Source: Candidatus Multivorans sp.
Lineage (GTDB): Bacteria > Acidobacteriota > Thermoanaerobaculia > Multivoradales > Multivoraceae
Length of the DNA: 64,000 nucleotides
Assembly: GCA_965216125.1 (NCBI GenBank)
Contig: OZ244152.1
Coordinates: 2,755,035 to 2,819,034 of the forward strand
Direction: 5' to 3'
Positions 1-64,000 of this stretch are shown piece by piece (positions within the stretch are counted from its first letter, which is position 1; each line of letters opens with the position of its first letter). The translations under genes and the position numbers were made by a program. The notes under the pieces were generated by a model. The model had not been told where the DNA came from, made no database searches, and was given only the letters and a program-made list of their open reading frames with translations.

Positions 1-4
1 GTCA

Positions 5-2656
5 ATGTTTGGAGGGGTGGTCAATCGGTCGGTTCGCGTCTCGGTCTTCGCTTGCCTGGCCTTCCCCTTCGTCCTTGACGCTCAACCGAGCACCTCAGCC
101 GCGGCGCCGGAGGCCCTGACACAGAGACTGCCGCCCTTGAGCGAAGTCGCTTCGCTGGCCGTGCCAGGCATCGATGTCGGGCTGCGTTGGGCAGAGGAAC
201 AGGTACCCGGCGAGCCGTTCCGCTTCGCTTCGTCCTACGCCGTCAGCGTAACGCCGTCGGTGAATGGATCCTGGGTTCCTTCGTCCGGCGAGGGAACGTC
301 CGTATGGCGTTTGCGGGTGTCGGCGCCCGGCTCGCTGTCTCTGAACCTGGGCTTCACTCGCTACGAGATGCCGACCGGCGGGCGGTTGTTCCTCTATACG
401 CCCGACTACGAGTTTGTGATCGGTCCGTATACCGAGGCGGACAACAAGAGCCACGGCCAACTGTGGACGCCGATCGTACCGGGCGACGAACTGGTGATCG
501 AGGTTTCGGTTCCGGCGAGGCTGGCCGGAGACCTTGAGCTTGAGCTCGGTTCCGTCAATCGGGGTTTCCGGGATATTGCCGGTCAGGCGAGTGGGCCGCA
601 GGGATCGTGCAACATCGACGTGGTGTGTTCCGAGGGTGATGCCTGGCGGGACCAGATTCGCAGCGTGGCCCTGATCACGGTGTTGGGGGAAGTCACCTGT
701 TCGGGCGTGCTGGTGAACAACACGGCCTCGGATCTGAAGCCGTACTTCTTGACCGCTTTTCACTGCGCGGGCAGTGCCTTGTCGGCGTCCACCATAGTCG
801 TTCGCTGGAACCACGAGAGCCCATCGTGCGGGGCGCGGTCGGACGAATCGCCGGGGCTCTACCAGTACGGTGCGATCTTCCGGGCCGGGCACCCGGATAG
901 CGATGTCTCGTTGCTTGAACTGAAGAACACGCCGGCTTCAGCCCGCAACGTGCATTGGGCGGGTTGGAGCAGGAGTCACGTGGCGCCTGCGTCGGGTATT
1001 GGGATCCACCATCCCAGCGGCGGTGAGAAGTCCATCTCGTTCGAGAACGATCAGACGACTACGACGGACCAACGATCAGACACACCGGTTGACGGCGCCA
1101 GTTTCATTCGAGTGGCCGACTGGGAGCAGGGCACGGTGGAAGGCGGTTCGTCGGGGTCGCCGCTGTTTGGTCCGGACGGCCTCGTTGTCGGCTTGCTGAG
1201 CACTGGAGGGTCGGGGTGCAGCAGAGACGAGGCGAATTGGTACGGGCGGCTGGCGACGGCCTGGACTGGCGGCGGCACGGCGTCTTCGCGGCTCAGCGAC
1301 TGGTTGGACCCGGGCGGTACGGGTGTGTACAGCCTGGCTGGACGGGACGAGGTGGATTCGACGCCGCCTGCGAATGGAAGCCCGGTGGCGGTGGGCACCC
1401 TGGAGGACCGGACTCTGGCGAGCGGTCCGGTGACTCTGTCGGTGTCGGGCTCGTTCAGTGATCCGGACGATGACGCTCTGACTTACGACGCTTCGTCGTC
1501 GTCGCCGTCGGTCGTGAGCGTGTCGGCATCGGGTTCTGGGGTGACGTTGACGCCTGTGACAGTTGGGTCGGCGACCATCACGGTGACGGCAACTGACGAG
1601 TCAGGCTCGGGCCTGTCGGCGACGCACGAGTTCGTGGCAACGGTGCCCCCACCCCCACCCCCACCGCCACCACCGCCGCCACCCCCACTACCGCCGCCGC
1701 CCCCACTACCGCCGCCGCCGCCACCACCACCACCGCCGCCGCGTCTGGAAGCCAGTCTGGCGGCGCCGTCGACGGTTGAGACGGGAGTACGGGTGGTGTT
1801 CGACGGCAGCGGTTCGGCGAATGCTGAGAGCTACAGTTGGGACTTCGGCGACGGCTCGGTGATCGCGCATCCGAGCACGAAGTCGCGGCCGTCGCACACG
1901 TACCTGGAGCCGGGTTCGTACGTAGTGCGGCTGGAGGTCGCCCGCGGCGGCGCCTGCGGCAAGCAGTTCTGCGAGCACGACGCGGCTACGGCGATGGTGG
2001 AAGTGGCGCCGGGGCGCAGGCCCGCGGCGCGGTTTGACCTGGATGCCGACTGCAGCGGGGAACTGTGCGTCGTGCGCACCGGCGTCGAGGTGACGTTCAG
2101 CGACCGGAGCAGCGGCACGGTGGCGGCGCGGAGTTGGAACTTCGGTGACGGGTTCCCGTCGAGCGCCCGCGACCCCGGGCACTCGTGGTCTTCGCCGGGC
2201 TTCTACCGGGTTGAGCTCGTGGTTTCAGGCCTGGGCGTGGAGTCGACGGCAAGTCGTGACCTCCTGGTCGTGGCGAGTGACCCGGCCGGCGGTTGCGAGC
2301 CGGATGGGGAGACGCTGTGCCTTCAGGACTCGCGGTACGCGGTGGGCGTGGAATGGTGGACCGGTGACGGGCAGAGCGGCAGCGGCAGCGTGGTCCATGC
2401 GGGTACGAACGACTCGGGCCTGTTCCGGTTCTTCAGCCCGGACAACTGGGAGGTGCTGATCAAGGTGCTGGACGGGTGCGCGCTGAATGGTCACGTGTGG
2501 GTGTTCGGCGCCTCGACGACGGACCTGGGCTACGTGATCCGGGTGACGGACACGGTGACCGGTGCGGTCAAGGAGTACCGGAACGAGCCCGGGCGGCCGG
2601 CGCCGGCGATCACGGACGGGAAGGCATTTGCGGGCGGCTGCGCGGTCTTCCAGTAG
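5..2656 (+). CDS. Secreted trypsin-like (S1) serine protease with poly-Pro linker, two PKD-like domains and the shared C-terminal four-Cys domain
   Basis: Signal-peptide-like N-terminus (MFGGVVNRSVRVSVFACLAFPFVLDAQ). S1 catalytic motifs LTAFHCAG (His) and GGSSGSPLF (Ser). About 35 consecutive Pro codons. Two WDFGDG/WNFGDG PKD-type segments. C-terminal ASDPAGGCEPDGETLCLQDSRYAV..NWEVLIKVLDGCALNGHVWVFGASTTDLGY..AITDGKAF block shared with eight other proteins in the window. Confidence 0.8.
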   Translation: MFGGVVNRSVRVSVFACLAFPFVLDAQPSTSAAAPEALTQRLPPLSEVASLAVPGIDVGLRWAEEQVPGEPFRFASSYAVSVTPSVNGSWVPSSGEGTSVWRLRVSAPGSLSLNLGFTRYEMPTGGRLFLYTPDYEFVIGPYTEADNKSHGQLWTPIVPGDELVIEVSVPARLAGDLELELGSVNRGFRDIAGQASGPQGSCNIDVVCSEGDAWRDQIRSVALITVLGEVTCSGVLVNNTASDLKPYFLTAFHCAGSALSASTIVVRWNHESPSCGARSDESPGLYQYGAIFRAGHPDSDVSLLELKNTPASARNVHWAGWSRSHVAPASGIGIHHPSGGEKSISFENDQTTTTDQRSDTPVDGASFIRVADWEQGTVEGGSSGSPLFGPDGLVVGLLSTGGSGCSRDEANWYGRLATAWTGGGTASSRLSDWLDPGGTGVYSLAGRDEVDSTPPANGSPVAVGTLEDRTLASGPVTLSVSGSFSDPDDDALTYDASSSSPSVVSVSASGSGVTLTPVTVGSATITVTATDESGSGLSATHEFVATVPPPPPPPPPPPPPPLPPPPPLPPPPPPPPPPPRLEASLAAPSTVETGVRVVFDGSGSANAESYSWDFGDGSVIAHPSTKSRPSHTYLEPGSYVVRLEVARGGACGKQFCEHDAATAMVEVAPGRRPAARFDLDADCSGELCVVRTGVEVTFSDRSSGTVAARSWNFGDGFPSSARDPGHSWSSPGFYRVELVVSGLGVESTASRDLLVVASDPAGGCEPDGETLCLQDSRYAVGVEWWTGDGQSGSGSVVHAGTNDSGLFRFFSPDNWEVLIKVLDGCALNGHVWVFGASTTDLGYVIRVTDTVTGAVKEYRNEPGRPAPAITDGKAFAGGCAVFQ
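1645..1743 (+). repeat. CCN-rich coding microsatellite-like tract encoding a poly-Pro linker
   Basis: ccc/cca/ccg runs read directly in the sequence. They translate to PPPPPPPPPPPPPPPPLPPPPPLPPPPPPPPPPPP. Confidence 0.75.
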
Positions 2657-2751
2657 CCTGTGGACCGACTGTCGCGCGGTGGATTCTTGATGGAGCCTGG
2701 AGAGATGGGAGACGAGACTGCGGTATTCCGCTTGGTAGTGCGACACTCGTA

Positions 2752-2783
2752 GTCAACGGGTCAACGGGTCAACGGGTCAACGG
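2752..2783. repeat. Exact tandem octamer repeat (GTCAACGG)x4, about 25 bp upstream of the permease start
   Basis: Four perfect head-to-tail copies were counted base by base. They lie in the 150-bp intergenic region between the stop at 2656 and the ATG at 2808. Confidence 0.9.
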
Positions 2784-2807
2784 TGGAGGCTTGAAGGTCT
2801 GTAGGAA

Positions 2808-3836
2808 ATGAGGACCGCAACTCGCACTGGTCGAAGCTGCATCCCGCGTCAGGCGCGAGCTTGGAGGTTGGCGCTACCGGGCCGGCCGGGCGGGGTCACG
2901 CTGGGCTACCGGGGAGGCCTCATCCTGGTCCTGCTCGGCCTCTGCGTGGCCTTCGGCATGGTCACGGACCACTTCTGGAGCGCCCTGACCTTTCGCACCC
3001 TGGCGAACCAGTTGCCACCCCTGGTGGTCGCCTCGGCAGGCCTGACCCTGGTGCTCATCGCGGGCGGCATCGATCTCTCGGTCGGTTCGGTGCTGGCCCT
3101 GGCGGCGGCCGTGCTGGGCGTCCTGACCGTGGACCATGGGTTCCCCCTGGTGCTGGCGGCTCTTGCTGCTCTCGTTGTCGGCGCCTTGTGCGGCGCGATC
3201 AACGGTGCGCTGGTCGCCCGCTGGTCGATCCCCTCCTTCCTGGTCACCCTCGGCATGCTGGAGATCGCGCGCGGCTCGACCTATCTCGTCACCGCGTCGA
3301 AGACGAGCTACCTGGGCGATCGGGTCGCTGCGCTTGGCGCCAACGTGCCGGTTGTGGGGCTGTCCGTCGCCTTCATCGGCTCGCTCGCCGTGGTCGGAGC
3401 GCTCCAGTTCGTTCTCTCGCGCACCGCCTTCGGTCAGTGGATCTTCGCGGTCGGTGGCAACCTTTCGGCGCTCCACCGCTGCGGCGTCCGCCCGGCGCGG
3501 ATCCAGTTCGCGGTCTTCACGCTTGCGGGGCTGCTGGCGGCGGCCGCCGGACTGTGCCAGGTCGGCTACCTGCAGTCGGCCGATCCGAACGCCGCGATCG
3601 GGATGGAGCTGTCGGCGATCGCCGCGGTGGTCATCGGCGGCACGTCGCTTATGGGCGGCCGCGGGTCGGTGACCGGCACGCTCCTGGGCGTGCTGGTGAT
3701 CGCCGTGCTGCAGACGGGACTCGCCCAAGCCGGCGCCACCGAGCCGACCAAGCGCATCATCACCGGCGTCGCGATCCTGCTGGCGGTGGCGAGCGATGTG
3801 TGGCGGCGGCGCCGGAGCGCGGACGCAGTCTCTTGA
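2808..3836 (+). CDS. ABC transporter permease, RbsC/AraH-like sugar or branched-chain type (orphan)
   Basis: 342 aa, multi-span hydrophobic. Conserved GGIDLSVGS and IGGTSLMGGRGS motifs typical of this permease family. No ATPase or substrate-binding-protein gene is adjacent. Confidence 0.75.
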   Translation: MRTATRTGRSCIPRQARAWRLALPGRPGGVTLGYRGGLILVLLGLCVAFGMVTDHFWSALTFRTLANQLPPLVVASAGLTLVLIAGGIDLSVGSVLALAAAVLGVLTVDHGFPLVLAALAALVVGALCGAINGALVARWSIPSFLVTLGMLEIARGSTYLVTASKTSYLGDRVAALGANVPVVGLSVAFIGSLAVVGALQFVLSRTAFGQWIFAVGGNLSALHRCGVRPARIQFAVFTLAGLLAAAAGLCQVGYLQSADPNAAIGMELSAIAAVVIGGTSLMGGRGSVTGTLLGVLVIAVLQTGLAQAGATEPTKRIITGVAILLAVASDVWRRRRSADAVS

Positions 3837-3913
3837 GGCGAGGCGCCATCCGGGCGCCCGATGACGGCGCTATCCTCGGCCACCGCGACTTCCCATTCAA
3901 TCGAGGAACCGAC

Positions 3914-5122
3914 ATGACGAATCGACCGGCCAGTTTGAAGCTCAGCCTCTCCATTGCGGTCCTGACGGCGGCGACGGCCGCGGCGGCGCAGGAGCGAGCC
4001 ATCGAGTTCCCCGACGTCGACGGCTACCGCACGTTCGCCGTCGACCTGCACACCCACTCCGTCTTCTCGGACGGCATGGTGTGGCCGGTCATCCGCATGC
4101 AGGAGTCCGAGCGGGACGGGCTCACCTTGATGGCGGTCACCGAGCACCTGGAGTACCAGCCGCGCCGGGAGGACATCCCGCACCCGGACCGGAACCGGTC
4201 CTACATCGTCGCCAGTGAGTACGCCGCGGAAGAGGGAACCTCTGTGATCGTGGTCAACGGCGCCGAGGTCACCCGCAGCATGCCGCCGGGCCACGTGAAC
4301 GCCGTGTTCATCACGGATGCGAACGCCCTCCTCGTGGAGATCGGCGAGGTGGACTACATGACTCGGCTTCGCCCGTCCACTGCCGAGGAACAGGAAGCGA
4401 GCGAGCGGGAGGCGCAGCAGGCGATCGAGGCGGCCAACCGGCAGAACGCCTTCGTGTTCTGGAATCACCCGAACTGGCCCCGGCAGCGGCCCGATGGCGT
4501 GGCGAAGCCGACCGACATGCATCGAGGTCTCGTCGCCGACGGGCTGCTCCACGGCATCGAAGTGGCGAACGGCGACTTCTATTCGGCCGAGGCCTTGCAG
4601 ATCGCACTGGACCTCGATCTGGCGATCCTCGGCGTCTCGGACATCCACGGCCTGATCGACTGGGAGTACGACCCGCAAGGCGGCGGGCACCGCACGGTGA
4701 CCCTGGCGTTCGCCGAGGAGCGAAGCGCGGAGTCGATCAAGCAGGCGCTGCACGCGAATCGCACCGTGGCCTGGATGGCCAACTGGCTGATCGGCCGGGA
4801 GGACGTACTGATGCCGCTGGTCGAGGCTTCGCTCCTGCTGACGAAGGTCGAACGCAGCCAGGACGACGAGTTGATCGACATCAGGCTCTCCAACGTGTCG
4901 GACGCTGCCTTCGATCTGCGCGTCACCAGCGGACACCGTTTCAACGGCCCGCCGTCCGTGATGCGGGTCGAACCGCACAGCGACCTCGACCTGGCGATCA
5001 GCGGCGAATCCCGCGCCAGCTTCGAGATGGCCTTCGAGGTGCTGAACGCGATTGTGGCGCCGGAGACGCATCCGACTCTGCGACTGGAGGTGGAGGTAGC
5101 GCCGGCGACCCCGGTCGAATGA
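3914..5122 (+). CDS. Secreted PHP-domain-like metal-dependent phosphoesterase (copy 1 of a tandem pair)
   Basis: The in-frame ATG at 3914 follows the permease stop. The long 2861..5122 ORF 5' part is an overlap artefact. Signal peptide (LSLSIAVLTAATAAAAQ). DLHTHSVFSDG His-x-His PHP-type motif. Confidence 0.7.
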   Translation: MTNRPASLKLSLSIAVLTAATAAAAQERAIEFPDVDGYRTFAVDLHTHSVFSDGMVWPVIRMQESERDGLTLMAVTEHLEYQPRREDIPHPDRNRSYIVASEYAAEEGTSVIVVNGAEVTRSMPPGHVNAVFITDANALLVEIGEVDYMTRLRPSTAEEQEASEREAQQAIEAANRQNAFVFWNHPNWPRQRPDGVAKPTDMHRGLVADGLLHGIEVANGDFYSAEALQIALDLDLAILGVSDIHGLIDWEYDPQGGGHRTVTLAFAEERSAESIKQALHANRTVAWMANWLIGREDVLMPLVEASLLLTKVERSQDDELIDIRLSNVSDAAFDLRVTSGHRFNGPPSVMRVEPHSDLDLAISGESRASFEMAFEVLNAIVAPETHPTLRLEVEVAPATPVE

Positions 5123-6246
5123 GTGAACGCGTGAGCGGGGCAGGTGCGGCACTGATCCTGTGCCTGGTCGCGGCAATACCGGCCGTGCCGGCCACTGCGC
5201 AGAGCCGCGCCATCGAGTTCCCGGATGTGGGCGGCTACCGCACGCTCGCCGTCGACCTGCACACGCATTCCGTGTTCTCGGACGGTTCGGTGTGGCCCGT
5301 CATTCGGGTTCAGGAGTCGGAGCGGGACGGTCTTGCCCTGCTTGCCGTGACCGAACACCTGGAGCACCAGCCCCGCGCCGCGGACATACCGAACCCCGAT
5401 CGCAATCGCTCGTTCGCGGTCGCGGCCGAGTACGCGGGCGCGGATGCTCCCGAGGTGATCGTGGTCAACGGCGCGGAGATCTCACGGGCCATGCCGCCCG
5501 GCCACGTCAACGCGGTCTTCCTGAGCGACGCGAACGCGCTGCTCAAGGCCGACGTGATGGACGTGTTCGAGGAGGCGAACCGGCAGAACGCCTTCGTGTT
5601 CTGGAACCACCCCAACTGGATTCCTCAGAGGTCGGACGGAGTGGCCAGGCTCACGGACATGCACCGCCGGTTGATCGCGAACGGACTGCTGCACGGGATC
5701 GAGGTGGCGAACGAACACAGCTACTCGGCGGAAGCGCTCCAGATTGCCCTCGACTTCGACCTCGCCATTCTCGGCGTGAGTGATGTCCACGGTCTGATCG
5801 ACTGGGACTACGACGTCCGCGGCGGCGGGCACCGAACGGCGACCCTGGTATTGGCCGAGGAGCGGACGGCGGAGTCGATTCGGGAGGCGCTGCATGCGAA
5901 CCGTACGGCGGCGTGGAAGGACAACGAACTGATCGGACGGGAGGACGTCGTGGTCCCCCTGCTCGAAGCGTCCTTGAAGGTAGCGAACGTCAGGTATCGC
6001 GAGGGCAGCGTGCTGACCGTGACGCTGTCGAACCGCTCCGACGGGTCGTTCGATCTTCTGAGCGTTGGCCCGCAGCGTTTCTACGATCACGGCGCCGTAG
6101 TCCAGGTGCAGCCGCACGGAACGGTGGAACTCAGCGTGACCGGGGAGAACTCCTCGGACTTCGAGTTGTCCTTCGCCGTGTTGAACGCCATCGTGGCGCC
6201 GGAGACGCATCCGACGCTGCGGCTCGCGGTCGCGGTTCCCGAGTAG
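5119..6246 (+). CDS. Secreted PHP-domain-like phosphoesterase (copy 2, about 80% identical to copy 1)
   Basis: ATGA start/stop overlap with copy 1. Signal peptide. Same DLHTHSVFSDG, VTEHLE and FVFWNHPNW blocks as the upstream paralog. Confidence 0.7.
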   Translation: MSERVSGAGAALILCLVAAIPAVPATAQSRAIEFPDVGGYRTLAVDLHTHSVFSDGSVWPVIRVQESERDGLALLAVTEHLEHQPRAADIPNPDRNRSFAVAAEYAGADAPEVIVVNGAEISRAMPPGHVNAVFLSDANALLKADVMDVFEEANRQNAFVFWNHPNWIPQRSDGVARLTDMHRRLIANGLLHGIEVANEHSYSAEALQIALDFDLAILGVSDVHGLIDWDYDVRGGGHRTATLVLAEERTAESIREALHANRTAAWKDNELIGREDVVVPLLEASLKVANVRYREGSVLTVTLSNRSDGSFDLLSVGPQRFYDHGAVVQVQPHGTVELSVTGENSSDFELSFAVLNAIVAPETHPTLRLAVAVPE

Positions 6247-6251
6247 CGAGT

Positions 6252-7427
6252 TCAGTCGCGCTCGCCGCGCCGCTGGCGGTCGACGATCCTGCGCACCGAG
6301 TCCAGGTCCGGCGCCCAGTACCTCGCCTGCTCCTCAACGGGGGGTTCGACCAGCGGCCGTACGACGCGGAAGCCGAGGAAGCGGGCGTTGGTGTGGAACC
6401 AGACGCTCTGCGGGATCTGGGGGTCCATCCGCTTCCACGAGAGCTGCGAGCCGCGGCGGGCCGCACAGCGAAGGTCGGCCGGCTCGTCCTGCCAGGAGCC
6501 GCCGCGGACGCTGCGAGGAAACTCCTTCTGCGGCCAGGCGACGGGGTCGGCCAGGATCTGGCTCTTGCCCAGTGCGTCGTAGTCCGCGTAGGCATCGAGG
6601 GTCCACTCGGCCACGTTGCCGTGCAGGTCGAAGAGGCGCCACGCGTTCGCTTGGAGCTGCGCGACCTTCCTGTAGCGGCGGTCGCTGTTGCCGGCGTGCC
6701 AGGCGAAGCGGTCGATCTCCGCCACGTCAGAGACGTTCGACCACGCGGTCTCGCTGCCGGCGCGGCAGGCGTACTCCCACTCGGCCTCGGTCGGCAGCCG
6801 GTAGAAGCGGCCGGTCTTCATCGACAGCCACTTCGTGAACTGCCGGGCCGCGAACTGGGTCATCGAGATCGCCGGAAATCCGTCGACGCCCATACCGAAG
6901 TCCATGGGTCGGTAGGGCGGCGTTGGCCTGCTCACCGCGTCGGCCCAGGCGGCTGCGGGTTCGCCGCCGCCGCGGTCGGTGTCGAACATGAACACGCGGT
7001 AGAGGTCCCAGGTCGTCTCGTGGGTCGCCATCCAGAACGGGCCGACCCGCACACGGCGACGCGGCGACTCCAGTTCGCCGCGTTCCGACTCGCTCTCCGG
7101 GCTCCCGAGCAGAAACTCGCCGCCCGGCGCCGGCGCCATGTCGAGCTGCATTTCGCCGCCCTCGGCGGTTACGCCGACGATCCGCTCCCCGTAGGGCCTC
7201 ATGTCGGCTTCGGTGGCCGCGACGGCGGCCGGGACATCGACAGCCGGCGGCCGGCCCGGCGGCATGTCCGGGTAGCGGCCGGCGCCCGGTTCCTGGACCG
7301 CGACGACGAACAGCGCGACCAGGATCGGGAGCCCCTTCAGCACGGGAACGGCCTCAGCGGCCCCGGAAGGTTGCCCGGCGCTTCTCGAAGAAGGCGGCGC
7401 CGGCGGCGGGCCCCTGGACCGCGGCAA
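6252..7427 (-). CDS. Formylglycine-generating enzyme (SUMF1/FGE-sulfatase, DUF323) family protein
   Basis: Signature WHAGNSDRRYRKVA..NAWRLFDLHGNVAEWTLDAY..RGGSWQDEP typical of the FGE-sulfatase domain. N-terminal hydrophobic segment. The start codon is uncertain. Confidence 0.75.
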   Translation of the reverse strand: MPRSRGPPPAPPSSRSAGQPSGAAEAVPVLKGLPILVALFVVAVQEPGAGRYPDMPPGRPPAVDVPAAVAATEADMRPYGERIVGVTAEGGEMQLDMAPAPGGEFLLGSPESESERGELESPRRRVRVGPFWMATHETTWDLYRVFMFDTDRGGGEPAAAWADAVSRPTPPYRPMDFGMGVDGFPAISMTQFAARQFTKWLSMKTGRFYRLPTEAEWEYACRAGSETAWSNVSDVAEIDRFAWHAGNSDRRYRKVAQLQANAWRLFDLHGNVAEWTLDAYADYDALGKSQILADPVAWPQKEFPRSVRGGSWQDEPADLRCAARRGSQLSWKRMDPQIPQSVWFHTNARFLGFRVVRPLVEPPVEEQARYWAPDLDSVRRIVDRQRRGERD

Positions 7428-7563
7428 TCACCGGCGCGCTCCCGCGCGCCAGACGCGTGATCGCGGCGTGCATGTCGATCGCGTTCGCCGCGTCGGGCCG
7501 GTTGAAGGTCACTCGGGCGACGTTGTCGGCGAGTTCGAAACGGAGAGTCTGGAGTTCGTTCAT
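7354..7563 (-). pseudogene. Truncated, internally deleted remnant of an enoyl-CoA hydratase/isomerase (crotonase) gene
   Basis: The 70-aa ORF MNELQTLRFELADNVARVTFNRPDAANAIDMHAAITRLARGSAPVIAAVQGPAAGAAFF carries the crotonase N-terminal signature (VARVTFNRP..NA) and the PVIAAV.G.A.GA block. It lacks the roughly 50 residues in between and the whole C-terminal half. It overlaps the 5' end of the FGE gene in another frame. Confidence 0.4.
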
Positions 7564-7669
7564 GGCGGCGGATGGTAGCGGAGTCTCCGCTAGAGTATTG
7601 CGATCGAGAGACAGGGCTCGACCGGTACGGGTCGACGACGACGGCACCCCAGGGGTGCGGGGAGACACC

Positions 7670-9004
7670 ATGGACGGAACCTCCAGGCGCAGCTTCATCA
7701 CCGGGGCCTCGGCGGCCCTGCTTGCGGGCGGAGTCGGCGGCGGGACCGCGACCGCGGCCGCGAACGCCAATGCGGACGTCGGGCGGGCCCGCGGCGATGC
7801 GACGCTTCGGATCGGCCTGATCGGCTGCGGCGGGCGCGGCACAGGCGCCGCGGCGCAGGCTCTCGCGACTTCGGGGCCGGTTGAACTGGTGGCGATGGCC
7901 GACGCGTTCGAGGACCGGGTGGAAACCTGCTACGGCCGCCTGGCCGAACTTGGTGAGGACGGCTCGTTCGAGAACGGCAAACGCCTCCAGGTGCCCGCCG
8001 AGAATCGGTACGCGGGCTTCGACGCGTACCGCAAGGTCATCGACTCCGGCGTCGACGTCGTCATCCTGGCGACCCCGCCGGGATTCCGTCCCGAGCACTT
8101 CGAGTACGCGGTCGAGCAGGGCAAGCACGTGTTCATGGAGAAGCCGGTGGCGGTCGACGCCCCGGGTGTGCGGCGGGTGCTCAAGGCGGCCAAGGCGTCC
8201 AAGGAGGCTGGCCTCAAGATCGGCGTCGGCCTGCAGCGCCATCACAGCGCGATGTACAACGAGACGATCCAGCGCATTCACGACGGCGCGATCGGCGATG
8301 TCGTGGCGCTGCGCGTCTACTGGAACGGCTCGGGCGTCTGGGTGCGGGCGCGCAAGCCGGAGCAGACCGAGATGGAGTACCAGATGCGCAACTGGTACTA
8401 CTTCAACTGGCTCTGCGGCGACCACATCGTCGAGCAGCACATCCACAACATCGATGTCGGCAACTGGGTCAAGGGCGGACATCCGGTCGAGGCCCAGGGT
8501 CAGGGCGGCCGCCAGTGGCGCAACGGTCCGGACCACGGCGAGATCTTCGACCACCACTTCGTGGAGTACACATACGACGACGGCGCGGTGATGCTGAGCC
8601 AGTGCCGCCACATCCAGAACTGCTGGGACGAGGTGGCCGAGTACGCCCACGGCAGCAAGGGAATGGCGAGCCTGGCTTCGGGGCTGATCGAAGCGCCGGG
8701 CGGTTGGGCCCACCGCGAACCGGAGGACGAGAAGAACCCCTACCAGGTCGAGCACGACCGCCTGTTCGAGGCGATCCGCGAGGACAAGCCGTTCAACGAA
8801 GCGAAGACCGGCGCGATCGCGACGATGACCTCGGTCTTGGGCCGCATGGCGACCTACACCGGCAAGAAGATCACCTGGAAGGAAGCGATCGGGTCGGACG
8901 TGTCACTGGCGCCGGCGACCTACGCCTGGGACGCTGCTCCGCCGACGGTGCCGGACGAGAACGGCCGCTACGCGGTCGCGGTGCCGGGGGTCACGAAGGC
9001 GTAG
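7670..9004 (+). CDS. TAT-exported Gfo/Idh/MocA-family NAD-dependent oxidoreductase (GH109-like architecture)
   Basis: Twin-arginine motif SRRSFITGASAALLAGG at the in-frame ATG 7670. Rossmann GLIGCGGRG. The length and fold of periplasmic Gfo/Idh/MocA enzymes. Confidence 0.8.
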   Translation: MDGTSRRSFITGASAALLAGGVGGGTATAAANANADVGRARGDATLRIGLIGCGGRGTGAAAQALATSGPVELVAMADAFEDRVETCYGRLAELGEDGSFENGKRLQVPAENRYAGFDAYRKVIDSGVDVVILATPPGFRPEHFEYAVEQGKHVFMEKPVAVDAPGVRRVLKAAKASKEAGLKIGVGLQRHHSAMYNETIQRIHDGAIGDVVALRVYWNGSGVWVRARKPEQTEMEYQMRNWYYFNWLCGDHIVEQHIHNIDVGNWVKGGHPVEAQGQGGRQWRNGPDHGEIFDHHFVEYTYDDGAVMLSQCRHIQNCWDEVAEYAHGSKGMASLASGLIEAPGGWAHREPEDEKNPYQVEHDRLFEAIREDKPFNEAKTGAIATMTSVLGRMATYTGKKITWKEAIGSDVSLAPATYAWDAAPPTVPDENGRYAVAVPGVTKA

Positions 9005-9005
9005 C

Positions 9006-11531
9006 TTGGCTGGCGTCGCCCAAGGCGACCTGGACGAACGCGACGGTCGGTTTTGGCTTCGCCGGCTCGGTTCTTTCGGCGTGCCTGTTCTCGTCCGGGC
9101 CACTGCCTCTCTTGCGGTCGCAGCGCTGCTGTTCATCGCGTCTGCTGCCGGAGCTGGTTCACGGCCTCAAGAACCGGCTGAGGGGATCTGTGACCGCAGC
9201 GAACCAGTGCGCGACGCGATTCTCGCGCTGATCGCGGGCATCGACACCTGCGACGCCGTTTCCAACGCGGACCTTGCCGCTGTGTCCGGCACTCTGTATC
9301 TGAAGGAGGCTGGGCTTTCGACTCTCCGTTCGGGTGACTTCTCCGGTCTCAGCGGCCTGTGGAGCCTGAATCTGGGGGAGAATTCGCTAGCCGAGCTTCC
9401 GGGCGGGATCTTCTCGGATCTGGTCAACCTGAAGATCCTGAGGTTGAGCGACAACGACCTGGAAACGCTTCCGGACGGTGTGTTTGCCAATCTCATCAAC
9501 CTTGAGACTCTGCGGCTGACCGGCAACAACTTCCAAACACTGCCCGAAGGTGTGTTCAGTGGCCTCTTGAGACTGATCAGACTGGATGTGGAGTACAACA
9601 GACTGAACGCCCTTCCTGATGGCCTGTTCGACGGCCTCAATCTCGTGTTTCTCGGCCTGGAAGGAAACGAGTTTAGAGTCTTGCGGGCCGGTTTGTTCCA
9701 GGGCCTCGAGGGGTCCTTGATGCTGGACTTGTCACACAACTTGATCGAGACAGTGGAGGCGGGCGCCTTTTCCGATCTCGATGACATGATCTTCCTGGAC
9801 CTGGGCCAGAATCGGTTGGAAGAGTTGCCGGCAGGTCTGTTGGTCGGATTGACCGACTTGAATTCCCTCTGGGTGGACGAGAACCCGGGCGCGAACTTCA
9901 CCTTCAGGATGATTGTGGAACGGGTGCCGGGAACGAGCCGTGTGGTTGTCACCGTTCCACAGGGAGCACCTTTCCACATGACAACCACGATCAGCGTGGC
10001 AGGAGGAGCGCTGAGTCCAGGTGTGTCGTCGGTTACGGTGCCGGTTGGACAGACGAGGAGCGACGAAATCGAAGTTGTGCCCCTGGTTGGAACGACGATC
10101 ACCCTGGGGACGGCGCCGGCTGTGCCGGCAGAGTCGGCGCACCCTCTTATCTCCCTCCCGTTCGACGGTGTGTTGACCGGGGTGGCAAGCGCGATACGGT
10201 TCGAAACGTTCGGGTCGAATAGTGCGCCACTGGCGATCGCGGCGCCAGAGGCCAGGCAACTGCGGATCGAAGATGGCGAGAGCGAGACCGATGTCGCCGG
10301 TTGGTTTCGGGATCCGGACGGGGATTTACTGAGCTACGAGGCGGTATCCGGGGCGCCTTCTGTTGTCGAAGTGTCGATGTCGGGGAGGACCCTGCGTTTG
10401 AGTCCGGTGTCGGCCGGCTCGACCACAGTATCGGTGGCGGCGAGGGATGTCGCTGGCTTGAATCTGGAGGCGACACTGACGTTCGCGGTGGCGGTAGTCG
10501 GTACGGACACCGAGCCACCACCACCGCCACCACCGCCACCGCCGCCACCGCCGCCACCGCTGCCACCGCCACCGCCACCACCACCGCTGCCACCACCGCC
10601 GCCGCCGGACCCGGACACCGAGCCGCCACTGCAAGCGATCCTCGGGCTGCCGTCGTCTGCCGAGACGGGCTTGGCGGCCGTGTTCGACGGCAGCGGTTCG
10701 GTGGGTGCGGAGAGCTACAGTTGGGACTTCGGCGACGGTTCGGTGATCGAGCATCCGAGCACTGAGTCGACGCCGTCCCAGACCTACGTCGAACCGGGTT
10801 CCTACGAAGTCCGGTTGGAGGTTGCGCGCGGGGACTGCGACGGGGAGTTCTGTTCGTACGACACGGCGACGGCGTCGGTTGCAGTGGAAGCGGGCGCTCT
10901 GCCGGCGGCGCGATTCGATCTGGACGCCGAGTGCGGGGACGATCTGTGCATCGTGTGGACGGGCGTCGACGTTGTGCTGCGCGACCTCAGTAGCGGCACG
11001 GCGGCGGAGAGGAGTTGGGACTTCGGTGACGGGGGCATCTCGAACGAGCGAGCCCCGACGCACTCATGGTCGGCGCCAGGCTTCTATCGTGTGGTGCTCA
11101 GCGCTTCCGGCCTTGGAGCCACGTCAACTGCAGAGCGGGACATCCTGGTGCGGGCGAGCGACCCCGCGGGAACCTGCGAGCCGGACGAGGAGACGCTGTG
11201 CCTGCGGGCCTCCCGGTACGCGATCGGCGTGGCGTGGTGGACTGGTGACGGCAGGAGCGGTACCGGAAGCGTGATCCATGCAGGGACGAACGACTCGGGT
11301 CTGTTCTGGTTCTTCGACCGCGAGAACTGGGAGGTGCTGATCAAGGTGCTCGACGGCTGCAGGTTGAACCGGAGCGTATGGGTGTTCGGCGCCTCAACGA
11401 CCGATCTTGGGTACTCGATCGAGGTGACGGACACGGTGACCGGAGCGGTCCGGCAGTACCGGAACGAGCCGGGCCGGGCGGCGGCAGCGATCACGGATTT
11501 GGGTGCGTTCCCCGAGGCGTGTCTGCCGTAG
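9006..11531 (+). CDS. Secreted leucine-rich-repeat protein with poly-Pro linker, two PKD-like domains and the shared C-terminal four-Cys domain
   Basis: About twelve LxxLxLxxNxL repeats (LRLSDNDLETLPDGVFANL..). Proline tract. WDFGDG PKD motifs. C-terminal ASDPAGTCEPDEETLCLRASRYAIGVAWWTG..NWEVLIKVLDGC block. Confidence 0.8.
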   Translation: MAGVAQGDLDERDGRFWLRRLGSFGVPVLVRATASLAVAALLFIASAAGAGSRPQEPAEGICDRSEPVRDAILALIAGIDTCDAVSNADLAAVSGTLYLKEAGLSTLRSGDFSGLSGLWSLNLGENSLAELPGGIFSDLVNLKILRLSDNDLETLPDGVFANLINLETLRLTGNNFQTLPEGVFSGLLRLIRLDVEYNRLNALPDGLFDGLNLVFLGLEGNEFRVLRAGLFQGLEGSLMLDLSHNLIETVEAGAFSDLDDMIFLDLGQNRLEELPAGLLVGLTDLNSLWVDENPGANFTFRMIVERVPGTSRVVVTVPQGAPFHMTTTISVAGGALSPGVSSVTVPVGQTRSDEIEVVPLVGTTITLGTAPAVPAESAHPLISLPFDGVLTGVASAIRFETFGSNSAPLAIAAPEARQLRIEDGESETDVAGWFRDPDGDLLSYEAVSGAPSVVEVSMSGRTLRLSPVSAGSTTVSVAARDVAGLNLEATLTFAVAVVGTDTEPPPPPPPPPPPPPPPLPPPPPPPPLPPPPPPDPDTEPPLQAILGLPSSAETGLAAVFDGSGSVGAESYSWDFGDGSVIEHPSTESTPSQTYVEPGSYEVRLEVARGDCDGEFCSYDTATASVAVEAGALPAARFDLDAECGDDLCIVWTGVDVVLRDLSSGTAAERSWDFGDGGISNERAPTHSWSAPGFYRVVLSASGLGATSTAERDILVRASDPAGTCEPDEETLCLRASRYAIGVAWWTGDGRSGTGSVIHAGTNDSGLFWFFDRENWEVLIKVLDGCRLNRSVWVFGASTTDLGYSIEVTDTVTGAVRQYRNEPGRAAAAITDLGAFPEACLP

Positions 11532-11552
11532 CGGTGACGGGAGGCTGCCGCG

Positions 11553-12233
11553 CTAGTCCGGCGCAACCTCGAACGCCGCCAGGAACTGGTGGCCGCCCCA
11601 GGCGATGCGGAGGACTTTCTCCCCTGCCGCTTCCTTCGGAAGCGCTTTCGCGCCCGGTTCGACCTCCAGGAACTCGACCGTCAGCTTCCCGGTCGGTTCG
11701 TCGGTCCGGGAGTGCTCGAGAGGCACTTCAGCAACGTCCGCGGCCGAGTCGCGCTGGGTGCCCCAGATGTCGCCCTCGGAGTTGAAGACCAGGCTCCAGC
11801 CGTCCGCGGTGCGCTTGGGCCACAGGCTGTAGACGCCGGGGTAGTCCGGAGAGTGGTTGCCGTAGGGCACGGTGACGTCGCCGAACGAGAGCGAGACATG
11901 GGCCATGAGCTTGATCGCCTTGGCGCTCCGCCAGGCCGAAACCTCGCCGGCCTGCAGCGCCTCGAAGGCCCGGTAGTCGTCGCTGTCCGTCGCCAGGTTG
12001 GCGTACGAGACCATCACCTTCTTGCCGCTCAACTCGATCTCGGCCAGGTTGCCGTAGCGGAAGCGGCGCAGCCGGTCGGCTCGCGCGGCCCGCGTGGCCG
12101 CGGCCTGCTCGTCGGCCGTGGCAGTCGAAGCGGTTCCGGACGATGTCGCGTCCTGCTGCGACGCGGCGGGCGATACGGCCAGGAGTAGGCTGGCAAGAAC
12201 GGCCAAGGCTGAGAGGGCGTGCGTTGCGTTCAA
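11553..12233 (-). CDS. Small secreted hypothetical protein (possibly DUF2911-like)
   Basis: TTG start 6 nt after a GGAGG Shine-Dalgarno sequence, found on the reverse complement. Signal peptide LNATHALSALAVLASLLLAVSPAASQQ. A non-repetitive mature domain of about 190 aa. The upstream part of the 969-aa antisense ORF is an artefact opposite icmF. Confidence 0.55.
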   Translation of the reverse strand: MNATHALSALAVLASLLLAVSPAASQQDATSSGTASTATADEQAAATRAARADRLRRFRYGNLAEIELSGKKVMVSYANLATDSDDYRAFEALQAGEVSAWRSAKAIKLMAHVSLSFGDVTVPYGNHSPDYPGVYSLWPKRTADGWSLVFNSEGDIWGTQRDSAADVAEVPLEHSRTDEPTGKLTVEFLEVEPGAKALPKEAAGEKVLRIAWGGHQFLAAFEVAPD

Positions 12234-12296
12234 GAGTGACCTCCTTCCCGGCGGCGATAGACTTCCAACAGGCGTTTTCCGCGAGCGCACGGTAGC

Positions 12297-15200
12297 ATGA
12301 CGACACCCGAACCAAGAGGCAGTTCCAGTCCCGCCCCGGATGCGAGTCCGCTGCGTTTCGTGACCGCGGCCTCGCTGTTCGACGGTCACGACGCGGCGAT
12401 TCACATCATGCGCCGCATGATCCAGGATCGGGGGGCGGAGGTGATTCACCTCGGTCACAACCGTGGCGTCGACGAGATCGTGCGGGCAGCGGTCCAGGAG
12501 GACGCGGATGCGATCGCGATCAGCTCGTACCAGGGCGGTCACATGGAGTTCTTCCGCTACATGATCGATCGTCTGGCCGAGGAGGGCGCCGGGCACGTCC
12601 TGGTGTTCGGCGGCGGCGGCGGCACGATCACGCCCGAGGAGATCGGCGAGCTGCAGGACTACGGCATCGAACGGATCTACCACCCGGACGACGGCCTGAG
12701 GCTGGGCCTGCCGGCGATGATCGACGACGTCGTCGAGCGGGCGCACGCGAAGCGCCGGGCCGCGCCCGAGCCGCGATTCCGGGTGCGGGTGGCCTCGGAC
12801 CCCGGCGGCGACGGCGACCTGTCCCGGCTGCTGTCGGCGATCGAGCGCGGCGCGGTGGACGAAGCGGAGCTGCGCCGGCTGCGCAAGGAGTGGCAGCTCG
12901 CCGGCGCCGGGGTACCCGTGGTGGGGCTCACCGGCACTGGCGGCTCGGGCAAGAGCAGCGTCGCCGACGAGCTGCTGAACCGTTTCGTGGAGTGCATGCC
13001 CTTGGCCGGCGCCGGGATGCGGATCGCCGTCCTGGCGGTGGACCCGACGCGGCGACGCACCGGTGGCGCCCTGCTCGGCGACCGCATCCGCATGAACAGC
13101 CTGCGCAGCGACAGGGTCTTCATGCGCTCGATGGCAACGCGCCGGCAGCACCTCGCCACGAGCGAGGTGTTGGGCGACGCGATCGCGTTGCTCAAGGCGT
13201 CCGGGTTTTCCCTGGTGTTGGTCGAGACCGCGGGCATCGGTCAAAGCGACAGCGAGATCGTCGACCTGGTCGACCTCTCGGTCTACGTGATGACCTCGGA
13301 CTACGGCGCGGCAAGCCAGCTCGAGAAGATCGACATGCTCGACTTCGCCGACGTGATCGTGCTGAACAAGTTCGACCGGCGCGGAGGTCACGACGCGCTG
13401 CGCGACGTGCGCAAGCAGTGGCGCCGCAACCGCCTTGCCTTCGGTACGGCTGATGAGGACGTGCCGGTCTACCCGACGATCGCCAGCCAGTTCCAGGATC
13501 CGGGCATAGGCTGGATGTTCTGGAACGTGTGCCGGCTGCTGCGGGAACGACTCGATCTGGACGAGACCGCCTGGACCCCGCAAGTCGGCCTGGACGAGCG
13601 CGAACCGCGGGCCGCGGTCCTCATCCCGGACAACCGCAACCGGTATCTGGCCGAGATCGCCGAGGGCGGGCGCGGCGCGGAGGCCGACGTCGGGCGCCTT
13701 GCCGAGGCGGCGTCGAAGGCGCACGGTTGTTACCGGGCGCTGACCGAACTGGACGATCCGGAGCTGCCGGCGCCGCTCGCCGCGTACGCGGAGAAGGCGC
13801 TCAAGACCGCGCCCGACGAGAGCATCGGGCGGCTGCGCAAGCGGTACCAGGAGGCGCTTCTCGAAGTCGGCGCCGAAGCGGTGGGGCTCTTGAGGGACTG
13901 GCCCCAGCGCGTCGAGGCGGCGCGCTCGGACCAGTACAGCTACGCGGTTCGCGGCCGCGAGGTCACCGGCGACAACTACGTGACCACACTGAGCCACCTG
14001 CGGATGCCGAAGCTGGCGCTGCCCGAGTACTCGGACTGGGGCGATCTTCTGCGCTTCCTGATGAAGCACAACCTCCCGGGCGCCTACCCGTACACGGCCG
14101 GCGTCTACCCGTACCGGCGCCGCGGCGAAGAACCGACGCGGATGTTCGCGGGCGAGGGGATCGCCGAGCGCACCAACCGGCGCTTCCACTATGTGTCGCG
14201 CGGGCAGCCGGCGAACCGACTGTCGACCGCGTTCGACTCGGTCACGCTCTACGGATCGGACCCGGGGCTTCGGCCCGACATCTGGGGCAAGGTCGGCAAC
14301 TCGGGGGTCTCGATCGCCACCGTCGACGACATCAAGCGGCTCTACTCGGGCTTCGACCTGTGCGATCCGGCGACCTCGGTGTCGATGACGATCAACGGCC
14401 CGGCGCCGACCATCCTCGCCTTCTTCATGAACGCCGCGATCGACCAGCAGGTGGAGCGTCACCTGCGGGAGACCGTCGCGTTGGAGCGCGCTCGTGCCGA
14501 GATCGAACGGCGCTACGACGGCGACGTGCCGGTGTACCGGGGCGAACTGCCGGAAGGCAGCGACGGCCTGGGGCTCGGCCTGCTCGGCATTTCAGGCGAT
14601 CAAGTGGTCGAGCGCGAGGTTTACGAGCGGATCCGGTCGGATGCGTTGAGCCGGGTTCGGGGCACCGTCCAGGCCGACATCCTCAAGGAGGACCAGGCCC
14701 AGAACACCTGCATCTTCTCGACCGAGTTCTCGCTCCGGATGATGGGCGACGTTCAGCAGTTCTTCATCGACCACAACGTCCGCAACTACTACAGCGCCTC
14801 GGTCAGCGGGTACCACATCGCCGAAGCCGGCGCGAACCCGATCACGCAGTTGGCGTTCACGCTCGCCAACGGCTTCACGATCGTCGAGTACTACCTGGCC
14901 CGGGGCATGGAGATCGACGAGTTCGCCCCCAGCCTGTCGTTCTTCTTCTCGAACGGCATGGATCCGGAGTACGCAGTGATCGGCCGGGTCGCCCGCCGCA
15001 TCTGGGCGCGGGCGATGCGCGAGCGCTACGGCGCCTCGGCCCGCAGCCAGATGCTCAAGTACCACATCCAGACCTCGGGCCGCTCGCTGCACGCCCAGGA
15101 GATCCAGTTCAACGACATTCGCACCACCCTGCAGGCGCTCTACGGCATCCTCGACCGCTGCAACTCCCTCCACACGAACGCCTTCGACGAGGCGATCACG

Positions 15201-15761
15201 ACTCCCACCGAGCAGTCCGTGCGCCGGGCGCTGGCGATCCAGTTGATCATCAACCGGGAGTTCGGGCTCAACCGGAGCGAGAACCCCTGGCAGGGGTCTT
15301 TCGCGCTCGACCAGCTCACCGACGCGGTCGAGGAGGCGGTGTACCTCGAGTTCGACCGGCTGGCGGAACGGGGCGGCGTGCTGGCGGCGATGGACACGAT
15401 GTACCAGCGCTCCAAGATCCAGGACGAGAGCATGGAGTACGAGGCGAAGAAGCACGACGGCAGCCTGCCGGTGGTCGGCGTCAACACGTTCCTCGGCGAG
15501 GGCCAGGAGTTCGCGGAGACGGTCGAAGCGGAACTCATCCGCTCGTCCGACGAGGAGAAGCAGCAGCAGATCGACAGCCTGGCGGCATTCCACCGCCGTC
15601 ACGGCGACCGCTCGGAGGCCTGTCTCGGACGGCTACAGGAGGTCGCGCGGCGGCGCGGCAACGTGTTCGAGGAACTGATGGAGACGGTGAAGCACTGCTC
15701 GCTCGGTCAGATCTCGGACGCGCTGTATCGGGTTGGCGGCGAGTACCGGCGCAGCATGTAG
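12297..15761 (+). CDS. icmF: Fused isobutyryl-CoA mutase IcmF (B12-binding domain, MeaB-like GTPase and acyl-CoA mutase catalytic domain)
   Basis: N-terminal B12-binding LFDGHDAAIHIM..AISSYQGGH. Central P-loop GLTGTGGSGKSS with VLNKFD. C-terminal mutase domain of about 550 aa. The 1154-aa length matches fused IcmF. Confidence 0.85.
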   Translation: MTTPEPRGSSSPAPDASPLRFVTAASLFDGHDAAIHIMRRMIQDRGAEVIHLGHNRGVDEIVRAAVQEDADAIAISSYQGGHMEFFRYMIDRLAEEGAGHVLVFGGGGGTITPEEIGELQDYGIERIYHPDDGLRLGLPAMIDDVVERAHAKRRAAPEPRFRVRVASDPGGDGDLSRLLSAIERGAVDEAELRRLRKEWQLAGAGVPVVGLTGTGGSGKSSVADELLNRFVECMPLAGAGMRIAVLAVDPTRRRTGGALLGDRIRMNSLRSDRVFMRSMATRRQHLATSEVLGDAIALLKASGFSLVLVETAGIGQSDSEIVDLVDLSVYVMTSDYGAASQLEKIDMLDFADVIVLNKFDRRGGHDALRDVRKQWRRNRLAFGTADEDVPVYPTIASQFQDPGIGWMFWNVCRLLRERLDLDETAWTPQVGLDEREPRAAVLIPDNRNRYLAEIAEGGRGAEADVGRLAEAASKAHGCYRALTELDDPELPAPLAAYAEKALKTAPDESIGRLRKRYQEALLEVGAEAVGLLRDWPQRVEAARSDQYSYAVRGREVTGDNYVTTLSHLRMPKLALPEYSDWGDLLRFLMKHNLPGAYPYTAGVYPYRRRGEEPTRMFAGEGIAERTNRRFHYVSRGQPANRLSTAFDSVTLYGSDPGLRPDIWGKVGNSGVSIATVDDIKRLYSGFDLCDPATSVSMTINGPAPTILAFFMNAAIDQQVERHLRETVALERARAEIERRYDGDVPVYRGELPEGSDGLGLGLLGISGDQVVEREVYERIRSDALSRVRGTVQADILKEDQAQNTCIFSTEFSLRMMGDVQQFFIDHNVRNYYSASVSGYHIAEAGANPITQLAFTLANGFTIVEYYLARGMEIDEFAPSLSFFFSNGMDPEYAVIGRVARRIWARAMRERYGASARSQMLKYHIQTSGRSLHAQEIQFNDIRTTLQALYGILDRCNSLHTNAFDEAITTPTEQSVRRALAIQLIINREFGLNRSENPWQGSFALDQLTDAVEEAVYLEFDRLAERGGVLAAMDTMYQRSKIQDESMEYEAKKHDGSLPVVGVNTFLGEGQEFAETVEAELIRSSDEEKQQQIDSLAAFHRRHGDRSEACLGRLQEVARRRGNVFEELMETVKHCSLGQISDALYRVGGEYRRSM

Positions 15762-15767
15762 GGGCGC

Positions 15768-17696
15768 CTATCGGCACGGGAATGCCTTCAAGTCGCTCTT
15801 CGTGGCGGCGGTTGCGCCCTGCCGGTTCGTATGCGTCCAGGGCGGCCCGTCGTCGGGACCCGTCACCCAGAGGTTGAACTCCAGTGTGGTCACCGGCGCC
15901 ACGAAGATCCAGCGATGCCCGTTGTTCTTACAGCCGTCGAGTACTTTGACGAGGACCTCGGCGTTGACGCGGTCGAAGAACCACAGGATGCCGGACTGGC
16001 TGGATGCCCAGACGCCGGCCCTGGCCTGACCCTCCTCCCCGCTGGGGGTCCGATAGCACATGCTGACCTCGTAACCGCCGTCGAACTGAAGCGCCGCGGT
16101 AGTCGGCGTGCAGACTTCGGACTGAGACGGCGGATCCGGGGTCGGATCCGGATCGGGATCCGGATCCGGGTCCGGTTGAGGCGGGCGGGTACCGCCCCTC
16201 CCGGCGAAGCCGTCTCTGATCCAGTCGAACACCTTCGTGTTTGGCACGGTGCCGCGCACGTTCTCCGCCGTGCGGCCGACCGCGTAGATCATCACGTCTT
16301 CGCCGGCGTGCGTCTCTAAGAACAGCGGGACGGTTGCCTCCTGCCGGTATGCCGAGTCGCTGCTGCTCGAAGGAACGGCGCCGCCGTAGCCGGCCGTCCT
16401 GTCGCTGTTCGGATTGACGCGCGAACCGCTCCGATGTCCCGGCCCGTTGGCGTAGCCCAGGATCGTGTAGGGAATGCCCCCCGAGTCTCCGCTCTCCGAG
16501 ATCGTCCCGCCGCTGTCCATGTCGTGGACCGTCCCCAGGATGCCGTTGTGTGGCTGGTTGCGGAACGACGCGGGCACTGAGCGGGGGTTGTAGCGCAGGT
16601 CGCCGAGCGGTCGCATCGGATAGCCGGCGATCGTGAAGACGTGGCTGTGGTCGGCCGTCGCGAGGATCAGCGTGCTGTTGAGATTGACGCTACGCTGTCC
16701 GGCGTTGATCGCGCGATCGAACATCCGGGTGTCGGTGAAGGCGCGAAAGGCATTCCCTTCGTGGTGCGCGTGGTCGATTCGGCCCGCCTCGACCATCAGG
16801 AAGTACGGCTTTCCCGTTGCGTTGAGAATTTGGATCGCCTTCCTCGTCATCTCCTCCAGGCTCGGCTGGTCGCTGTTCCGGTTCGCTTCGTACGCCAGAT
16901 GACTCGAAGCGAACAGACCGACCGCGCGTCCGGAACCGCCCAGCGCGTTGAGCCCCTGACGGTTCCAGGCGTAGGTGTAACCCCGTTGCTGCAGCTCGTT
17001 TCGCAGGTCGCGGCCGTCCGCTCGACTTCCCGGGCTCCCCTCCTCGTCGGTCGCCGAGGTGGGGAGGAAGTGCCGCCTGCCGCCTCCGAAGATGACGTGG
17101 AGCCCCTGGCCGAGTCTGTCGTTGTAGCCCCCTCCGCCCGGCACCATCTGCGCGGCGATCTCGTTTTCCTGGTTGCGGTTGTTGACATGCGCGAAGACGG
17201 CCGCCGGCGTCGCGTGAGTGACGCGCGTAGTTGTCACGATTCCGACCGCGTAGCCCATTGAACTCGCCAACTCGGCGACGTTGGTCAATCGCGGGCCGTT
17301 GCCATTGCCGTTGAAGTCTCCGTACTCGGTGGTTGCGCCGTAGCCGATCACGCCGGAGTTCGTCTGGACGCCGGTCATCATCGCCGACATCGTGGCCGCG
17401 CTGTCAGGGGTGATGTAGTCGGCCGACGCAGTCCGCGAGATGGCGGTATGGGGCATGCGGTCAAGAGCCAGCTCCCCGTCCACCCCCACCGTCGCAATGC
17501 GAGTGGAGGTGACAGTCGACACCCCCATGCCGTCGCCAACGAACAGGATGACGTTGTTCTTCTGCGCCGAGGCAGGCAGCGCCGCCACCAACAGGAATAC
17601 AACCGTCGACAGAGTGCACGTCAACGCCGCGAGACTCCTGCGCGCGCCGTGGGTCGATACGAAGGTACTTTCCATGGCCAGAACCTCCTTCTTCAT
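15768..17696 (-). CDS. Secreted alkaline phosphatase (PhoA family) fused via a (PD)n linker to the shared four-Cys domain
   Basis: Signal peptide. VGDGMGVST active-site region and ATADHSHVF metal-ligand motif of PhoA. Linker PDPDPDPDPDPTPDPP. C-terminal CTPTTAALQFDGGYEVSMCY..AEVLVKVLDGCKNNGHRWIFVAPVT..AFPC. Confidence 0.8.
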   Translation of the reverse strand: MKKEVLAMESTFVSTHGARRSLAALTCTLSTVVFLLVAALPASAQKNNVILFVGDGMGVSTVTSTRIATVGVDGELALDRMPHTAISRTASADYITPDSAATMSAMMTGVQTNSGVIGYGATTEYGDFNGNGNGPRLTNVAELASSMGYAVGIVTTTRVTHATPAAVFAHVNNRNQENEIAAQMVPGGGGYNDRLGQGLHVIFGGGRRHFLPTSATDEEGSPGSRADGRDLRNELQQRGYTYAWNRQGLNALGGSGRAVGLFASSHLAYEANRNSDQPSLEEMTRKAIQILNATGKPYFLMVEAGRIDHAHHEGNAFRAFTDTRMFDRAINAGQRSVNLNSTLILATADHSHVFTIAGYPMRPLGDLRYNPRSVPASFRNQPHNGILGTVHDMDSGGTISESGDSGGIPYTILGYANGPGHRSGSRVNPNSDRTAGYGGAVPSSSSDSAYRQEATVPLFLETHAGEDVMIYAVGRTAENVRGTVPNTKVFDWIRDGFAGRGGTRPPQPDPDPDPDPDPTPDPPSQSEVCTPTTAALQFDGGYEVSMCYRTPSGEEGQARAGVWASSQSGILWFFDRVNAEVLVKVLDGCKNNGHRWIFVAPVTTLEFNLWVTGPDDGPPWTHTNRQGATAATKSDLKAFPCR

Positions 17697-17892
17697 GATT
17701 GGCTTCCAGTAGGGGGCCTCATGGTCGGGACCGGGCCGCTCTTCTGAAGACCTGATTGTTGATCCCTACGATAGTAGGCGATCTCGGCGGCGCTGTCTGG
17801 CACGGCGGCGCGACAGTTCGAACTGCGAAGCTCCGCTTGCCGACCAGTCGAGCGTCAGCGAACCCCCCGCCGGGGGCGATCAGATGGAAGGT

Positions 17893-20800
17893 TCAGTGCC
17901 TGGGTCCCGGATCGGGGCGAAATCTCGAAGGGGCTGGCGCCGGCGGCGGTTCCACCCTGCCCGCCTCGGCCAGCTCTCCTCTAGCGATGTCCTCGAACGA
18001 CTCGATGCCCTTGCGCAGTGGCTGAAGGGGTAGCACTCCGGCACCGGAGCTCTTCAGAGCCGGCGCCGCCGATGCGGCGTTGGCCGTCTCGCAGGTCCAG
18101 ACGCAGGCCTGTACGCGGTCAAGACCCCGTCGAACGCAGTCGCGTTGGCAGGCTTGAACCGCCCCACTGGGCGCCTTTGGCTGCGAGAAGTACCTCGATC
18201 CGCGAATGGGGATCCCATTCCCGAACTGCATGCAGACGACTGTCAGTGCGGTCACGTTCGTTTGCTCGCTGGCAACGAAGACGGGCTGGACTGTGTCGTG
18301 GTCTGGCGCTCTGTCGCCGCTGGCGGCGGCGAACCTCGCTACCGCCGGGCCCGACCCGACGATCATCATCCGCTGATTGCCGCCATCTTTCGGCTCCAGC
18401 CAGTCGCCGGGGCTGTACGCGATGTCCTGGATTCCGTCGCCGCGCAGCAGCATGGTCTGAAACGAGTCCGCGCCGATGCTCAGAGAGGTCGAACCGGTCG
18501 CGGCGTCGACACCCAGCAGGTCTCGGCCTGCATCCTGTGGCGGGTGGCCGGGCGGTACGAGTTCCGGAGGGAAGTTGCTGAGGGAGTCACCGCTTCTGAA
18601 GTCGATAAACCCGTCCAACGTGAGCGGCGCATGACCCTTACGGTGAATCGTGACGGTGTATTTCGCTGCATCGCTGGAGATGAACTCGAGATCGAAGATC
18701 CACCGCTCGTCCGATTCCGGCCTACACGATCCAAACCGTCCGAAACACAAGACGAGTCGAGCCGTGTTGGCGCCGGCACGTTCGTATGCGTAGCGTCCGA
18801 AGCGAGACCTTACAGGGCGTTCTTCATCACCTGAGGGTCTCGAATGCACCACACTGTCAGTGCCAAGATGGATGGACACCGTACCGCTACGGTTGCGATA
18901 TCGACCGCCAATCTGAAGGCCGGGTAAGAACTGCTTGCCCTGGACCAGCTTCCCGAACTCCGTCTGGTTTCGCGGTGCGAGACTCTCCGGCGCCGGTGGC
19001 GGATCCTCAAGGTCGAAGTCGGTGTTCACTCCCGCGCCCCCGCATTCGTCCAGGAACGAACCGGCGGTAAGGGATGAGAACAAGAGGGAGAGCGAACAGC
19101 CGGAGCGGCCGATCTCGTCGTACTCGAGGGTAATCAGGCTCCGGTCGGGACCGGTCTTTTCGTAGCGGTAGCTGCCGTGGACACGCCGGCCGTCTGTCCC
19201 TTCGCTGAACCTGCCGGTTGCCAGGAAACGCCGGTCGCTGAGCCTGCCGCCGGGCCCCAGCCGATCCTGGAAGTCCTCGCGGTCCAGCGGCGACCGATCC
19301 GTTTGCGGTATTCCGGACACCGGTGCGGACCAATCGCAATCCCCCTCCGGGCCGAAGGGACGGATTCGAACGTCATAGCGTTGGAGGTTCGTAAGCCCGG
19401 ACAGGTACACGAGGTCCTTCTCGCGGCCCGTGACGACGACGCGGTTGCCCCAGGCGCCATTCGAGCCGGTGCGCCGCTCGATCTCGTAGCCCTGCACCGC
19501 GGCTGTCTCGTCGTCGTCCTCCAGTGGATCCCAGCGCACGACGAGTAGCCGGTCCTGGGGATTGAGGCGCAGCCTCGGCGGTGCGGAACAACTCTGCACG
19601 AGGTCCAGGATCTCGATCATGACCGGGAAGCTCGCCGTGTCGTCATGGACATCCCGCGCCTCCACCGTGACGTTGTAGGTGTCCCGAGCCTCGAAGTCGT
19701 AGGTGCGACCGCTGCGGGTGCGGATCTGCCCGGTTTCGGGAACGACCCGAAAACTCTCCGCGTCCTGTCCCTTCAAGCTGTAGGTGAGGATGTCCCGGAG
19801 GCCGTCGGGGTCGACGGCGGCGACGGGGAGGCCTACATTGATGTCTTCGCCGGCGTTCTCGTTCACCGAGACGGTCGTCGGAGTGGTGGCGGGGAACGTC
19901 GGCGGGTCATTGATCGGGATGCCGCTCGTCGTGCCTGTACCCACCGACGACCAGATGTCCGGCGAACCGGTGTTGCATGATGCGGTGCGGCGGGATCGGT
20001 ACCGCGCTTCGTAGGTTGTACCGGCCCGAAGCCCGCTGAACGTGGTTGAGACGGAACCGGTTGCTGCGCTGGTCGACGAGTTGCGAACCGGCAGACACCC
20101 CACATCGGCCCATGCGGTTTGGGGCCTCCGCCGCCGAACCTGATAGTCGTAGGCGCGTGTTTCCAGGGGCCGCAACGTGGTGGGGAACGCGACATCGAGC
20201 GCGTCGTCGCTTCGGCCGACCTCAAGAGCAGGCGCCGCGGAAGTGGGCGACGTGACCCGCACATCGAAGGTCGAGAGTCCCGACGGTTCGCCTCGGCTGT
20301 TGGCGGCCACAACCGTGACGGTTGCCATTCCGGCCTTCGCTGCTGTGACAAGGAGCAATCGCTCCGATCTTGAACCTCTCACCTGCTCCACGACGGCGAC
20401 GTCGTCGTCGTCGGACCATGAGCCGAAGCTGTACAGATCGTCGTCGGCGTTCGCCACCCCGACGAACCATGTGGTCGTATCGCCTGAGGCGACCTCCGTT
20501 GCGCCTCCGCTCTCAAGCGCGGGCGGTGCCTCGGGAACGCTCACCTCCACGGCAGCGGCGGCGGAACAGTTGTTCGCGGTGTTCCCGTCGCCTGACACGG
20601 AGTCGACGCAGGCGCCGTAGTAGTGGGTACCGGCGGTCGACGGGGCCGTCAGCCTGATCGAGTTCGTGCTTGTCTCGGACGCGGCGAGACCGCTCACCAG
20701 GTCAGTGCCGACCGCTCGGTCGTTCATGGTGATCGTGGAATCCTGAGAACGGTAGTAGCTGAGGGTGGTGGGGGTTGCCTCGCTGTCGCCGCGATTCTCG

Positions 20801-21354
20801 ATGACCACTCGCAGCGTGAAGGAGTCTCCCGGCCCGAGGTCGGCGTCGCGGACCGACGCCGAACGGACGGTCAGATCCGCCCCGTACGCGTCGTTCGTCT
20901 CGCACCTGAACGCCGTGATGTCGCTCCTGGTCGCCGCGGTCTCACCCAGTCTGTTCCGGTGGTTCCAAGGGTTGCCACGGCTGCTCGTGACCTGCAGGTT
21001 GAACGCCACATCGGTCACGGGCGCTACGAACGCCCAACGGTAGCCGTTGTGCGCACAGCCGTTGAGCACTTTGACCAACATCTCCGCGTTCTCGCGACTG
21101 AAGAACCACATCAGCCCCGACTCGCCCGAGGCCCAGATCCCGGCCCGACCCTCGCCTACGAGCCCTTCCGCGGTTTCATAGCAGAGACTCACGCTGTAGC
21201 CGCCATCGAACACCAACGCCGAGGTGCTCGGCGTGCAGTCGCTGTATTCACCGCTGCTCAAGACGGCCTCGGCACGCGCAAGTGGGCCACCGGCGAACGT
21301 CAGCATGGTCACGATTGCGGCGAGACACGCAGCGCTGCGGTTTTCCGATCTCAC
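17893..21354 (-). CDS. Giant secreted adhesin-like protein with an N-terminal four-Cys domain, then CARDB, Ig-like, Fn3 and cadherin-like domains
   Basis: The signal peptide is followed directly by CTPSTSALVFDGGYSVSLCY..AEMLVKVLNGCAHNGYRWAFVAPVT..AFRC. A CARDB-like segment (DLTVRSASV..VIENRGDSEA). A cadherin-like segment (VSVNENAGEDINVGLPVAAVDPDG). Fn3-like segments. A C-terminal region of about 500 aa is unassigned. Confidence 0.75.
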   Translation of the reverse strand: MRSENRSAACLAAIVTMLTFAGGPLARAEAVLSSGEYSDCTPSTSALVFDGGYSVSLCYETAEGLVGEGRAGIWASGESGLMWFFSRENAEMLVKVLNGCAHNGYRWAFVAPVTDVAFNLQVTSSRGNPWNHRNRLGETAATRSDITAFRCETNDAYGADLTVRSASVRDADLGPGDSFTLRVVIENRGDSEATPTTLSYYRSQDSTITMNDRAVGTDLVSGLAASETSTNSIRLTAPSTAGTHYYGACVDSVSGDGNTANNCSAAAAVEVSVPEAPPALESGGATEVASGDTTTWFVGVANADDDLYSFGSWSDDDDVAVVEQVRGSRSERLLLVTAAKAGMATVTVVAANSRGEPSGLSTFDVRVTSPTSAAPALEVGRSDDALDVAFPTTLRPLETRAYDYQVRRRRPQTAWADVGCLPVRNSSTSAATGSVSTTFSGLRAGTTYEARYRSRRTASCNTGSPDIWSSVGTGTTSGIPINDPPTFPATTPTTVSVNENAGEDINVGLPVAAVDPDGLRDILTYSLKGQDAESFRVVPETGQIRTRSGRTYDFEARDTYNVTVEARDVHDDTASFPVMIEILDLVQSCSAPPRLRLNPQDRLLVVRWDPLEDDDETAAVQGYEIERRTGSNGAWGNRVVVTGREKDLVYLSGLTNLQRYDVRIRPFGPEGDCDWSAPVSGIPQTDRSPLDREDFQDRLGPGGRLSDRRFLATGRFSEGTDGRRVHGSYRYEKTGPDRSLITLEYDEIGRSGCSLSLLFSSLTAGSFLDECGGAGVNTDFDLEDPPPAPESLAPRNQTEFGKLVQGKQFLPGLQIGGRYRNRSGTVSIHLGTDSVVHSRPSGDEERPVRSRFGRYAYERAGANTARLVLCFGRFGSCRPESDERWIFDLEFISSDAAKYTVTIHRKGHAPLTLDGFIDFRSGDSLSNFPPELVPPGHPPQDAGRDLLGVDAATGSTSLSIGADSFQTMLLRGDGIQDIAYSPGDWLEPKDGGNQRMMIVGSGPAVARFAAASGDRAPDHDTVQPVFVASEQTNVTALTVVCMQFGNGIPIRGSRYFSQPKAPSGAVQACQRDCVRRGLDRVQACVWTCETANAASAAPALKSSGAGVLPLQPLRKGIESFEDIARGELAEAGRVEPPPAPAPSRFRPDPGPRH

Positions 21355-21364
21355 GTTCGCCGTC

Positions 21365-22573
21365 CTAGAAGCGTTGTCCTACGGGCTCGTCGGCGCACTT
21401 GAATGCCGACGTCTCGCTCTTGGTTGCCGCCGTCACATTCTGCTGGTTGCTGTGGGTCCAGCGGTCGTCGTTCGGACCCGTTACCCAGAGGTTGAACTCC
21501 AGAGTGGTGACCGGCGCCACGAAGACCCAGCGGTGGCCGTTGTGGGCGCAGCCGTCGAGCACCTTGACCAGCACCTCAGCGTTGTCCCGGTCGAAGAACC
21601 ACAGGATGCCGGACTGGCCGGATGCCCAAACGCCGGACTTGGCCTGGCCTTCTTCTCCCTCGGGCGTGCGGTAGCACATGCTGACTTCGTAGCCGCCGTC
21701 GAACTGGAGCACCGTCGTCGTTGGAGTACAGCCGGGGGTTGGAGGCGGATCCGGGTCCGGATCCGGGTCCGGGTCGGGCGTGCTTCCGCCGTGGTCCACC
21801 CCCAGGCGGATGAAGTACGCCGTAGCGACCGTTTCGGCGTTCCATGAACCCCATCTGCCTCCTGATGAGGATCGGGCCCGCCAGAAGTTCCTGGTGCCGC
21901 CTGGTCCGTTGCGATCCTCGGCGAAGACCTTGCCGCTTGAGTTCGTCCACCGGACGCTCAGCCATGTATCGCCGCTGGCAAGTCGCTGCCGGGTGATGTC
22001 GCCTCTGTCGACCGATACGCAGGTCCCTCTGCCTCTGGTCAGGCCGGAAGCCGTCGCCGAGTACGATGCCAACTGACTTCCCGGTCGCCCACCGGAGTTG
22101 CGGTAGAACGTCAGGACGAAAGACACGCTGGCGTTGTTGTCGTCTTCTTCTCGGCCAAAACACACCGTCCCAGAAGTGACGGTACCGGCACGAGGCAATC
22201 GGAATCGCTGTGCGTACTCCTGTTCATGAGCATTCGTGATGCGAGTGAACGACTCCGGTGTACCATCGTCGTACTTGTACTCAGTTACGGCGGCAGAAGC
22301 GACCCTGGTGGGTTCGGACGCCGCCGCATCGACCAGCGAGATGTCGTCGGCCCCGTAGACGACCACGTCACCGACGGCCTCCTTGACGAAGACCTGCTCG
22401 CCGCGGACCTGGAGCGGCTCTTCCCAGACCAACAGATCCCGACCCTGCTGGGCGGCCAGAGGCGCCGAAACAGCCAAGGCCGCTAGCACAGACAGAATCG
22501 CTATGCAGGTTGGCCGCCCGAGGCTGGATTTCGATCGGCTTCGCTTTCTTTCTTTTGTTCCTGGGGCACGCAT
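21365..22573 (-). CDS. Secreted protein: unknown N-terminal domain, (PD)n linker and the shared C-terminal four-Cys domain
   Basis: Start placed at the internal Met preceding signal peptide CIAILSVLAALAVSAPLAA. PDPDPDPDPDPPPTP linker. C-terminal CTPTTTVLQFDGGYEVSMCY..AEVLVKVLDGCAHNGHRWVFVAPVT..AFKC. Only 10 nt from the next gene. Confidence 0.7.
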   Translation of the reverse strand: MRAPGTKERKRSRSKSSLGRPTCIAILSVLAALAVSAPLAAQQGRDLLVWEEPLQVRGEQVFVKEAVGDVVVYGADDISLVDAAASEPTRVASAAVTEYKYDDGTPESFTRITNAHEQEYAQRFRLPRAGTVTSGTVCFGREEDDNNASVSFVLTFYRNSGGRPGSQLASYSATASGLTRGRGTCVSVDRGDITRQRLASGDTWLSVRWTNSSGKVFAEDRNGPGGTRNFWRARSSSGGRWGSWNAETVATAYFIRLGVDHGGSTPDPDPDPDPDPPPTPGCTPTTTVLQFDGGYEVSMCYRTPEGEEGQAKSGVWASGQSGILWFFDRDNAEVLVKVLDGCAHNGHRWVFVAPVTTLEFNLWVTGPNDDRWTHSNQQNVTAATKSETSAFKCADEPVGQRF

Positions 22574-22669
22574 GGTCGCTCTCACTCCGATTTGCGGGAA
22601 GTTGTTGGCTGGTTGTGTGGACACTGCCCGTCGTTCAGCGACGCCATGTTCGAGCAGCGCCAAGGCACA

Positions 22670-22706
22670 TTGTCGTCAGCCTGATTTTTGTCGTCAGCCT
22701 GATTTT
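22670..22706. repeat. Tandem 18-19 bp direct repeat (TTGTCGTCAGCCTGATTTT, two copies) in an AT-rich divergent promoter region
   Basis: Read directly in the sequence. It lies in the 279-bp region between divergent genes 21365..22573 (-) and 22853..24514 (+). Candidate operator or iteron. Confidence 0.6.
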
Positions 22707-22852
22707 CTGCACCATCGACTGAGGCGGCTCAGGACGGAAGCCGGAAGCTGAGACGAGAACGGGGACTTGAAGGGTCCCTAGGTAGCCACCGTACCAGAAC
22801 CCAGTGGTTGGCAGGATCCTGAGTTGGGCGCGAGTGCTAGATTCCTGCGCCC

Positions 22853-24514
22853 ATGAACAACTGGCATCACGCGGACATTCTCGAAGCGATCGCGGAGCAC
22901 CAGCCGGAGGCCCCGGCCCAGGCCTTCATCGATCCCCTGGGCGGCGCCCCGAGCCGCCGCTACTCGCAGGCCGAAATGCATCGCCGGGCGAACGGTGTCG
23001 CGGCAGCGCTGATCGAGCGCGGCGTCAGGCGCCAGGACAAGGTGGCGCAGTACCTCTACAACGTGCCCGAGTACCTGGAGTCGGTGCTCGCCTGCTTCAA
23101 GGCGTCCCTGGTGCCGGTCAACACGAACTACCGCTACGTCGAGGGCGAACTCCTCTATCTGTGGGACAACGCGGATGTGGCGGCGGTGATCTTCCACGGC
23201 TGCTTCGCCTCGCGGATCGAGGCCTTGAGGGAGAAGACGCCGGCGATCCACACCTGGCTTTGGGTCGACGACGGCTCCGGACCCTGCCCGGAGTGGGCGA
23301 TTCCGTACGAGCAGGCCGTCGCACAGTCGCCGGCCGCAGGCGACTCCCTGGCCTTCGAAGCCCCATGGCCGCGCAGCGGCGACGACCTGTGGCTGCTGTA
23401 CACCGGCGGCACGACCGGCATGCCCAAGGGCGTCATGTGGCGGCTGGACGATCTGTGGCACATCAGCAACAACGGCCGCGTCGATCCCTTCGACCTCTCT
23501 GGCGGTGTCGAGGGGCTGAAGCCCCAATTCGAGGAACTCCTGATGCGGCGCGTTTCCCTGCCGGCCTGTCCGCTGATGCACGGCACGGGGTTCCTCACCG
23601 CGCTGGGCGGCATGCTGAACGGTGGCTGCGTGATTACTCTCGCCAACCGCCGCTTCGACGCGGTGGCAACCCTCGAGGCGGTCACGGCCGAAGGAATCAA
23701 CGCGATGGCGATCGTGGGCGACGCCTTCGCCCGGCCGATGGTCCTGGCGCTCGATGAGGCGCCTAGCCGCTTCGATCTCTCGAGTCTGGAGGTCGTGGTG
23801 TCCTCCGGCGCCATGTGGAGCGCCGAGGTCAAGCGCAGCCTCCTGCGCTACTGCCCGGCGGAGACGGTGCTGACGGACAGCCTCGGGTCGTCCGAATCGA
23901 TCGGCATGGGGCGTTCGGACTCGACGGCCGGCGAGGCCAGCGAGACCGCGTCCTTCGTGCTCGGCGACAACGCCTGCGTGCTCGACGACGACGGCAACAA
24001 GGTGGAACCAGGTTCGGGGGTGCAGGGGCGGATCGCGGTGACCGGCCACATCCCGCTCGGGTACTACAAGGATCCCGAGAAGACGGCGGCCACATTCGTC
24101 GAGGTCGACGGCGTGCGCTACTCGATGGCCGGCGACTACGCGACCGTCGAAGAGGACGGTTCGCTCAAGCTCTACGGCCGCGGCTCGGTGTGCATCAACA
24201 GCGGCGGCGAGAAGATCTTCCCGGAGGAGGTCGAGGAGGTGCTGAAGACGCACCCCTCGGTGCGCGACGCAGTCTGTGTCGGGGTGCCGGACGAGCGGTT
24301 CGGGCAGGCGGTGACGGCCGTGGTCGAACTCGACGATCCCGGGCGCTTCAGCGAGCCGGATGTGATCGGTTGGGTGAAGCGGGAGTTGGCGTCCTACAAG
24401 GCGCCCAAGCGCGTCCTGGTGCGCGAAAGCGTGGGTCGGGCGGCAAATGGCAAGGCCGACTACAACGGCCTGCGTGACTGGGCGGTGGGCGAACTCGCCG
24501 CGCCGGAGGCCTGA
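22853..24514 (+). CDS. AMP-dependent acyl-CoA synthetase/ligase (FadD-like)
   Basis: AMP-binding motif YTGGTTGMPKGVM and GDYATVEEDGSLKLYGRGSVCINSGGEKI. Confidence 0.85.
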   Translation: MNNWHHADILEAIAEHQPEAPAQAFIDPLGGAPSRRYSQAEMHRRANGVAAALIERGVRRQDKVAQYLYNVPEYLESVLACFKASLVPVNTNYRYVEGELLYLWDNADVAAVIFHGCFASRIEALREKTPAIHTWLWVDDGSGPCPEWAIPYEQAVAQSPAAGDSLAFEAPWPRSGDDLWLLYTGGTTGMPKGVMWRLDDLWHISNNGRVDPFDLSGGVEGLKPQFEELLMRRVSLPACPLMHGTGFLTALGGMLNGGCVITLANRRFDAVATLEAVTAEGINAMAIVGDAFARPMVLALDEAPSRFDLSSLEVVVSSGAMWSAEVKRSLLRYCPAETVLTDSLGSSESIGMGRSDSTAGEASETASFVLGDNACVLDDDGNKVEPGSGVQGRIAVTGHIPLGYYKDPEKTAATFVEVDGVRYSMAGDYATVEEDGSLKLYGRGSVCINSGGEKIFPEEVEEVLKTHPSVRDAVCVGVPDERFGQAVTAVVELDDPGRFSEPDVIGWVKRELASYKAPKRVLVRESVGRAANGKADYNGLRDWAVGELAAPEA

Positions 24515-24516
24515 TC

Positions 24517-25569
24517 GTGGAGAAGCAGAAGGTCGTCGTCCAACTGCCCGGAATCGCCAGGGCGGCGTCGGTCGAGACGCGCTATCACTTCGAGCTGGAG
24601 GCGCTGCTGGCGGTAGCTGAACTCGTCGAGGTCTCGGCGACCACGGAGGAAGAGTTCCTGGCCGAGGCCTCCGACGCCGCTGCGGTCATCACCTCGTGGG
24701 GCTTTCGCATCTCACGGTCCGTGATCGCCGGGCTCGACAAGTGCATCGTGATCGGCGTCGGCAGCGTCGGCGTCGACATGGTCGATGTCGAGGCAGCGAC
24801 CGACGCCGGCATCGTGGTGACGAACGTGCCGGACGTGTTCATCGAGGAGGTGGCCGATCACACGATGGCGCTCTTGCTCGCCGGCGCGCGGCGGATGCGC
24901 GAGATGGACTCCATGGTGCGGCGCGGCGACTGGTTCCAGGGCCGGCCTCTGCTCAACGACGTGCCGCGGCTGTGGGGCCAGACCCTCGGCCTCATCTCCT
25001 TCGGCAACGTGGCGCGGGCGGTTGCTCGGCGCGCCAAGCCTTTCGGCATGCACGTGATCGCCTACGACCCCTACGTCAGCGAGTTGAAGATGACCGGCGA
25101 GAGTGTCGAGCCGGTCGGTTTCGGTGAGCTGCTGGAGCGGTCCGACTACCTGTCGATGCACACACCGCTCAACGATGAGACGCGCCACATGCTCTCCGGT
25201 CCCCAGTTCGCGGAGATGAAGCCGACCGCGGTGGTCGTCAACGCGGGCCGCGGCCCGACGATCGACGAGGCGGCGCTGATCGAAGCGTTGCAGAGCGGCC
25301 AGATCGCCGCTGCCGCGCTCGACGTGTTGGAGCGGGAGCCCCCCGCTGAGGACAACCCGTTGCTCGGCATGGACAACGTCATTCTGACGCCCCACGTCGC
25401 CTCGGCCACGACCCGCATGCGCCCGGTGACACGTCGCCGTGTTGGTCGAGAAGTCTCCCTTGCGCTTTCGGGACGCTGGCCGATGAGCTGCGTCAACCCG
25501 ACCGTGCTGCCCAGGGTGGCGCTCGAGCGGTGGCAGCCGGTGCCGATGGAACGCGGTCCGAACCGCTGA
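24517..25569 (+). CDS. D-isomer-specific 2-hydroxyacid dehydrogenase (NAD-binding, PGDH/CtBP-like)
   Basis: GTG start 3 nt after the upstream stop. GLISFGNVARAVARRA Rossmann motif. LNDETRHM..NAGRGPTIDE. Catalytic His region ILTPHVAS. Confidence 0.8.
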   Translation: MEKQKVVVQLPGIARAASVETRYHFELEALLAVAELVEVSATTEEEFLAEASDAAAVITSWGFRISRSVIAGLDKCIVIGVGSVGVDMVDVEAATDAGIVVTNVPDVFIEEVADHTMALLLAGARRMREMDSMVRRGDWFQGRPLLNDVPRLWGQTLGLISFGNVARAVARRAKPFGMHVIAYDPYVSELKMTGESVEPVGFGELLERSDYLSMHTPLNDETRHMLSGPQFAEMKPTAVVVNAGRGPTIDEAALIEALQSGQIAAAALDVLEREPPAEDNPLLGMDNVILTPHVASATTRMRPVTRRRVGREVSLALSGRWPMSCVNPTVLPRVALERWQPVPMERGPNR

Positions 25570-25715
25570 GGGCAGGCTGGCGATGGGGGGTGCGAGGCGT
25601 TCGTCGTGCCGTTCCCCCCTAAAACTGTAGGCTTATTCGGTTCCCCTGTTCCATAGAGTGCGGTCGCCCCACCGCCTCTGGCGAGGCGGTGATCTGAACC
25701 GGGGGCCACCGGAGC

Positions 25716-28700
25716 ATGTCGCTCGAGTCTGGCGCCGATTGGCGTCTCAATGCTGTCCTGACACTGGGGCTGACCGTTCTGGGAGGATTGATATCCGACT
25801 CGGTGCGGGGTCAGGCTCCAGCACTGTTTTCTGCAGCGCGCCCATCGCAGGCGGAAGTCGCCGCGCAAGCGGTGCGCGATGACGATGCGGTACTCCGGCG
25901 CCGTCTGGCCCCAGTCGAGCCGTCGACGCTCGCCGGCGTGCGTGCGTTGGTTCTCGAGCGCTCCCATCCCGTCGCCGTGACGCTGAACCTGTTCGACGAC
26001 ACGGTCCTCACGGGCATCGTGGAGCGGACGGCGCTGACGTTTTCTGGTGGCTACTCGGTCTCGGGTCGGCTTGCCGATGAGCCCTTCGGGTCGATGACCC
26101 TGGTCGTCAACGGTGGGGCGGTCACCGGCTCCGTGCGAACGGTCGGCGGTACCTACGCGATTCGTTCAACCGGCGGCGGGCTCCACTCGATCAGCGAAGT
26201 GGACGAATCGCAGGCTCCGTCGGAATGCGGGGTGGCGGAGTGGACGATCGGCCGGGCGGCCGCCGCCGATCCGAAGGACCGACGCCCTTCGGCCAAGGCC
26301 CCCTTCGCCGTCCGGTCGGAGGTCGATGCTGCCTTGACGACCGTTGATGTCCTGCTCGCATACACCCCGAGGGCTCTTGCAGACGAAGGTGGTTTCGACG
26401 CGATCGTGAACCGGATGGAGCTCATGATCGCGGAGACGAACGAGGCGTACGCGGCGAGTGGAGTAGTGCAGCGCCTGGATGTGGCGGCGGTGGTTGCCTT
26501 GGCCTACAAGTCGCCCGAGACAACGGACGACGAGAACCTGGCCGCCACTCTTGATGTCGACGCCATCTACGCGAAGAGAGAAGAAGTCGGTGCGGACTTG
26601 ATCGTCCTGATCGCGAGTTGGCCGGGTAGCCCTATCGCCGGCGTCGCGCCGGGGGTGACCACCGTGTCGGCCAGGTCGGACCACCTGGCTCTCGCCGTCG
26701 TTAGCGTTCACCGCTTCGGATCCCTGACCTTCGCTCACGAGGTGGGGCACATGATGGGCTTGATGCACGATCGCCGTGCAGAGTGCAGAAACGGGTCCTG
26801 TACGGCCGCAACGTTCCCCTATTCGTACGGTTATGTGAACCAGGGTGCCTTCGCGGAGGACGCACCTGTGGAGGCGCGTTGGCGGACGATATTGGGTATC
26901 TCCCCCACCTGCATCAACCGAGGTTTCTATTGCACCAGATTGCCGTTCTTTTCGAATCCTGATCTCTACTTCGATGGCGAGCCCATGGGGGTGCCCGGCG
27001 AGGAGATGACGGACGGAAGAGACGGCCCGGCCGATGCGGTTCGGAGCCTCAACGGGACACGCGAGATTGTCGCCGGCTACCGCGAGTTCGACCTGGGCGC
27101 CCTCGCGTTCGCCGTGGACTCGTACGCCGCGAGCGAGGGCGGTGCGGATGCCCAGGTGACCCTGGAACTGGAGGCCGCGCTGGCCCGCCGGATCGTCGTT
27201 CAGCTTCTGGTGACGGCGGCCGACGGGGCCAGGGCGGCCGATCACTCGAACGTGCCCGCTACGATTGTGTTTGAGCCCGGCGAAACAGAGAAGACGTTCA
27301 CCGTCAGCGCCGTGGACGACGCCTTCGACGATGACGGCGAGTCGATCAGCATTGCGATTGGTGAGATCGCCGGCGGAGGTGGGCAGGGCAGCTCGTCCAC
27401 GACAACGGTAACGCTGACAGACAATGACATGGTGGCCGGGGCGCCCACGGTGAACGCAGTCTCGTTGTTGTCGGACGCCGGAAGCGACGCCGCGTACGCA
27501 CTTGGCGACGCGATCGAAGCGGGCGTGACGTTCACGAAGAGCGTCGTCGTGACTGGGGCGCCTCAGCTCCAGTTGACGATTGGCGGTGAGCAGCGGCAGG
27601 CCGACTTCAGCAGCGCGGCGGGCGAACTGCTGACGTTCGCCTACACCGTGGCGAGCGGCGACCTCGATAGCGGCGGAATCAGCATTGCCGAAGACAGTCT
27701 CAACTTGAACGGCGGAACGGTGAAGGACAGTTCGGATCAGAACGCGGTTCTGGACCATGGCGCGATCTTGACCCAGGCTGATCACCGTGTGGATGGCGTC
27801 GCTCCGGAACTCGAAGAAGCAACCGTGCGCCTCATTCGATTGACGCTCACCTATGACGAGACCCTGGAGGAAGCCCCGCCTCCCACGCCGTCTTCGTTTT
27901 CTGTCTTGGCCGACGGTTCTTCGTTGGTCGTCACCGCCGTTGAGGTGGACGGTTCGACGGTGCGGCTCATGCTTGACCCATGGGTCCGTCAGGGCGAGAC
28001 GGTGTCCTTGGACTACAACCCAAGCGGCAACGTCGTGAGAGACATAGCGGGAAATCAGGCAGATGCCCTGTCCGGCCAGGCAGTTACGAACACTTCGCCC
28101 CTGGTTGTTTACGACCTGGACTTGGACGGGTTGATCGAGATCGCGAATCTCGAGCAGTTGAACGCGGTGCGGTATGACCTTGACGGCGATGGCGAGCCGA
28201 CCGCCTCAGGGGCGACAGACTACCTTGCCGCCTTCCCCGACGCCGGATCAGTCCTTGAATGCGGTAGTGACGGCTGCGAGGGCTACGAACTCATGTCGGA
28301 TCTTGACTTCGACACGAACGAAAACGGACAGATCGACGTCGGCGATGACTACTGGGACGGCGGCAGCGGCTGGACGCCGTTGGGAAGTGGTCCAACGGAT
28401 GCCTTCAACGCCACGTTCGAGGGCAACGGCCACACGATCAGCAACTTGTTCATCGATAGCGACGCCGCGTATGTCGGGTTGTTCGGCTACGCCGGCGACT
28501 CGAGCCTGATCGAGGCTGTCGGGTTGGTCAAGGCGGACGTAAGCACGACCAGTGAGGTTGCGGGAGGGGCCGGCATACTCGTTGGAGTTACAACGAGCGG
28601 TGTCGGCTTCTGTTTTGCCGAAGGGTCTCTTTCAGGTCATGAGGGCGCTGGGGGGCTGGTTGGCAAGGTTCTTCCCGGCGGAACGATCTATGTCGGCTAT

Positions 28701-31700
28701 GCGGCAGCCAGCGTCTCGGGATGGCGGTATGTCGGGGGTCTTGCGGGTTACGCCAGCGGGACCGTTACCGGCAGCTACGCCATCGGGTCCGTGTCGGGCG
28801 CCAGTTCCGTGGGAGGTTTGGTGGGTTACGGCCATTTGGTGCATGTCAACAACAGCTACGCTGCCGTGTTGGTGTCGGGCGACTCCGCGGTCGGCGGCCT
28901 CATGGGATCGATCTACGCGGGTCCTTCCGGGGATTTCTACCCACGGAGCAGCATCGCGAGGTGCTATGCGGCCGGCTTCGTATCAAGCGCGGGGATGAGC
29001 GGAGGTTTGATTGGCGCCCTCGCTCCTGGACGGGCGCCCAGCGTGCAGGACAGCTACTGGGATGCCGATACGTCGGGGCGCGGCACTGGAACGTATGGCC
29101 TGAGCTTGACGACGGAAGAGTTGCAGGCGGCCAACCGCGGGCACAGTGGCTTCTTCTACTGGGCGGTCGGAGCTTGGCAGTTCGGTCCGGCGACGGCCTA
29201 CCCGGTGCTTTCCTTCGACCTGAACAGGAACGGCGCCTCCTCGTGGCGGGAGTTTGGCCATCAGTTGAGGGGCGGCCCGGCCCTCACGAAGGTCTTCGAT
29301 CAGACCGGACTCGAGCTGCGCTGGACGGCGGTGAACACGAGCCACTGGACTTCGCCGCCTGCAGTGACCTACAGCGTCTATCGCCATGATGGCTACACGG
29401 CCGAACTCCTTGCGGCGGACCAGACTGGCCTGGCCTACCGAGTCGCTTCTTGGGAGAGCGGCAGCGACTACACGTATCAAGTCGTGGCGTTGGTCGACGG
29501 TAGGGAAGCCGCGTGGAGTTCGATCGTCGATTCCAACGCGTCGGCGACGGGCTTTCCTGCTGTCACCGGCATGCCGCTGCAAGGGGGGACTCTGACCGCT
29601 TCGACGACCGGCATTGTTGACCTGAACGGCATGACCGGTGCGGCATTCACTTACCAGTGGTACTTCAGCGATGCCGGTGTGGACGTGGAGATTCCGGGAC
29701 AGACGGCGCCCGGGCTGCAGATCGGTCCGGCTGAGACCGGCAAGTCGGTCCGGGTGCGGGTGTCCTTCACCGATGACGCCGGTTACATCGAATCGATCCT
29801 CTCTCCCGTGGTGCAGACCGCTGCCCTGCTGTTGACGGCGAATCCACAGGAGGTCGTGGAAGCGTCGGGAACCGCGACCGTGACGGTGAGCACGGGTGGG
29901 GTCACCTGGGCGACACACCAGTTGATCTCTCTCGGCGAGACCCCGCTCGAGTCCGCGACTGAGGGTGAGGACTACCTGATCGGTTCGAGGACTCTGACGC
30001 TGCAGGCCGGTGGTCACTCGGTTTCGACGACGGTCACGGCCCTGGACGACCGGATTGACGAGGACGGAGAGATCGTCGGGCTGGTGGCCCGGCTGGGTGG
30101 TGCGGAGGCCTCCCAGTCCGTGACGATCGTCGACGATGACGAGCGGGGAGTCGTGGTCTCGGAGACGTCGCTTTCCGTGGATGAGGGGAGCTCCTCGGGT
30201 TACTCGGTCGTCCTGACCTCCGAGCCGACGGCGCAAGTGGTGGTGGAGGTGGAGTTGGACCGATCGGGCACCGGCGTGTCCCTCGACAGGACGACGCTCA
30301 CTTTCACGGAGAACGATTGGGATCTGCCGCAGGAGATCCAGGTCAGTGCGGCGACCGACTTGGACACGGAGGCGGACGCCGGGGTCACCGTTCGGCATCT
30401 GGCGAGTGGTGGTGACTACGATTCCGTGGCCGTGGCCGACCTGCGAGTCAGGGTCGTGGAGACGGATGCTAGCTCGGTATCGGTCGACGACGAGCGGGTG
30501 GGGGAAGGTGACGGCGTTGTCGAGTTCCACGTTGCCCTGAGCCTGGTCAGTAACGCGGATGTAACCGTCGACTACGCCACGTCGGACGGGTCCGGGCCGG
30601 ACGGAGCGGAGGCCGGTTCGGACTACACGGCATCGACTGGCACGATCACGTTCGTCGCGGGGTCGACGACGGGTCAGGTCATCCGGGTGGCCATCCTGGA
30701 CGACGCGGCGGACGAAGCCGAGGCTGAAGCCTTCAGGCTGACGCTGAGTAACGCGGTAGGCGCCTCCCTGGCCGGAGGCGGACAGACGTTGCAGGTAGTG
30801 GGCACGATCGTCGACGACGACGGTGCCGAGGTTTCCGTTTCCTTCGGGTCGGCGAACTACGAGGTCGCCGAGGGAGAGTCGGTGGACGTAGCCGTGATTC
30901 TGAACCGGGATCCCGAAAGGATCGTGACGATCCCGCTGATCAGGACTCATCACGGCGGCGCGACAGAGGGCGACTACTCGGGAGTCCCGACGAGTGTGGT
31001 CTTCGGCAGCGGCGTTACCTCGAGGGTCTTCGAGTTCACGGCCCTGGCGGACGACGACGACGATGACGGCGAGGCCATCGTGCTTCGCTTCGGGACGCTC
31101 CCTGTTGGGGTGAGCTGGGCCGGTGACACCACTCTCGCCATCCTGGACGATGACGTTGGCGGCGGCGGCGGAACCGGTGGCGGAACCGGTGGCGGCGGCG
31201 GGTCTCCGCCTCCGCCTGACCCCGATCCACCGCCGCCACCGCCACCCACGGTGTCGCTCGAGGCGGCGGAGGCTCTGGAGAGCGCTGGCGCGGTTGTGTT
31301 CGACGTCCGCCTGAGTGCGTCCAGCGGCGCCGCGGTGACGGTCGACTACGCGACGGCGGACGGCGCTGGCGCCGGCGGAGCGGAGGCAGGTTCGGACTAC
31401 ACGGCGACGCAGGGGACGCTGACCTTCCCCGCCGGTTCGTCAACGCGGCAGATTCGCGTCTTGGTGGCGGACGACGCGGCGGACGAAGGCGGTGCGGAGA
31501 CGTTCACGTTGACGCTCCGGAGTCCCCGGAACGCGTCGCTGGCCGGCGGCGGTTCGGTGCTGCGGGTGACGGGGACGATTCGCGACGACGACTCCGGTCC
31601 TCCCGTGGCGGCCTTCGCGGTGACGGGCGCGAGCTGCGCCGCCGACCTGTGCCGGACGGTAACCGGGGAAGCGGTGGGGTTCGTGGACACGAGCGCCGGG

Positions 31701-32300
31701 ACCGTGCGCTCGCGGCGCTGGGAGTTCGGTGACGGGAAGACGTCGCGGTCTCGCAGGCCGGAGTACGCCTGGTCGTCGCCGGGGTTCTACGAGGTCACGC
31801 TGAGGGTGAGCGACGGTGTGACCGAGTCCGTGGCGTCACGGAAGTTTCTGGTCGAGGCGAGCGATCCGGCGGGCTCCTGCGTGGCGGATGAGGAGACGCT
31901 CTGCCTGCAGGACTCGCGCTACGCGGTGACCGTGGCCTGGTGGACCGGTGCCGGCGAAAGTGGCGCCGGCAGCGTGGTCCACGCGGGAACGAACGACTCG
32001 GGTCTGTTCACGTTCTTCAGCCGTGAGAACTGGGAGGTCCTGATCAAGGTGCTGGACGGCTGCGCACTCAACGGTCATGTGTGGGTGTACGGCGCGTCGA
32101 CGACGGACCTGGGCTACACGATCCGGGTGGCCGACACGGTGACCGGGACCGTGAAGGAGTACCGGAACGAGCCGGGCTTGCCGGCGCCCGCGATCACGGA
32201 TGCGACGGCGTTCCCCGGCAGTTGTGACGGCGGTGCCGCGGTGTCGGCCGGCCTGGCGGCAGCGGATGCGGTCTCGAGCCCACGGCGAGCAGCTCGGTGA
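25716..32300 (+). CDS. Giant (2194 aa) secreted metzincin zinc protease with Calx-beta, Ig-like, GLUG-repeat and PKD domains and the shared C-terminal four-Cys domain (paralog 1)
   Basis: HEVGHMMGLMHD (HExxHxxGxxHD). Several Calx-beta-like modules (VTLTDND.., TIVDDD..). GLUG-type repeats (GNGHTISNL.., VGGLVGY). Gly-rich GGGGTGGGTGGGGGS and SPPPPDPDPPPPPPP linkers. One PKD (WEFGDG). C-terminal ASDPAGSCVADEETLCLQDSRYAV..NWEVLIKVLDGC. Confidence 0.8.
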   Translation: MSLESGADWRLNAVLTLGLTVLGGLISDSVRGQAPALFSAARPSQAEVAAQAVRDDDAVLRRRLAPVEPSTLAGVRALVLERSHPVAVTLNLFDDTVLTGIVERTALTFSGGYSVSGRLADEPFGSMTLVVNGGAVTGSVRTVGGTYAIRSTGGGLHSISEVDESQAPSECGVAEWTIGRAAAADPKDRRPSAKAPFAVRSEVDAALTTVDVLLAYTPRALADEGGFDAIVNRMELMIAETNEAYAASGVVQRLDVAAVVALAYKSPETTDDENLAATLDVDAIYAKREEVGADLIVLIASWPGSPIAGVAPGVTTVSARSDHLALAVVSVHRFGSLTFAHEVGHMMGLMHDRRAECRNGSCTAATFPYSYGYVNQGAFAEDAPVEARWRTILGISPTCINRGFYCTRLPFFSNPDLYFDGEPMGVPGEEMTDGRDGPADAVRSLNGTREIVAGYREFDLGALAFAVDSYAASEGGADAQVTLELEAALARRIVVQLLVTAADGARAADHSNVPATIVFEPGETEKTFTVSAVDDAFDDDGESISIAIGEIAGGGGQGSSSTTTVTLTDNDMVAGAPTVNAVSLLSDAGSDAAYALGDAIEAGVTFTKSVVVTGAPQLQLTIGGEQRQADFSSAAGELLTFAYTVASGDLDSGGISIAEDSLNLNGGTVKDSSDQNAVLDHGAILTQADHRVDGVAPELEEATVRLIRLTLTYDETLEEAPPPTPSSFSVLADGSSLVVTAVEVDGSTVRLMLDPWVRQGETVSLDYNPSGNVVRDIAGNQADALSGQAVTNTSPLVVYDLDLDGLIEIANLEQLNAVRYDLDGDGEPTASGATDYLAAFPDAGSVLECGSDGCEGYELMSDLDFDTNENGQIDVGDDYWDGGSGWTPLGSGPTDAFNATFEGNGHTISNLFIDSDAAYVGLFGYAGDSSLIEAVGLVKADVSTTSEVAGGAGILVGVTTSGVGFCFAEGSLSGHEGAGGLVGKVLPGGTIYVGYAAASVSGWRYVGGLAGYASGTVTGSYAIGSVSGASSVGGLVGYGHLVHVNNSYAAVLVSGDSAVGGLMGSIYAGPSGDFYPRSSIARCYAAGFVSSAGMSGGLIGALAPGRAPSVQDSYWDADTSGRGTGTYGLSLTTEELQAANRGHSGFFYWAVGAWQFGPATAYPVLSFDLNRNGASSWREFGHQLRGGPALTKVFDQTGLELRWTAVNTSHWTSPPAVTYSVYRHDGYTAELLAADQTGLAYRVASWESGSDYTYQVVALVDGREAAWSSIVDSNASATGFPAVTGMPLQGGTLTASTTGIVDLNGMTGAAFTYQWYFSDAGVDVEIPGQTAPGLQIGPAETGKSVRVRVSFTDDAGYIESILSPVVQTAALLLTANPQEVVEASGTATVTVSTGGVTWATHQLISLGETPLESATEGEDYLIGSRTLTLQAGGHSVSTTVTALDDRIDEDGEIVGLVARLGGAEASQSVTIVDDDERGVVVSETSLSVDEGSSSGYSVVLTSEPTAQVVVEVELDRSGTGVSLDRTTLTFTENDWDLPQEIQVSAATDLDTEADAGVTVRHLASGGDYDSVAVADLRVRVVETDASSVSVDDERVGEGDGVVEFHVALSLVSNADVTVDYATSDGSGPDGAEAGSDYTASTGTITFVAGSTTGQVIRVAILDDAADEAEAEAFRLTLSNAVGASLAGGGQTLQVVGTIVDDDGAEVSVSFGSANYEVAEGESVDVAVILNRDPERIVTIPLIRTHHGGATEGDYSGVPTSVVFGSGVTSRVFEFTALADDDDDDGEAIVLRFGTLPVGVSWAGDTTLAILDDDVGGGGGTGGGTGGGGGSPPPPDPDPPPPPPPTVSLEAAEALESAGAVVFDVRLSASSGAAVTVDYATADGAGAGGAEAGSDYTATQGTLTFPAGSSTRQIRVLVADDAADEGGAETFTLTLRSPRNASLAGGGSVLRVTGTIRDDDSGPPVAAFAVTGASCAADLCRTVTGEAVGFVDTSAGTVRSRRWEFGDGKTSRSRRPEYAWSSPGFYEVTLRVSDGVTESVASRKFLVEASDPAGSCVADEETLCLQDSRYAVTVAWWTGAGESGAGSVVHAGTNDSGLFTFFSRENWEVLIKVLDGCALNGHVWVYGASTTDLGYTIRVADTVTGTVKEYRNEPGLPAPAITDATAFPGSCDGGAAVSAGLAAADAVSSPRRAAR
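31201..32215 (+). repeat. Near-identical segment of about 1 kb (copy A) shared by the 3' ends of the two giant paralogs
   Basis: The DNA from SPPPPDPDPP.. through ..AITDATAF matches 37381..38395 with only scattered substitutions. The rest of the two genes is only about 50-60% identical at protein level. Confidence 0.8.
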
Positions 32301-35300
32301 CCGGCGAAGTGCCGGGTGGACAAGTGAGCGCACGGGGGAGTCGACGCTGGCGGGGACGTTCATGGTCGACGCGGTCCCTTGCCGCTTGCAAGTGGCCGGC
32401 CGTGGCGCTGGCGGTGTTGGTGGTTTCGCTTCCGGCTTTCGCCCGGGCGCAGGTGAGGCCCGAGGGCGAGGTTCTGGCCGGTGTGCCTGCGGATGCCGTC
32501 AGTCGCTCCGTACTCGATCCCGTATCTCTTTCGGTGATCGACGTGGCGGTGGTCTACACCCCGACCGCTCGGGACTTCAAGGGCGGGACCTCCGCGATCA
32601 AGGACGAGATCGACCTCATGGTCGCGGAGGTGAACGGCGCCTATGCGGCGAGCGGCGTGCACCAGCGCATCGTTCTCGTTGCGGCGCAGGAGGTGGCCTA
32701 CACGGAAGTCGGCCCGTTCGACATCGTGCGGCTCGAGCGGAAGACGGACGGCCACATGGACGGCGTGCATGCGATGCGCGACGAGGTCGAGGCCGATGCC
32801 GTCGTGCTTCTCGCAAAATGGGCGGAGAGCAGTGTGTCCGGCATCGCGCCGTTGATGTCCACTGTGTCGAACGACTTCGAGAAGCGGGCCTTTGCCGCCG
32901 TGAACATCGAGTCTTCGACCTTGACCATGGCCCACGAACTCGGACACATCATGGGCCTGCTTCACGATCGCTACCTGGAGTGCGACGCGAGTGCATGCGA
33001 TCCGGCGGCGTATCCGTACTCATACGGGTACGTGAACCAGGAGGCCTTTGAAGATGGCGCCCCGGAGTCGGCCCGTTGGCGGACGATCATGTCGTACGAC
33101 AACCAGTGCGGCGCCAACGGTGGGACCTGTACCCTGTTGGCCCGTTTCTCGAATCCGCATCAGCTCTACCCAGGCTATGGCGGCGATCCGCTCGGCGTGC
33201 CTGGCTCCGAGGTGACGAACGAGGTCGAGGGTCCGACGGATGCGGCAAGAAGCCTCAACCAGACGCGCGAGACGGTGGCAGGTTTCCGCCGCTTCGACGC
33301 CGCCTCGGTGTCGTTCGCCGCGGCGGACTACGAGGCAACAGAGGGCGGAGACGACGCTCTGGTGACCGTCAGACTGGACGTGGCGCCCGGCCGGCCGCTC
33401 TTCATTCCGCTGGTCGCCGTAGCCGCAGGCGGCGCCATGCAGGCCGACTATGCCGGCTTGCCGGAGATGGTGTCGTTCGCCGCGGGCGAGACCGAGCAGA
33501 CCTTCACTGTTCAGGCCGTGGACGACGCTGCCGACGATGACGGCGAGACGATCACGATCAGTCTGGGAGGCCAGGTGCCGGCAGGCAGCCCGGCTACGAC
33601 GACGGTGACGCTGGTTGACGACGATACGGTGCCTGGGGCGCCCCAGGTGCATGCGGTGACCATCGTGTCGAACCCTGGGCCGGACTCGACCTACGCGGAG
33701 GGCGAGACGATCGAAGTAGAGGTGGCGTTCACGAAGACCGTGACCGTCACGGGCACGCCCCGGATCGAGCTGACGGTGGGCGAAGAGGAGGAGTACGCGG
33801 AGTATGGGCGCGAAGCCGGAGAGGTCCTGACCTTCGCCTACGTCGTCTCCAGCGGCGACAGCGCAGCTTCCGGGATCAGCGTTGCCGGGGGAAGCCTGGA
33901 CCTGAACGGCGGGACGATCAAGGACGGCTCCGATCAGGACGCTGCCCTGAGCCATGGGGCGATTGCGATTCAGGCCGACCACAAGGTCGATGGGGTCGGG
34001 CCGACGTTGGAGAGCGCCTCCGTCGACATTGTGGAACTCACCCTCACCTACTCGGAAGATCTCGACTCGACCAGGTACTCGGGACCGGCGGGGTCGGCCT
34101 TCGAGGTGACGGCCGCTTCGTCTACCGTGACGGTGGGGGACGTGGACGTTCGCGGGCGGACGGTGGTGCTGAGGCTCGACCTGGCAGTCCTCAACGGGCA
34201 GACGGTTACCCTGAGTTACACGCCCGGGACATCGCCGCTGTCGGACGCTGTCGGGAATGCCGCGTCCGTCTTCTCTGGCGAGAACGTCACGAACGTCACG
34301 GTTCCCATCGTCTTCGATCAGGATCTCGACGGGCTGATCGAGATCAGCAGCCTGCAACAGCTCGATGCCGTGCGCTTCGATGCGGAGGGCGACGGTGCGC
34401 CGACAGCCTTGGGAGCTTCGGAGTATCTGGCCGCTTTCCCCGATGCGGGTACGCGCTTGGCCTGTGGCGGAAGGGGCTGCGGGGGGTACGAACTCAAGGC
34501 GGATCTGGACTTCGACACCAACGGCAACGGGCAGTTCGATGCCGGTGACGATTTCTGGAACGGCGGCGCCGGCTGGACCCCCGCGGCGGCCGCCCTCGAC
34601 GAGTGGTTCACGGCGACGTTCGACGGCAATGGCCACGCCATTCGCAACCTGACCATCGACTCGAGCTCCGAGTATGTGGGCCTGTTCGGTGTCGTTGGTC
34701 CGTCGAGTGCAATCCGGGACCTCGCGCTGACCGACGTCGACGTTTCTTCCTCAGGTCGCGGTGCAACCGGTGGGCTGGTCGGACACTCCAGGGCAGAAAT
34801 CACCCGCGTCTACGTAACCGGGTCGGTGGTGGGCGAGGACAATGTCGGCGGCCTCGTCGGAACGTTCGTTCGAGGCCAGGTGCAGGGCAGCTACGCGACC
34901 TGCATCGTTGCGGGCGGTGATCATGTTGGCGGCTTGGCCGGGTTCGCCTCGGGCAGGATCAGCGATAGCTATGCAGCCGGGTCGGTTTCTGGTGTGAACA
35001 GTGTCGGAGGCCTGGTTGGGAAGGCTCACGCCGCTTCCATCACCGCCAGCTACGCGATCGGGTTCGTGTCGGGTGAGACCGACGTTGGCGGTCTGGTCGG
35101 CGCCGGCTATTCCGGTCGGATCGAGAACAGCTACGCCACCGGCCGCGTTTCGGGCGTGCAGGGTGCCGGGGGGCTGCTCGGCGCGCGCTTCTTCGAGCGC
35201 GAGCCCGTCATCGCGGACAGCTACTGGGATGTCACGGCGTCGGGGCATCAGAGCGGCGACTATGGGGAGGGCCTGACGTCGACTGCGCTTAAGGCGCCCA

Positions 35301-38300
35301 CGACGAATAGCGGCGTCCTTGGAAACTGGACGGGCCAGTGGCGGTTCGGCGCCGCGACGGAGTACCCGGTTCTCGCGTTCGACCTGGATGGGAATGGCGA
35401 CGCCACCTGGGAGGAGTTCGGCTATCAGCTCCGCGCCGGTCCCGTTCTCACGAGGACGGTCCGGCCCGCCGAGGTGGAACTGAGTTGGACCGCGGTGGAC
35501 GCCAGCCATTGGAATCCCGTGCCGGACGTCAGCTACAACGTCTACCGTGACCACGGTGAGAGTGTCGAGCTGATCGCTACGGACCTGAGTGGTTTGTCGT
35601 ACCTCGACGACGCCCTGGTCGCCCGCGCCAGGCACAGCTACCAGGTGGCGGCGCTGGTGAACGGATACGAAGCTGCGCGTAGCGGGATCGTGGCGTCGAA
35701 CGCGCCATCCACAGGCGGTCCTGCCATCACCGGCACACCGCTGGTCGGAGAGACGCTGACCGCGTCGACGGCAGGCATCGACGACGGCAACGGTCTTCTC
35801 AATGCGTCTTTCTCCTTCCAGTGGCTGTACACGCAGGGCGGAGCTGAAGTGGCCATCTCAGGAGCGACGGGCGTCCAGTACGTGATCCAACCGGCGGATG
35901 TGGGCAGGACGTTGCAGGTCCGGGTGACGTTCACCGATGACTCCGGTTACGAAGGGGAGCTCGTGAGCCCGGGCGTGATGGCCGTGATGGTCACGGCAAC
36001 ACTCAGCGAGGCCGAAGTCGCGGAGACGGGAGGAACTACGTACGTGAGGCTGAGCACCGGCGGAGCGTCCCTGCCGAACGACTTGACGGTCGCTCTCCAG
36101 TTGGGCGGGACGGCGACCGAGGGCGAGGACTACCGGATCGACTCGCATAGCCTGACGCTCCTGGCGGGGACTTCCTGGACGACGACAACGATTACGGCCG
36201 AGGACGACAGGATCGACGACGACGGGGAGACAGTCCTGATCGTGGCGGTTCTTGGCGGCCGGCCTTTGGGGACGATCACGTTGACGATCGTTGACGACGA
36301 TCGGCGGGGAGTTGCGGTCTCGGACTCCGCCCTTTCGGTGCGCGAGGGAGGGTCGGCGAGCTACACGGTCGTTCTGAACTCCGAGCCGACGGCGGAGGTC
36401 GAGGTCACGGTGCGGCTGGATCGAACAGGAACCGATGTCTCCCTCGACAAGACGGCGCTGACCTTCGCGCCGGCCGATTGGAACGTTCCGCAGGAGATCC
36501 AAGTCAGCGCAGCGGGAGACTCGGACACGGCGACGGACGCTCCGGTCACTGTTCTCCACCGGGTGAGTGGCGGGGACTACGGCTCCCTGAACGTGCCGGA
36601 CCTGCGGGTGACCGTCGTGGAGACGGGCGCTCCCAACCTGTCGGTCGACGATCGGAGGGTGGCGGAGGGCGGTGGCGCGATCGTCTTCGACGTCACACTG
36701 AGCCTGGCGAGCAGTGAGGAAGTGACCGTCGACTACGCGACTTCGGACGGTTCGGGAGTGGATGCTTCCGTGGCGGGTTCGGACTACACGGCGACGGATG
36801 GCACGGTCATCTTCGCCGCTGGAACGACGGCGAGCCAGCCGATTCGCGTTGTGATTCTGGACGACACTGTGGACGAGGCCGAGGCCGAGACGTTCGTGCT
36901 GACTCTGAGCAACGCGGTCAACGCTACCTTGGCCGGCGGTGGGCAGGTGTTGCAGGTGACGGGAACGATCGATGATGACGATGTTCCGCGGGTCGTGGTG
37001 TCGTTTGGGTCGGAGAGCTATGAGGCCGTCGAAGGCGCATCGGTCGAGATCGAGGTGAATCTGGACAGGGATCCGGAACGATTGCTGACGATTCCGCTGG
37101 TCCAGGAGCGTCGTGGCGGGGCGGCGGAGGGCGACTACCTGGGAGTCCCTGCGAACGTGGTCTTCGGCAACGAGGTCACTTCGAGGACGTTCGAGTTCAC
37201 GGCCGTGGAGGACGCGGACGACGATGACGGCGAAGCCGTCGTGCTTCGTTTCGGATCGCTCCCGGACGCGGTCACGGCGGGTGGTGACACGATCTTGGCC
37301 ATCCTGGACAACGACGGCGGTAGCGGTGGCGGAACCGGTGGCGGCGGAACCGGTGGTGGCGGAACCGGTGGTGGCGGCGGGTCTCCGCCTCCGCCTGACC
37401 CCGATCCGCCCCCGCCGCCACCACCACCACCCACGGTTTCGCTCGCGGCGGCGGAGGCTCTGGAGAGCGCTGGCGCGGTGGTGTTCGATGTCCGCCTGAG
37501 TGCGTCCAGCGGCGCCGCGGTGACGGTCGACTACGTCACCGCGGACGGCGCTGGCGCCAGCGGAGCGAGAGCAGGTTCGGACTACACGGCGACGCAGGGC
37601 ACGCTGACCTTCCCCGCCGGTTCGTCAACGCGGCAGATTCGCGTCTTGGTGACGGACGACGCGGCGGACGAAGGCGATGCGGAGACGTTCACGTTGACGC
37701 TCAGCAGTCCGACGAACGCGTCGCTGGCCGGCGGCGGTTCGGTGCTGCGGGTGACGGGGACGATTCGCGACGACGACTCCGGTCCTCCCATGGCGGCCTT
37801 CGCGGTGACGGGCGCGAGCTGCGCCGCCGACCTGTGCCGGACGGTCACCGGGGAGGCGGTGGGGTTCGTGGACACGAGTGCCGGGACCGTGCGCTCGCGG
37901 CGCTGGGAGTTCGGTGACGGAACGGCGTCGCGGTCCCGGAGGCCGGAGCATTCCTGGTCGTCGCCGGGGTTCTACGAGGTCACGCTGAGGGTGAGCGACG
38001 GGACGACCGAGTCGACCGCGTCACGGAAGTTCCTGGTCGAGGCGAGCGATCCGGCTGGCTCCTGCGTGGCGGATGAAGAGACGCTCTGCCTGCAGGACTC
38101 GCGCTATGCGGTGACCGTGGCCTGGTGGACCGGTGCCGGCGAAAGTGGCGCCGGCAGCGTGGTCCACGCGGGAACGAACGACTCGGGTCTGTTCACGTTC
38201 TTCAGCCGTGAGAACTGGGAGGTCCTGATCAAGGTGCTGGACGGCTGCGCACTCAACGGGCATGTGTGGGTGTACGGCGCGTCGACGACGGACCTGGGCT

Positions 38301-38437
38301 ACTCGATCCGGGTGGCCGACACGGTGACCGGGACCGTGAAGGAGTACCGGAACGAGCCGGGCCTGCCGGCGCCCGCGATCACGGACGCGACCGCGTTTGC
38401 CGAGGGCTGCGCGTTGCAGGTCCGTACTTCACCGTAG
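32297..38437 (+). CDS. Giant (about 2040 aa) secreted metzincin/Calx-beta/GLUG/PKD protein with the C-terminal four-Cys domain (paralog 2; start codon uncertain)
   Basis: Overlaps the upstream stop (GTGA). Signal peptide WPAVALAVLVVSLPAFARAQ. HELGHIMGLLHD. Same domain order as paralog 1. The last 340 aa or so are nearly identical to paralog 1. Confidence 0.8.
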   Translation: MTGEVPGGQVSARGSRRWRGRSWSTRSLAACKWPAVALAVLVVSLPAFARAQVRPEGEVLAGVPADAVSRSVLDPVSLSVIDVAVVYTPTARDFKGGTSAIKDEIDLMVAEVNGAYAASGVHQRIVLVAAQEVAYTEVGPFDIVRLERKTDGHMDGVHAMRDEVEADAVVLLAKWAESSVSGIAPLMSTVSNDFEKRAFAAVNIESSTLTMAHELGHIMGLLHDRYLECDASACDPAAYPYSYGYVNQEAFEDGAPESARWRTIMSYDNQCGANGGTCTLLARFSNPHQLYPGYGGDPLGVPGSEVTNEVEGPTDAARSLNQTRETVAGFRRFDAASVSFAAADYEATEGGDDALVTVRLDVAPGRPLFIPLVAVAAGGAMQADYAGLPEMVSFAAGETEQTFTVQAVDDAADDDGETITISLGGQVPAGSPATTTVTLVDDDTVPGAPQVHAVTIVSNPGPDSTYAEGETIEVEVAFTKTVTVTGTPRIELTVGEEEEYAEYGREAGEVLTFAYVVSSGDSAASGISVAGGSLDLNGGTIKDGSDQDAALSHGAIAIQADHKVDGVGPTLESASVDIVELTLTYSEDLDSTRYSGPAGSAFEVTAASSTVTVGDVDVRGRTVVLRLDLAVLNGQTVTLSYTPGTSPLSDAVGNAASVFSGENVTNVTVPIVFDQDLDGLIEISSLQQLDAVRFDAEGDGAPTALGASEYLAAFPDAGTRLACGGRGCGGYELKADLDFDTNGNGQFDAGDDFWNGGAGWTPAAAALDEWFTATFDGNGHAIRNLTIDSSSEYVGLFGVVGPSSAIRDLALTDVDVSSSGRGATGGLVGHSRAEITRVYVTGSVVGEDNVGGLVGTFVRGQVQGSYATCIVAGGDHVGGLAGFASGRISDSYAAGSVSGVNSVGGLVGKAHAASITASYAIGFVSGETDVGGLVGAGYSGRIENSYATGRVSGVQGAGGLLGARFFEREPVIADSYWDVTASGHQSGDYGEGLTSTALKAPTTNSGVLGNWTGQWRFGAATEYPVLAFDLDGNGDATWEEFGYQLRAGPVLTRTVRPAEVELSWTAVDASHWNPVPDVSYNVYRDHGESVELIATDLSGLSYLDDALVARARHSYQVAALVNGYEAARSGIVASNAPSTGGPAITGTPLVGETLTASTAGIDDGNGLLNASFSFQWLYTQGGAEVAISGATGVQYVIQPADVGRTLQVRVTFTDDSGYEGELVSPGVMAVMVTATLSEAEVAETGGTTYVRLSTGGASLPNDLTVALQLGGTATEGEDYRIDSHSLTLLAGTSWTTTTITAEDDRIDDDGETVLIVAVLGGRPLGTITLTIVDDDRRGVAVSDSALSVREGGSASYTVVLNSEPTAEVEVTVRLDRTGTDVSLDKTALTFAPADWNVPQEIQVSAAGDSDTATDAPVTVLHRVSGGDYGSLNVPDLRVTVVETGAPNLSVDDRRVAEGGGAIVFDVTLSLASSEEVTVDYATSDGSGVDASVAGSDYTATDGTVIFAAGTTASQPIRVVILDDTVDEAEAETFVLTLSNAVNATLAGGGQVLQVTGTIDDDDVPRVVVSFGSESYEAVEGASVEIEVNLDRDPERLLTIPLVQERRGGAAEGDYLGVPANVVFGNEVTSRTFEFTAVEDADDDDGEAVVLRFGSLPDAVTAGGDTILAILDNDGGSGGGTGGGGTGGGGTGGGGGSPPPPDPDPPPPPPPPPTVSLAAAEALESAGAVVFDVRLSASSGAAVTVDYVTADGAGASGARAGSDYTATQGTLTFPAGSSTRQIRVLVTDDAADEGDAETFTLTLSSPTNASLAGGGSVLRVTGTIRDDDSGPPMAAFAVTGASCAADLCRTVTGEAVGFVDTSAGTVRSRRWEFGDGTASRSRRPEHSWSSPGFYEVTLRVSDGTTESTASRKFLVEASDPAGSCVADEETLCLQDSRYAVTVAWWTGAGESGAGSVVHAGTNDSGLFTFFSRENWEVLIKVLDGCALNGHVWVYGASTTDLGYSIRVADTVTGTVKEYRNEPGLPAPAITDATAFAEGCALQVRTSP
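37381..38395 (+). repeat. Near-identical segment of about 1 kb (copy B), counterpart of 31201..32215
   Basis: As above. It is preceded by three copies of GGAACCGGTGG(C/T)GGC, against two copies in paralog 1. Confidence 0.8.
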
Positions 38438-38491
38438 GGGTACCCGGTATCGCGGGCCTTACGGTCCGCTTCGAGTGGGAACGACGCTGGT

Positions 38492-41400
38492 ATGCTCATT
38501 CGGCCTTTCAATCTCGGCAGTCAATTGCATCTGAGCGATACACCAACCCGGGCGGGGGCACGGCCGGTCGTGGCGCTGGTTTTCCTGACGGCTTGCCTGA
38601 GCTACGGGCCTTCCGCGGTCGCCCAATCCGTTCCGGACCACGACCGGCGCCCGCAGCCGCGGTTCGTCGGCCAGGCCGCCAGCGTCAGCAGCATCGCGAT
38701 CACGTCTGATCCCGGATCGGACGGCTACTACACGCGTAGCGACGTGATCGAGGTCACGGTGACCTTCGATGAGACCGTGACGGTGAACTTCAACGACGGG
38801 ACGCCGTCTCTGGCCTTGACGGTGGGCGACGAGACGCGTTTGGCGGAGTATGACCGGGGTTCCGGTACAACGGCGTTGGTGTTCGGGCATCGGTTGAGAT
38901 TCGCCTCCGCTTCCGCGGATGTCACGCATCTCTTGACCGGCAATCTCGGCTTGAGCGGAACGGCGGGCGACGAGGACACCGACGGCGTGAGCGTCGAGGG
39001 CGGCTCGATTGCGCTGAACGGAGGCACGATCAAGAACACGGCGAACGAGGACGCCGATCTCGCGTACTCCAGCCTGATGGCCCAGTCCGGTCACAGAGTC
39101 GACTCGGTCAGCCCCGGTCTGCTTCTCAATCCCGTGGTGAACGGCGCGACACTGAAGCTCGTCTACCGCGAAGAGTTCGACACCTCCATATCGCCGGCTG
39201 CAAGCGTCTTCACGGTGACGGTCGGAGGCAATGGCCGCACGGTGTCGGATGTCTCGGTGGACGGGGCTGCGGTGAGTCTGACGCTCGACTCCGCTGTGAA
39301 CCACGGAGACGGTGTATCGATCGCCGTGGCCTACTCGACGTCGCTGAGGGATCTGGCAGGCAACGCGGCGTCAGTGATCAACGGCACGTCGGTGACAAAT
39401 GAAACGCCTGCGGCGCCGGCGCCGGCTCCTGACCCACTGGGACCGAGTGTCACCGGGATTGCCCTCGGATCGACGCCGGGACCCGACGGGTTCTACGTGG
39501 GCGGCGATGACATCGATGTCACAGTGACGTTTGACGACAGCGTGACGGTGGACACAACGAACGGTGAGCCGTCCCTCCGCCTGATGGTCGGACAACTGCC
39601 CAGGCATGCCGTCTACAAGGAAGGCTCAGGCTCGGCGACGTTGACGTTTCGTTACACGGTAGCGGCGGGTTACCCGCCCCTGGCCGCGATCTTCCTGAAC
39701 AATCACTCGAACCGGTCATTGACCGTGGGTGACGAGGATGGAGACGGCCTGAGCATCGAGGCGGGCCGGATCGCGTTGAACGGCGCCACGATTCAGAACG
39801 CGACGAACAACAACGCCGACCTGGCCCACTCAGAGGTTCTGGCGCAGTCCGGCCACAAGGTGGACGGTGTCGGTCCGACGATGCGGGGCCGCTCGCACCT
39901 CAGCGGCGAAACGTTGACGATGACCTTCCTCGAAGTCCTCGACGAGTCCTCGATCCCGGATGCGGCTGACTTTTCGGTCGACGGTACGCGGGTGGATGAC
40001 GTTCGAATCGTCACCGAGGTCGACGTGGGCGGCGCCGTCGTCACGTTGACGCTCGACACGCGGGTTGAGCACGACGACCGCGTATGGCTCAACTACGTAC
40101 CGGGCGCGACTCCGATTCGGGATCACCTCGGCAACGAGGCGCTTGAGGTAGGAGCCTCCTTCGTGGAGAACTACACCCCGCCTCCTCCTCCTCCGATCAT
40201 TGACCCGGACGCCGCGAACGTCGAGATGCTGACCCTCGCTTCGACGCCCGGGAGTGACGAGACCTATGCGGGGGGCGACGCGCTCGACGTCACCCTGGCG
40301 TTCGACCGGGACGTGACCATGGACACGACGAACGGCACGCCATCGATTTTGCTTTCGGTGGGCTCTCGTCCCCGGGAGGCCTTCTACACCGGCGGTTCGG
40401 GTTCGTCGACGCTGACCTTCAGCTACACGGTCGCCGCGGGCGCGGATGCGTTCTTCGTGACGATCCTCCGTTTGCTCGGCCGCCCGGCGCCGCCGATAGG
40501 CGATGAAGACGAAGACGGTCTGAGCGTCGAGGCGGGCGTGATCGCGCTCAATGGCGGTGTGATCCGGGACAGCACGAACCGGGCTGTCAACGTCCCGCAC
40601 CCGGAGTTGGCCACCCTCTCGGACCACAAGGTGGACGGGATCATGCCGTACCTGCGGGCTGGTGGCTCGGTCGACGGCGCAACGCTAAGCGTAGAGTTCA
40701 GCGAGGCCCTGGATCCAGCCGCCCGGGACGCGGACGGCTTTGTGGTCGAGATCGACGGCGGTGAGCGGTGCATCTCGGCCACCGCGGTCGATATCAGCGG
40801 CGCGGACGTGACATTGACGCTTGCCGCGGCGGTGGGGCCGGGTGAGCAGGTCGCGGTGCGCTACACGCCCGGCGCGAGTCCGCTTCGCGACCTCGTCGGC
40901 AACGCCGGGTTCAACGACCAGACGGGGGTGACGAATCAGACGACGACCGGTTCGGGCGGCAACGGCGTCGCTTGCGTGAGTCCACCGCCTCCGCCGCCAC
41001 CGCCTCCACCGCCGCCACCGCCACCGCCACCACCGCCTCCACCTCCACCACCCCCGCCTCCGCCACCACCACCTCCACCGCCTCCCGACGATGGCGCCGA
41101 TGGCGACGCCGGCGATGAGGACGGCGATGAGGACGACGGTGACGATGGCGATGGCGATGGCGACGATGGCGATGGCGACGATGGCGATGAGGACGGCGAC
41201 GATGGCGTGCCGCCGCCGAGTGGTCCGCCCGAAGCTGCCTTCACGGTGAGCGCAGAGTGCGCCGACGAACTGTGCCGTACTCGGACAGGCGTCGCGGTGA
41301 CGTTCGCCGACGTGAGTACCGGCATCGTCCGGTCCCGCATGTGGGAGTTCGGAGACGGCAAGCGGTCCCGGAACGGGGGCCTGGAGTACGCGTGGTCGGA

Positions 41401-41854
41401 GCCCGGCTTCTACAAGGTCACGTTGACCGTGAGTGACGGCCTCTTGGTGTCGAAGCTGTCCCGGACCTTCCTGGTCGAGGCGAGCGAGCCGGCGGGCACG
41501 TGTGAACCCGATGCGAAGACGTTGTGCCTGCAGGACTCGCGCTACGCGGCACGGGTCTCGTGGTGGACGTTAGACGGGCGGGCGGGTCCAGGAATCGTGG
41601 TCCGCGAGGGGACCAACGACTCGGGCCTGTTCTGGTTCTTCAACCCGGACAACTGGGAGGTTCTCATCAAGGTGCTGGACGGCTGTGCGCTGAACGGCAA
41701 CGTCTGGGTGTTCGGCGCCTCGACGATGGACTTGGGGTCTGTGATCGAAGTGACCGACACCGTGACGGGGGCCGTGAAGGAGTACAGCAACGAGCCGGGT
41801 CGGCCGGCGCCGGCGATCACCGACGCGCAGGCGTTCCAAGCGTGCGCCCGCTGA
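38492..41854 (+). CDS. Large secreted protein with five Ig-like repeat domains of about 130 aa, a poly-Pro linker of about 35 residues, an acidic (D/G/E) linker, a PKD domain and the shared C-terminal four-Cys domain
   Basis: Signal peptide VVALVFLTACLSYGPSAVAQ. Repeated ..LNGGTI(K/Q)N..N.DADLA.S...AQSGHKVDG modules, also present in the two giants. P-tract then DDGADGDAGDEDGDEDDGDDGDGDGDDGDGDDGDEDGDDG. C-terminal ASEPAGTCEPDAKTLCLQDSRYAA..NWEVLIKVLDGC. Confidence 0.75.
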   Translation: MLIRPFNLGSQLHLSDTPTRAGARPVVALVFLTACLSYGPSAVAQSVPDHDRRPQPRFVGQAASVSSIAITSDPGSDGYYTRSDVIEVTVTFDETVTVNFNDGTPSLALTVGDETRLAEYDRGSGTTALVFGHRLRFASASADVTHLLTGNLGLSGTAGDEDTDGVSVEGGSIALNGGTIKNTANEDADLAYSSLMAQSGHRVDSVSPGLLLNPVVNGATLKLVYREEFDTSISPAASVFTVTVGGNGRTVSDVSVDGAAVSLTLDSAVNHGDGVSIAVAYSTSLRDLAGNAASVINGTSVTNETPAAPAPAPDPLGPSVTGIALGSTPGPDGFYVGGDDIDVTVTFDDSVTVDTTNGEPSLRLMVGQLPRHAVYKEGSGSATLTFRYTVAAGYPPLAAIFLNNHSNRSLTVGDEDGDGLSIEAGRIALNGATIQNATNNNADLAHSEVLAQSGHKVDGVGPTMRGRSHLSGETLTMTFLEVLDESSIPDAADFSVDGTRVDDVRIVTEVDVGGAVVTLTLDTRVEHDDRVWLNYVPGATPIRDHLGNEALEVGASFVENYTPPPPPPIIDPDAANVEMLTLASTPGSDETYAGGDALDVTLAFDRDVTMDTTNGTPSILLSVGSRPREAFYTGGSGSSTLTFSYTVAAGADAFFVTILRLLGRPAPPIGDEDEDGLSVEAGVIALNGGVIRDSTNRAVNVPHPELATLSDHKVDGIMPYLRAGGSVDGATLSVEFSEALDPAARDADGFVVEIDGGERCISATAVDISGADVTLTLAAAVGPGEQVAVRYTPGASPLRDLVGNAGFNDQTGVTNQTTTGSGGNGVACVSPPPPPPPPPPPPPPPPPPPPPPPPPPPPPPPPPPPDDGADGDAGDEDGDEDDGDDGDGDGDDGDGDDGDEDGDDGVPPPSGPPEAAFTVSAECADELCRTRTGVAVTFADVSTGIVRSRMWEFGDGKRSRNGGLEYAWSEPGFYKVTLTVSDGLLVSKLSRTFLVEASEPAGTCEPDAKTLCLQDSRYAARVSWWTLDGRAGPGIVVREGTNDSGLFWFFNPDNWEVLIKVLDGCALNGNVWVFGASTMDLGSVIEVTDTVTGAVKEYSNEPGRPAPAITDAQAFQACAR
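40983..41216 (+). repeat. Low-complexity coding DNA: (CCN)n poly-Pro tract followed by a (GAYGGC)n Asp/Gly tract
   Basis: Read directly in the sequence. Slippage-prone tracts inside gene 38492..41854. Confidence 0.75.
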
Positions 41855-41869
41855 CGGGCGCACGCTTGG
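41836..41869. terminator. Perfect 15-bp inverted repeat (CCAAGCGTGCGCCCG / CGGGCGCACGCTTGG) with a 4-nt loop CTGA containing the stop codon of gene 38492..41854
   Basis: Palindrome verified base by base. It sits between convergent genes (the MFS gene stops at 41949 on the other strand). There is no U-tract, so it may be a factor-independent hairpin of the GC-rich-genome type, or a bidirectional terminator. Confidence 0.5.
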
Positions 41870-41948
41870 TTCACGGCTGGCACGCGGAGCGCGCCAGCCG
41901 GGTTCCCGGAGGGATGCCGGCCTTAGAGGCAGTTGGGCAACTTGTCGT

Positions 41949-43559
41949 TCAGGCCGCTGCGACGACTTCGCCGGCAGCCTGGGCGCGTTCGATTCGGCTC
42001 TCCTCGTCCTTGGCCACGGTGCGGCCGGCAAGCCAGAAGAACACCGTGCCGATGAGGTAGGCGCCGAGACCGATCAGCATGGCGAGCTGCAGGGAACGGC
42101 CGGAGTCGGCGCCGCCGGCCTCGAACGTGCCGCTCATCCAGCCCATCAGGAACGGCCCGAGGGCGAGACCGACGAAGGTCATCGTGAGGATGTAGAAGGC
42201 GGACGCCGTCCCGCGCATCCTGGGCAGCACGAGGTCGTTGGCCATCGCAACGGCGGAACCGATCCAGCACGCCGAGGTGATCGTGAAGAGGAAGTTGAAG
42301 ACGTAGGCTGTGGCCACGTTGTCGGCGAGCAGGAAGGCTGCGCCGAGCGGTATCGACGCCAGAGCGGCGAAGGCGCCGAAAAGTGGGCGGGCGTTCGCCC
42401 TTCTTCGTTTCAGCCAGTCGGAGAAGTAGCCGCCGCCGGTCACTCCAAGCCAGCCTGCGACCGCGGCAGTGAGACCGAGGACCAGTCCGGCCTGACCGGC
42501 GCTCTGCTCGTGAACTCGCCGGAAGAACGTCGGCGCCCAGAAGCCCGCGCCGTAGCCGACGAACGCGATCCAGCCGAAGCCGATCATGCCGTAGATCATG
42601 GACCGCGTGCCGTAGATCAGTTCGAAAGTCGGCCGGTCCCTCACCCGGAGTCCCTGCACCCAGGAGAGGAAGGCGTAGGCGCCGATCGCGAGTGCGATCC
42701 ACTGCGCCGGCCTGCCGAAGATCTGGATCAGGAGGAAGGAGCTGCCGGCGCACCCGAGCGCGATCAGCAGATTCGCACCGACCGCGCGGTAGCCGCCGTT
42801 GCCGTACAGCGAGAACACGGTCAGCGGCGGGAGAATGGCGGCTGTCTCCCGGCCCAGTTCCTTGAACGGCGCCGGATGCGGGGGAGTGACGATGCCCTCG
42901 CTCTGGCCCCGTACGGGCTCCCGCAGGGTCCACACCCAGATCGCCATGAGGAGTCCGGGAAGGCCGACGGCGAAGAAGGCGACCTGCCAGCCGACAAGGC
43001 CGAACGGCGCCCCGCCGTCGCCGTACGCGGCGTTCCACCGGTCGACGATCTGGCCGCCGATCAGGATGCCGATGCCGGAGCCGATGTAGACCCCACTCGA
43101 GTAGATGGCGGTCACCGTGGCGCGCAGCCGCGGCGGGTAGTAGTCCCCTAGCATGGAGAACGCCGCTGGGCCGGCGCTCGACTCGCCAATGCCGACGCCG
43201 ATCCGGTAGGCGGCGAGTGACGTGAATCCGCGCGCGGTGCCGGACAGCGCCGTCATCAGGCTCCAGGCGCCCAAGCCGATCGCGATCAGGTTCTTGCGGG
43301 TCCACATGTCGGCCAGCCGGCCGATCGGAATGCCGAAGATGGCGTAGAAGACGGCGAACGCGGTGCCGTAGAGGAAACCGAGCTGAGCGTCGTCGATCCC
43401 CAGATCGGCGCGGATGTCCTCCGCCAGGATGGAGAGGATCTGACGGTCGATGAAATTGAAGACGTAGACCAGGACGAGGACGCCCAGGACGTAGTTGGAG
43501 TACCCCCGGCTGGATAGTTTGGGGTTGGGGTTCTGCGCGTCCTGGTCTGTTGACGTCAT
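41949..43559 (-). CDS. MFS transporter (Spinster-like subfamily)
   Basis: 536 aa, 12 or more predicted TM segments. N-terminal FIDRQILSILAEDI..LGFLYGTAFAVFYAIFGIPIGRLAD motif typical of MFS_1. Confidence 0.85.
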   Translation of the reverse strand: MTSTDQDAQNPNPKLSSRGYSNYVLGVLVLVYVFNFIDRQILSILAEDIRADLGIDDAQLGFLYGTAFAVFYAIFGIPIGRLADMWTRKNLIAIGLGAWSLMTALSGTARGFTSLAAYRIGVGIGESSAGPAAFSMLGDYYPPRLRATVTAIYSSGVYIGSGIGILIGGQIVDRWNAAYGDGGAPFGLVGWQVAFFAVGLPGLLMAIWVWTLREPVRGQSEGIVTPPHPAPFKELGRETAAILPPLTVFSLYGNGGYRAVGANLLIALGCAGSSFLLIQIFGRPAQWIALAIGAYAFLSWVQGLRVRDRPTFELIYGTRSMIYGMIGFGWIAFVGYGAGFWAPTFFRRVHEQSAGQAGLVLGLTAAVAGWLGVTGGGYFSDWLKRRRANARPLFGAFAALASIPLGAAFLLADNVATAYVFNFLFTITSACWIGSAVAMANDLVLPRMRGTASAFYILTMTFVGLALGPFLMGWMSGTFEAGGADSGRSLQLAMLIGLGAYLIGTVFFWLAGRTVAKDEESRIERAQAAGEVVAAA

Positions 43560-43572
43560 TCCGCTCCTGGTG

Positions 43573-44100
43573 TCATTCGGCGGCGTTCGCGCCGGGTGCT
43601 GCCATGGCGCCGGGCACGGTGCCCTTGGCCAGTTCCTGGTCGATCATCAGCATACCGACGCCGTCGCCCTTGATCAGCCGGACCCTGCCGAGCAGGGTGC
43701 GGGCGATGTTCTCCTCTTCGACCTGCTCGTTGATGAACCACTGGAGCATGATCGAGGCGGCGCGGTCGTGGACGCTTTCGGAGAGATCGTAGAGGTCCTC
43801 GATCGCACGGGTGACGGTCTGTTCGCTCTCGAGAATCGCGGCAACCGCGGCCTCGGGCGATTCCCATTCCGTCGGCTGGGCCGGGATGGGCGGGATCTTG
43901 ACCAGCAGGTCACGGTCGGCGAGGTGGTCGATGATGCGGTGGGCGTGGCCGAGTTCGTCGGCGGACTGGCCGCGCAGCCAGGCGCCGAACCCCGGCAGGT
44001 CCATGCGCTCGAGCCAGAGCGCCATGGACAGGTAGCGGTGGGCGGCCTCGAACTCGAGTTGGAGATGTGCATTCAGACGGTCGTGGAGGGTCGGGTCCAT
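43573..44100 (-). CDS. Ferritin-like iron-storage protein (bacterial non-haem ferritin)
   Basis: The four-helix-bundle ferritin pattern LNAHLQLEFEAAHRYLSMALW..ELGHAHRIIDHL..ESEQTVT. The stop is 13 nt upstream of the MFS start, so the two are probably co-transcribed. Confidence 0.75.
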   Translation of the reverse strand: MDPTLHDRLNAHLQLEFEAAHRYLSMALWLERMDLPGFGAWLRGQSADELGHAHRIIDHLADRDLLVKIPPIPAQPTEWESPEAAVAAILESEQTVTRAIEDLYDLSESVHDRAASIMLQWFINEQVEEENIARTLLGRVRLIKGDGVGMLMIDQELAKGTVPGAMAAPGANAAE

Positions 44101-44252
44101 CGTGTCCTCTGGGGTGAGCGGTTGGAAGGGGACTCGGCGTCAGCATAGCGCCGCATGATGGAAACCGGTGGAGAACGCGGCGCGACAGCAGCATCATCCT
44201 GGGCACGCGGGCATCTTGCCCGCCCTCGGACCGAAGCCGTCCCGGTCGGCGC

Positions 44253-45233
44253 CTACGGCAGGAGTTCTTCGACGCCGGCGCGCTCTTCGAACAACTCGTC
44301 CTGGGTCGCCTGCATCCGCTCGCGACTGAACTCGTCAATGTCGAGGCCATGGACGATCTGGTAGTCGCCGCCGCTGGTGGTGACCGGGAAGGAGTAGACC
44401 ACGCCTTCCCTGGCGCCGTAGCTGCCGTCGGCCGGGATCGCCATGCTCACCCAGTCGCCGTCGGCGGTGCCCTGCACCCAGGTGCGGATGTGGTCGATCG
44501 CCGCGGCGGCCGCGGAGGCCGCCGAGGAGGCGCCGCGCGCCTTGATGATCGCGGCGCCGCGCTGCTGCACGGTGGGAATGAACTCCTCCCGGGTCCAGGC
44601 TTCGTCGACGAGTTCGGGCGCCGGCCGGCCATCGACCAGGGCATGGGTGAGGTCCGGGTACTGCGTCGCCGAGTGGTTGCCCCAGATCGTCATCCGGCGC
44701 ACACCGGTGGTGTGGGCGCCGGTTTTCTCCGCGAGCTGGCTGATCGCCCGGTTGTGGTCGAGCCGGGTCATCGCCGTGAACTGCCGCCGGTCGAGGCTGG
44801 GTGCGTTGCCGGCCGCGATCAGGGCGTTCGTGTTGGCCGGGTTGCCCACCACGACAACCCTCAGGTCACGGCTGGCGTGGGCGTCGAGCGCCTTGCCCTG
44901 GGCGGAGAAGATCTGGGCGTTCGCCTGCAGCAGATCCTTGCGCTCCATGCCCGGTCCGCGCGGCCGCGCGCCGACCAGCATGGCGATGTCGACACCGTCG
45001 AAGGCCTCGTTGGCGTCCGAACTGGGCACGATGTCGTGCAGGAGCGGATAGGCGGAGTCGCGGAGCTCCATGACCACGCCCGCGAGGGTGTACATGGCCG
45101 GCGGAATCTCCAGCAGATGCAGGCTCACAGGCTGGTCAGGCCCGAGCATCTCGCCGGCGGCGATGCGGAAGATAAGCGAATAGCCGATCTGACCGGCGGC
45201 TCCGGTGACGGCGACTCGAACGGGTGTCTTCAT
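44253..45233 (-). CDS. mdh: Malate dehydrogenase (NAD-dependent, LDH-like type 2 MDH)
   Basis: [16 protein letters not shown] dinucleotide fold. [10 protein letters not shown]. Catalytic TRLDHNRA with IWGNHS. Confidence 0.9.
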
Positions 45234-45359
45234 GGCTTGGTTTCCTCCCAGAATCCGGCGCGCGATGGTAGCACCGCCATGGGGATGTGCGGCGGCGGTC
45301 AGGCGGCCAGGCGTAGACGGAAGAGTCGGTAGAGTCGTAGTTTCTGGAGAGGTGTATTC

Positions 45360-48300
45360 ATGCAGCGCCGCGTTCTGGACAGCATTGGGTTCCTGGCTGC
45401 CATGGGTCTGGCGGCAGGGCTTTCCTGGGCCGGTCGAGCCTCGGCGTCTGTGGAGGTGCGAGGCTCAGTTGAGGGCGCGGGCGCCGCGTCGGCGGAAGTC
45501 ATTCTGGTAGCGGCGCGGCCTCTGTACGACCTGCTGGCCGCGGTGCTGGCCGACGATCCGGCCGGGCTCTATCCCGTCGAAACGACCCTTCGGGCCGTGG
45601 ACGGGCGCTTTGCGTTCGAAAGCGCCGAGCCCGACGTCCGTTGGGTCGCGGTGCGGCGCGGTGGCTCCGTCGACAAGGCACTTCTGCTGGTCGGTCCACA
45701 GACGGACACGCTCCTGCGACCACTCCCGGCCGGCAGAGATGCCTTCTGCACGTTGAGCCTGGTGACGCCGGGAAGCGCTTGGGTTGTGGCCGGTCGGAGT
45801 CTGCGTGATCTCCGCTACTCGAGGTCCTGGAACACCTGGCCGCCGCTGCGGCGCCTCGAGGCCGGGAGAGCGACCCGCTACGAGTTCGATGCCGGCAGGA
45901 GGATTCGCTTCGACTCGGGGGTGCCGCGGGACTTCGTCACGCTGGCGGTCGGCGCTCCAGGGTACGAGCCGGCGGCCGTTGAGTGCGAGTCTGGCGCCAG
46001 CGTCTCCGTGGAACTCGAGAGAACGGAGGCACGGGTCGTCCAGGGTCAACTGCGACGGGACGGCTCGCCGCTGGCCAAGGCGATCCTGGTGCGGGCCGAC
46101 GGCTGGCCGGCGGCAGCCACCGATGAGACAGGTCGCTACCGGGCGCCGGCGGGGGCCTACACGGTGCTCGGCCCGGACGGCAGCATGGATGGCGTCGAAC
46201 TGGCGGACGGAGTGGCCGAACTCACCGCCAGCGCGCCGACGCCGGCGCGGGTCCAGATGGAAGGCGTTGACGGTGGCCCTCCGCCTGTCCTGGTGGCGCA
46301 CTGGACCTCGTCGGATGCGCTCCTCGCTGTTGATCGCGGAAGGCCGCAGAGTGTGCGGTTCCAGGTCGGCGCCGCGCCCGGTGTAGCCAGAACGACTGTC
46401 CTGGCAGGGCGCTTCGCTCCGCTCACGGTCACCTGGTCGGGGCGGCCTGTGGCCCTCTCGCTCGAGCCGCTGCGTCGGCTGGAGGGTGTGACGACGGACC
46501 TTGTGGGCGCCCCCGTGGGAGGCGCCGAGGTCTCGGTCACCGGGTCCGGCGTCACTTCGTTCGGAGTCTCCGATGACGCCGGGCGCTTTCTCGTCGAGTA
46601 TGCCGAGCTGCTGAGTCGCAGCCGACTTGTGGCCAGAGCCGCGGGCTACCGTGAAACGTCCACGGAACTGGACGATGTGTTGAGCAGGGCGGCGCCGGAG
46701 CGGATTGTGGTGGAGATGGCGACCACGCCGGCGATCGTTGGCCGGCTCGTGTCTGCTGCCAGCGGCGGTGCCGTTCGGGGAACTGTGGGGCTTGCCCTGG
46801 CGCCTGCCGTCAGTAGTTTCGTCGGAGACGTGGGCCTGTGGGACCTCAGGGACCCGATGGTGCTGAGAGTGCTGGGTACGGGAGATGACGGGATGTTCCG
46901 TCTCGACCCGGTCAACAAGGAACACGTTCGGCTTCTGGCGGCGGCTCCGGGCCATGGCACGACGTGGCGGAGGCTCCCCGACCCGCTCCCGGGCGCGCGA
47001 GGCGATCAGGATCTCGGTGATCTGGTCCTCGAGCCTGAGCTCGTGCTGCGGGGCCGTGTGATCGACGAGGACGGCGCCCCGGTTGCGGGCGCCACGGTCG
47101 ACTTCGGTACCGCCGCTCGTTTCCGGATGGGCGCGGGCAGCGCCGTGGTTGCCGACGTGGCGACCGATGAGAGCGGCCGCTTCCGCATCGCAAGTCTGAC
47201 GCCGCGCGACGCCGTTTCCCTGTCGGTCCGGGCGCTGGGGTTCGTGACCGCTCGGTTGCCACGGTTGACGCTGGACGTTCTGGACGTTGAGGAAGTCGAA
47301 GTCCGGCTTCGCCGCGCGATGGAGCTGAGCGGCCGCGTCGTTGACGAAGTGACGGGTGAGGGAATCGAAGGCGTGCAACTCCGTTTCGATCAGACGGTGC
47401 GAGATGGTGATGCGCATGCCGAGTCCGATGAGAACGGCGACTTCGTTCTGGGCGGTTTCCCGGCGGGCGCGGGCGTTCTCACCGCGCGCGCCTCGGGCTA
47501 TGAGCGTCTTGAGCGGTCCGTGGCGGAGGTGTCGACCGACCCGCTGGAGCTTGTGCTGCGCCCCAGACCCGAGATCGATGTTCTGGGCGTCGTGGTCCGC
47601 GACGGAGCGCCGGTCGCAGGGGCGTCGGTAAGGGTCCGGTCGGTCGTTTCGGTCACGGATGCTGCGGGCCGGTTCGCTCTCAAGTCCTCGCCGGGACGGA
47701 CGAGCCTCGAGTGCCGGGTTCCTGGCGCGGCGCGGCCGAGCCGGCGCGACATCGATGTCACCGCGTCCCTCGGTGAGATCACGATCGACGTGACGCCGGT
47801 CACCGTGCGCGGCCGCGTGACAGGGCCGGATGGAATGCCTGTGCCGGCTGCACTGGTGCGTGTGTTGCGCGGGGAAACGGACTTGTTCCCATTCGGCCGG
47901 GGGGACGCGCAAACCGGTCCGGACGGTGACTTCGAGCTCCAGATAGAACCCGGCCGCTACCGGTTGAGAGCGCGCCGAAACAACGCCCGGGGCCCGGAAG
48001 TCGAAGTGTCCGCCGTCGCGGGTGACGAGCCCTATGTGGAGCTGACGGTGCCGGCGCCCTGGCTGCTAAGGGTCCGGACTCTGGGCCTGAGCATCGTCGA
48101 GGCCGCCGAGGTCGAAGTATCCGTGCGGGCTTCCTTCGAGCAGGGAGGGACCATGTGGATCGGCATGAGACGCGTCACTGGCGGAACCGAGGTCGAGCCG
48201 GTGTTCGAGGCGGAGATCGGCAACTGGGGCGCCGCCACCGTGGTTGCCATCGCCACGGTCGGTGACCGGTCGCGCCGTACGCCACTTCAGTTGGCCCCGG

Positions 48301-48881
48301 ACGGCTTGACCGAGGTCGACATCTCGTTTGCGGACCGCAGGGGACGGGTCGAGGGCATGGTGACCCTTGACGGAGTTCCACTGGCCGACGAGGGAGTCTT
48401 CGTGAGCGCCCAACGCGAGGCAATGACCTGGACGGTTCGTACAGACCATCGGGGTGAGTTCGTCGTCGACGGTCTCAAGGTCGGCGACGAGATTGCTGTT
48501 GCGGCGGTGGGCAAGAGCCGGACCGTCCGGGCAACCGAGACGGCAAGGGTGAATCTGGAGGCGAGGAGTGCCGTGGTAAGGGGCCGGCTCGTGGACTCGG
48601 AGACCGGCCTGCCGGCTGCCGGGCTGCGGATCGCCGCGGTGCCATTGCTGAGTACGGATCTGGTCGAGGTAGCCGATGCGGCCAGGCGCCGGATGTCCAC
48701 TCGTACCGCCGCGGACGGATCCTTCGTGCTCGACGGGCTCTTCGCGGTGCCGTACCGGTTGGAGATTCGTCCCCCGGGATTCGACGTGTCTGCCGAAACC
48801 ATGGTCGGTTCCTCGGATGTCGACCTGGCCAGCGGCGACCTGGACGTGACGCTGGCTGTTCGAGCGCCGGTGGATCAATGA
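45360..48881 (+). CDS. Large secreted protein made of repeated carboxypeptidase-regulatory-like (CarboxypepD_reg/Cna-B-like) beta-sandwich domains
   Basis: Signal peptide. At least eight repeats of the pattern GRV.D..G.PVAGA.V...([50 protein letters not shown], and others). Confidence 0.7.
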
Positions 48882-48929
48882 TCCCTGCGGCGTTGGCGCG
48901 TGATGGTGAGAAGCCCCGGCGACAGGGCG

Positions 48930-49292
48930 TCAGCGCTTCACGAGCCACCGCGCCTCGGCATTGAGCGTCCGCGCGAAGCGGCCGTTCTCGGCTTGCAGGC
49001 GCTCCCACTCGTCCGCGGTGTACACGAGCAGATCGGTTGGAATCGGTAGTTTCTCCGTCGCCCAGTCACCGGCTCTGTCCATCCCGGGCCGATCGTCCCG
49101 CAGGACGATCGCGATCAGATCCAGGTCGCTGCCGAAGCCCGCGTCGCCACGGGCGTAGGAGCCGAAGTAGCCGAGGGCCACGAGATCGTCTCGACGCTCG
49201 GCCGCCGCTTCGCCCCAGTCTTCCAGGGCGCTGAGGACAACCTCAGCGTTCGGCCAGCGCTTGATCGACGAAGTCGAGGATGTGACGGGCAT
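48930..49292 (-). CDS. Nucleotidyltransferase (MNT/MntA-like) antitoxin of a HEPN/MNT pair
   Basis: GSYARGDAGFGSDLDLIAI nucleotidyltransferase motif (GS..DxD). 120 aa. Overlaps the upstream HEPN ORF. Confidence 0.7.
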   Translation of the reverse strand: MPVTSSTSSIKRWPNAEVVLSALEDWGEAAAERRDDLVALGYFGSYARGDAGFGSDLDLIAIVLRDDRPGMDRAGDWATEKLPIPTDLLVYTADEWERLQAENGRFARTLNAEARWLVKR

Positions 49293-49632
49293 GGGTCAGC
49301 CCCAGTTCGCTCTGGATCGGACCGTAGTGTTCGAACGGCGCGCCTTCGGGATGTCCGTTCGGATACCGGGCCGGCACGTAGAAGTTGTCCAGTACCGTAC
49401 CGCTGGCGATGAGTTCTTCGGGCGCCGGCGTGGGCAGGTCGCCCAGTAGGCGGGCCACGACACGGCCCCAGGCCTCCTGGCCGTGGGCGAGGTGCAGGGC
49501 TTTGACAGCCTTCTCCGCGGCCTGGTGAGTGGCGAAGCAGGCCCATTCGTGACGGCCGTTCGTTCGGTTCTCCGCGGCGGTCTCCAGGTCGCGTTGTGCC
49601 TGGTTCCACCAGTCCTGCGATCGCTGTGCCAT
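49243..49632 (-). CDS. HEPN-domain protein (HepT-like toxin candidate)
   Basis: 129 aa. HEPN hallmarks WACFATHQAAEKAVKA and NFYVPARYPN. Confidence 0.7.
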   Translation of the reverse strand: MAQRSQDWWNQAQRDLETAAENRTNGRHEWACFATHQAAEKAVKALHLAHGQEAWGRVVARLLGDLPTPAPEELIASGTVLDNFYVPARYPNGHPEGAPFEHYGPIQSELGLTHARHILDFVDQALAER

Positions 49633-49688
49633 GTTGTCGCCTCGGGAGGGAGTCTACTGGTCGGGCGCCCGCCAATAGACTCCGGCTC

Positions 49689-50714
49689 ATGGCGGAGCGC
49701 GTTCTGGTAACCGGCGGGGCCGGTTTCATCGGCAGCCACACCTGCGTGGAGCTGCTGGCGGCCGGCTGGGACGTGACCGTCGTCGACGATCTGTCCAACA
49801 GTTCGCCGGAGGCGCTGCGGCGGGTCCAGGAACTCGCGGGGCGCGGGCTGCGGTTCGTCGAAGGAGACATACTGGACGACGCTGCGCTGGAGAAGGCTCT
49901 CGGCGATGGCGGCTGCTCGGCGGTGATCCACTTCGCGGCGAAGAAGGCGGTTGGCGAGTCCTGCGCGGATCCACTCGGCTACTACCGCACCAATGTGGGC
50001 GGCACGCTCAGTCTGTTGCGGGCGATGCGGCGACACGACGTGCGCCGGCTCGTGTTCTCGTCGTCGGCGACGGTCTATGGCGATCCGGCGCCGGTGGCGT
50101 GTCCGCTGTCCGAGGACGCGCCGCTCTCGGCGTCGAACCCGTACGGTCAGACGAAGCTCTGCGTCGAGCAGATGTTGCGCGATCTCGCGGCCTCGGAGAG
50201 CGGCTGGCACATCCTCTCGCTGCGCTACTTCAATCCCGCCGGGGCCCATCCAAGCGGCCGCATCGGTGAAGATCCGCGGGGCGTCCCCGAGAACCTGCTG
50301 CCGAGCGCGATGCAGGTTGCCGTCGGCAGGCTGCCGCGGCTTCGCGTCTTCGGGACGGACTATCCGACCCGCGACGGCACGGCGATCCGGGACTATCTCC
50401 ACGTGGTCGATGTCGCGACCGGGCACCTGCGGGCGCTGGACCATCTGCCCTCGGTTGCCGGCTGCGCCGAGTACAACCTGGGCACCGGTCGCGGCGCCAC
50501 GGTGTTCGAGGTGATCGAGGCCGTGCGCCGGGCCAGCGGCCGTGAGGTGCCATGCGTTCTGGAGCCGCGGCGGGCGGGTGACGCAACGGCCGTCTGGGCG
50601 GATCCCGCGCTCGCCGAGCGCGAGCTGAACTGGAAGGCGGAGCGCGGTCTCGACGACATCTGCGTCGACGCCTGGCGCTGGCAGAGCGAGAACCCGGAGG
50701 GGTACGGAACGTGA
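49689..50714 (+). CDS. galE: UDP-glucose 4-epimerase
   Basis: In-frame ATG giving MAERVLVTGGAGFIGSH. SDR catalytic YRTN..K region. SSSATVYG. NPAGAHPSGRIGEDP, typical of GalE. Confidence 0.9.
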   Translation: MAERVLVTGGAGFIGSHTCVELLAAGWDVTVVDDLSNSSPEALRRVQELAGRGLRFVEGDILDDAALEKALGDGGCSAVIHFAAKKAVGESCADPLGYYRTNVGGTLSLLRAMRRHDVRRLVFSSSATVYGDPAPVACPLSEDAPLSASNPYGQTKLCVEQMLRDLAASESGWHILSLRYFNPAGAHPSGRIGEDPRGVPENLLPSAMQVAVGRLPRLRVFGTDYPTRDGTAIRDYLHVVDVATGHLRALDHLPSVAGCAEYNLGTGRGATVFEVIEAVRRASGREVPCVLEPRRAGDATAVWADPALAERELNWKAERGLDDICVDAWRWQSENPEGYGT

Positions 50715-51391
50715 AGAGGGAGCGAATGCGGGGCGCCGATGACACGGCGCTCGAGGTGTTCGTGTACTACGACTTCGCCTCCTGCCTGAGCTACGTTGCC
50801 CATCGCGTGCTGGCGCGCCTGGACGACCAACTTGCGGAGGATCGGATCGACCTGCGCTGGAAGGCGATCGACCTCACCGGGATCGGCCGCTTCCAGCGCG
50901 GGCGGCTGCTCGATCCCGCGCGGCGGCGGAGTCTGATCGAGGTCTCGACGGCGCTCGACGTCGAGCTCGACCCGCCCGCTCGCTGGCCGGACTCGCGTCT
51001 GGCCGGCGAGGTTGCGGCTACGTTCGATATGGCAATCGACCGCGGACTCGACCGGGCGGTCGAGCGTGAGTGGCGGCAGGCCGCGTTCGCGGCGTTCTAC
51101 GAGCAGGTCGACGTGGCCGACGCAGTCGAGCACCTCTTCCACGACTTCGAACGCCGCGGCCACTTCGGGACGCACGGCGTCGCCTCGGTCGACGACCTGG
51201 CCGCGGGCCGCCGGCTGGCGGCTGCCACGCGGAGTGCCGTGGCCGCCGGCGTCGAGGGAGCGCCGACGCTGATGTTCGACGCCTTCCCGCTCTGCGGCAT
51301 CCACGACGAAGCCACGATGCTCGGGATGATCCAGCGCTACGCCCGCCGGCGCCGACGGTTGGAGGCTTCTGCGGCCATCGAGGTCAACTGA
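50711..51391 (+). CDS. DsbA-like thioredoxin-fold protein (DsbA/FrnE/HCCA-isomerase family; CxxC replaced by SCLS)
   Basis: The VFVYYDFASCLSYVAHRV N-terminus aligns with the DsbA-family VxVxxDFxCPWCY, but only one Cys is kept. GTG start overlapping the galE stop. Confidence 0.55.
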   Translation: MKRERMRGADDTALEVFVYYDFASCLSYVAHRVLARLDDQLAEDRIDLRWKAIDLTGIGRFQRGRLLDPARRRSLIEVSTALDVELDPPARWPDSRLAGEVAATFDMAIDRGLDRAVEREWRQAAFAAFYEQVDVADAVEHLFHDFERRGHFGTHGVASVDDLAAGRRLAAATRSAVAAGVEGAPTLMFDAFPLCGIHDEATMLGMIQRYARRRRRLEASAAIEVN

Positions 51392-53136
51392 TGGGCGTGG
51401 CGCGGCGAGAATGCGCGATCTTGTGGACGGTTGCCTTACTGACGGCTTCGGGTTGCGCCACGGAAGGTGATGATCCGACCTCCGCGTCGGTCGTGGACCC
51501 CTCGACGACCGCCGAGCCTGCGACGAAGATCGCTGCAGTCCGCTTCGTCGACGTGACCGCCGAGACCGGACTCGACTTCGTCCACGCCACGGGTTCGGCG
51601 GGGTCGTACCCGATGCCGGCGATCATGGGTGGCGGCGTCGCGGTCTTCGATGCCGACGGCGACGGTCTGCTCGACCTCTACTTCCCGAACGCGGGCAGCG
51701 CGGTGGCCGGCGAGGCGGGGCGCAATCGGCTCTACCTGCAGCGGCCGCGAGGCCGCTTCGTCGACGCGACCGCGAGCTCCGGGCTCGATAACCCCGGCTT
51801 CGGCATGGGCGCCGCGGTGGCCGACATCGACAACGACGGCGACCTCGACCTCTACGTGACCAACTTCGGCGCCGATGTCCTGTACCGGAACGAGGGCGGC
51901 GGCCGCTTCGTCGACGCGACGGCTGCGCTCGGTCTGGCGACGCCGGAGTGGTCCACGTCCGCCGTGTTCTTCGACGCCGACCTCGACGGCTGGCTCGACC
52001 TGTACGTGGCTCGCTACGTCCGGTGGAACGAGGCGCGCGAGTGCCAGGTGCAGGGCGGGCGGGTCGATTACTGCGGCCCGCAGCAGTTCGAGGGCGAGGC
52101 GGACGTGTTCTACGTCAACGAGGGGGGGCGGCGCTTCGTCGACCGCAGCAGGAATGCCGGTGTGTCGCTGATCGCGGACGCCGGCCTTGGCGTTGCGGCC
52201 GTCGACTTCGACGATGACGGACGGGCCGACGTGTACGTCGCCAACGACGCCGACCCGAACCAGCTCTGGATCAACCGGGGCGACGGCCGCCTCGAGGACG
52301 ACGCGGTGCTGCTCGGAGCGGCCTACAATCGGTTCGGTGTCGGCGAGGCGGGCATGGGCATAGCACTGGGTGACATCGACGGCGACCTGGACCTCGACCT
52401 GTTCCTGAGCCACCTGATCGAGGAGACGAACACCCTGTACGTGAACCTCGGGGGCGCGCCGGGCGCCTCCGATGGTTTCGACGACCTGGCGGCCGAGGCG
52501 GGACTGGCCGCGCCGAGTACGCCGTTCACGGGCTTCGGCACCGCGTTCTTCGACGCCGACAACGACGGCGACCTCGACCTCGCCGTGGTCAACGGCGCGG
52601 TGAAGCGGCGGCCGGCCGCGCTCTCGAACCGTGACGACTGGTTCTGGCGCGGCTACGCGGAACCGAACCTGCTGATGCTGGGCGATGGCGCGGGCGCCTT
52701 CGTCGACGTCAGCGCCGGCTCGGGCGACTTCGGCGCGGCGCTGAACGTGAGTCGGGCTCTGGTCCCCTTCGACCTGGAGGGCGACGGCGACCTCGACTTC
52801 CTGGTCAGCAACCTGGAGGGGCCGGCGCGCATCTACCGCAATGAGTCGACCGCAGGTCCGGCCGGCTGGGTGAGTCTGCGGGTCGTCGATCCCACGTTGC
52901 GGCGCACTGCCCTCGGCGCCTCGGTCGTGGCCTGGATCTCTGGCAGGCCGGTTCGGCGCCGCGTGTTGCCGTTGGGCGGCTACATGACCGGCGGCGAAGC
53001 GCCTGTTCACATCGGCCTCGGCCACGCCGCGGGAGTGGAGCGCTTCGAAGTGACCTGGCCCGGCGGCGCCGTCGAGGAGTTCGACGGCGCTTCGAGCGGC
53101 AACGAAGTCGTCCTCGCTCGCGGAGATGGCCGATGA
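51391..53136 (+). CDS. Lipoprotein of the FG-GAP/ASPIC-UnbV (CRTAC1-like) repeat family
   Basis: Lipobox LLTASGC. Repeated DxDGDGxLDLY..N motifs (FDADGDGLLDLYFPNAG, DIDNDGDLDLYVTNFGADVLYRNEGGGRFVD, and others). C-terminal UnbV_ASPIC-like region. Confidence 0.75.
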   Translation: MGVARRECAILWTVALLTASGCATEGDDPTSASVVDPSTTAEPATKIAAVRFVDVTAETGLDFVHATGSAGSYPMPAIMGGGVAVFDADGDGLLDLYFPNAGSAVAGEAGRNRLYLQRPRGRFVDATASSGLDNPGFGMGAAVADIDNDGDLDLYVTNFGADVLYRNEGGGRFVDATAALGLATPEWSTSAVFFDADLDGWLDLYVARYVRWNEARECQVQGGRVDYCGPQQFEGEADVFYVNEGGRRFVDRSRNAGVSLIADAGLGVAAVDFDDDGRADVYVANDADPNQLWINRGDGRLEDDAVLLGAAYNRFGVGEAGMGIALGDIDGDLDLDLFLSHLIEETNTLYVNLGGAPGASDGFDDLAAEAGLAAPSTPFTGFGTAFFDADNDGDLDLAVVNGAVKRRPAALSNRDDWFWRGYAEPNLLMLGDGAGAFVDVSAGSGDFGAALNVSRALVPFDLEGDGDLDFLVSNLEGPARIYRNESTAGPAGWVSLRVVDPTLRRTALGASVVAWISGRPVRRRVLPLGGYMTGGEAPVHIGLGHAAGVERFEVTWPGGAVEEFDGASSGNEVVLARGDGR

Positions 53137-54566
53137 GAATTACTGCGTGCGCCGGCGCCCCCGCCGGCATCCGGCCGCAGCGATGCGGCACCGATTACAG
53201 CAGCGAGGTCCATCACCGCCGGCGCCGTATCTCTGGGTGCGCGGGCCTTCCGGCCCGCATCCGGCTGTTCAGCACTGTGGTTGCGGCTTTTCTCGCCACC
53301 GCCATTCAAGCCGCCGAACTCCCCACCCCCGACCTCACAGCCGTCGAACCCCGCGTCCGCTCCGCGATCGAGGCCGAACTTGGAGCCGCCCGCCGCCAAC
53401 CCGAGTCGGCGGCGGCCTGGGGCCGCCTCGGCATGGTCCTCCAGGCCCACCAGTTCGACGATGAGGCGGCCGCCGTCTATACCGAGGCCGCCCGTCTCGC
53501 GCCCACCGATTTCCGCTGGGTCTACCTGCTGGGCGTTCTCGCCGATGCGCACGACCCGACCGCCGCCGTGCGCCTCTACCGGCAGGCAGTCGAGATCGAC
53601 CCCGGCTACGCGCCCGCACGCGTACGGCTCGCCGCGAGCCTGGAGAAAGTGGGTCAGGCCGGTGAAGCGGACACCCACTACCAGCAGGCGGCCCGCCTGG
53701 AACCCGACAACGCGGTGGCGCATCTCGGCCTGGGCCGGCTGGCGCTCGCCCGCGGCGAGGTCGACCAGGCCGTGCGGCATCTGGAACGCGCCTACCAGTT
53801 GAGCCCCGAAACCCAGGCGATCGTTGCCACGTTGTCGCGCGCCCGTCACCGGGCAGGCGATCGGGATAGCGCACGGCGTCTGGCGCAGGCGGCGCGCGGG
53901 CTGCCGCCGATGATCCACCACCGCGACCCGCGCCGGGCCGAGGTCGACGTCCTGGCGGTGGACTCGGAGAGCTTCCTGCGCCGCAGCAAGACCTACCGGG
54001 AGACGGGCCAGTTGCAGGCTTCGCTCGCGGAACTTCTCCGGCTGATCGAGTTCGAGCCCGGCAACGCCCAGGCCCACTTCGCCGCCGCCGGCGTCTACGA
54101 CCGGATGAACCGGCCGCGGGAAGCGGCGTCGTCGGCGCGCCGCGCGCTCGAAATCGACGGCGACCTTGCCGGCGGCCGCGCGGTGCTGGCGGGCGCCCTG
54201 TTCAAGCTGGGGCGTTTCGAGCAGGCCGCGGTCGAGGCGGAGCGGGTGCTGGCGGACGATCCCGCCGATGTCCACATGCTGCTCGTGACCACGATGCTGG
54301 CGATGAGAGCCAACGATGTCGGCCGCGCGCTCGAACGGCTGGACCGGGCGGCCGCCGCCGGCGCCTCGGAGCCCCATCTGCGTGATCTGATGGTCCAGCT
54401 TCAACTGGAGCTGGCCGACGCCCTGGCAGGCGCCGGTCTCTACGACGACGCGGGACGGCGGATCGAGCAGGTGATCGAAACGCTGGAGCGGGCCGGTACC
54501 GGCGAGGCGGAGCTCCGACGGTTCCGGCAGCGGCTCGAGGACTACCGAGGGAAGGTGCGCGGATGA
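53133..54566 (+). CDS. Tetratricopeptide-repeat (TPR) protein; start uncertain
   Basis: Multiple 34-residue A/L/Y-rich repeats (AAWGRLGMVLQAHQFDDEAAAVYTEAARLAP.., and others). ATGA overlaps at both ends. Confidence 0.6.
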   Translation: MRITACAGAPAGIRPQRCGTDYSSEVHHRRRRISGCAGLPARIRLFSTVVAAFLATAIQAAELPTPDLTAVEPRVRSAIEAELGAARRQPESAAAWGRLGMVLQAHQFDDEAAAVYTEAARLAPTDFRWVYLLGVLADAHDPTAAVRLYRQAVEIDPGYAPARVRLAASLEKVGQAGEADTHYQQAARLEPDNAVAHLGLGRLALARGEVDQAVRHLERAYQLSPETQAIVATLSRARHRAGDRDSARRLAQAARGLPPMIHHRDPRRAEVDVLAVDSESFLRRSKTYRETGQLQASLAELLRLIEFEPGNAQAHFAAAGVYDRMNRPREAASSARRALEIDGDLAGGRAVLAGALFKLGRFEQAAVEAERVLADDPADVHMLLVTTMLAMRANDVGRALERLDRAAAAGASEPHLRDLMVQLQLELADALAGAGLYDDAGRRIEQVIETLERAGTGEAELRRFRQRLEDYRGKVRG

Positions 54567-56056
54567 GTGATTCGGGACTCGGGGCCAGCGCTCCGGTGCG
54601 GGTGCGCGTGGCGCCGTCGCCGACCGGCGACCCGCACGTCGGCACCGCCTACCAGGCGCTGGTCAACCTGGCCTTCGCGCGCAGCCGTGGCGGCGCCTTC
54701 GTGCTTCGGATCGAGGACACGGACCGTGCCCGCTCGAGCCGCGTGTCGGAGGCCGCGATACTCGACGCCCTGCGCTGGCTGGGTCTCAACTGGGACGAGG
54801 GCCCCTACCGCCAGAGCGAGCGCCTGGATCTCTACCGCGGCGAGGTCGACCGGCTGCTGGCTGAGGGCAGCGCCTACCGCTGCTTCTGCACCCGGGAGCG
54901 GCTGGACGAGATGCGGCGCGAGAACCGGGCGCAGCAGCGCTTCCCCGGCTACGACCGCCGCTGCCGGAACCTCTCGCGTGAAGAGGCGGACCGGAGAGCC
55001 GCCGCCGGTGAAGAGCACGTCGTGCGGATCGGGATGCCGACCGAAGGCGAATGCGTGATGCAGGACCTCCTGCGCGGCGAGATCCGGCGCGAGTGGGAAC
55101 TGATCGACGACCAGGTGATCCTCAAGGCCGACGGCTACCCGACCTACCACCTGGCGTGCGTGGTCGACGATCACGCAATGTCGATCAGCCATGTGATCCG
55201 CGGTGAGGAGTGGATCAACTCGCTGCCGAAGCACCTGCGGCTCTACGAGGCGCTCGGCTACGAGCCGCCGACGTTCTGCCACCTGCCGCTGCTCCGCAAC
55301 AACGACGCGAACCGCACCAAGCTCTCGAAGCGGCGCAACCCGACCTCGATCACCTGGTTCCGGGACGCCGGCTTCCTGCCCCAGGCGCTGCTCAACTTCC
55401 TGGGGCTCATGGTGTCGAGCCGGTCGGAAGGCGAGGAGAAGTTCACCTTCGACCAGCTCGCGGACGGCTTCACCTTGGAAGACATCTCACTCGGCGGTCC
55501 CGTCTTCGACCTCGACAAGCTGCGCTGGCTGAACGCCCGCTACCTGCGCGAGGACTACGACGCGGACGGTCTGGCGGCGCTCGTGCGCGAGTGGTCGATG
55601 GCGGAGGAACGGCTTGCCGGGATCGCCGCCCTGGCCCAGCCGCGGCTCGAGACGCTCGGCGACTGGGGCCGGCTCACGAACTTCCTGTTCGTCGATGCGC
55701 CGGAGGTGGAGCGGGAGAAGCTGGCCGTCAAGGGTCTCGAAGAGGTCCAGGTCGCCGAAGCGTTGCAGTGCGTGCTCTGGGTGCTCGAACGCGAGCAGAC
55801 CTTCACCGCCGAGGTCATCCAAGGCCAGTTCCGGCGGCTGTCCGAGGCGCTCGGCATCAGCCTGCGCGATCTGACCCGGCCCTTCTACGTGGCGATGTCG
55901 GGCGAGACGGCATCCCTGCCGCTGTTCCAGTCGATGGAGATCCTGGGCCCCGACCTCGTGCGGGCGCGAATCCGCCGAGCCATCGAGGCCCTCGGCGGCA
56001 TCTCGGGCAAGCGGATGAAGAAGCTGCAGAAGCAGTTGGATCAGATCAGCTTGTAA
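54563..56056 (+). CDS. gltX: Glutamate--tRNA ligase
   Basis: Class-I HIGH (PSPTGDPHVGTA) and KMSKS-like (KLSKR) motifs. RIEDTDRARS. Confidence 0.9.
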   Translation: MSDSGLGASAPVRVRVAPSPTGDPHVGTAYQALVNLAFARSRGGAFVLRIEDTDRARSSRVSEAAILDALRWLGLNWDEGPYRQSERLDLYRGEVDRLLAEGSAYRCFCTRERLDEMRRENRAQQRFPGYDRRCRNLSREEADRRAAAGEEHVVRIGMPTEGECVMQDLLRGEIRREWELIDDQVILKADGYPTYHLACVVDDHAMSISHVIRGEEWINSLPKHLRLYEALGYEPPTFCHLPLLRNNDANRTKLSKRRNPTSITWFRDAGFLPQALLNFLGLMVSSRSEGEEKFTFDQLADGFTLEDISLGGPVFDLDKLRWLNARYLREDYDADGLAALVREWSMAEERLAGIAALAQPRLETLGDWGRLTNFLFVDAPEVEREKLAVKGLEEVQVAEALQCVLWVLEREQTFTAEVIQGQFRRLSEALGISLRDLTRPFYVAMSGETASLPLFQSMEILGPDLVRARIRRAIEALGGISGKRMKKLQKQLDQISL

Positions 56057-56100
56057 CCTGCCTCCCGAGCGCCCTGTTCATCGCTGTCAGCGTCGCTACA

Positions 56101-59100
56101 ATGGCCCGCCGTCGAGGTTGCCGACGACGCCGATTTGCCCCCGTGCTGGTCCATCCGATCCACCGCCGCTACTTTGCGGAAGAACTCGTCCGCGTGCGGC
56201 GCGCCGGCGAGCGCCGCCGGCAGGTGGCTTCGCAACGTCGTGCGCGTGTCGATCCGAATCCGCACCAGATCGACGCGGTCATGTTCGCGCTGCGCCGCAT
56301 CCCGGAAGGCGGCTGCATCCTTGCCGACGAAGTAGGTCTCGGCAAGACCGTCGAGGCTGGCCTTGTCATCGCTCAACTGCTCGCCGAGGGCGCCAAGAGG
56401 ATCCTCATCGTCCTGCCTCGGCCCCTGCTGGGCCAGTGGCAGAGTGAGCTCTACACGTTGTTCGGGATCGAAGCGGTCGAAGCGGCGGACACCGCGGTCG
56501 ATGTCGCCGCCGCCGGTGTCTTTCTCGCCGGGCGCGAGTATGCGGGCGGCGACGCGGGGTTCGAGCGTCTGCGCAAGTCGCCGCCGTTCGACCTGTGCCT
56601 GATCGACGAGGCCCACGAGGTCTTCGCAGCCGTCCACCGGCGCTTCGACCGCCACGGTGTGTACGATGAGAACAGCGGCTACGCGCGCACCGCGCACCGC
56701 CTTCGCAAGATCATCGGGGCGGCTCCTGTGCTGCTGCTGACCGCGACACCGATTCAAAACTCGCTCTCGGAGTTGTGGGGGCTGGTCCAGTACATCGACC
56801 GGACCGGCACTCTGCTGGGCACGAAACCCGTGTTCGAGGATGTCTTCTGCGCCGGCGGCGATGGGCGCCGTGTCGCCGCTGAGCAGGCGGTCGAACTCAA
56901 GCGCCGGCTTGGCGCCGTGGTCCAGCGCACACTCCGGCGTCAGGCGCAGGACTTCCTCGACAAACCGTTCGTCGGCCGGCGCGCACAGCTCTTCGAGTAC
57001 CGCATGAGTGCCGCGGAGCGCACTCTCTACGACGATGTGACGGACTACCTGCTTGAGCCCCGGCTCCATGCGTTTCGAGGCCGTTCGCGGCAGTTGCTGC
57101 TGCTCGGCTTCCACCGCCGCATGGCGTCGTCGACCGCGGCCTTCGCGCAGAGCCTCGAGCGTGTGGCCCAGCGACTGCGCAACATGCTCCAGAACCCTCA
57201 CGAGTCAGATGACGCGGACGCGGCGGTCGCGGTCTTGGCTGGCGACCTGGAGGAAGACCCCGCGGATCTCGCCGCCGTCGGAATCGTGACCGAGGTCGGG
57301 GAGGAGGCTGCGGCGGAGGCCGTGGAACAGCCCGCCCTCGATCTCGGCGCCGTGCGCCGCGAGCTGGCGCGGGTGGAGGACTTCGTCCGCCGCGCTCGGA
57401 GCCTGCCCCAGGACAGCAAGGCGGCGAGCTTGGTCAAGGCGGTGCGCCTCGTCAAGGCGCGGCCCAAGGATCGGCGCAAGGTGGTGATCTTCACCGAGTC
57501 GCTCACTACCCAGGACTACCTGCGACAGCTCCTGCTGGACCAGACCGACCTTGAGGATGGTGACATCACGTTGTTTCGCGGCGTCAACGACTCGGCCCGT
57601 GCCATGGCAGCCCTGCGGGTGTGGCGCGAAGAGGTCGAGTGTGACATCGCACAGCGCCTGCGACCGAGCGCGTCCGTGGCCGTGCGCCTCGCGCTTGTAC
57701 ACGAATTCCGCACGCGGGCCCAGGTGCTGATCTCGTCCGAGGCCGGGGCGAAGGGGTTGAATCTTCAGTTCTGCGACACCCTAGTGAACTACGACCTGCC
57801 CTGGAACCCGCAGCGCATCGAACAACGAATCGGCCGCTGCCACCGCTACGGGCAGAGGCGCGACGTGACGGTGATCAACTTCCTGGCCCGCGACAACGAG
57901 GCGCAGCGCCTGACCTTCGAGATCCTGAGCACCAAGCTCGACCTGTTCGGCAAAGTGCTCGACATGTCAGACGTGGTCTTGCAGACACCGAGGTCGGACT
58001 CGTCTGAGGAACTCGCCTCCGCGTTGGGCTCGGATTTCGAGACGCAGGTGCGCCGCATCTGGGACCGGGCGCGGTCCGTGCAGGAGGTCGAGGAGGAACT
58101 GCGTCGTCTGCGTGATGCCATGGAGGAGGGCCGTCGCCAACTCGAACAGGTGCGCAGGCGCACGGTGGGCCTGATCGAGAAGGGGCTGGACGAGTCGGTG
58201 CGGGCGGTCCTACGTAGCATTCAGGCCGAGTTGCCGGCGACGCTTGCCGAACTCGACGGCGAACTCGAACGAGTGCTGAGCGCCTATCTCGACGCCGCGG
58301 GCATCGCGTGGGGCGTGGGCGAGCGGGACGGACGTCGGGTCCTACATGTCGGCGCTTCGCGGCGGCTCCCCGAGGCCGTGGCCGACGGCGTCTCTGTGGC
58401 CTTGGGCGCCGCGCGCGACATCTCCGACATCGAGTCTCTGCATGTCGCCCATCCGCTGATCGAAGCCGCGGTGGCAGAGGCGCGAGCGGCGGGTTCGGGC
58501 AGTTTCCGGGTGCGGTTCGATCTTTCTGCCGAGGCGCCTGAGGCGCTCAGACGGCGCCGTGGCTGTCGCGGGCGTCTGGCTTTGACCCGGGTGGCGCACG
58601 CCGGCTTCGAGCGCGAGGAGCGGCTGTGCGTTGCGGCTGTGTTCGAGGACGCCGAAGTCCTGCGCCCTGCGGAAGCTGCAGTCGAACTGCTGCGCCAGCC
58701 CTGCGCCGACGTTGCCGCATTCACCCCGCCGCTGGCGTTTCCTCTCGACCATCTCGACGATGTGATCGAGGAGGAGTTGTTTCTCGATCAGAGCAGCGTC
58801 GCCGAAGACGACCAGGCGAGTTTTGAAGGCGCGATGGATCAACTCGACCAGTATCTTGCCGATCGCATGCTGGTGCTACGCCGGGACCGGGAACAGCACC
58901 GCAAGCGTCTTGCCGCTGCCGAGCGCCAGCGCGACCAAGCTCTTGGCGCCGAGAGTCGCGCCAAGGCCGAGGCCGGCGCGCGCGCTCTTGAAGCCGGCAT
59001 CGAAAGGCTGGACGCGCAGATCGAGGAGCTGGTCGCCGGCGACGATGAGACCTATCGGCGCTGGAGAGATCACGCTCACAGCCGCCGCTACGGCAGACCG

Positions 59101-59142
59101 GAGGCCGAACGGCTGTTGACCGCGGAATTCGTCATCGGATGA
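56101..59142 (+). CDS. SNF2-family (RapA/HepA-like) DEAH helicase with a C-terminal coiled-coil-rich extension of about 430 aa
   Basis: In-frame ATG 56101. Motif I [9 protein letters not shown]. Motif II LIDEAHE. Helicase-C [23 protein letters not shown]. Glu/Arg-rich extension after the helicase core. Confidence 0.8.
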   Translation: [1013 protein letters not shown]

Positions 59143-59224
59143 GAGTCTTCCAATCGACGTGCGAGGGGATACTCCTCGCATGAAGCGCGGCAACGAGCAG
59201 CAGGAGCATCCAAAGGAAAACGAC

Positions 59225-60352
59225 ATGGCGCTGACACTGCTACACACCGCCGACTGGCACCTGGGCCGTCGCTTCCCGTCGTTCGAACGGGTCCAGGAAC
59301 AGCGGTTGACCCGCGCCCGCTTGGAAGTCGTCGGTCGCATTCTGGATCTTGCCGACAGTCGCAATGTCGACGCAGTGCTGTGCGCCGGCGATCTGTTCGA
59401 CGATCTGGCACCGGCGCCGGAGTGGTGGGGCGGCGTCCTGAAGGAGTTCCAGCGGCGCGACTGGCGACGTCCCGTCGTGCTGCTGCCCGGCAACCACGAT
59501 CCGCTGACGCCGCGTTCCGCCTACCACCGCGACCATGCGTTCCGGCGCGGCCTGCCGAACTATGTCCACGTCGTGGACGAACCCTGCTGGCAGCTTCCCC
59601 TCAGCGATGCGGCCGTTGTCATTGCCAATCCCTGCACTTCGCGCGCGGGGCAGACCGATCTGGCCGCTACGTTGCCTAGCCGCGAGTCGGGCGACGAGCG
59701 AATCCGGGTCGGCCTGGTCCACGGCCAGACTTTCGACATCGAAGGCCACCAGACCAACTTCCCCATCGCCCGAGGCAGTGCCGTCGAGCGCGGCTTCGAC
59801 TACCTCGCCATCGGCGACAGCCATGCGTACAGGGATGTTGAGCCGAAGGCACCAGCGCCGACCGTGTACCCAGGCACGCCGGAGGCCACCAACTTCGGCG
59901 AGAAGGACACCGGCAACGTTGCGATCGTGTTCCTGCCACTGGACCGCCGACGCCGTGCATTGGTTCGGCCCGAAGCCGTGGGCATTTGGAACTGGCGCGA
60001 GGTGGACTGCCGGTCGATGACGGAACTGCGCGGTCTCGCGGCCGACCCCGATCTGCGCAAGACAGTGCTGAGGCTGGTCCTGGATATGGACCTGCCCATG
60101 GCCGAGTACGACGAGGCCGAGAGCATCCTCAGCGAACTCGGCGGCTCGATGGCGACGACGCCAAGGGTCGGCGTGCTGGCAGCGGAGCGTGGCGGACTGC
60201 GCCTCATTGCCGACGCGCCGATCGACTTCGACGCCGATCTGCCCGTGTTGCAGGCCGCCGTGCAACGCCTGCAGGCTCACGCCGGGACCGACCCCGAGGT
60301 CGCCGAACGCGCGCTGCATCACCTCTATCGGCTGGCTAGGGAGCAGGCCTGA
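59225..60352 (+). CDS. SbcD/Mre11-family metallophosphoesterase nuclease
   Basis: All five calcineurin/Mre11 motifs are present: HTADWHLG, CAGDLFDD, LLPGNHDP, VHGQ...GH and AIGDSHAY. The start is placed at the Met preceded by AAGGAAAA. Confidence 0.75.
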   Translation: MALTLLHTADWHLGRRFPSFERVQEQRLTRARLEVVGRILDLADSRNVDAVLCAGDLFDDLAPAPEWWGGVLKEFQRRDWRRPVVLLPGNHDPLTPRSAYHRDHAFRRGLPNYVHVVDEPCWQLPLSDAAVVIANPCTSRAGQTDLAATLPSRESGDERIRVGLVHGQTFDIEGHQTNFPIARGSAVERGFDYLAIGDSHAYRDVEPKAPAPTVYPGTPEATNFGEKDTGNVAIVFLPLDRRRRALVRPEAVGIWNWREVDCRSMTELRGLAADPDLRKTVLRLVLDMDLPMAEYDEAESILSELGGSMATTPRVGVLAAERGGLRLIADAPIDFDADLPVLQAAVQRLQAHAGTDPEVAERALHHLYRLAREQA

Positions 60353-60355
60353 CGC

Positions 60356-63300
60356 ATGTGGATTCGACGCCTCAAAGTAGCCGACTGCGCCGGGATCGCA
60401 TCTGCAGAAGTCGATCTCGAACCGGGCCTTAACGTGCTGCACGGCCCGAACGAACTGGGCAAGTCGAGCCTCGTTCAGGCGGTGCGGGCCGCGTTGTTGC
60501 TGGAATCGGGTTCTAGGGCCGCGGAGATCCTGGTCGATTGGCACGCCGACGCACCGCCGACCGTCGATCTCACCTTCGAAACGGAAGCGCAACGGGTGTG
60601 GCGGGTCCGCAAGAGCTTCGCTGGCGCCGGCGGCGGTTACGCCTATCTGGAGTTCTCCAAGGATGGCTGCGAGTTCAGCCAGGACAGCAGGGGCCGCGAG
60701 GTCGACGGCAAACTGAGTGAGATGCTGGGTTGGGGCATCAAGGCGCCAGGCGGCCGCGGCGGTCGGCGCGGCATGCCGGTCTCCCTGATCACCACCGCGT
60801 TGCTCGGTGAGCAGGGCGATGTCGTGGCCATTCTCAAGGGCAGCCTCGCCGACGACCCGGACGAGTCCGGGCGCGAACACTTGACCAGGGCGCTGCAGGG
60901 CCTGGCCGAGGACCCGCGGATGAAGGTGCTCCTCGACAGCGTGCAGGAGAAGGTCGATGAAGCGTTCACCGCCACCGGCCGGCGCCGCAGCGGTCAGGCC
61001 TCGCCATGGACGCAGCTCCGTTCTGAGCGGGCTGCTGCCGATCAGAGGGAACGCGAGGTTCGCCAACAGCGTGAAGAAAGCGAAGGCGCTCGCCTGAATG
61101 CTGAGAGGCTGCAACGGGAACTGCTGGAGGCACAAGCCGAGGCGGACGACGCAGGCCGCGCCCTTACCGGCGCCCGGACAGCATTGGCGCAACGTGGGGA
61201 GCATGACGAGGCTGCCGCCAAGCTGGCCCGCGCCGAGGAGGATCTGGACCGCGTCAGGACGTCAATCGAAGAGCGCGATGCCGGGGTCGCGGCTCTTTCC
61301 GCGGCCCGAACCGAAGTCGTCGCACTGGAAGCGGAGCATGGCGACGCCGAGCGGGCTCTCGCCCACATCGTGCCTCAAGTCGAGGCTGCTCGCGGACTGG
61401 TGCGTGAGCAGGAGACTGGTGGCGACGAGCAGCAGCGGCGGTTGCGGGAGCAGGAAACGGAGAACCGGAGCCTCGCCGCCGTCCACGAAGAGAAGGAACT
61501 TGAACGGAGTGTCGACCAGGCCAAGACACTCGCGGCGCTCGACGCAGATGTCGGCACACGAAGCGCTGAGCTGGAAGGATGCGAGGCGGAGTTGGCCCGA
61601 GACCGCGCCCTGTTGGATCAGGCCGTGCAGGCCACTGAGGCCGACGAGGATCGGCTGGAAGACTTGGCAGTGGAGCACTGCTGCGCCCGCTATCTGGCGG
61701 CGTCTAGGGCGGCACGGACTTCGGCCAGGGAGCTTGAGGCGGTGCTCGAACAGGCTCGCCGAGCGGCAGCCAGGACGAGCGAAGCCCAAGCCACGAGCGC
61801 GACGGCGGCGGCTCTGAACGCCCCGAGCGCCGAGCAGATGGACCGGCTCAGGGAACTCGGGACCAATCTGCGCATTGCCCGCGAGAAGCTCGCGGTTGGC
61901 CTCGTCGCCGCTCTGACGCTGGAGAAGGCGGCCACTGCCGAGGTCGGTGTCGACGGTGTTGCTCGTCCCGTGCGGATCGGCGGCGGCGAACGACTGGAGT
62001 TTGAGGCCGAACGCGAGTTGCGCTTCGACCTCCCGGGCGTCGGTACTCTTCATGTTCAGGGTGGCAGCCGGGAACTCGTCGCCCATGTCGAGACCGCGGA
62101 GGAACGCTGGAACGCTGCGGGCAAACCAATCTTTGCCCGCACCGGCCTGGGCTCGCTCGCTGAACTCGAAGACCTGCGCCGACGGGCGGACGACCAGTTC
62201 GCCGCTGCCGTAGCCCTCGATCGTCAGGCCGACGACGCCCGGGTGCGCGCCGAGGGCGTTGACGGACTCGAACGCCGGGACGTGGTGGCGCGGGCCGAAT
62301 GCGAACGGCACAGGCAAGCCGTGGCCGAGTTCCTGGAAGAAGGCGCGTCGGTGGAGGACTACATCAAGGGGCTTGGCGAACCGCCCAGGGACGAAGCGAT
62401 CATCGGAAACGACATTGCCGCATTGAAGGATGAGGTTCGCCAGCGTGAGGAGCTTCGTCGTCAACTCATGTCCAAGGTCGAGGGTGACCTACGTGACATT
62501 GCTAGCCGGCGTCGGGTTCTTGACGACAAGCAGGCCGAACTGCGCCGCGCTGACAGTGGCTGGCGAGACGTGCTCGAGGACGCCGAAGAAAGGCTGCGGG
62601 ATCTTGCCCGCCGCCGCCAAGAGTTCGACGCTCAGCTTGAGGCCATCCGCGTGGAGGCGACGGCTGAAGTCGACGAGGCCCGCGAGAAACTAGCGGAACT
62701 TGAGGCAGTGGAGGACGGCGCGCGCCGCCGATTGGAGCAGGTGAACGCGCTGCTGGGCGGGAAGCGGACCGCCTTCGCGCGTTTGGAAGGCGAGGCCGAA
62801 ACCCTGAGTAGAGCGGCAGAGCGTGAGGACATCGACGCCGCCCGGGCGGATCGGGATCGGTGTCGGGAAACGCTCGAGTCCTTGCCGGCCGTAGCGGAAG
62901 CGCCCGAGATCGACCTTGTCGATCTCGAACGAGCTGGGGCTGAAGCCAAGGGGAAGGTGCGGGAGATCGAGTCGCAACTAGGAAGAACCGAAGGGGCCCT
63001 CGAAACTGTCGGTGGTCAGTACATTGAGGAACAAGCCGAGCAGGCGCGAGAAGCTCTCGGCGCGCTCAATGAGCGCGAACACGAGCTCGAGGTCGAGTAC
63101 GAGGCATGGAAGCTGCTCGGGGAAACCCTCAAGGAGGCCCAAGAGACGGACGCAGCCCACCTCGGCAGGGTCCTCCTGCAACCCGTCAGCGGGCGTATGG
63201 CAGAACTCACCGGTGGCCGCTACGGCGAGGTCGCGATCGGTCCGGAACTCGATGCCACCGGTATTGAACTAGGCGGCGCTGAGCGGGAGTTCGGCCGGCT

Positions 63301-63784
63301 TTCGGTCGGCACCCAGGAGCAGATCGCGCTCCTGCTGCGTATCTCCATCGCCGAAGCGCTTGGCGTCTTCGTGATTCTCGACGACCAGCTCACGCAGTCC
63401 GACGAACGCCGTATGGCTTGGCTGCGTGGGTTGCTGGCCGACACGGCGGCGAACATCCAGGTGGTCGTGATGACGTGCCACCCGGAGGACTACGGGATTG
63501 GGCCGGGCATAAATGTCGTGGACCTGACCGAGTGCCTCTCGCGGAGTGCGAACGGCGGCGCGGCCTCGGCAACTTCGGGCCAGGGCGGAGAACCGGCTGC
63601 TGTGCCGGACAATACGAAAGCGGCCAAAGTTCCATCGGCCAGCGCGCGGAGACCGGAAGCAACAGAGAGCGGACCGACGACCAGTCGCCGGAAACGGCGA
63701 ACGCGAGGCACCAGCAGTGAGCCGAAAGAGCAGGATCTTGCCGCGGCGTTGAAGGAGTCGCTGACTCGAAAGAGCGACTCGTAG
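60356..63784 (+). CDS. SbcC/Rad50-like SMC ATPase without a zinc hook (YhaN-like)
   Basis: N-terminal Walker A LHGPNELGKSS. Heptad E/R/A-rich region of about 800 aa. C-terminal signature-like LSVGTQEQ and Walker B VFVILDDQ. No CxxC motif anywhere. 4 nt after the SbcD-like stop. Confidence 0.75.
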   Translation: MWIRRLKVADCAGIASAEVDLEPGLNVLHGPNELGKSSLVQAVRAALLLESGSRAAEILVDWHADAPPTVDLTFETEAQRVWRVRKSFAGAGGGYAYLEFSKDGCEFSQDSRGREVDGKLSEMLGWGIKAPGGRGGRRGMPVSLITTALLGEQGDVVAILKGSLADDPDESGREHLTRALQGLAEDPRMKVLLDSVQEKVDEAFTATGRRRSGQASPWTQLRSERAAADQREREVRQQREESEGARLNAERLQRELLEAQAEADDAGRALTGARTALAQRGEHDEAAAKLARAEEDLDRVRTSIEERDAGVAALSAARTEVVALEAEHGDAERALAHIVPQVEAARGLVREQETGGDEQQRRLREQETENRSLAAVHEEKELERSVDQAKTLAALDADVGTRSAELEGCEAELARDRALLDQAVQATEADEDRLEDLAVEHCCARYLAASRAARTSARELEAVLEQARRAAARTSEAQATSATAAALNAPSAEQMDRLRELGTNLRIAREKLAVGLVAALTLEKAATAEVGVDGVARPVRIGGGERLEFEAERELRFDLPGVGTLHVQGGSRELVAHVETAEERWNAAGKPIFARTGLGSLAELEDLRRRADDQFAAAVALDRQADDARVRAEGVDGLERRDVVARAECERHRQAVAEFLEEGASVEDYIKGLGEPPRDEAIIGNDIAALKDEVRQREELRRQLMSKVEGDLRDIASRRRVLDDKQAELRRADSGWRDVLEDAEERLRDLARRRQEFDAQLEAIRVEATAEVDEAREKLAELEAVEDGARRRLEQVNALLGGKRTAFARLEGEAETLSRAAEREDIDAARADRDRCRETLESLPAVAEAPEIDLVDLERAGAEAKGKVREIESQLGRTEGALETVGGQYIEEQAEQAREALGALNEREHELEVEYEAWKLLGETLKEAQETDAAHLGRVLLQPVSGRMAELTGGRYGEVAIGPELDATGIELGGAEREFGRLSVGTQEQIALLLRISIAEALGVFVILDDQLTQSDERRMAWLRGLLADTAANIQVVVMTCHPEDYGIGPGINVVDLTECLSRSANGGAASATSGQGGEPAAVPDNTKAAKVPSASARRPEATESGPTTSRRKRRTRGTSSEPKEQDLAAALKESLTRKSDS

Positions 63785-63820
63785 GCTGACAACTCCTGGT
63801 CGGCCGCCTGGGACGTTCGC

Positions 63821-64000
63821 CTACCGCTTCCCCGCGGCCTTCTGCGCCCGCTCGATTTTCGCCCACGTGTCCCGCAGCGTGACCGTCCGGTTGAACACCG
63901 GCGCCCCGGCTCGGCTGTCCGGGTCGACGCAGAAGTAGCCGAGCCGCTCGAACTGGACTCGCTCGCCGGGCTCGGCGCCGGCGAGGCTGGGTTCGAGCTG
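63821..64000 (-). CDS. glnS: Glutaminyl-tRNA synthetase, C-terminal end (partial; N-terminus beyond the window)
   Basis: The reverse strand reads ..[41 protein letters not shown], matching the conserved GlnS C-terminal anticodon-binding tail. Confidence 0.55.

Follow-up and report, generated by a model that had tools for sequence, protein, structure and literature searches.

An unassigned all-beta domain on eight secreted proteins of a Candidatus Multivorans locus, a possible extracellular binding or tethering module

Why should secreted proteins as different as a protease, a phosphatase, metzincins and a leucine-rich repeat (LRR) protein, encoded along one stretch of a bacterial chromosome, share a small domain? 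The window analyzed here (the whole stretch of 64,000 nucleotides) raises this question. When its six-frame translation is searched with phmmer, using one subfamily A or one subfamily B query, the same domain of about 118 residues is found on eight secreted proteins. Subfamily A comprises five ORFs, all on the plus strand, and subfamily B three, all on the minus strand. Matches within one subfamily have E values of 1e-48 to 1e-89, those between A and B of 1e-13 to 1e-17, and either query recovers the identical eight ORFs and nothing else. A broad HMM (the A2 profile), built from 73 diverse members and run on the window by hmmsearch, yields no ninth copy in the six frames even at E<=10. The first-pass annotation had spoken of nine proteins, yet its own list also comes to eight; the homologous block of about 115-120 aa lies where it had been placed, and the mutual matches bear out its division into two related subfamilies. 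The copies are as follows (iE values are those of the A2 profile).

2288..2644, plus strand: domain copy 1, subfamily A (score 176, iE 7e-54)
11169..11522, plus strand: domain copy 2, subfamily A (iE 2e-52)
31872..32228, plus strand: domain copy 3, subfamily A (iE 8e-53)
38057..38413, plus strand: domain copy 4, subfamily A (iE 5e-52)
41495..41848, plus strand: domain copy 5, subfamily A (iE 9e-52)
15774..16118, minus strand: domain copy 6, subfamily B (iE 1e-43)
21389..21733, minus strand: domain copy 7, subfamily B (iE 1e-43)
20893..21243, minus strand: domain copy 8, subfamily B (iE 3e-42), N-terminal, residues 46-162 of the reading frame

The proteins that carry these copies all (8/8) begin with a signal-peptide-like N-terminus, in line with the secreted nature proposed for them earlier, and Pfam matches agree with the proposed cargo types.

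5..2656, plus strand: secreted S1 (trypsin-like) protease with a signal-peptide-like N-terminus (Pfam Trypsin_2/Trypsin, PKD_4)
1646..1741, plus strand: polyproline spacer of 32 aa before the PKD+domain cassette of 5..2656
9006..11531, plus strand: secreted LRR protein (Pfam LRR_8, E 2e-35; PKD_4)
15768..17696, minus strand: secreted PhoA-like alkaline phosphatase (Pfam Alk_phosphatase, E 8e-102) with a C-terminal B domain
16125-16184, minus strand: (PD)n linker of the PhoA-like protein 15768..17696
17893..21354, minus strand: 1153-aa protein with signal peptide, N-terminal B domain, CARDB, Big_2, cadherin and fn3
21365..22663, minus strand: secreted protein with a (PD)n linker and a C-terminal B domain, its N-terminal part without an assigned family
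25716..32300, plus strand: M12/reprolysin-like metzincin of 2194 aa (Pfam Reprolysin/M12, SWM_repeat, five Calx-beta, PKD)
32297..38437, plus strand: paralogous metzincin of 2046 aa (Reprolysin/M12, SWM_repeat, Glug, Calx-beta, PKD, C-terminal A domain)
38492..41854, plus strand: SWM_repeat/Big_5 protein of 1120 aa (Pfam SWM_repeat, Big_5, PKD) with a C-terminal A domain

In the protease, the order is catalytic domain, Big_9, polyproline, two PKD and the A domain at the C-terminus; the LRR protein is built alike, with its LRR region, a Big_9-like domain, polyproline, two PKD and a C-terminal A domain. The first metzincin continues for 22 aa beyond its C-terminal A domain. The two neighboring metzincins are 94% identical over the last 313 aa, and both genes are missing at syntenic loci L001 and L002. 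The SWM_repeat/Big_5 protein has 35 prolines in a row (the tract measures 37 aa counting two Asp), followed by an acidic D/G/E tract and PKD. Among the B proteins, the exact sequence of the PhoA-like enzyme has no match on record. The 21365..22663 protein reaches the choice-of-anchor R model (NF041539) at a sub-threshold 19.6 bits (E 7e-4; membership needs at least 30 bits), and a search for relatives of its cargo part with other known anchors yielded 15 homologues, all of them close orthologues from the same clade. In 17893..21354, the domain stands directly behind the signal peptide and ahead of CARDB, and a long C-terminal part is without an assigned domain.

The region had been described as a 42-kb island, a term that is misleading. 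The GC content is uniform across the window (63-71%); the domain genes are interspersed with housekeeping genes, which encode a BCAA permease, a GFO/Idh/MocA oxidoreductase, an IcmF-like mutase, an acyl-CoA synthetase and a 2-hydroxyacid dehydrogenase; and related Candidatus Multivorans (Thermoanaerobaculia) genomes show synteny with the region. On these three grounds, we reject a horizontally acquired island.

Subfamily A proteins have polyproline tracts followed by PKD, and two B proteins have (PD)n linkers, the polyproline or (PD)n spacers being 15-37 residues long. The earlier statement that the domain always follows a linker thus holds for these proteins and fails for the N-terminal copy in 17893..21354. 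Between unrelated cargos of the window, the PKD+domain cassette (roughly 208 aa) is 61-71% identical; diverse cargo, spacers and this shuffled cassette support the view of a modular accessory domain.

The domain might be an accessory of another kind, a stabilizing cap, intramolecular chaperone or pro-domain that serves the folding of large secreted multidomain proteins without a ligand, and that might be trimmed after secretion like the PPC domains of secreted peptidases. Its terminal position, its compact disulfide-stabilized fold, the frequent peptidase partners and the centering of conservation on core strands are compatible with such a role. However, the domain also occurs on non-enzymes (LRR, cadherin, fn3 and SWM proteins), in tandem and alone, and PPC (PF04151) gives no match. 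In addition, long flexible or rigid spacers separate cargo and domain, so that the domain is unlikely to chaperone the fold of its cargo. A folding accessory is quite improbable.

What kind of domain is it? Its cysteines follow a nearly fixed plan. The four-cysteine spacing said to be common to A and B stands for three of the cysteines but not for the second, which aligns to profile column 12 in A but to column 23 in B, the two positions being mutually exclusive. Across 465 copies, the pattern is C1C2C3C4 in 399 and C1C2bC3C4 in 47; C1 and C2 are lost jointly in 12 and C3 and C4 jointly in 2, and single losses occur in 5 only. Structure prediction, which the first-pass annotation had proposed, gives a confident all-beta model: AF2 with a 73-sequence alignment reaches pLDDT 95.7 and pTM 0.89, and replaces a run on seven window sequences alone (pLDDT 60). 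The model, the cysteine pattern and the lack of a TM tail suggest an extracytoplasmic fold of about ten strands with two disulfides, in a domain whose varied positions and stand-alone copies point to autonomous folding. One of the disulfides would staple the N-terminal hairpin, and the second probably links the turn at the C-terminus with the invariant LDGC turn. Of the invariant residues (S44, F49, F50, N54, E56, K60, D63, G64, C65, N68, W72, T79 and D111), most are located in the central strands, and they may define just the fold.

The description of the domain as unassigned withstands comparison with sequence and structure collections. Pfam-A (2025) contains no match for whole window proteins, isolated window copies or the 73 diverse members; the window copies give sub-threshold noise alone in NCBIfam (2026); and PDB sequence profiles offer nothing below E 0.1. 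No confident named-domain match thus emerges from Pfam, NCBIfam or PDB. Foldseek of the predicted fold finds no PDB neighbor (best E 0.19), and fold comparison with BFVD gives a best E of 0.07. Profiles and fold comparison show no similarity to CBM, lectin, SLH, dockerin or PPC families, and named CBM and lectin families (ricin B, C-type lectin, discoidin/CBM32 and others in Pfam) give neither a profile nor a clear fold match. Por_Secre_tail (PF18962 / TIGR04183) is absent at E<=10 from the window copies and at E<=1 from the 73 members, and the bacterial collagen-binding or PPC profile (PF04151) matches neither set. Dockerin and cohesin profiles and the CTERM sorting models of NCBIfam and Pfam do not match the domain. 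The NF058629 model (PA_0111/PP_0108 redox-active disulfide protein family) weakly matches 6 of the 73 members (best E 0.0046), a result not repeated in 20 members tested singly.

Beyond this genome, too, the domain is abundant. The family amounts to 9,761 clusters at 50% identity with E<=1e-3 (8,446 with E<=1e-10), and source records name its members merely "hypothetical" or "PKD domain-containing". In species-representative genomes the matches exceed 511, and the best 80 all come from Acidobacteriota; sponge-associated members of this phylum show a strong expansion of the family, and a single 5.06-Mb genome holds at least 26 distinct copies. The enzymes that carry it include S1, M12, M10, M14, M28 and M64 peptidases, alkaline phosphatase, sulfatase, arylsulfotransferase, PL14 lyase and lactonase, and the other cargo includes LRR, cadherin, fn3, Calx-beta and ricin domains. 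Such cargo is uniformly extracellular, but its diversity exceeds what a substrate-specific role would allow.

Does the domain direct export? It could be a sorting or secretion tag, read by a dedicated outer-membrane translocation or surface-attachment machinery of these Acidobacteriota and possibly removed or covalently attached afterwards, as a functional analogue of the T9SS C-terminal domain. Of 122 Multivorans-clade copies, 119 lie at the extreme C-terminus, which is the expectation for a sorting tag and speaks against tethering; among the top 150 representatives, 116 are C-terminal. Most proteins end 1-4 residues past the last cysteine, without a TM tail. Copies occur by the dozen per genome, and one domain, at 61-94% identity, sits on unrelated cargo inside one genome; a conserved domain on such paralogues also fits recognition by a single machine. 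The order of cargo, PKD and C-terminal beta domain resembles that of T9SS substrates, and sponge-symbiont MAGs have been reported to be without classical secretion systems for eukaryote-like proteins (PMC8163846). Against this stand copies directly behind the signal peptide (17893..21354 in the window, 24 of 150 representatives N-terminal), internal copies (10/150) and tandem arrays of 2-4 copies among the same representatives. Thirteen proteins, 148-178 aa long, contain nothing but a signal peptide and one domain, without cargo; they are independent genes on long contigs, and the genes around them are unrelated between loci. The first-pass annotation had suggested anchoring, ligand binding or a secretion-associated role; these N-terminal, internal, tandem and stand-alone copies disfavor a strictly C-terminal secretion tag. 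Clustering of flanking ORFs reveals no conserved neighbor or processing enzyme, no family being present in more than 8 of 71 loci, and the Por_Secre_tail and CTERM models fail to match. Overall, a sorting tag is unlikely, and less likely than a binding or tethering module.

The same neighborhoods bear on a protein-protein assembly module, dockerin-like or oligomeric, that would join secreted proteins to a scaffold or to each other at the cell surface. A single conserved module on many cargos per genome, placed at either terminus behind spacers, recalls cellulosomal dockerins, and two scaffolds could explain two co-resident subfamilies. However, the 71 loci offer no cohesin-like candidate partner, dockerin and cohesin profiles are silent, and stand-alone copies are hard to account for. 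Assembly is very improbable.

The reading we favor, with about an even chance of being right, is that the domain is an autonomous, non-catalytic extracellular module through which enzymes and adhesins are bound or tethered to a target that they share. Besides the C-terminal bias in the Multivorans clade, the lack of similarity to CBM, lectin, SLH, dockerin or PPC families and the mostly central placement of the invariant residues speak against this reading. The protein would be exported by Sec and the domain then folded oxidatively. Positioned terminally, usually at the C-terminus, and set off by a rigid spacer of polyproline or (PD)n, often with PKD, the domain would keep its enzyme or adhesin on a single polymeric target shared by all. 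This target could belong to the producer itself, as a glycan or matrix component of its envelope or EPS, or be the extracellular matrix of the host (sponge). Tandem copies would raise avidity, and the target probably varies between subfamilies A, B and C.

Nearly ten thousand clusters of this family, at 50% identity, are without a model in Pfam-A or NCBIfam, and a family HMM would better annotate thousands of proteins whose shared domain has a high-confidence predicted fold with no PDB neighbor. The protein classes to which the domain is joined in sponge-associated Acidobacteriota (LRR, cadherin, fn3, Calx-beta, metzincins, sulfatases and lyases) are believed to act in host interaction, and how such host-interface proteins arrive and remain there is an acknowledged gap (PMC8163846). 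The domain provides a simple handle on the surface and secreted proteome of uncultured symbionts and, being small and expressible, is a candidate for structure determination and ligand screening. A more speculative idea, which we regard as distinctly unlikely, is that the domain is a new fold serving as recognition or attachment tag of an undescribed export or surface-display pathway in Thermoanaerobaculia-type Acidobacteriota, with A, B and C denoting different destinations. If true, sponge symbionts would rely on this pathway to display their eukaryote-like proteins (LRR, cadherin and fn3), along with matrix-degrading enzymes, to the host.

Several known systems resemble the domain in part. 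CTERM-type tails (PEP-CTERM/exosortase, GlyGly-CTERM and MYXO-CTERM) are C-terminal, occur on many secreted proteins per genome and are common in Acidobacteriota. They consist of a short motif, a TM helix and a basic tail, whereas the present domain is a globular unit of 118 aa, and its proteins have no hydrophobic segment past the last cysteine. The T9SS C-terminal sorting domain (PF18962 / TIGR04183) is a small all-beta domain that forms the very C-terminus of many secreted enzymes and adhesins unrelated to one another, often behind PKD or fn3, with dozens of copies in a genome. The likeness lies in the C-terminal beta domain, varied cargo, PKD and many copies. In contrast to this strictly C-terminal, single-copy arrangement, the present domain takes other positions too, has two conserved disulfides and belongs to Acidobacteriota rather than Bacteroidota. 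In the clostridial collagenases ColG and ColH, the enzyme is followed by PKD and then by one or two tandem C-terminal copies of a beta domain of about 115 aa, the collagen-binding domain (PPC superfamily, PF04151), which tethers the enzyme to substrate or matrix. Here, too, the window cargo includes metzincins and the family cargo M10 matrixins, in a sponge-associated lineage; the differences are the disulfides, in place of the Ca-dependent N-terminal linker of the collagen-binding domain, and a cargo far broader than peptidases. Finally, CBMs, SLH domains, dockerins and LysM share with the domain a modular build, placement at either terminus, tandem copies, Pro-rich linkers and shuffling among unrelated cargos.

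Eight secreted proteins encoded in the window carry the same unnamed domain, a block of about 115–120 residues that occurs in two sequence types. Translation of the long ORFs places it at the C-terminus of the five plus-strand proteins, and its position in all eight is as follows.

5..2656, plus strand: type A, domain C-terminal, within 2285–2653
9006..11531, plus strand: type A, domain C-terminal
25716..32300, plus strand: type A, domain C-terminal
32297..38437, plus strand: type A, domain C-terminal
38492..41854, plus strand: type A, domain C-terminal
15768..17696, minus strand: type B, domain C-terminal, within 15771–16121
21365..22663, minus strand: type B, domain C-terminal
17893..21354, minus strand: type B, domain N-terminal, directly behind the signal peptide

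A phmmer search of the six-frame translation of the window with one copy of either type returns these same eight ORFs and none besides, and a broad profile built from 73 diverse members detects no ninth copy in the window even at E ≤ 10. The first-pass annotation had counted nine such proteins; both searches give eight, which is also the number on its own list. The homology that it proposed is real and far beyond chance, with phmmer E-values of 1e-48 to 1e-89 within type A or B and of 1e-13 to 1e-17 between the types. The conserved four-cysteine spacing is correct for three cysteines, which align in all copies. In type A the second follows the first by 8 residues (C-x7-C), in type B by 18; across 563 non-redundant copies a cysteine at one of these positions (profile columns 12 and 23) excludes a cysteine at the other.

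The domain was also said always to follow a linker. Seven copies do stand behind a spacer; the eighth is the N-terminal one, which a CARDB domain follows. In type A, the spacer consists of a polyproline tract of 15–37 residues and then one or two PKD domains, and in two type B proteins a (PD)n tract lies ahead of the domain. The spacer of ORF 38492..41854 is unusually long and of a rigid-plus-acidic kind: it has 35 consecutive prolines (37 residues with two Asp; region 40982–41200), and a tract of about 40 Asp, Gly and Glu residues between the proline run and the PKD-plus-domain cassette.

All eight proteins have signal-peptide-like N-termini. Pfam bears out the cargo assigned earlier, namely an S1 (trypsin-like) protease, an LRR protein, an alkaline phosphatase and metzincins. 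Both M12/reprolysin giants carry SWM_repeat and Calx-beta domains, and the remaining cargo comprises an SWM_repeat/Big_5 protein and a CARDB-cadherin-fn3 protein. The cargo part of 21365–22663 (residues ~142–277) matches choice-of-anchor R at 19.6 bits, below the cut-off of 30, and its sole detectable homologues are 15 close orthologues from the same clade. The PKD-plus-domain cassette, about 208 residues long, is 61–71% identical across unrelated cargos of the window, and the S1 protease has 437 residues in common with the LRR protein. Such sharing between unrelated cargos is domain shuffling.

The view that the domain is unassigned holds. No Pfam-A model covers the domain region in the eight window proteins; the isolated domains have no Pfam-A match at E ≤ 1​0, and the 73 diverse members none at E ≤ 1 save scattered noise. 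The window copies match nothing in NCBIfam. Weak matches to NF058629 (PA_0111/PP_0108 redox-active disulfide protein) occur in 6 of the 73 members, with a best E of 0.0046, and in none of 20 members re-examined singly. Searches of PDB sequences with domain profiles came up empty below E 0.1, and relatives are named in databases only as 'hypothetical protein' or 'PKD domain-containing protein'. By profile and fold, the domain belongs neither to the T9SS CTDs, the CTERM tails or PPC/CBD, nor to any named lectin or CBM family. It is a large, unannotated new family that behaves like the modular targeting domains yet is a member of none.

AlphaFold2 gave an unconvincing model from the window sequences only (pLDDT 60) and a confident one with the 73 diverse members (pLDDT 95.7, pTM 0.89). 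The predicted structure has about 10 beta strands, a short helical turn behind the invariant LDGC motif and a C-terminal helical turn. In the full PDB, Foldseek found nothing below E 0.19, with TM ≤ 0.32 among the listed matches, and a search of BFVD found nothing below E 0.07. The predicted fold is therefore probably undescribed, a suspicion that is well founded and short of demonstration. All four cysteines are present in 446 of 465 complete copies (399 with the A/C-type second cysteine, 47 with the B-type); 12 copies have lost the first and second jointly, 2 the third and fourth, and 5 a single cysteine. As judged from this pattern, a C1–C2 disulfide is well supported and a C3–C4 disulfide tentatively so. 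In the numbering of the 123-residue query these pairs would be C4–C12 and C65–C119; N54, E56, K60, D63, N68, T79 and D111 are polar residues that do not vary in the family.

The domain genes had been described as an island, which they do not form. Housekeeping genes are in fact interleaved with them (a branched-chain amino-acid permease, a GFO/Idh/MocA oxidoreductase, an IcmF-like B12 mutase, an acyl-CoA synthetase and a 2-hydroxyacid dehydrogenase), G+C is 63–71% over the entire window, and the window aligns with Candidatus Multivorans sp. chromosomes (Thermoanaerobaculia, Acidobacteriota) at 82–95% nucleotide identity. In loci from two of these genomes (L001 and L002), the SWM gene comes directly after the dehydrogenase gene, and at this syntenic position exactly the two metzincin genes are missing; the pair at 25.7–38.4 kb is thus an insertion or deletion. 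In another such locus (L017) the SWM gene is present three times in tandem. Such differences among close relatives point to a fast turnover of domain-bearing genes by gain and loss. Domain genes cluster generally across the Multivorans clade: 36 of 71 loci of 12 kb hold at least two and 12 at least three.

Several other genes of the window may be mentioned here. Adjoining paralogous ORFs at ~3900–5122 and 5119–6246 have very similar C-terminal halves, and the latter encodes an Ig-like DUF5001 domain as well as a signal peptide. The long ORF 2861..5122 probably starts in reality near 3.9 kb, since it overlaps the real branched-chain amino-acid permease gene (2808..3836) in a different frame. 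A secreted-looking protein of 1173 residues (45360–48881) has at least six CarboxypepD_reg domains and lacks the domain studied here. A SNF2/RapA-like helicase (55210..59142, 1310 residues), an ORF of 397 residues (59159..60352) and a Rad50/SbcC-like ATPase (60356..63784, 1142 residues) all share one orientation and may form a repair or anti-phage defence cluster (55210–63784).

When 1.84 billion cluster representatives were searched with a profile of the domain, 9,761 proteins matched at E ≤ 1e-3; the stricter limits of 1e-10 and 1e-30 left 8,446 and 3,194. In genomes sampled at one per species, more than 511 matches were confirmed, and the best 80 of them are all Acidobacteriota, labelled as Ca. 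Multivorans, Thermoanaerobaculia, 'Holophagales' and 'Acidobacteria' MAGs. The bin names of these MAGs (SB06xx, COS1) resemble those of sponge metagenome series. Going by the named minority of clusters, the family is apparently restricted to Acidobacteriota. One chromosome of 5.06 Mb holds at least 26 distinct copies, counted from selected loci alone. Also common in metagenomes is type C (CLN..RF.VEV.W.DF ... FATC), a third sequence type that the window lacks.

Among the best 150 representatives, the domain is C-terminal in 116, N-terminal in 24 and internal in 10; 145 have two tandem copies and 5 have four, in a ranking that favours multi-copy proteins. Proteins with four copies, internal positions included, are encoded at 6811–10998 of a related locus (L033) and found as family members P0121–P0124. 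In the Multivorans clade the domain occupies the extreme C-terminus in 119 of 122 ORFs, and its last cysteine usually lies 1–4 residues before the protein end. Thirteen proteins of 148–178 residues have nothing but a signal peptide and one domain; both cases that were checked are genes in their own right (4.5-Mb contig; three separate assemblies). The domain is probably extracytoplasmic, disulfide-bonded and autonomously folding.

Pfam families in 48 ORFs of the Multivorans clade
PKD: 41 of 48
Calx-beta: 15 of 48
fn3: 13 of 48
SWM_repeat: 8 of 48
Peptidase_M14: 7 of 48
Arylsulfotransferase: 3 of 48
Sulfatase: 2 of 48
Matrixin: 2 of 48
Trypsin: 2 of 48
PL14 lyase: 1 of 48
FG-GAP: 1 of 48
Cadherin: 1 of 48
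LRR: 1 of 48

The wider family adds lactonase, M28 and M64 peptidases, ricin, laminin-G and beta-propellers. The domain has stayed similar across unrelated cargos, and its amplification reaches dozens of copies in a genome. With proteases, a phosphatase, sulfatases and pure adhesins all among the cargo, a shared place is a more likely common denominator than a shared substrate. We give an even chance to the reading that the domain is a non-catalytic targeting module holding its cargo at such a common place, which could be the host matrix or else the envelope or EPS of the symbiont itself. The main rival is that the domain serves as a dedicated tag for sorting or secretion, as the T9SS CTD does. 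The extreme C-terminal bias and the conservation of the domain within a genome favour this rival, and sponge-symbiont MAGs are reported to have no classical secretion systems for their eukaryote-like proteins (PMC8163846); N-terminal, internal, tandem and cargo-less copies argue against it, as does the lack of any recurrent neighbouring gene around the domain genes in 71 loci, and we regard it as unlikely. A folding or pro-domain role seems more doubtful, and a dockerin-like role in assembly is the least probable of these.

New domains of unknown function turn up regularly; this family is unusually large and clean among unnamed families and strongly tied to a host-associated lineage. It offers a direct experimental handle on the display of host-interaction proteins by sponge symbionts. 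Its occurrence at either end, in tandem or alone, its long spacers, its likeness and copy number across unrelated cargos, and a very broad cargo of extracellular enzymes and adhesion-type repeats are together the signature of non-catalytic targeting modules, among them CBMs, SLH domains, dockerins and the collagen-binding domains of clostridial collagenases. Clostridial collagenases are built as an enzyme followed by PKD and one or two collagen-binding domains (enzyme-PKD-CBD(x1-2)), and this layout is the nearest architectural parallel to the proteins described here.

Follow-up and report, generated by a model that had tools for sequence, protein, structure and literature searches.

Recurrent recombination as the probable basis of near-identical 3′ ends in two tandem giant genes of an uncultured Acidobacteriota-type bacterium

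The two giant tandem genes considered here, P1 and P2, share a block of about 1 kb at their 3′ ends that is nearly identical at the nucleotide level, whereas the rest of their sequence has diverged strongly. We consider it highly probable (about nine chances in ten) that repeated homologous recombination within the genome, acting among the 3′ modules of such genes, keeps this block so similar. The mechanism as such is ordinary concerted evolution, a well-known process, of which this locus is a fresh example.

A sharply bounded block in two divergent giant paralogs

The DNA analysed (the window) comprises 64,000 nucleotides. P1 (25716..32300, plus strand) is a giant secreted-protein gene with a maximal ORF of 2194 amino acids; its public gene call has 2136 amino acids, and from this call the true start probably lies near 25890. 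Its tandem paralog P2 (32297..38437, plus strand) has a maximal ORF of 2046 amino acids, the start of which overlaps the P1 stop in a GTGA motif, and a public call of 2011 amino acids starting at 32402. An ORF check returned exactly the two reading frames that had initially been described. P1 encodes an M12B/reprolysin-like metzincin domain, a SWM repeat, a GLUG-like region, five Calx-beta stretches, a PKD domain and a C-terminal domain (CTD). In P1 and P2, the zinc motif HExxHxxGxxHD is present (HEVGHMMGLMHD and HELGHIMGLLHD) and Pfam Reprolysin_3, Reprolysin_4 and Reprolysin_5 all score above their cutoffs (Reprolysin_4 with 49.7 and 51.4 bits in the two genes, with a cutoff of 22), i.e. both products have the motif and the Reprolysin-family score above gathering level that define M12B (reprolysin-like) metzincins. 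These same features resemble NCBIfam Mep72, a family of M12B/reprolysin-like metzincins with Calx-beta/PKD tails, but P1 and P2 are not Mep72 equivalogs (72 bits against a cutoff of 645), and their giant multi-domain layout and CTD are absent from that family. Scanning 25300-42200 for promoters and terminators yielded no more sites than expected by chance.

In a codon-aware alignment, with identity calculated per 50-codon window, P1 and P2 are colinear and overall about 53% identical in amino acids and 60% in nucleotides. Throughout the gene bodies, windowed values are 40-68% for amino acids and about 0.45-0.75 for nucleotides; from about 31158 to 32215, nucleotide identity is 0.93-0.99, and it becomes lower again in the last codons. 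The tract itself extends over 31176..32213 in P1 and 37355..38398 in P2 (both plus strand), with 986 identical positions in 1038 ungapped columns (95.0%), a longest exact run of 152 nt and 18 gap columns that all fall within a Gly/Pro linker. It consists of the end of the Gly-rich linker and a poly-Pro stretch, followed by Calx-beta (31245-31600 in P1, 37430-37785 in P2), PKD (31601-31870 and 37786-38055) and the CTD (31871-32213 and 38056-38398). The sharp jump in identity at the 3′ ends thus agrees with the original prediction, including the degree of identity; only the 5′ start turned out slightly wider, at 31176 rather than 31201.

At its 5′ edge, the tract ends in the low-complexity Gly/Pro linker, where identity drops from ~95% to ~72%; its 3′ edge lies within the last codons of the CTD, 4 codons short of the terminal cysteine. 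In P1, the linker (31158..31244, plus strand) consists of (GGN)n, in which GGAACCGGTGG units of 12 and 15 nt occur, followed by (CCN)n; in P2 (37319..37429, plus strand) the 15-nt unit GGAACCGGTGGYGGC is present three times, and the poly-Pro stretch is longer, with two Pro codons more than in P1. The exact 15-nt GGAACCGGTGGYGGC unit had been proposed to occur three times in P2 and twice in P1. The three copies in P2 are indeed present (37331, 37346, 37361), whereas P1 has a single exact copy (31182) with a 12-nt truncated unit ahead of it (31170). The length of the P2 linker also differs among strains, and the P1 linker is the 5′ boundary of old and recent conversion tracts alike.

The identity of the block includes its synonymous sites. 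With dS 0.124 and dN 0.027 in the tract, as compared to dS values of 1.06 (saturated) for the body and 0.78 for the 1 kb immediately ahead of the tract, synonymous divergence is roughly 7-9-fold lower in the tract than in the rest of P1/P2, and identity at third codon positions is 0.911 inside and 0.500 outside. In a maximal-segment permutation test, 0 of 2000 shuffles reached the observed value. The pattern is therefore not the uniform divergence along the paralogs that would have spoken against gene conversion, but a sharply bounded block of high identity with divergent homologous flanks. Differences in age between the sub-blocks were not significant (dS 0.118 for Calx-beta, 0.185 for PKD and 0.085 for the CTD; chi-square estimate p~0.3), with just 7-12 synonymous differences underlying each of these values.

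Strain-specific conversion and gain or loss of whole genes

Two close strains, L051 and L052, were found via members of 90% clusters and their orthologous loci were compared with the window. Across strains, gene bodies are 98.4-100% identical gene for gene, whereas P1 and P2 are 70-73% identical. In L052, the locus of which is syntenic with the window, fixed P1/P2 differences were scored as P1 or P2 state. Upstream, its P1 ortholog agrees with P1 at 310 of the 313 fixed sites; from 31229 to 31871, every one of the 37 fixed sites is in the P2 state, and from 31892 onwards the gene is back to P1. In window P1 coordinates, the patch thus covers 31229..31871 (plus strand), with its edges within 31194-31229 and 31871-31892. 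Along these 643 nt, L052 P1 and L052 P2 disagree at 4 positions, L052 P1 and window P1 at 47 (against a background of 14 differences in 1175 nt of body), and five L052-specific alleles are common to L052 P1 and L052 P2. In other words, L052 P1 clusters with P2 of its own genome within the block and with its ortholog elsewhere. The patch is a recent, lineage-specific conversion tract of ~650 bp. Transfer from P2 to P1 would fit, with P2 having remained near its ortholog (8 differences in 643 nt) and P1 having changed. Since the patch is internal and both flanks are retained, it reflects conversion and not crossover. Together with the low dS limited to the tract, this incongruence exactly at the block supports the gene conversion that had been proposed from the window alone.

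Whole genes also differ between the strains. In L051, P1 and P2 are separated by an extra giant gene of 6.3 kb, Px, and the breakpoint falls within the C-terminal domain that the genes share; Px, whose N-terminal 1336 amino acids are unrelated, is absent from the window and from L052. Conversely, L052 carries an extra gene, Py, that combines a body like that of P3 (the third tandem gene, see below) with the tail of P2. Strains thus differ by the gain or loss of whole giant genes, with junctions in the conserved region, which matches the earlier suggestion that the repeated module is a substrate for deletion of the intervening gene. In the window, a crossover zone lies in the P1 CTD (31905..32195, plus strand): to its left, window P1 is of the L051 P1 type, and to its right it corresponds to the flank of L051 Px at 35 sites.

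Reciprocal unequal crossover or cassette replacement, instead of P1-P2 conversion, might also account for the window pattern. Deletion of Px would then have given P1 its 3′ end, and P1 would resemble P2 because it inherited a module type common to the whole family or one that came from another strain. Two features are in line with this idea, namely the crossover zone in the CTD and the 3′ flank of window P1, which is the same as that of L051 Px, as are the star-like relations of the four tract types (P1, Px, P2 and the second-locus paralog 53_b), each of which is ~94-95% identical to the others, and the CTD 3′ half of L051 P1, which matches 53_b at 22 consecutive sites. However, from 30908 to 31904, i.e. 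left of the crossover zone, window P1 is of the L051 P1 type at 135 informative sites, and the Calx-beta and PKD part was therefore not imported by deletion; yet this part is still ~94% identical to P2, as opposed to ~72% just upstream. Moreover, the clean internal patch in L052 has kept both flanks. We regard this explanation as rather unlikely, and it amounts to another form of the same recombination, not to a true alternative.

Within the preferred reading, i.e. recurrent recombination among the 3′ modules, events of different age have to be distinguished. The window copies of the tract are already ~5% apart, and together with the star-like tract types this indicates that several paralogs took part in the older homogenisation, which need not have been a direct exchange between P1 and P2. 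Given the 5% difference, no very recent event is seen between the window's own P1 and P2 tracts. Alleles passed from strain to strain could also have a share in some of the mosaics. A similar mosaic occurs in L001, which belongs to a different species and combines 96-99% identity in the CTD with ~60-76% in PKD. When genome contigs were scanned with the body alignment, all hits were distant relatives with amino-acid identities of 43% or less, and none could be used as an ortholog; among these distant loci, the PKD+CTD module is present only in L001, L002 and L009, and most are without it. Literature on candidate genera contained nothing relevant to the P1/P2 locus, and exact-sequence look-ups of P1, P3, P0269 and P0274 matched no record.

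Assembly, constraint and the CTD elsewhere in the window

Repeats of 1 kb that are 95% identical and 6.2 kb apart are a classical problem for assemblers, and a collapsed or mis-threaded repeat, with one tract copy being chimeric, was a caveat of the original prediction. The two copies, however, are separated by about 50 substitutions and two linker indels, and P1-type and P2-type tracts recur in independent assemblies from other samples: in 643 nt, window P1 and L051 P1 show 1 difference, and window P2 and L052 P2 the 8 mentioned above. In addition, the window proteins map to one 4,979,003-bp contig, and the assemblies of the relatives carry coverage labels and have contigs of up to 1.4 Mb. 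With both tract types recurring independently and the window proteins lying on a single contig, the caveat is largely answered, and an artefact seems very improbable.

Strong purifying selection on the Calx-PKD-CTD module could in principle keep the 3′ ends alike without any recombination. The CTD part of the tract has a dN of only 0.004 and a very low dN/dS, and the CTD is conserved in thousands of proteins. This all-beta domain of ~115 amino acids is unannotated: it has no match in Pfam at E<=10, none in NCBIfam at E<=0.01 and none among solved structures in a Foldseek search. Two disulfides are predicted for it. It is carried by about 9,800 representative proteins, and proteins in the library have 2-4 copies at any position. 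A known sorting domain (T9SS CTD, PEP-CTERM, GlyGly-CTERM, LPXTG etc.) was considered and rejected, as no such model matched and the CTD is N-terminal in one window protein.

Eight genes in the window contain the CTD. P3 (38492..41854, plus strand), which encodes SWM repeats and a long poly-Pro/acidic linker, ends in a PKD+CTD module (41222-41836) that is only ~70% identical to those of P1/P2 in amino acids and 74% in nucleotides; by this measure, it can serve as the baseline for a module that has seen no recent conversion. Further PKD+CTD modules are located on the plus strand at the ends of a trypsin-like protease gene (module 2021..2641, gene 5..2656; ~70% amino-acid identity to P1) and of an LRR protein gene (module 10902..11522, gene 9006..11531; ~63%). 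On the minus strand, a second CTD subfamily occurs at the C-terminus of an alkaline phosphatase gene (15771..16121 in 15768..17696), where it follows a (Pro-Asp)n linker, and of a 432-aa protein (21368..21733 in 21365..22663), with ~82% nucleotide identity between the two copies. The N-terminal CTD (20899..21243, minus strand) belongs to a CARDB/cadherin/fn3 protein (17893..21354), in which it directly follows the signal peptide.

At third codon positions, the modules in P3, the trypsin-like gene and the LRR gene are only 60-64% identical to P1/P2; constraint on the module, as it operates in the same genome, thus cannot explain the ~90% between P1 and P2. The block also stops 4 codons before the conserved terminal cysteine and not at a domain edge, and P2 alleles are found in L052 P1. 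With low synonymous divergence limited to a sharp block, selection alone is ruled out; by dS and strain incongruence taken together, this explanation appears, in effect, already refuted, and we give it even less weight than an assembly artefact.

Programmed diversification of the C-terminal region, either by a diversity-generating retroelement or by silent-cassette antigenic variation, can practically be dismissed: differences do cluster as short non-synonymous patches in the PKD and Calx-beta parts of surface or secreted proteins, but among the 48 differing sites P1 has adenine at 7 and P2 at 12, a substitution spectrum that is not adenine-specific and on which a retroelement target was rejected, both copies lie within full-length genes and are not silent cassettes, and the window ORFs scanned, the small ones in part, include no reverse-transcriptase domain.

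Related systems and implications

Overall, the 3′ modules of the giant paralogs would be homogenised by non-reciprocal gene conversion with occasional unequal crossover, in a family that comprises P1, P2, Px in some strains and the second-locus paralog. Exchange would be of the RecA type and homology-dependent, with exact runs of up to 152 nt available as seeds. The boundary could be self-reinforcing, with upstream divergence blocking heteroduplex extension, and homogeneity of the CTD may in addition be favoured by a single partner, for anchoring or export, that serves all family members.

The closest parallel is provided by babA/babB (and homA/homB) of Helicobacter pylori, where 5′ and middle regions are alike between strains and 3′ segments are alike within a strain, a pattern ascribed to RecA-dependent intragenomic gene conversion that results in chimeric genes (reviewed in PMC3960876). 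P1 and P2 of L052 show the same signature. In H. pylori, however, the loci are dispersed and the shared 3′ part is an outer-membrane beta-barrel, whereas here 6-kb tandem genes of an uncultured Acidobacteriota-like genome share a module of Calx-beta, PKD and an unknown domain; phenotypic switching is not known for P1/P2. In the lpl genes of Staphylococcus aureus, a conserved stretch in every tandem paralog is the site of homologous recombination, strains vary in rearrangement and copy number, and the evolutionary unit comprises the part behind the conserved stretch, the intergenic region and the beginning of the following gene (PMC2568036, Tsuru & Kobayashi 2008). Similarly, the window P1 flank, the intergenic region and P2 move together with the tail of Px; but the conserved region is central in lpl and 3′-terminal and about 1 kb long here, where the genes have ten times the size and vary in the domains that they encode. 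The Brucella porin genes omp2a/omp2b are likewise adjacent paralogs that swap segments by gene conversion into lineage-specific mosaics (PMC7050475). Unlike the direct repeats of P1/P2, these porin genes are short, inverted repeats with whole-gene exchange.

A more far-reaching and clearly speculative idea is that the Calx-PKD-CTD block has been selected as a ‘handle’, i.e. a 3′ cassette end bounded by the Gly/Pro linker, for swapping, deleting or duplicating giant secreted-protein genes across strains and loci, and that the CTD is an undescribed domain for surface anchoring or export, with concerted evolution being imposed by a partner common to the family. This we consider doubtful.

In practical terms, assemblies, ortholog calls and phylogenies of these genes will be misleading at the 3′ modules. 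To our knowledge, concerted evolution and cassette-like gain and loss of genes have seldom been documented in Acidobacteriota-type bacteria, and the locus offers a clean, strain-resolved case of both, involving giant surface or secreted genes of an uncultured member of this group. The CTD, finally, is an extracellular domain that is both widespread and unannotated, and it merits a family definition as well as a structure.

Two divergent giant genes with near-identical 3′ ends

P1 (25716..32300, plus strand) and P2 (32297..38437, plus strand), two tandem genes for giant secreted proteins, are long open reading frames (ORFs) of 2194 and 2046 aa with colinear translations. Both encode a reprolysin-like metzincin domain (motif HEVGHMMGLMHD in P1 and HELGHIMGLLHD in P2), an SWM repeat, a GLUG-type repeat region, several Calx-beta domains and a PKD domain, and both end in a domain of about 115 aa without a Pfam or NCBIfam match, which is termed CTD here. 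Over the body of the genes, a codon-aware alignment gives only 40–68% amino-acid and about 0.45–0.75 nucleotide identity per 50-codon window, which agrees with the original prediction of a shared architecture with divergent sequence. The start codons are uncertain (25716-25890 for P1, 32297-32402 for P2): the maximal P2 ORF begins with a GTG that overlaps the P1 stop codon (GTGA), whereas the public P2 gene call (2011 aa) starts at 32402 inside the apparent signal peptide; the public P1 call has 2136 aa as against the 2194-aa ORF.

At about 31158-32215, nucleotide identity rises sharply to 0.93–0.99, and only the final codons diverge again. The resulting tract, which spans Calx-beta, PKD and CTD (31176..32213 in P1 and 37355..38398 in P2, both on the plus strand), is identical in 986 of 1038 ungapped columns (95.0%), with a longest exact run of 152 nt and 18 gap columns confined to the linker. 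The near-identical block with divergent last codons is therefore just as had been described, except for the count of the 15-nt unit GGAACCGGTGGYGGC in the linker: its three copies in P2 were correct, but the two reported for P1 are one full copy following a truncated unit of 12 nt. P2 also has two more Pro codons than P1.

Synonymous divergence along the alignment, the check proposed with the prediction, changes in the same way. By the Nei–Gojobori method, dS is 0.124 (dN 0.027) in the tract, 0.78 in the 1 kb directly upstream and 1.06 (dN 0.39) in the body. At third codon positions, identity reaches 0.911 across the 338 codons of the tract but only 0.500 across the 1689 codons outside it, and none of 2000 permutations came near the observed maximal segment of third-position identity. 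The 3′ edge follows ..AITDATAF, four codons short of the conserved terminal Cys of the domain (PGSC versus AEGC), and is a boundary of the recombination type rather than a domain boundary. Fixed P1/P2 differences are patchily distributed in the window tract (33 in Calx-beta plus PKD, only four in CTD), suggesting several overlapping events or more frequent exchange of CTD; the dS values of the three sub-blocks, with too few sites each, are not distinguishable.

Exchange between the paralogs and its alternatives

A protein search matched P2 (P0269, 100% identity), P1 (P0270) and a third paralog (P0274), all encoded on one contig of 4,979,003 bp, and through their 90% clusters, syntenic loci were traced in other samples. 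One of these, L052, has the order AMP-ligase, 2-hydroxyacid dehydrogenase, P1, P2, Py, P3, MFS, ferritin and Ldh, and another, L051, the order P1, Px, P2, P3, MFS, ferritin and Ldh, where P3 is the third tandem gene and Px and Py are extra giant genes; a second locus, L053, carries two further giant paralogs, 53_a and 53_b.

Over the 1.2 kb that precede the tract, orthologs from different strains are 98.4–100% identical, as against 70–73% for P1 and P2. Within the tract, however, P1 of L052 is 98.2% identical to its neighbour P2 (100% in the Calx-beta part) and only 94.5% to P1 of the window. At informative sites, where one base is fixed in P1 (window and L051) and another in P2 (all three strains), P1 of L052 shows the P1 state upstream of 31150 (310 of 313 sites), the P2 state at all 37 sites in 31229-31871, and again the P1 state from 31892 through the downstream flank. 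Across these 643 nt it differs from P2 of the same strain at four positions and from window P1 at 47, against a between-strain background of 14 differences in 1175 nt, and five L052-specific alleles are common to both L052 copies. Read from these site patterns, a P2-to-P1 gene conversion of about 650 bp probably occurred specifically in the L052 lineage, with its 5′ end within the same Gly/Pro linker as the older tract boundary. Together with the low dS of the tract, the P2 alleles in P1 of L052 support the predicted gene conversion between the paralogs; that the exchange is non-reciprocal and RecA-dependent we infer.

P2 of L051 departs from window P2 in about nine closely clustered PKD substitutions (equivalent to 31762-31803 in window P1), partly shared with 53_a and 53_b, and these resemble one more short conversion patch, with a donor of its own. 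The tract types of P1, Px, P2 and 53_b are each about 94–95% identical to one another (53_a about 85%), and these near-equal distances indicate that the older homogenisation took in several paralogs at two loci.

That assembly collapse or a chimera produced the near-identical copies is unlikely, since some 50 substitutions and two indels separate the two tract copies, both types recur in independent assemblies (one difference for P1 and eight for P2 per 643 nt) and the source contig is about 5 Mb long. Selection on the PKD+CTD module, which might keep the 3′ ends alike, cannot explain why P1 and P2 are about 90% identical at third positions, because the same module at the ends of three other window genes, i.e. 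P3 (38492..41854), a trypsin-like protease gene (5..2656) and an LRR protein gene (9006..11531), is only 56–64% identical to theirs at third positions (63–71% at the amino-acid level). A DGR-type mechanism was rejected, as the differences show no specificity for adenine and no RT domain turned up among the window ORFs scanned.

Gene turnover at the module

Up to 31904, window P1 equals P1 of L051 at 135 informative sites in a row; it is mixed at 31949-32189, and beyond this zone equals the 3′ flank of Px of L051 at 35 consecutive sites; a single megablast alignment runs from the 3′ end of window P1 through P2 into P3 against L051 8276..18735. Px (L051 3642-9899, 2085 aa) lies between P1 and P2 and is missing from the window and L052. 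It is an old family member, since its N-terminal 1336 aa are unrelated to P1 and P2 and its C-terminal 740 aa are P1/P2-like, and the junction of its presence or absence between strains lies inside CTD. Py (L052 16073-20029, 1318 aa), located between P2 and P3, has a body like that of P3 (86% amino-acid identity over 831 residues), after which come a poly-Pro run, two Calx-beta domains, PKD and a CTD with the exact P2 tail (..AITDATAFAEGCALQVRTSP); it looks like a product of unequal recombination via the poly-Pro linker and the module. Gain and loss of Px and Py with junctions at the module thus bear out, in natural variation, that the repeat is a substrate for deletion, as predicted, or for duplication. 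In L051, moreover, the 3′ half of the P1 CTD equals 53_b at 22 consecutive sites.

In a more distant species (locus L001), two tandem giants are mosaics of the same kind, with 96–99% identity in CTD, about 60–76% in PKD and 68 to 100% in upstream blocks. Along 2600-5100 versus 8290-10560 of this locus, on a 1.4-Mb contig, blocks of 96–100% alternate with blocks of 60–85% and CTD is near-identical; with P0004, a protein from the same contig, the last ~45 residues are in common, including an unusual VAKEYGNEPG motif.

In P3, more than 30 consecutive Pro codons and then an Asp/Gly/Glu stretch precede PKD (41070-41220), and alignments to other strains break there. Several public assemblies give the PKD+CTD end as a gene of its own of about 186 aa (L001 10001-10561; L002, another distant locus, 4162-4722), which starts inside PKD and overlaps the upstream giant gene. 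Such calls suggest that frameshifts, whether real or due to sequencing, lie near the low-complexity linker; most top matches of the domain search are fragments of this kind.

The CTD family and comparable loci

Within the first 42 kb of the window, CTD occurs in eight genes with unrelated cargo, has conserved Cys residues and falls into two subfamilies. The first, usually preceded by PKD, ends P1 (31871-32228), P2 (38056-38413), the SWM-repeat protein P3 (41483-41851), the trypsin-like protease (2276-2653) and the LRR protein (11157-11528). The second follows a (Pro-Asp)n linker at the end of an alkaline phosphatase (15771-16115, minus strand) and a 432-aa protein (21368-21733, minus strand), and is also N-terminal, after a signal peptide, in a CARDB/cadherin/fn3 protein (20899-21243, minus strand). 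Linker and subfamily-2 CTD are about 82% identical in nucleotides between the phosphatase and 432-aa genes (15777-16160 versus 21398-21780, both minus strand), with no similarity upstream of the linker and unrelated remaining parts; this cassette has apparently been shuffled between genes without homology.

An AlphaFold2 model of CTD from a 50-sequence alignment is confidently all-beta, with about ten strands and one short helix (pLDDT 95.4), and Foldseek matched it to nothing in the PDB below E=0.34. A profile built from the eight window copies matched 9,799 representative proteins at E<=0.001, of which 3,237 reached E<=1e-30, often with 2–4 copies at any position in the protein. CTD is therefore an extracellular domain that stands on its own and not a strict C-terminal sorting signal; its diverse cargo may point to a role in binding or anchoring.

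Genes in the neighbourhood have chromosomal housekeeping roles (fused B12 mutase, glutamyl-tRNA synthetase, SNF2 helicase, MFS transporter). Promoter and terminator scans of 25300-42200 were uninformative, with no more sites than expected by chance. At 12297-15761 (plus strand), one ORF of 1154 aa is built like a fused IcmF-like mutase, with a B12-binding domain, a MeaB-type GTPase and a methylmalonyl-CoA-mutase domain. Named relatives of module and body are metagenome-assembled genomes labelled Holophagales, Acidobacteria, Ca. Versatilivoraceae, Vicinamibacterales and Ca. Multivorans (class Thermoanaerobaculia). The window probably comes from an uncultured acidobacterium (Acidobacteriota).

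In Helicobacter pylori, babA/babB and homA/homB show interstrain similarity in their 5′ and middle parts and intrastrain similarity at the 3′ end, attributed to RecA-dependent gene conversion (PMC3960876), and the same pattern is seen here. In Staphylococcus aureus, the tandem lpl paralogs are rearranged between strains by recombination at a conserved intragenic stretch (PMC2568036); there as here, the sequence that follows the conserved stretch moves as one with the intergenic region and the gene after it. The P1/P2 locus is a further instance of this already-known kind of process, in an uncultured lineage and with genes of far greater size. Overall, the original observation is confirmed and its interpretation supported, the description being correct aside from the repeat-unit count, and most worth following are the unannotated CTD domain and the cassette-like turnover of genes.
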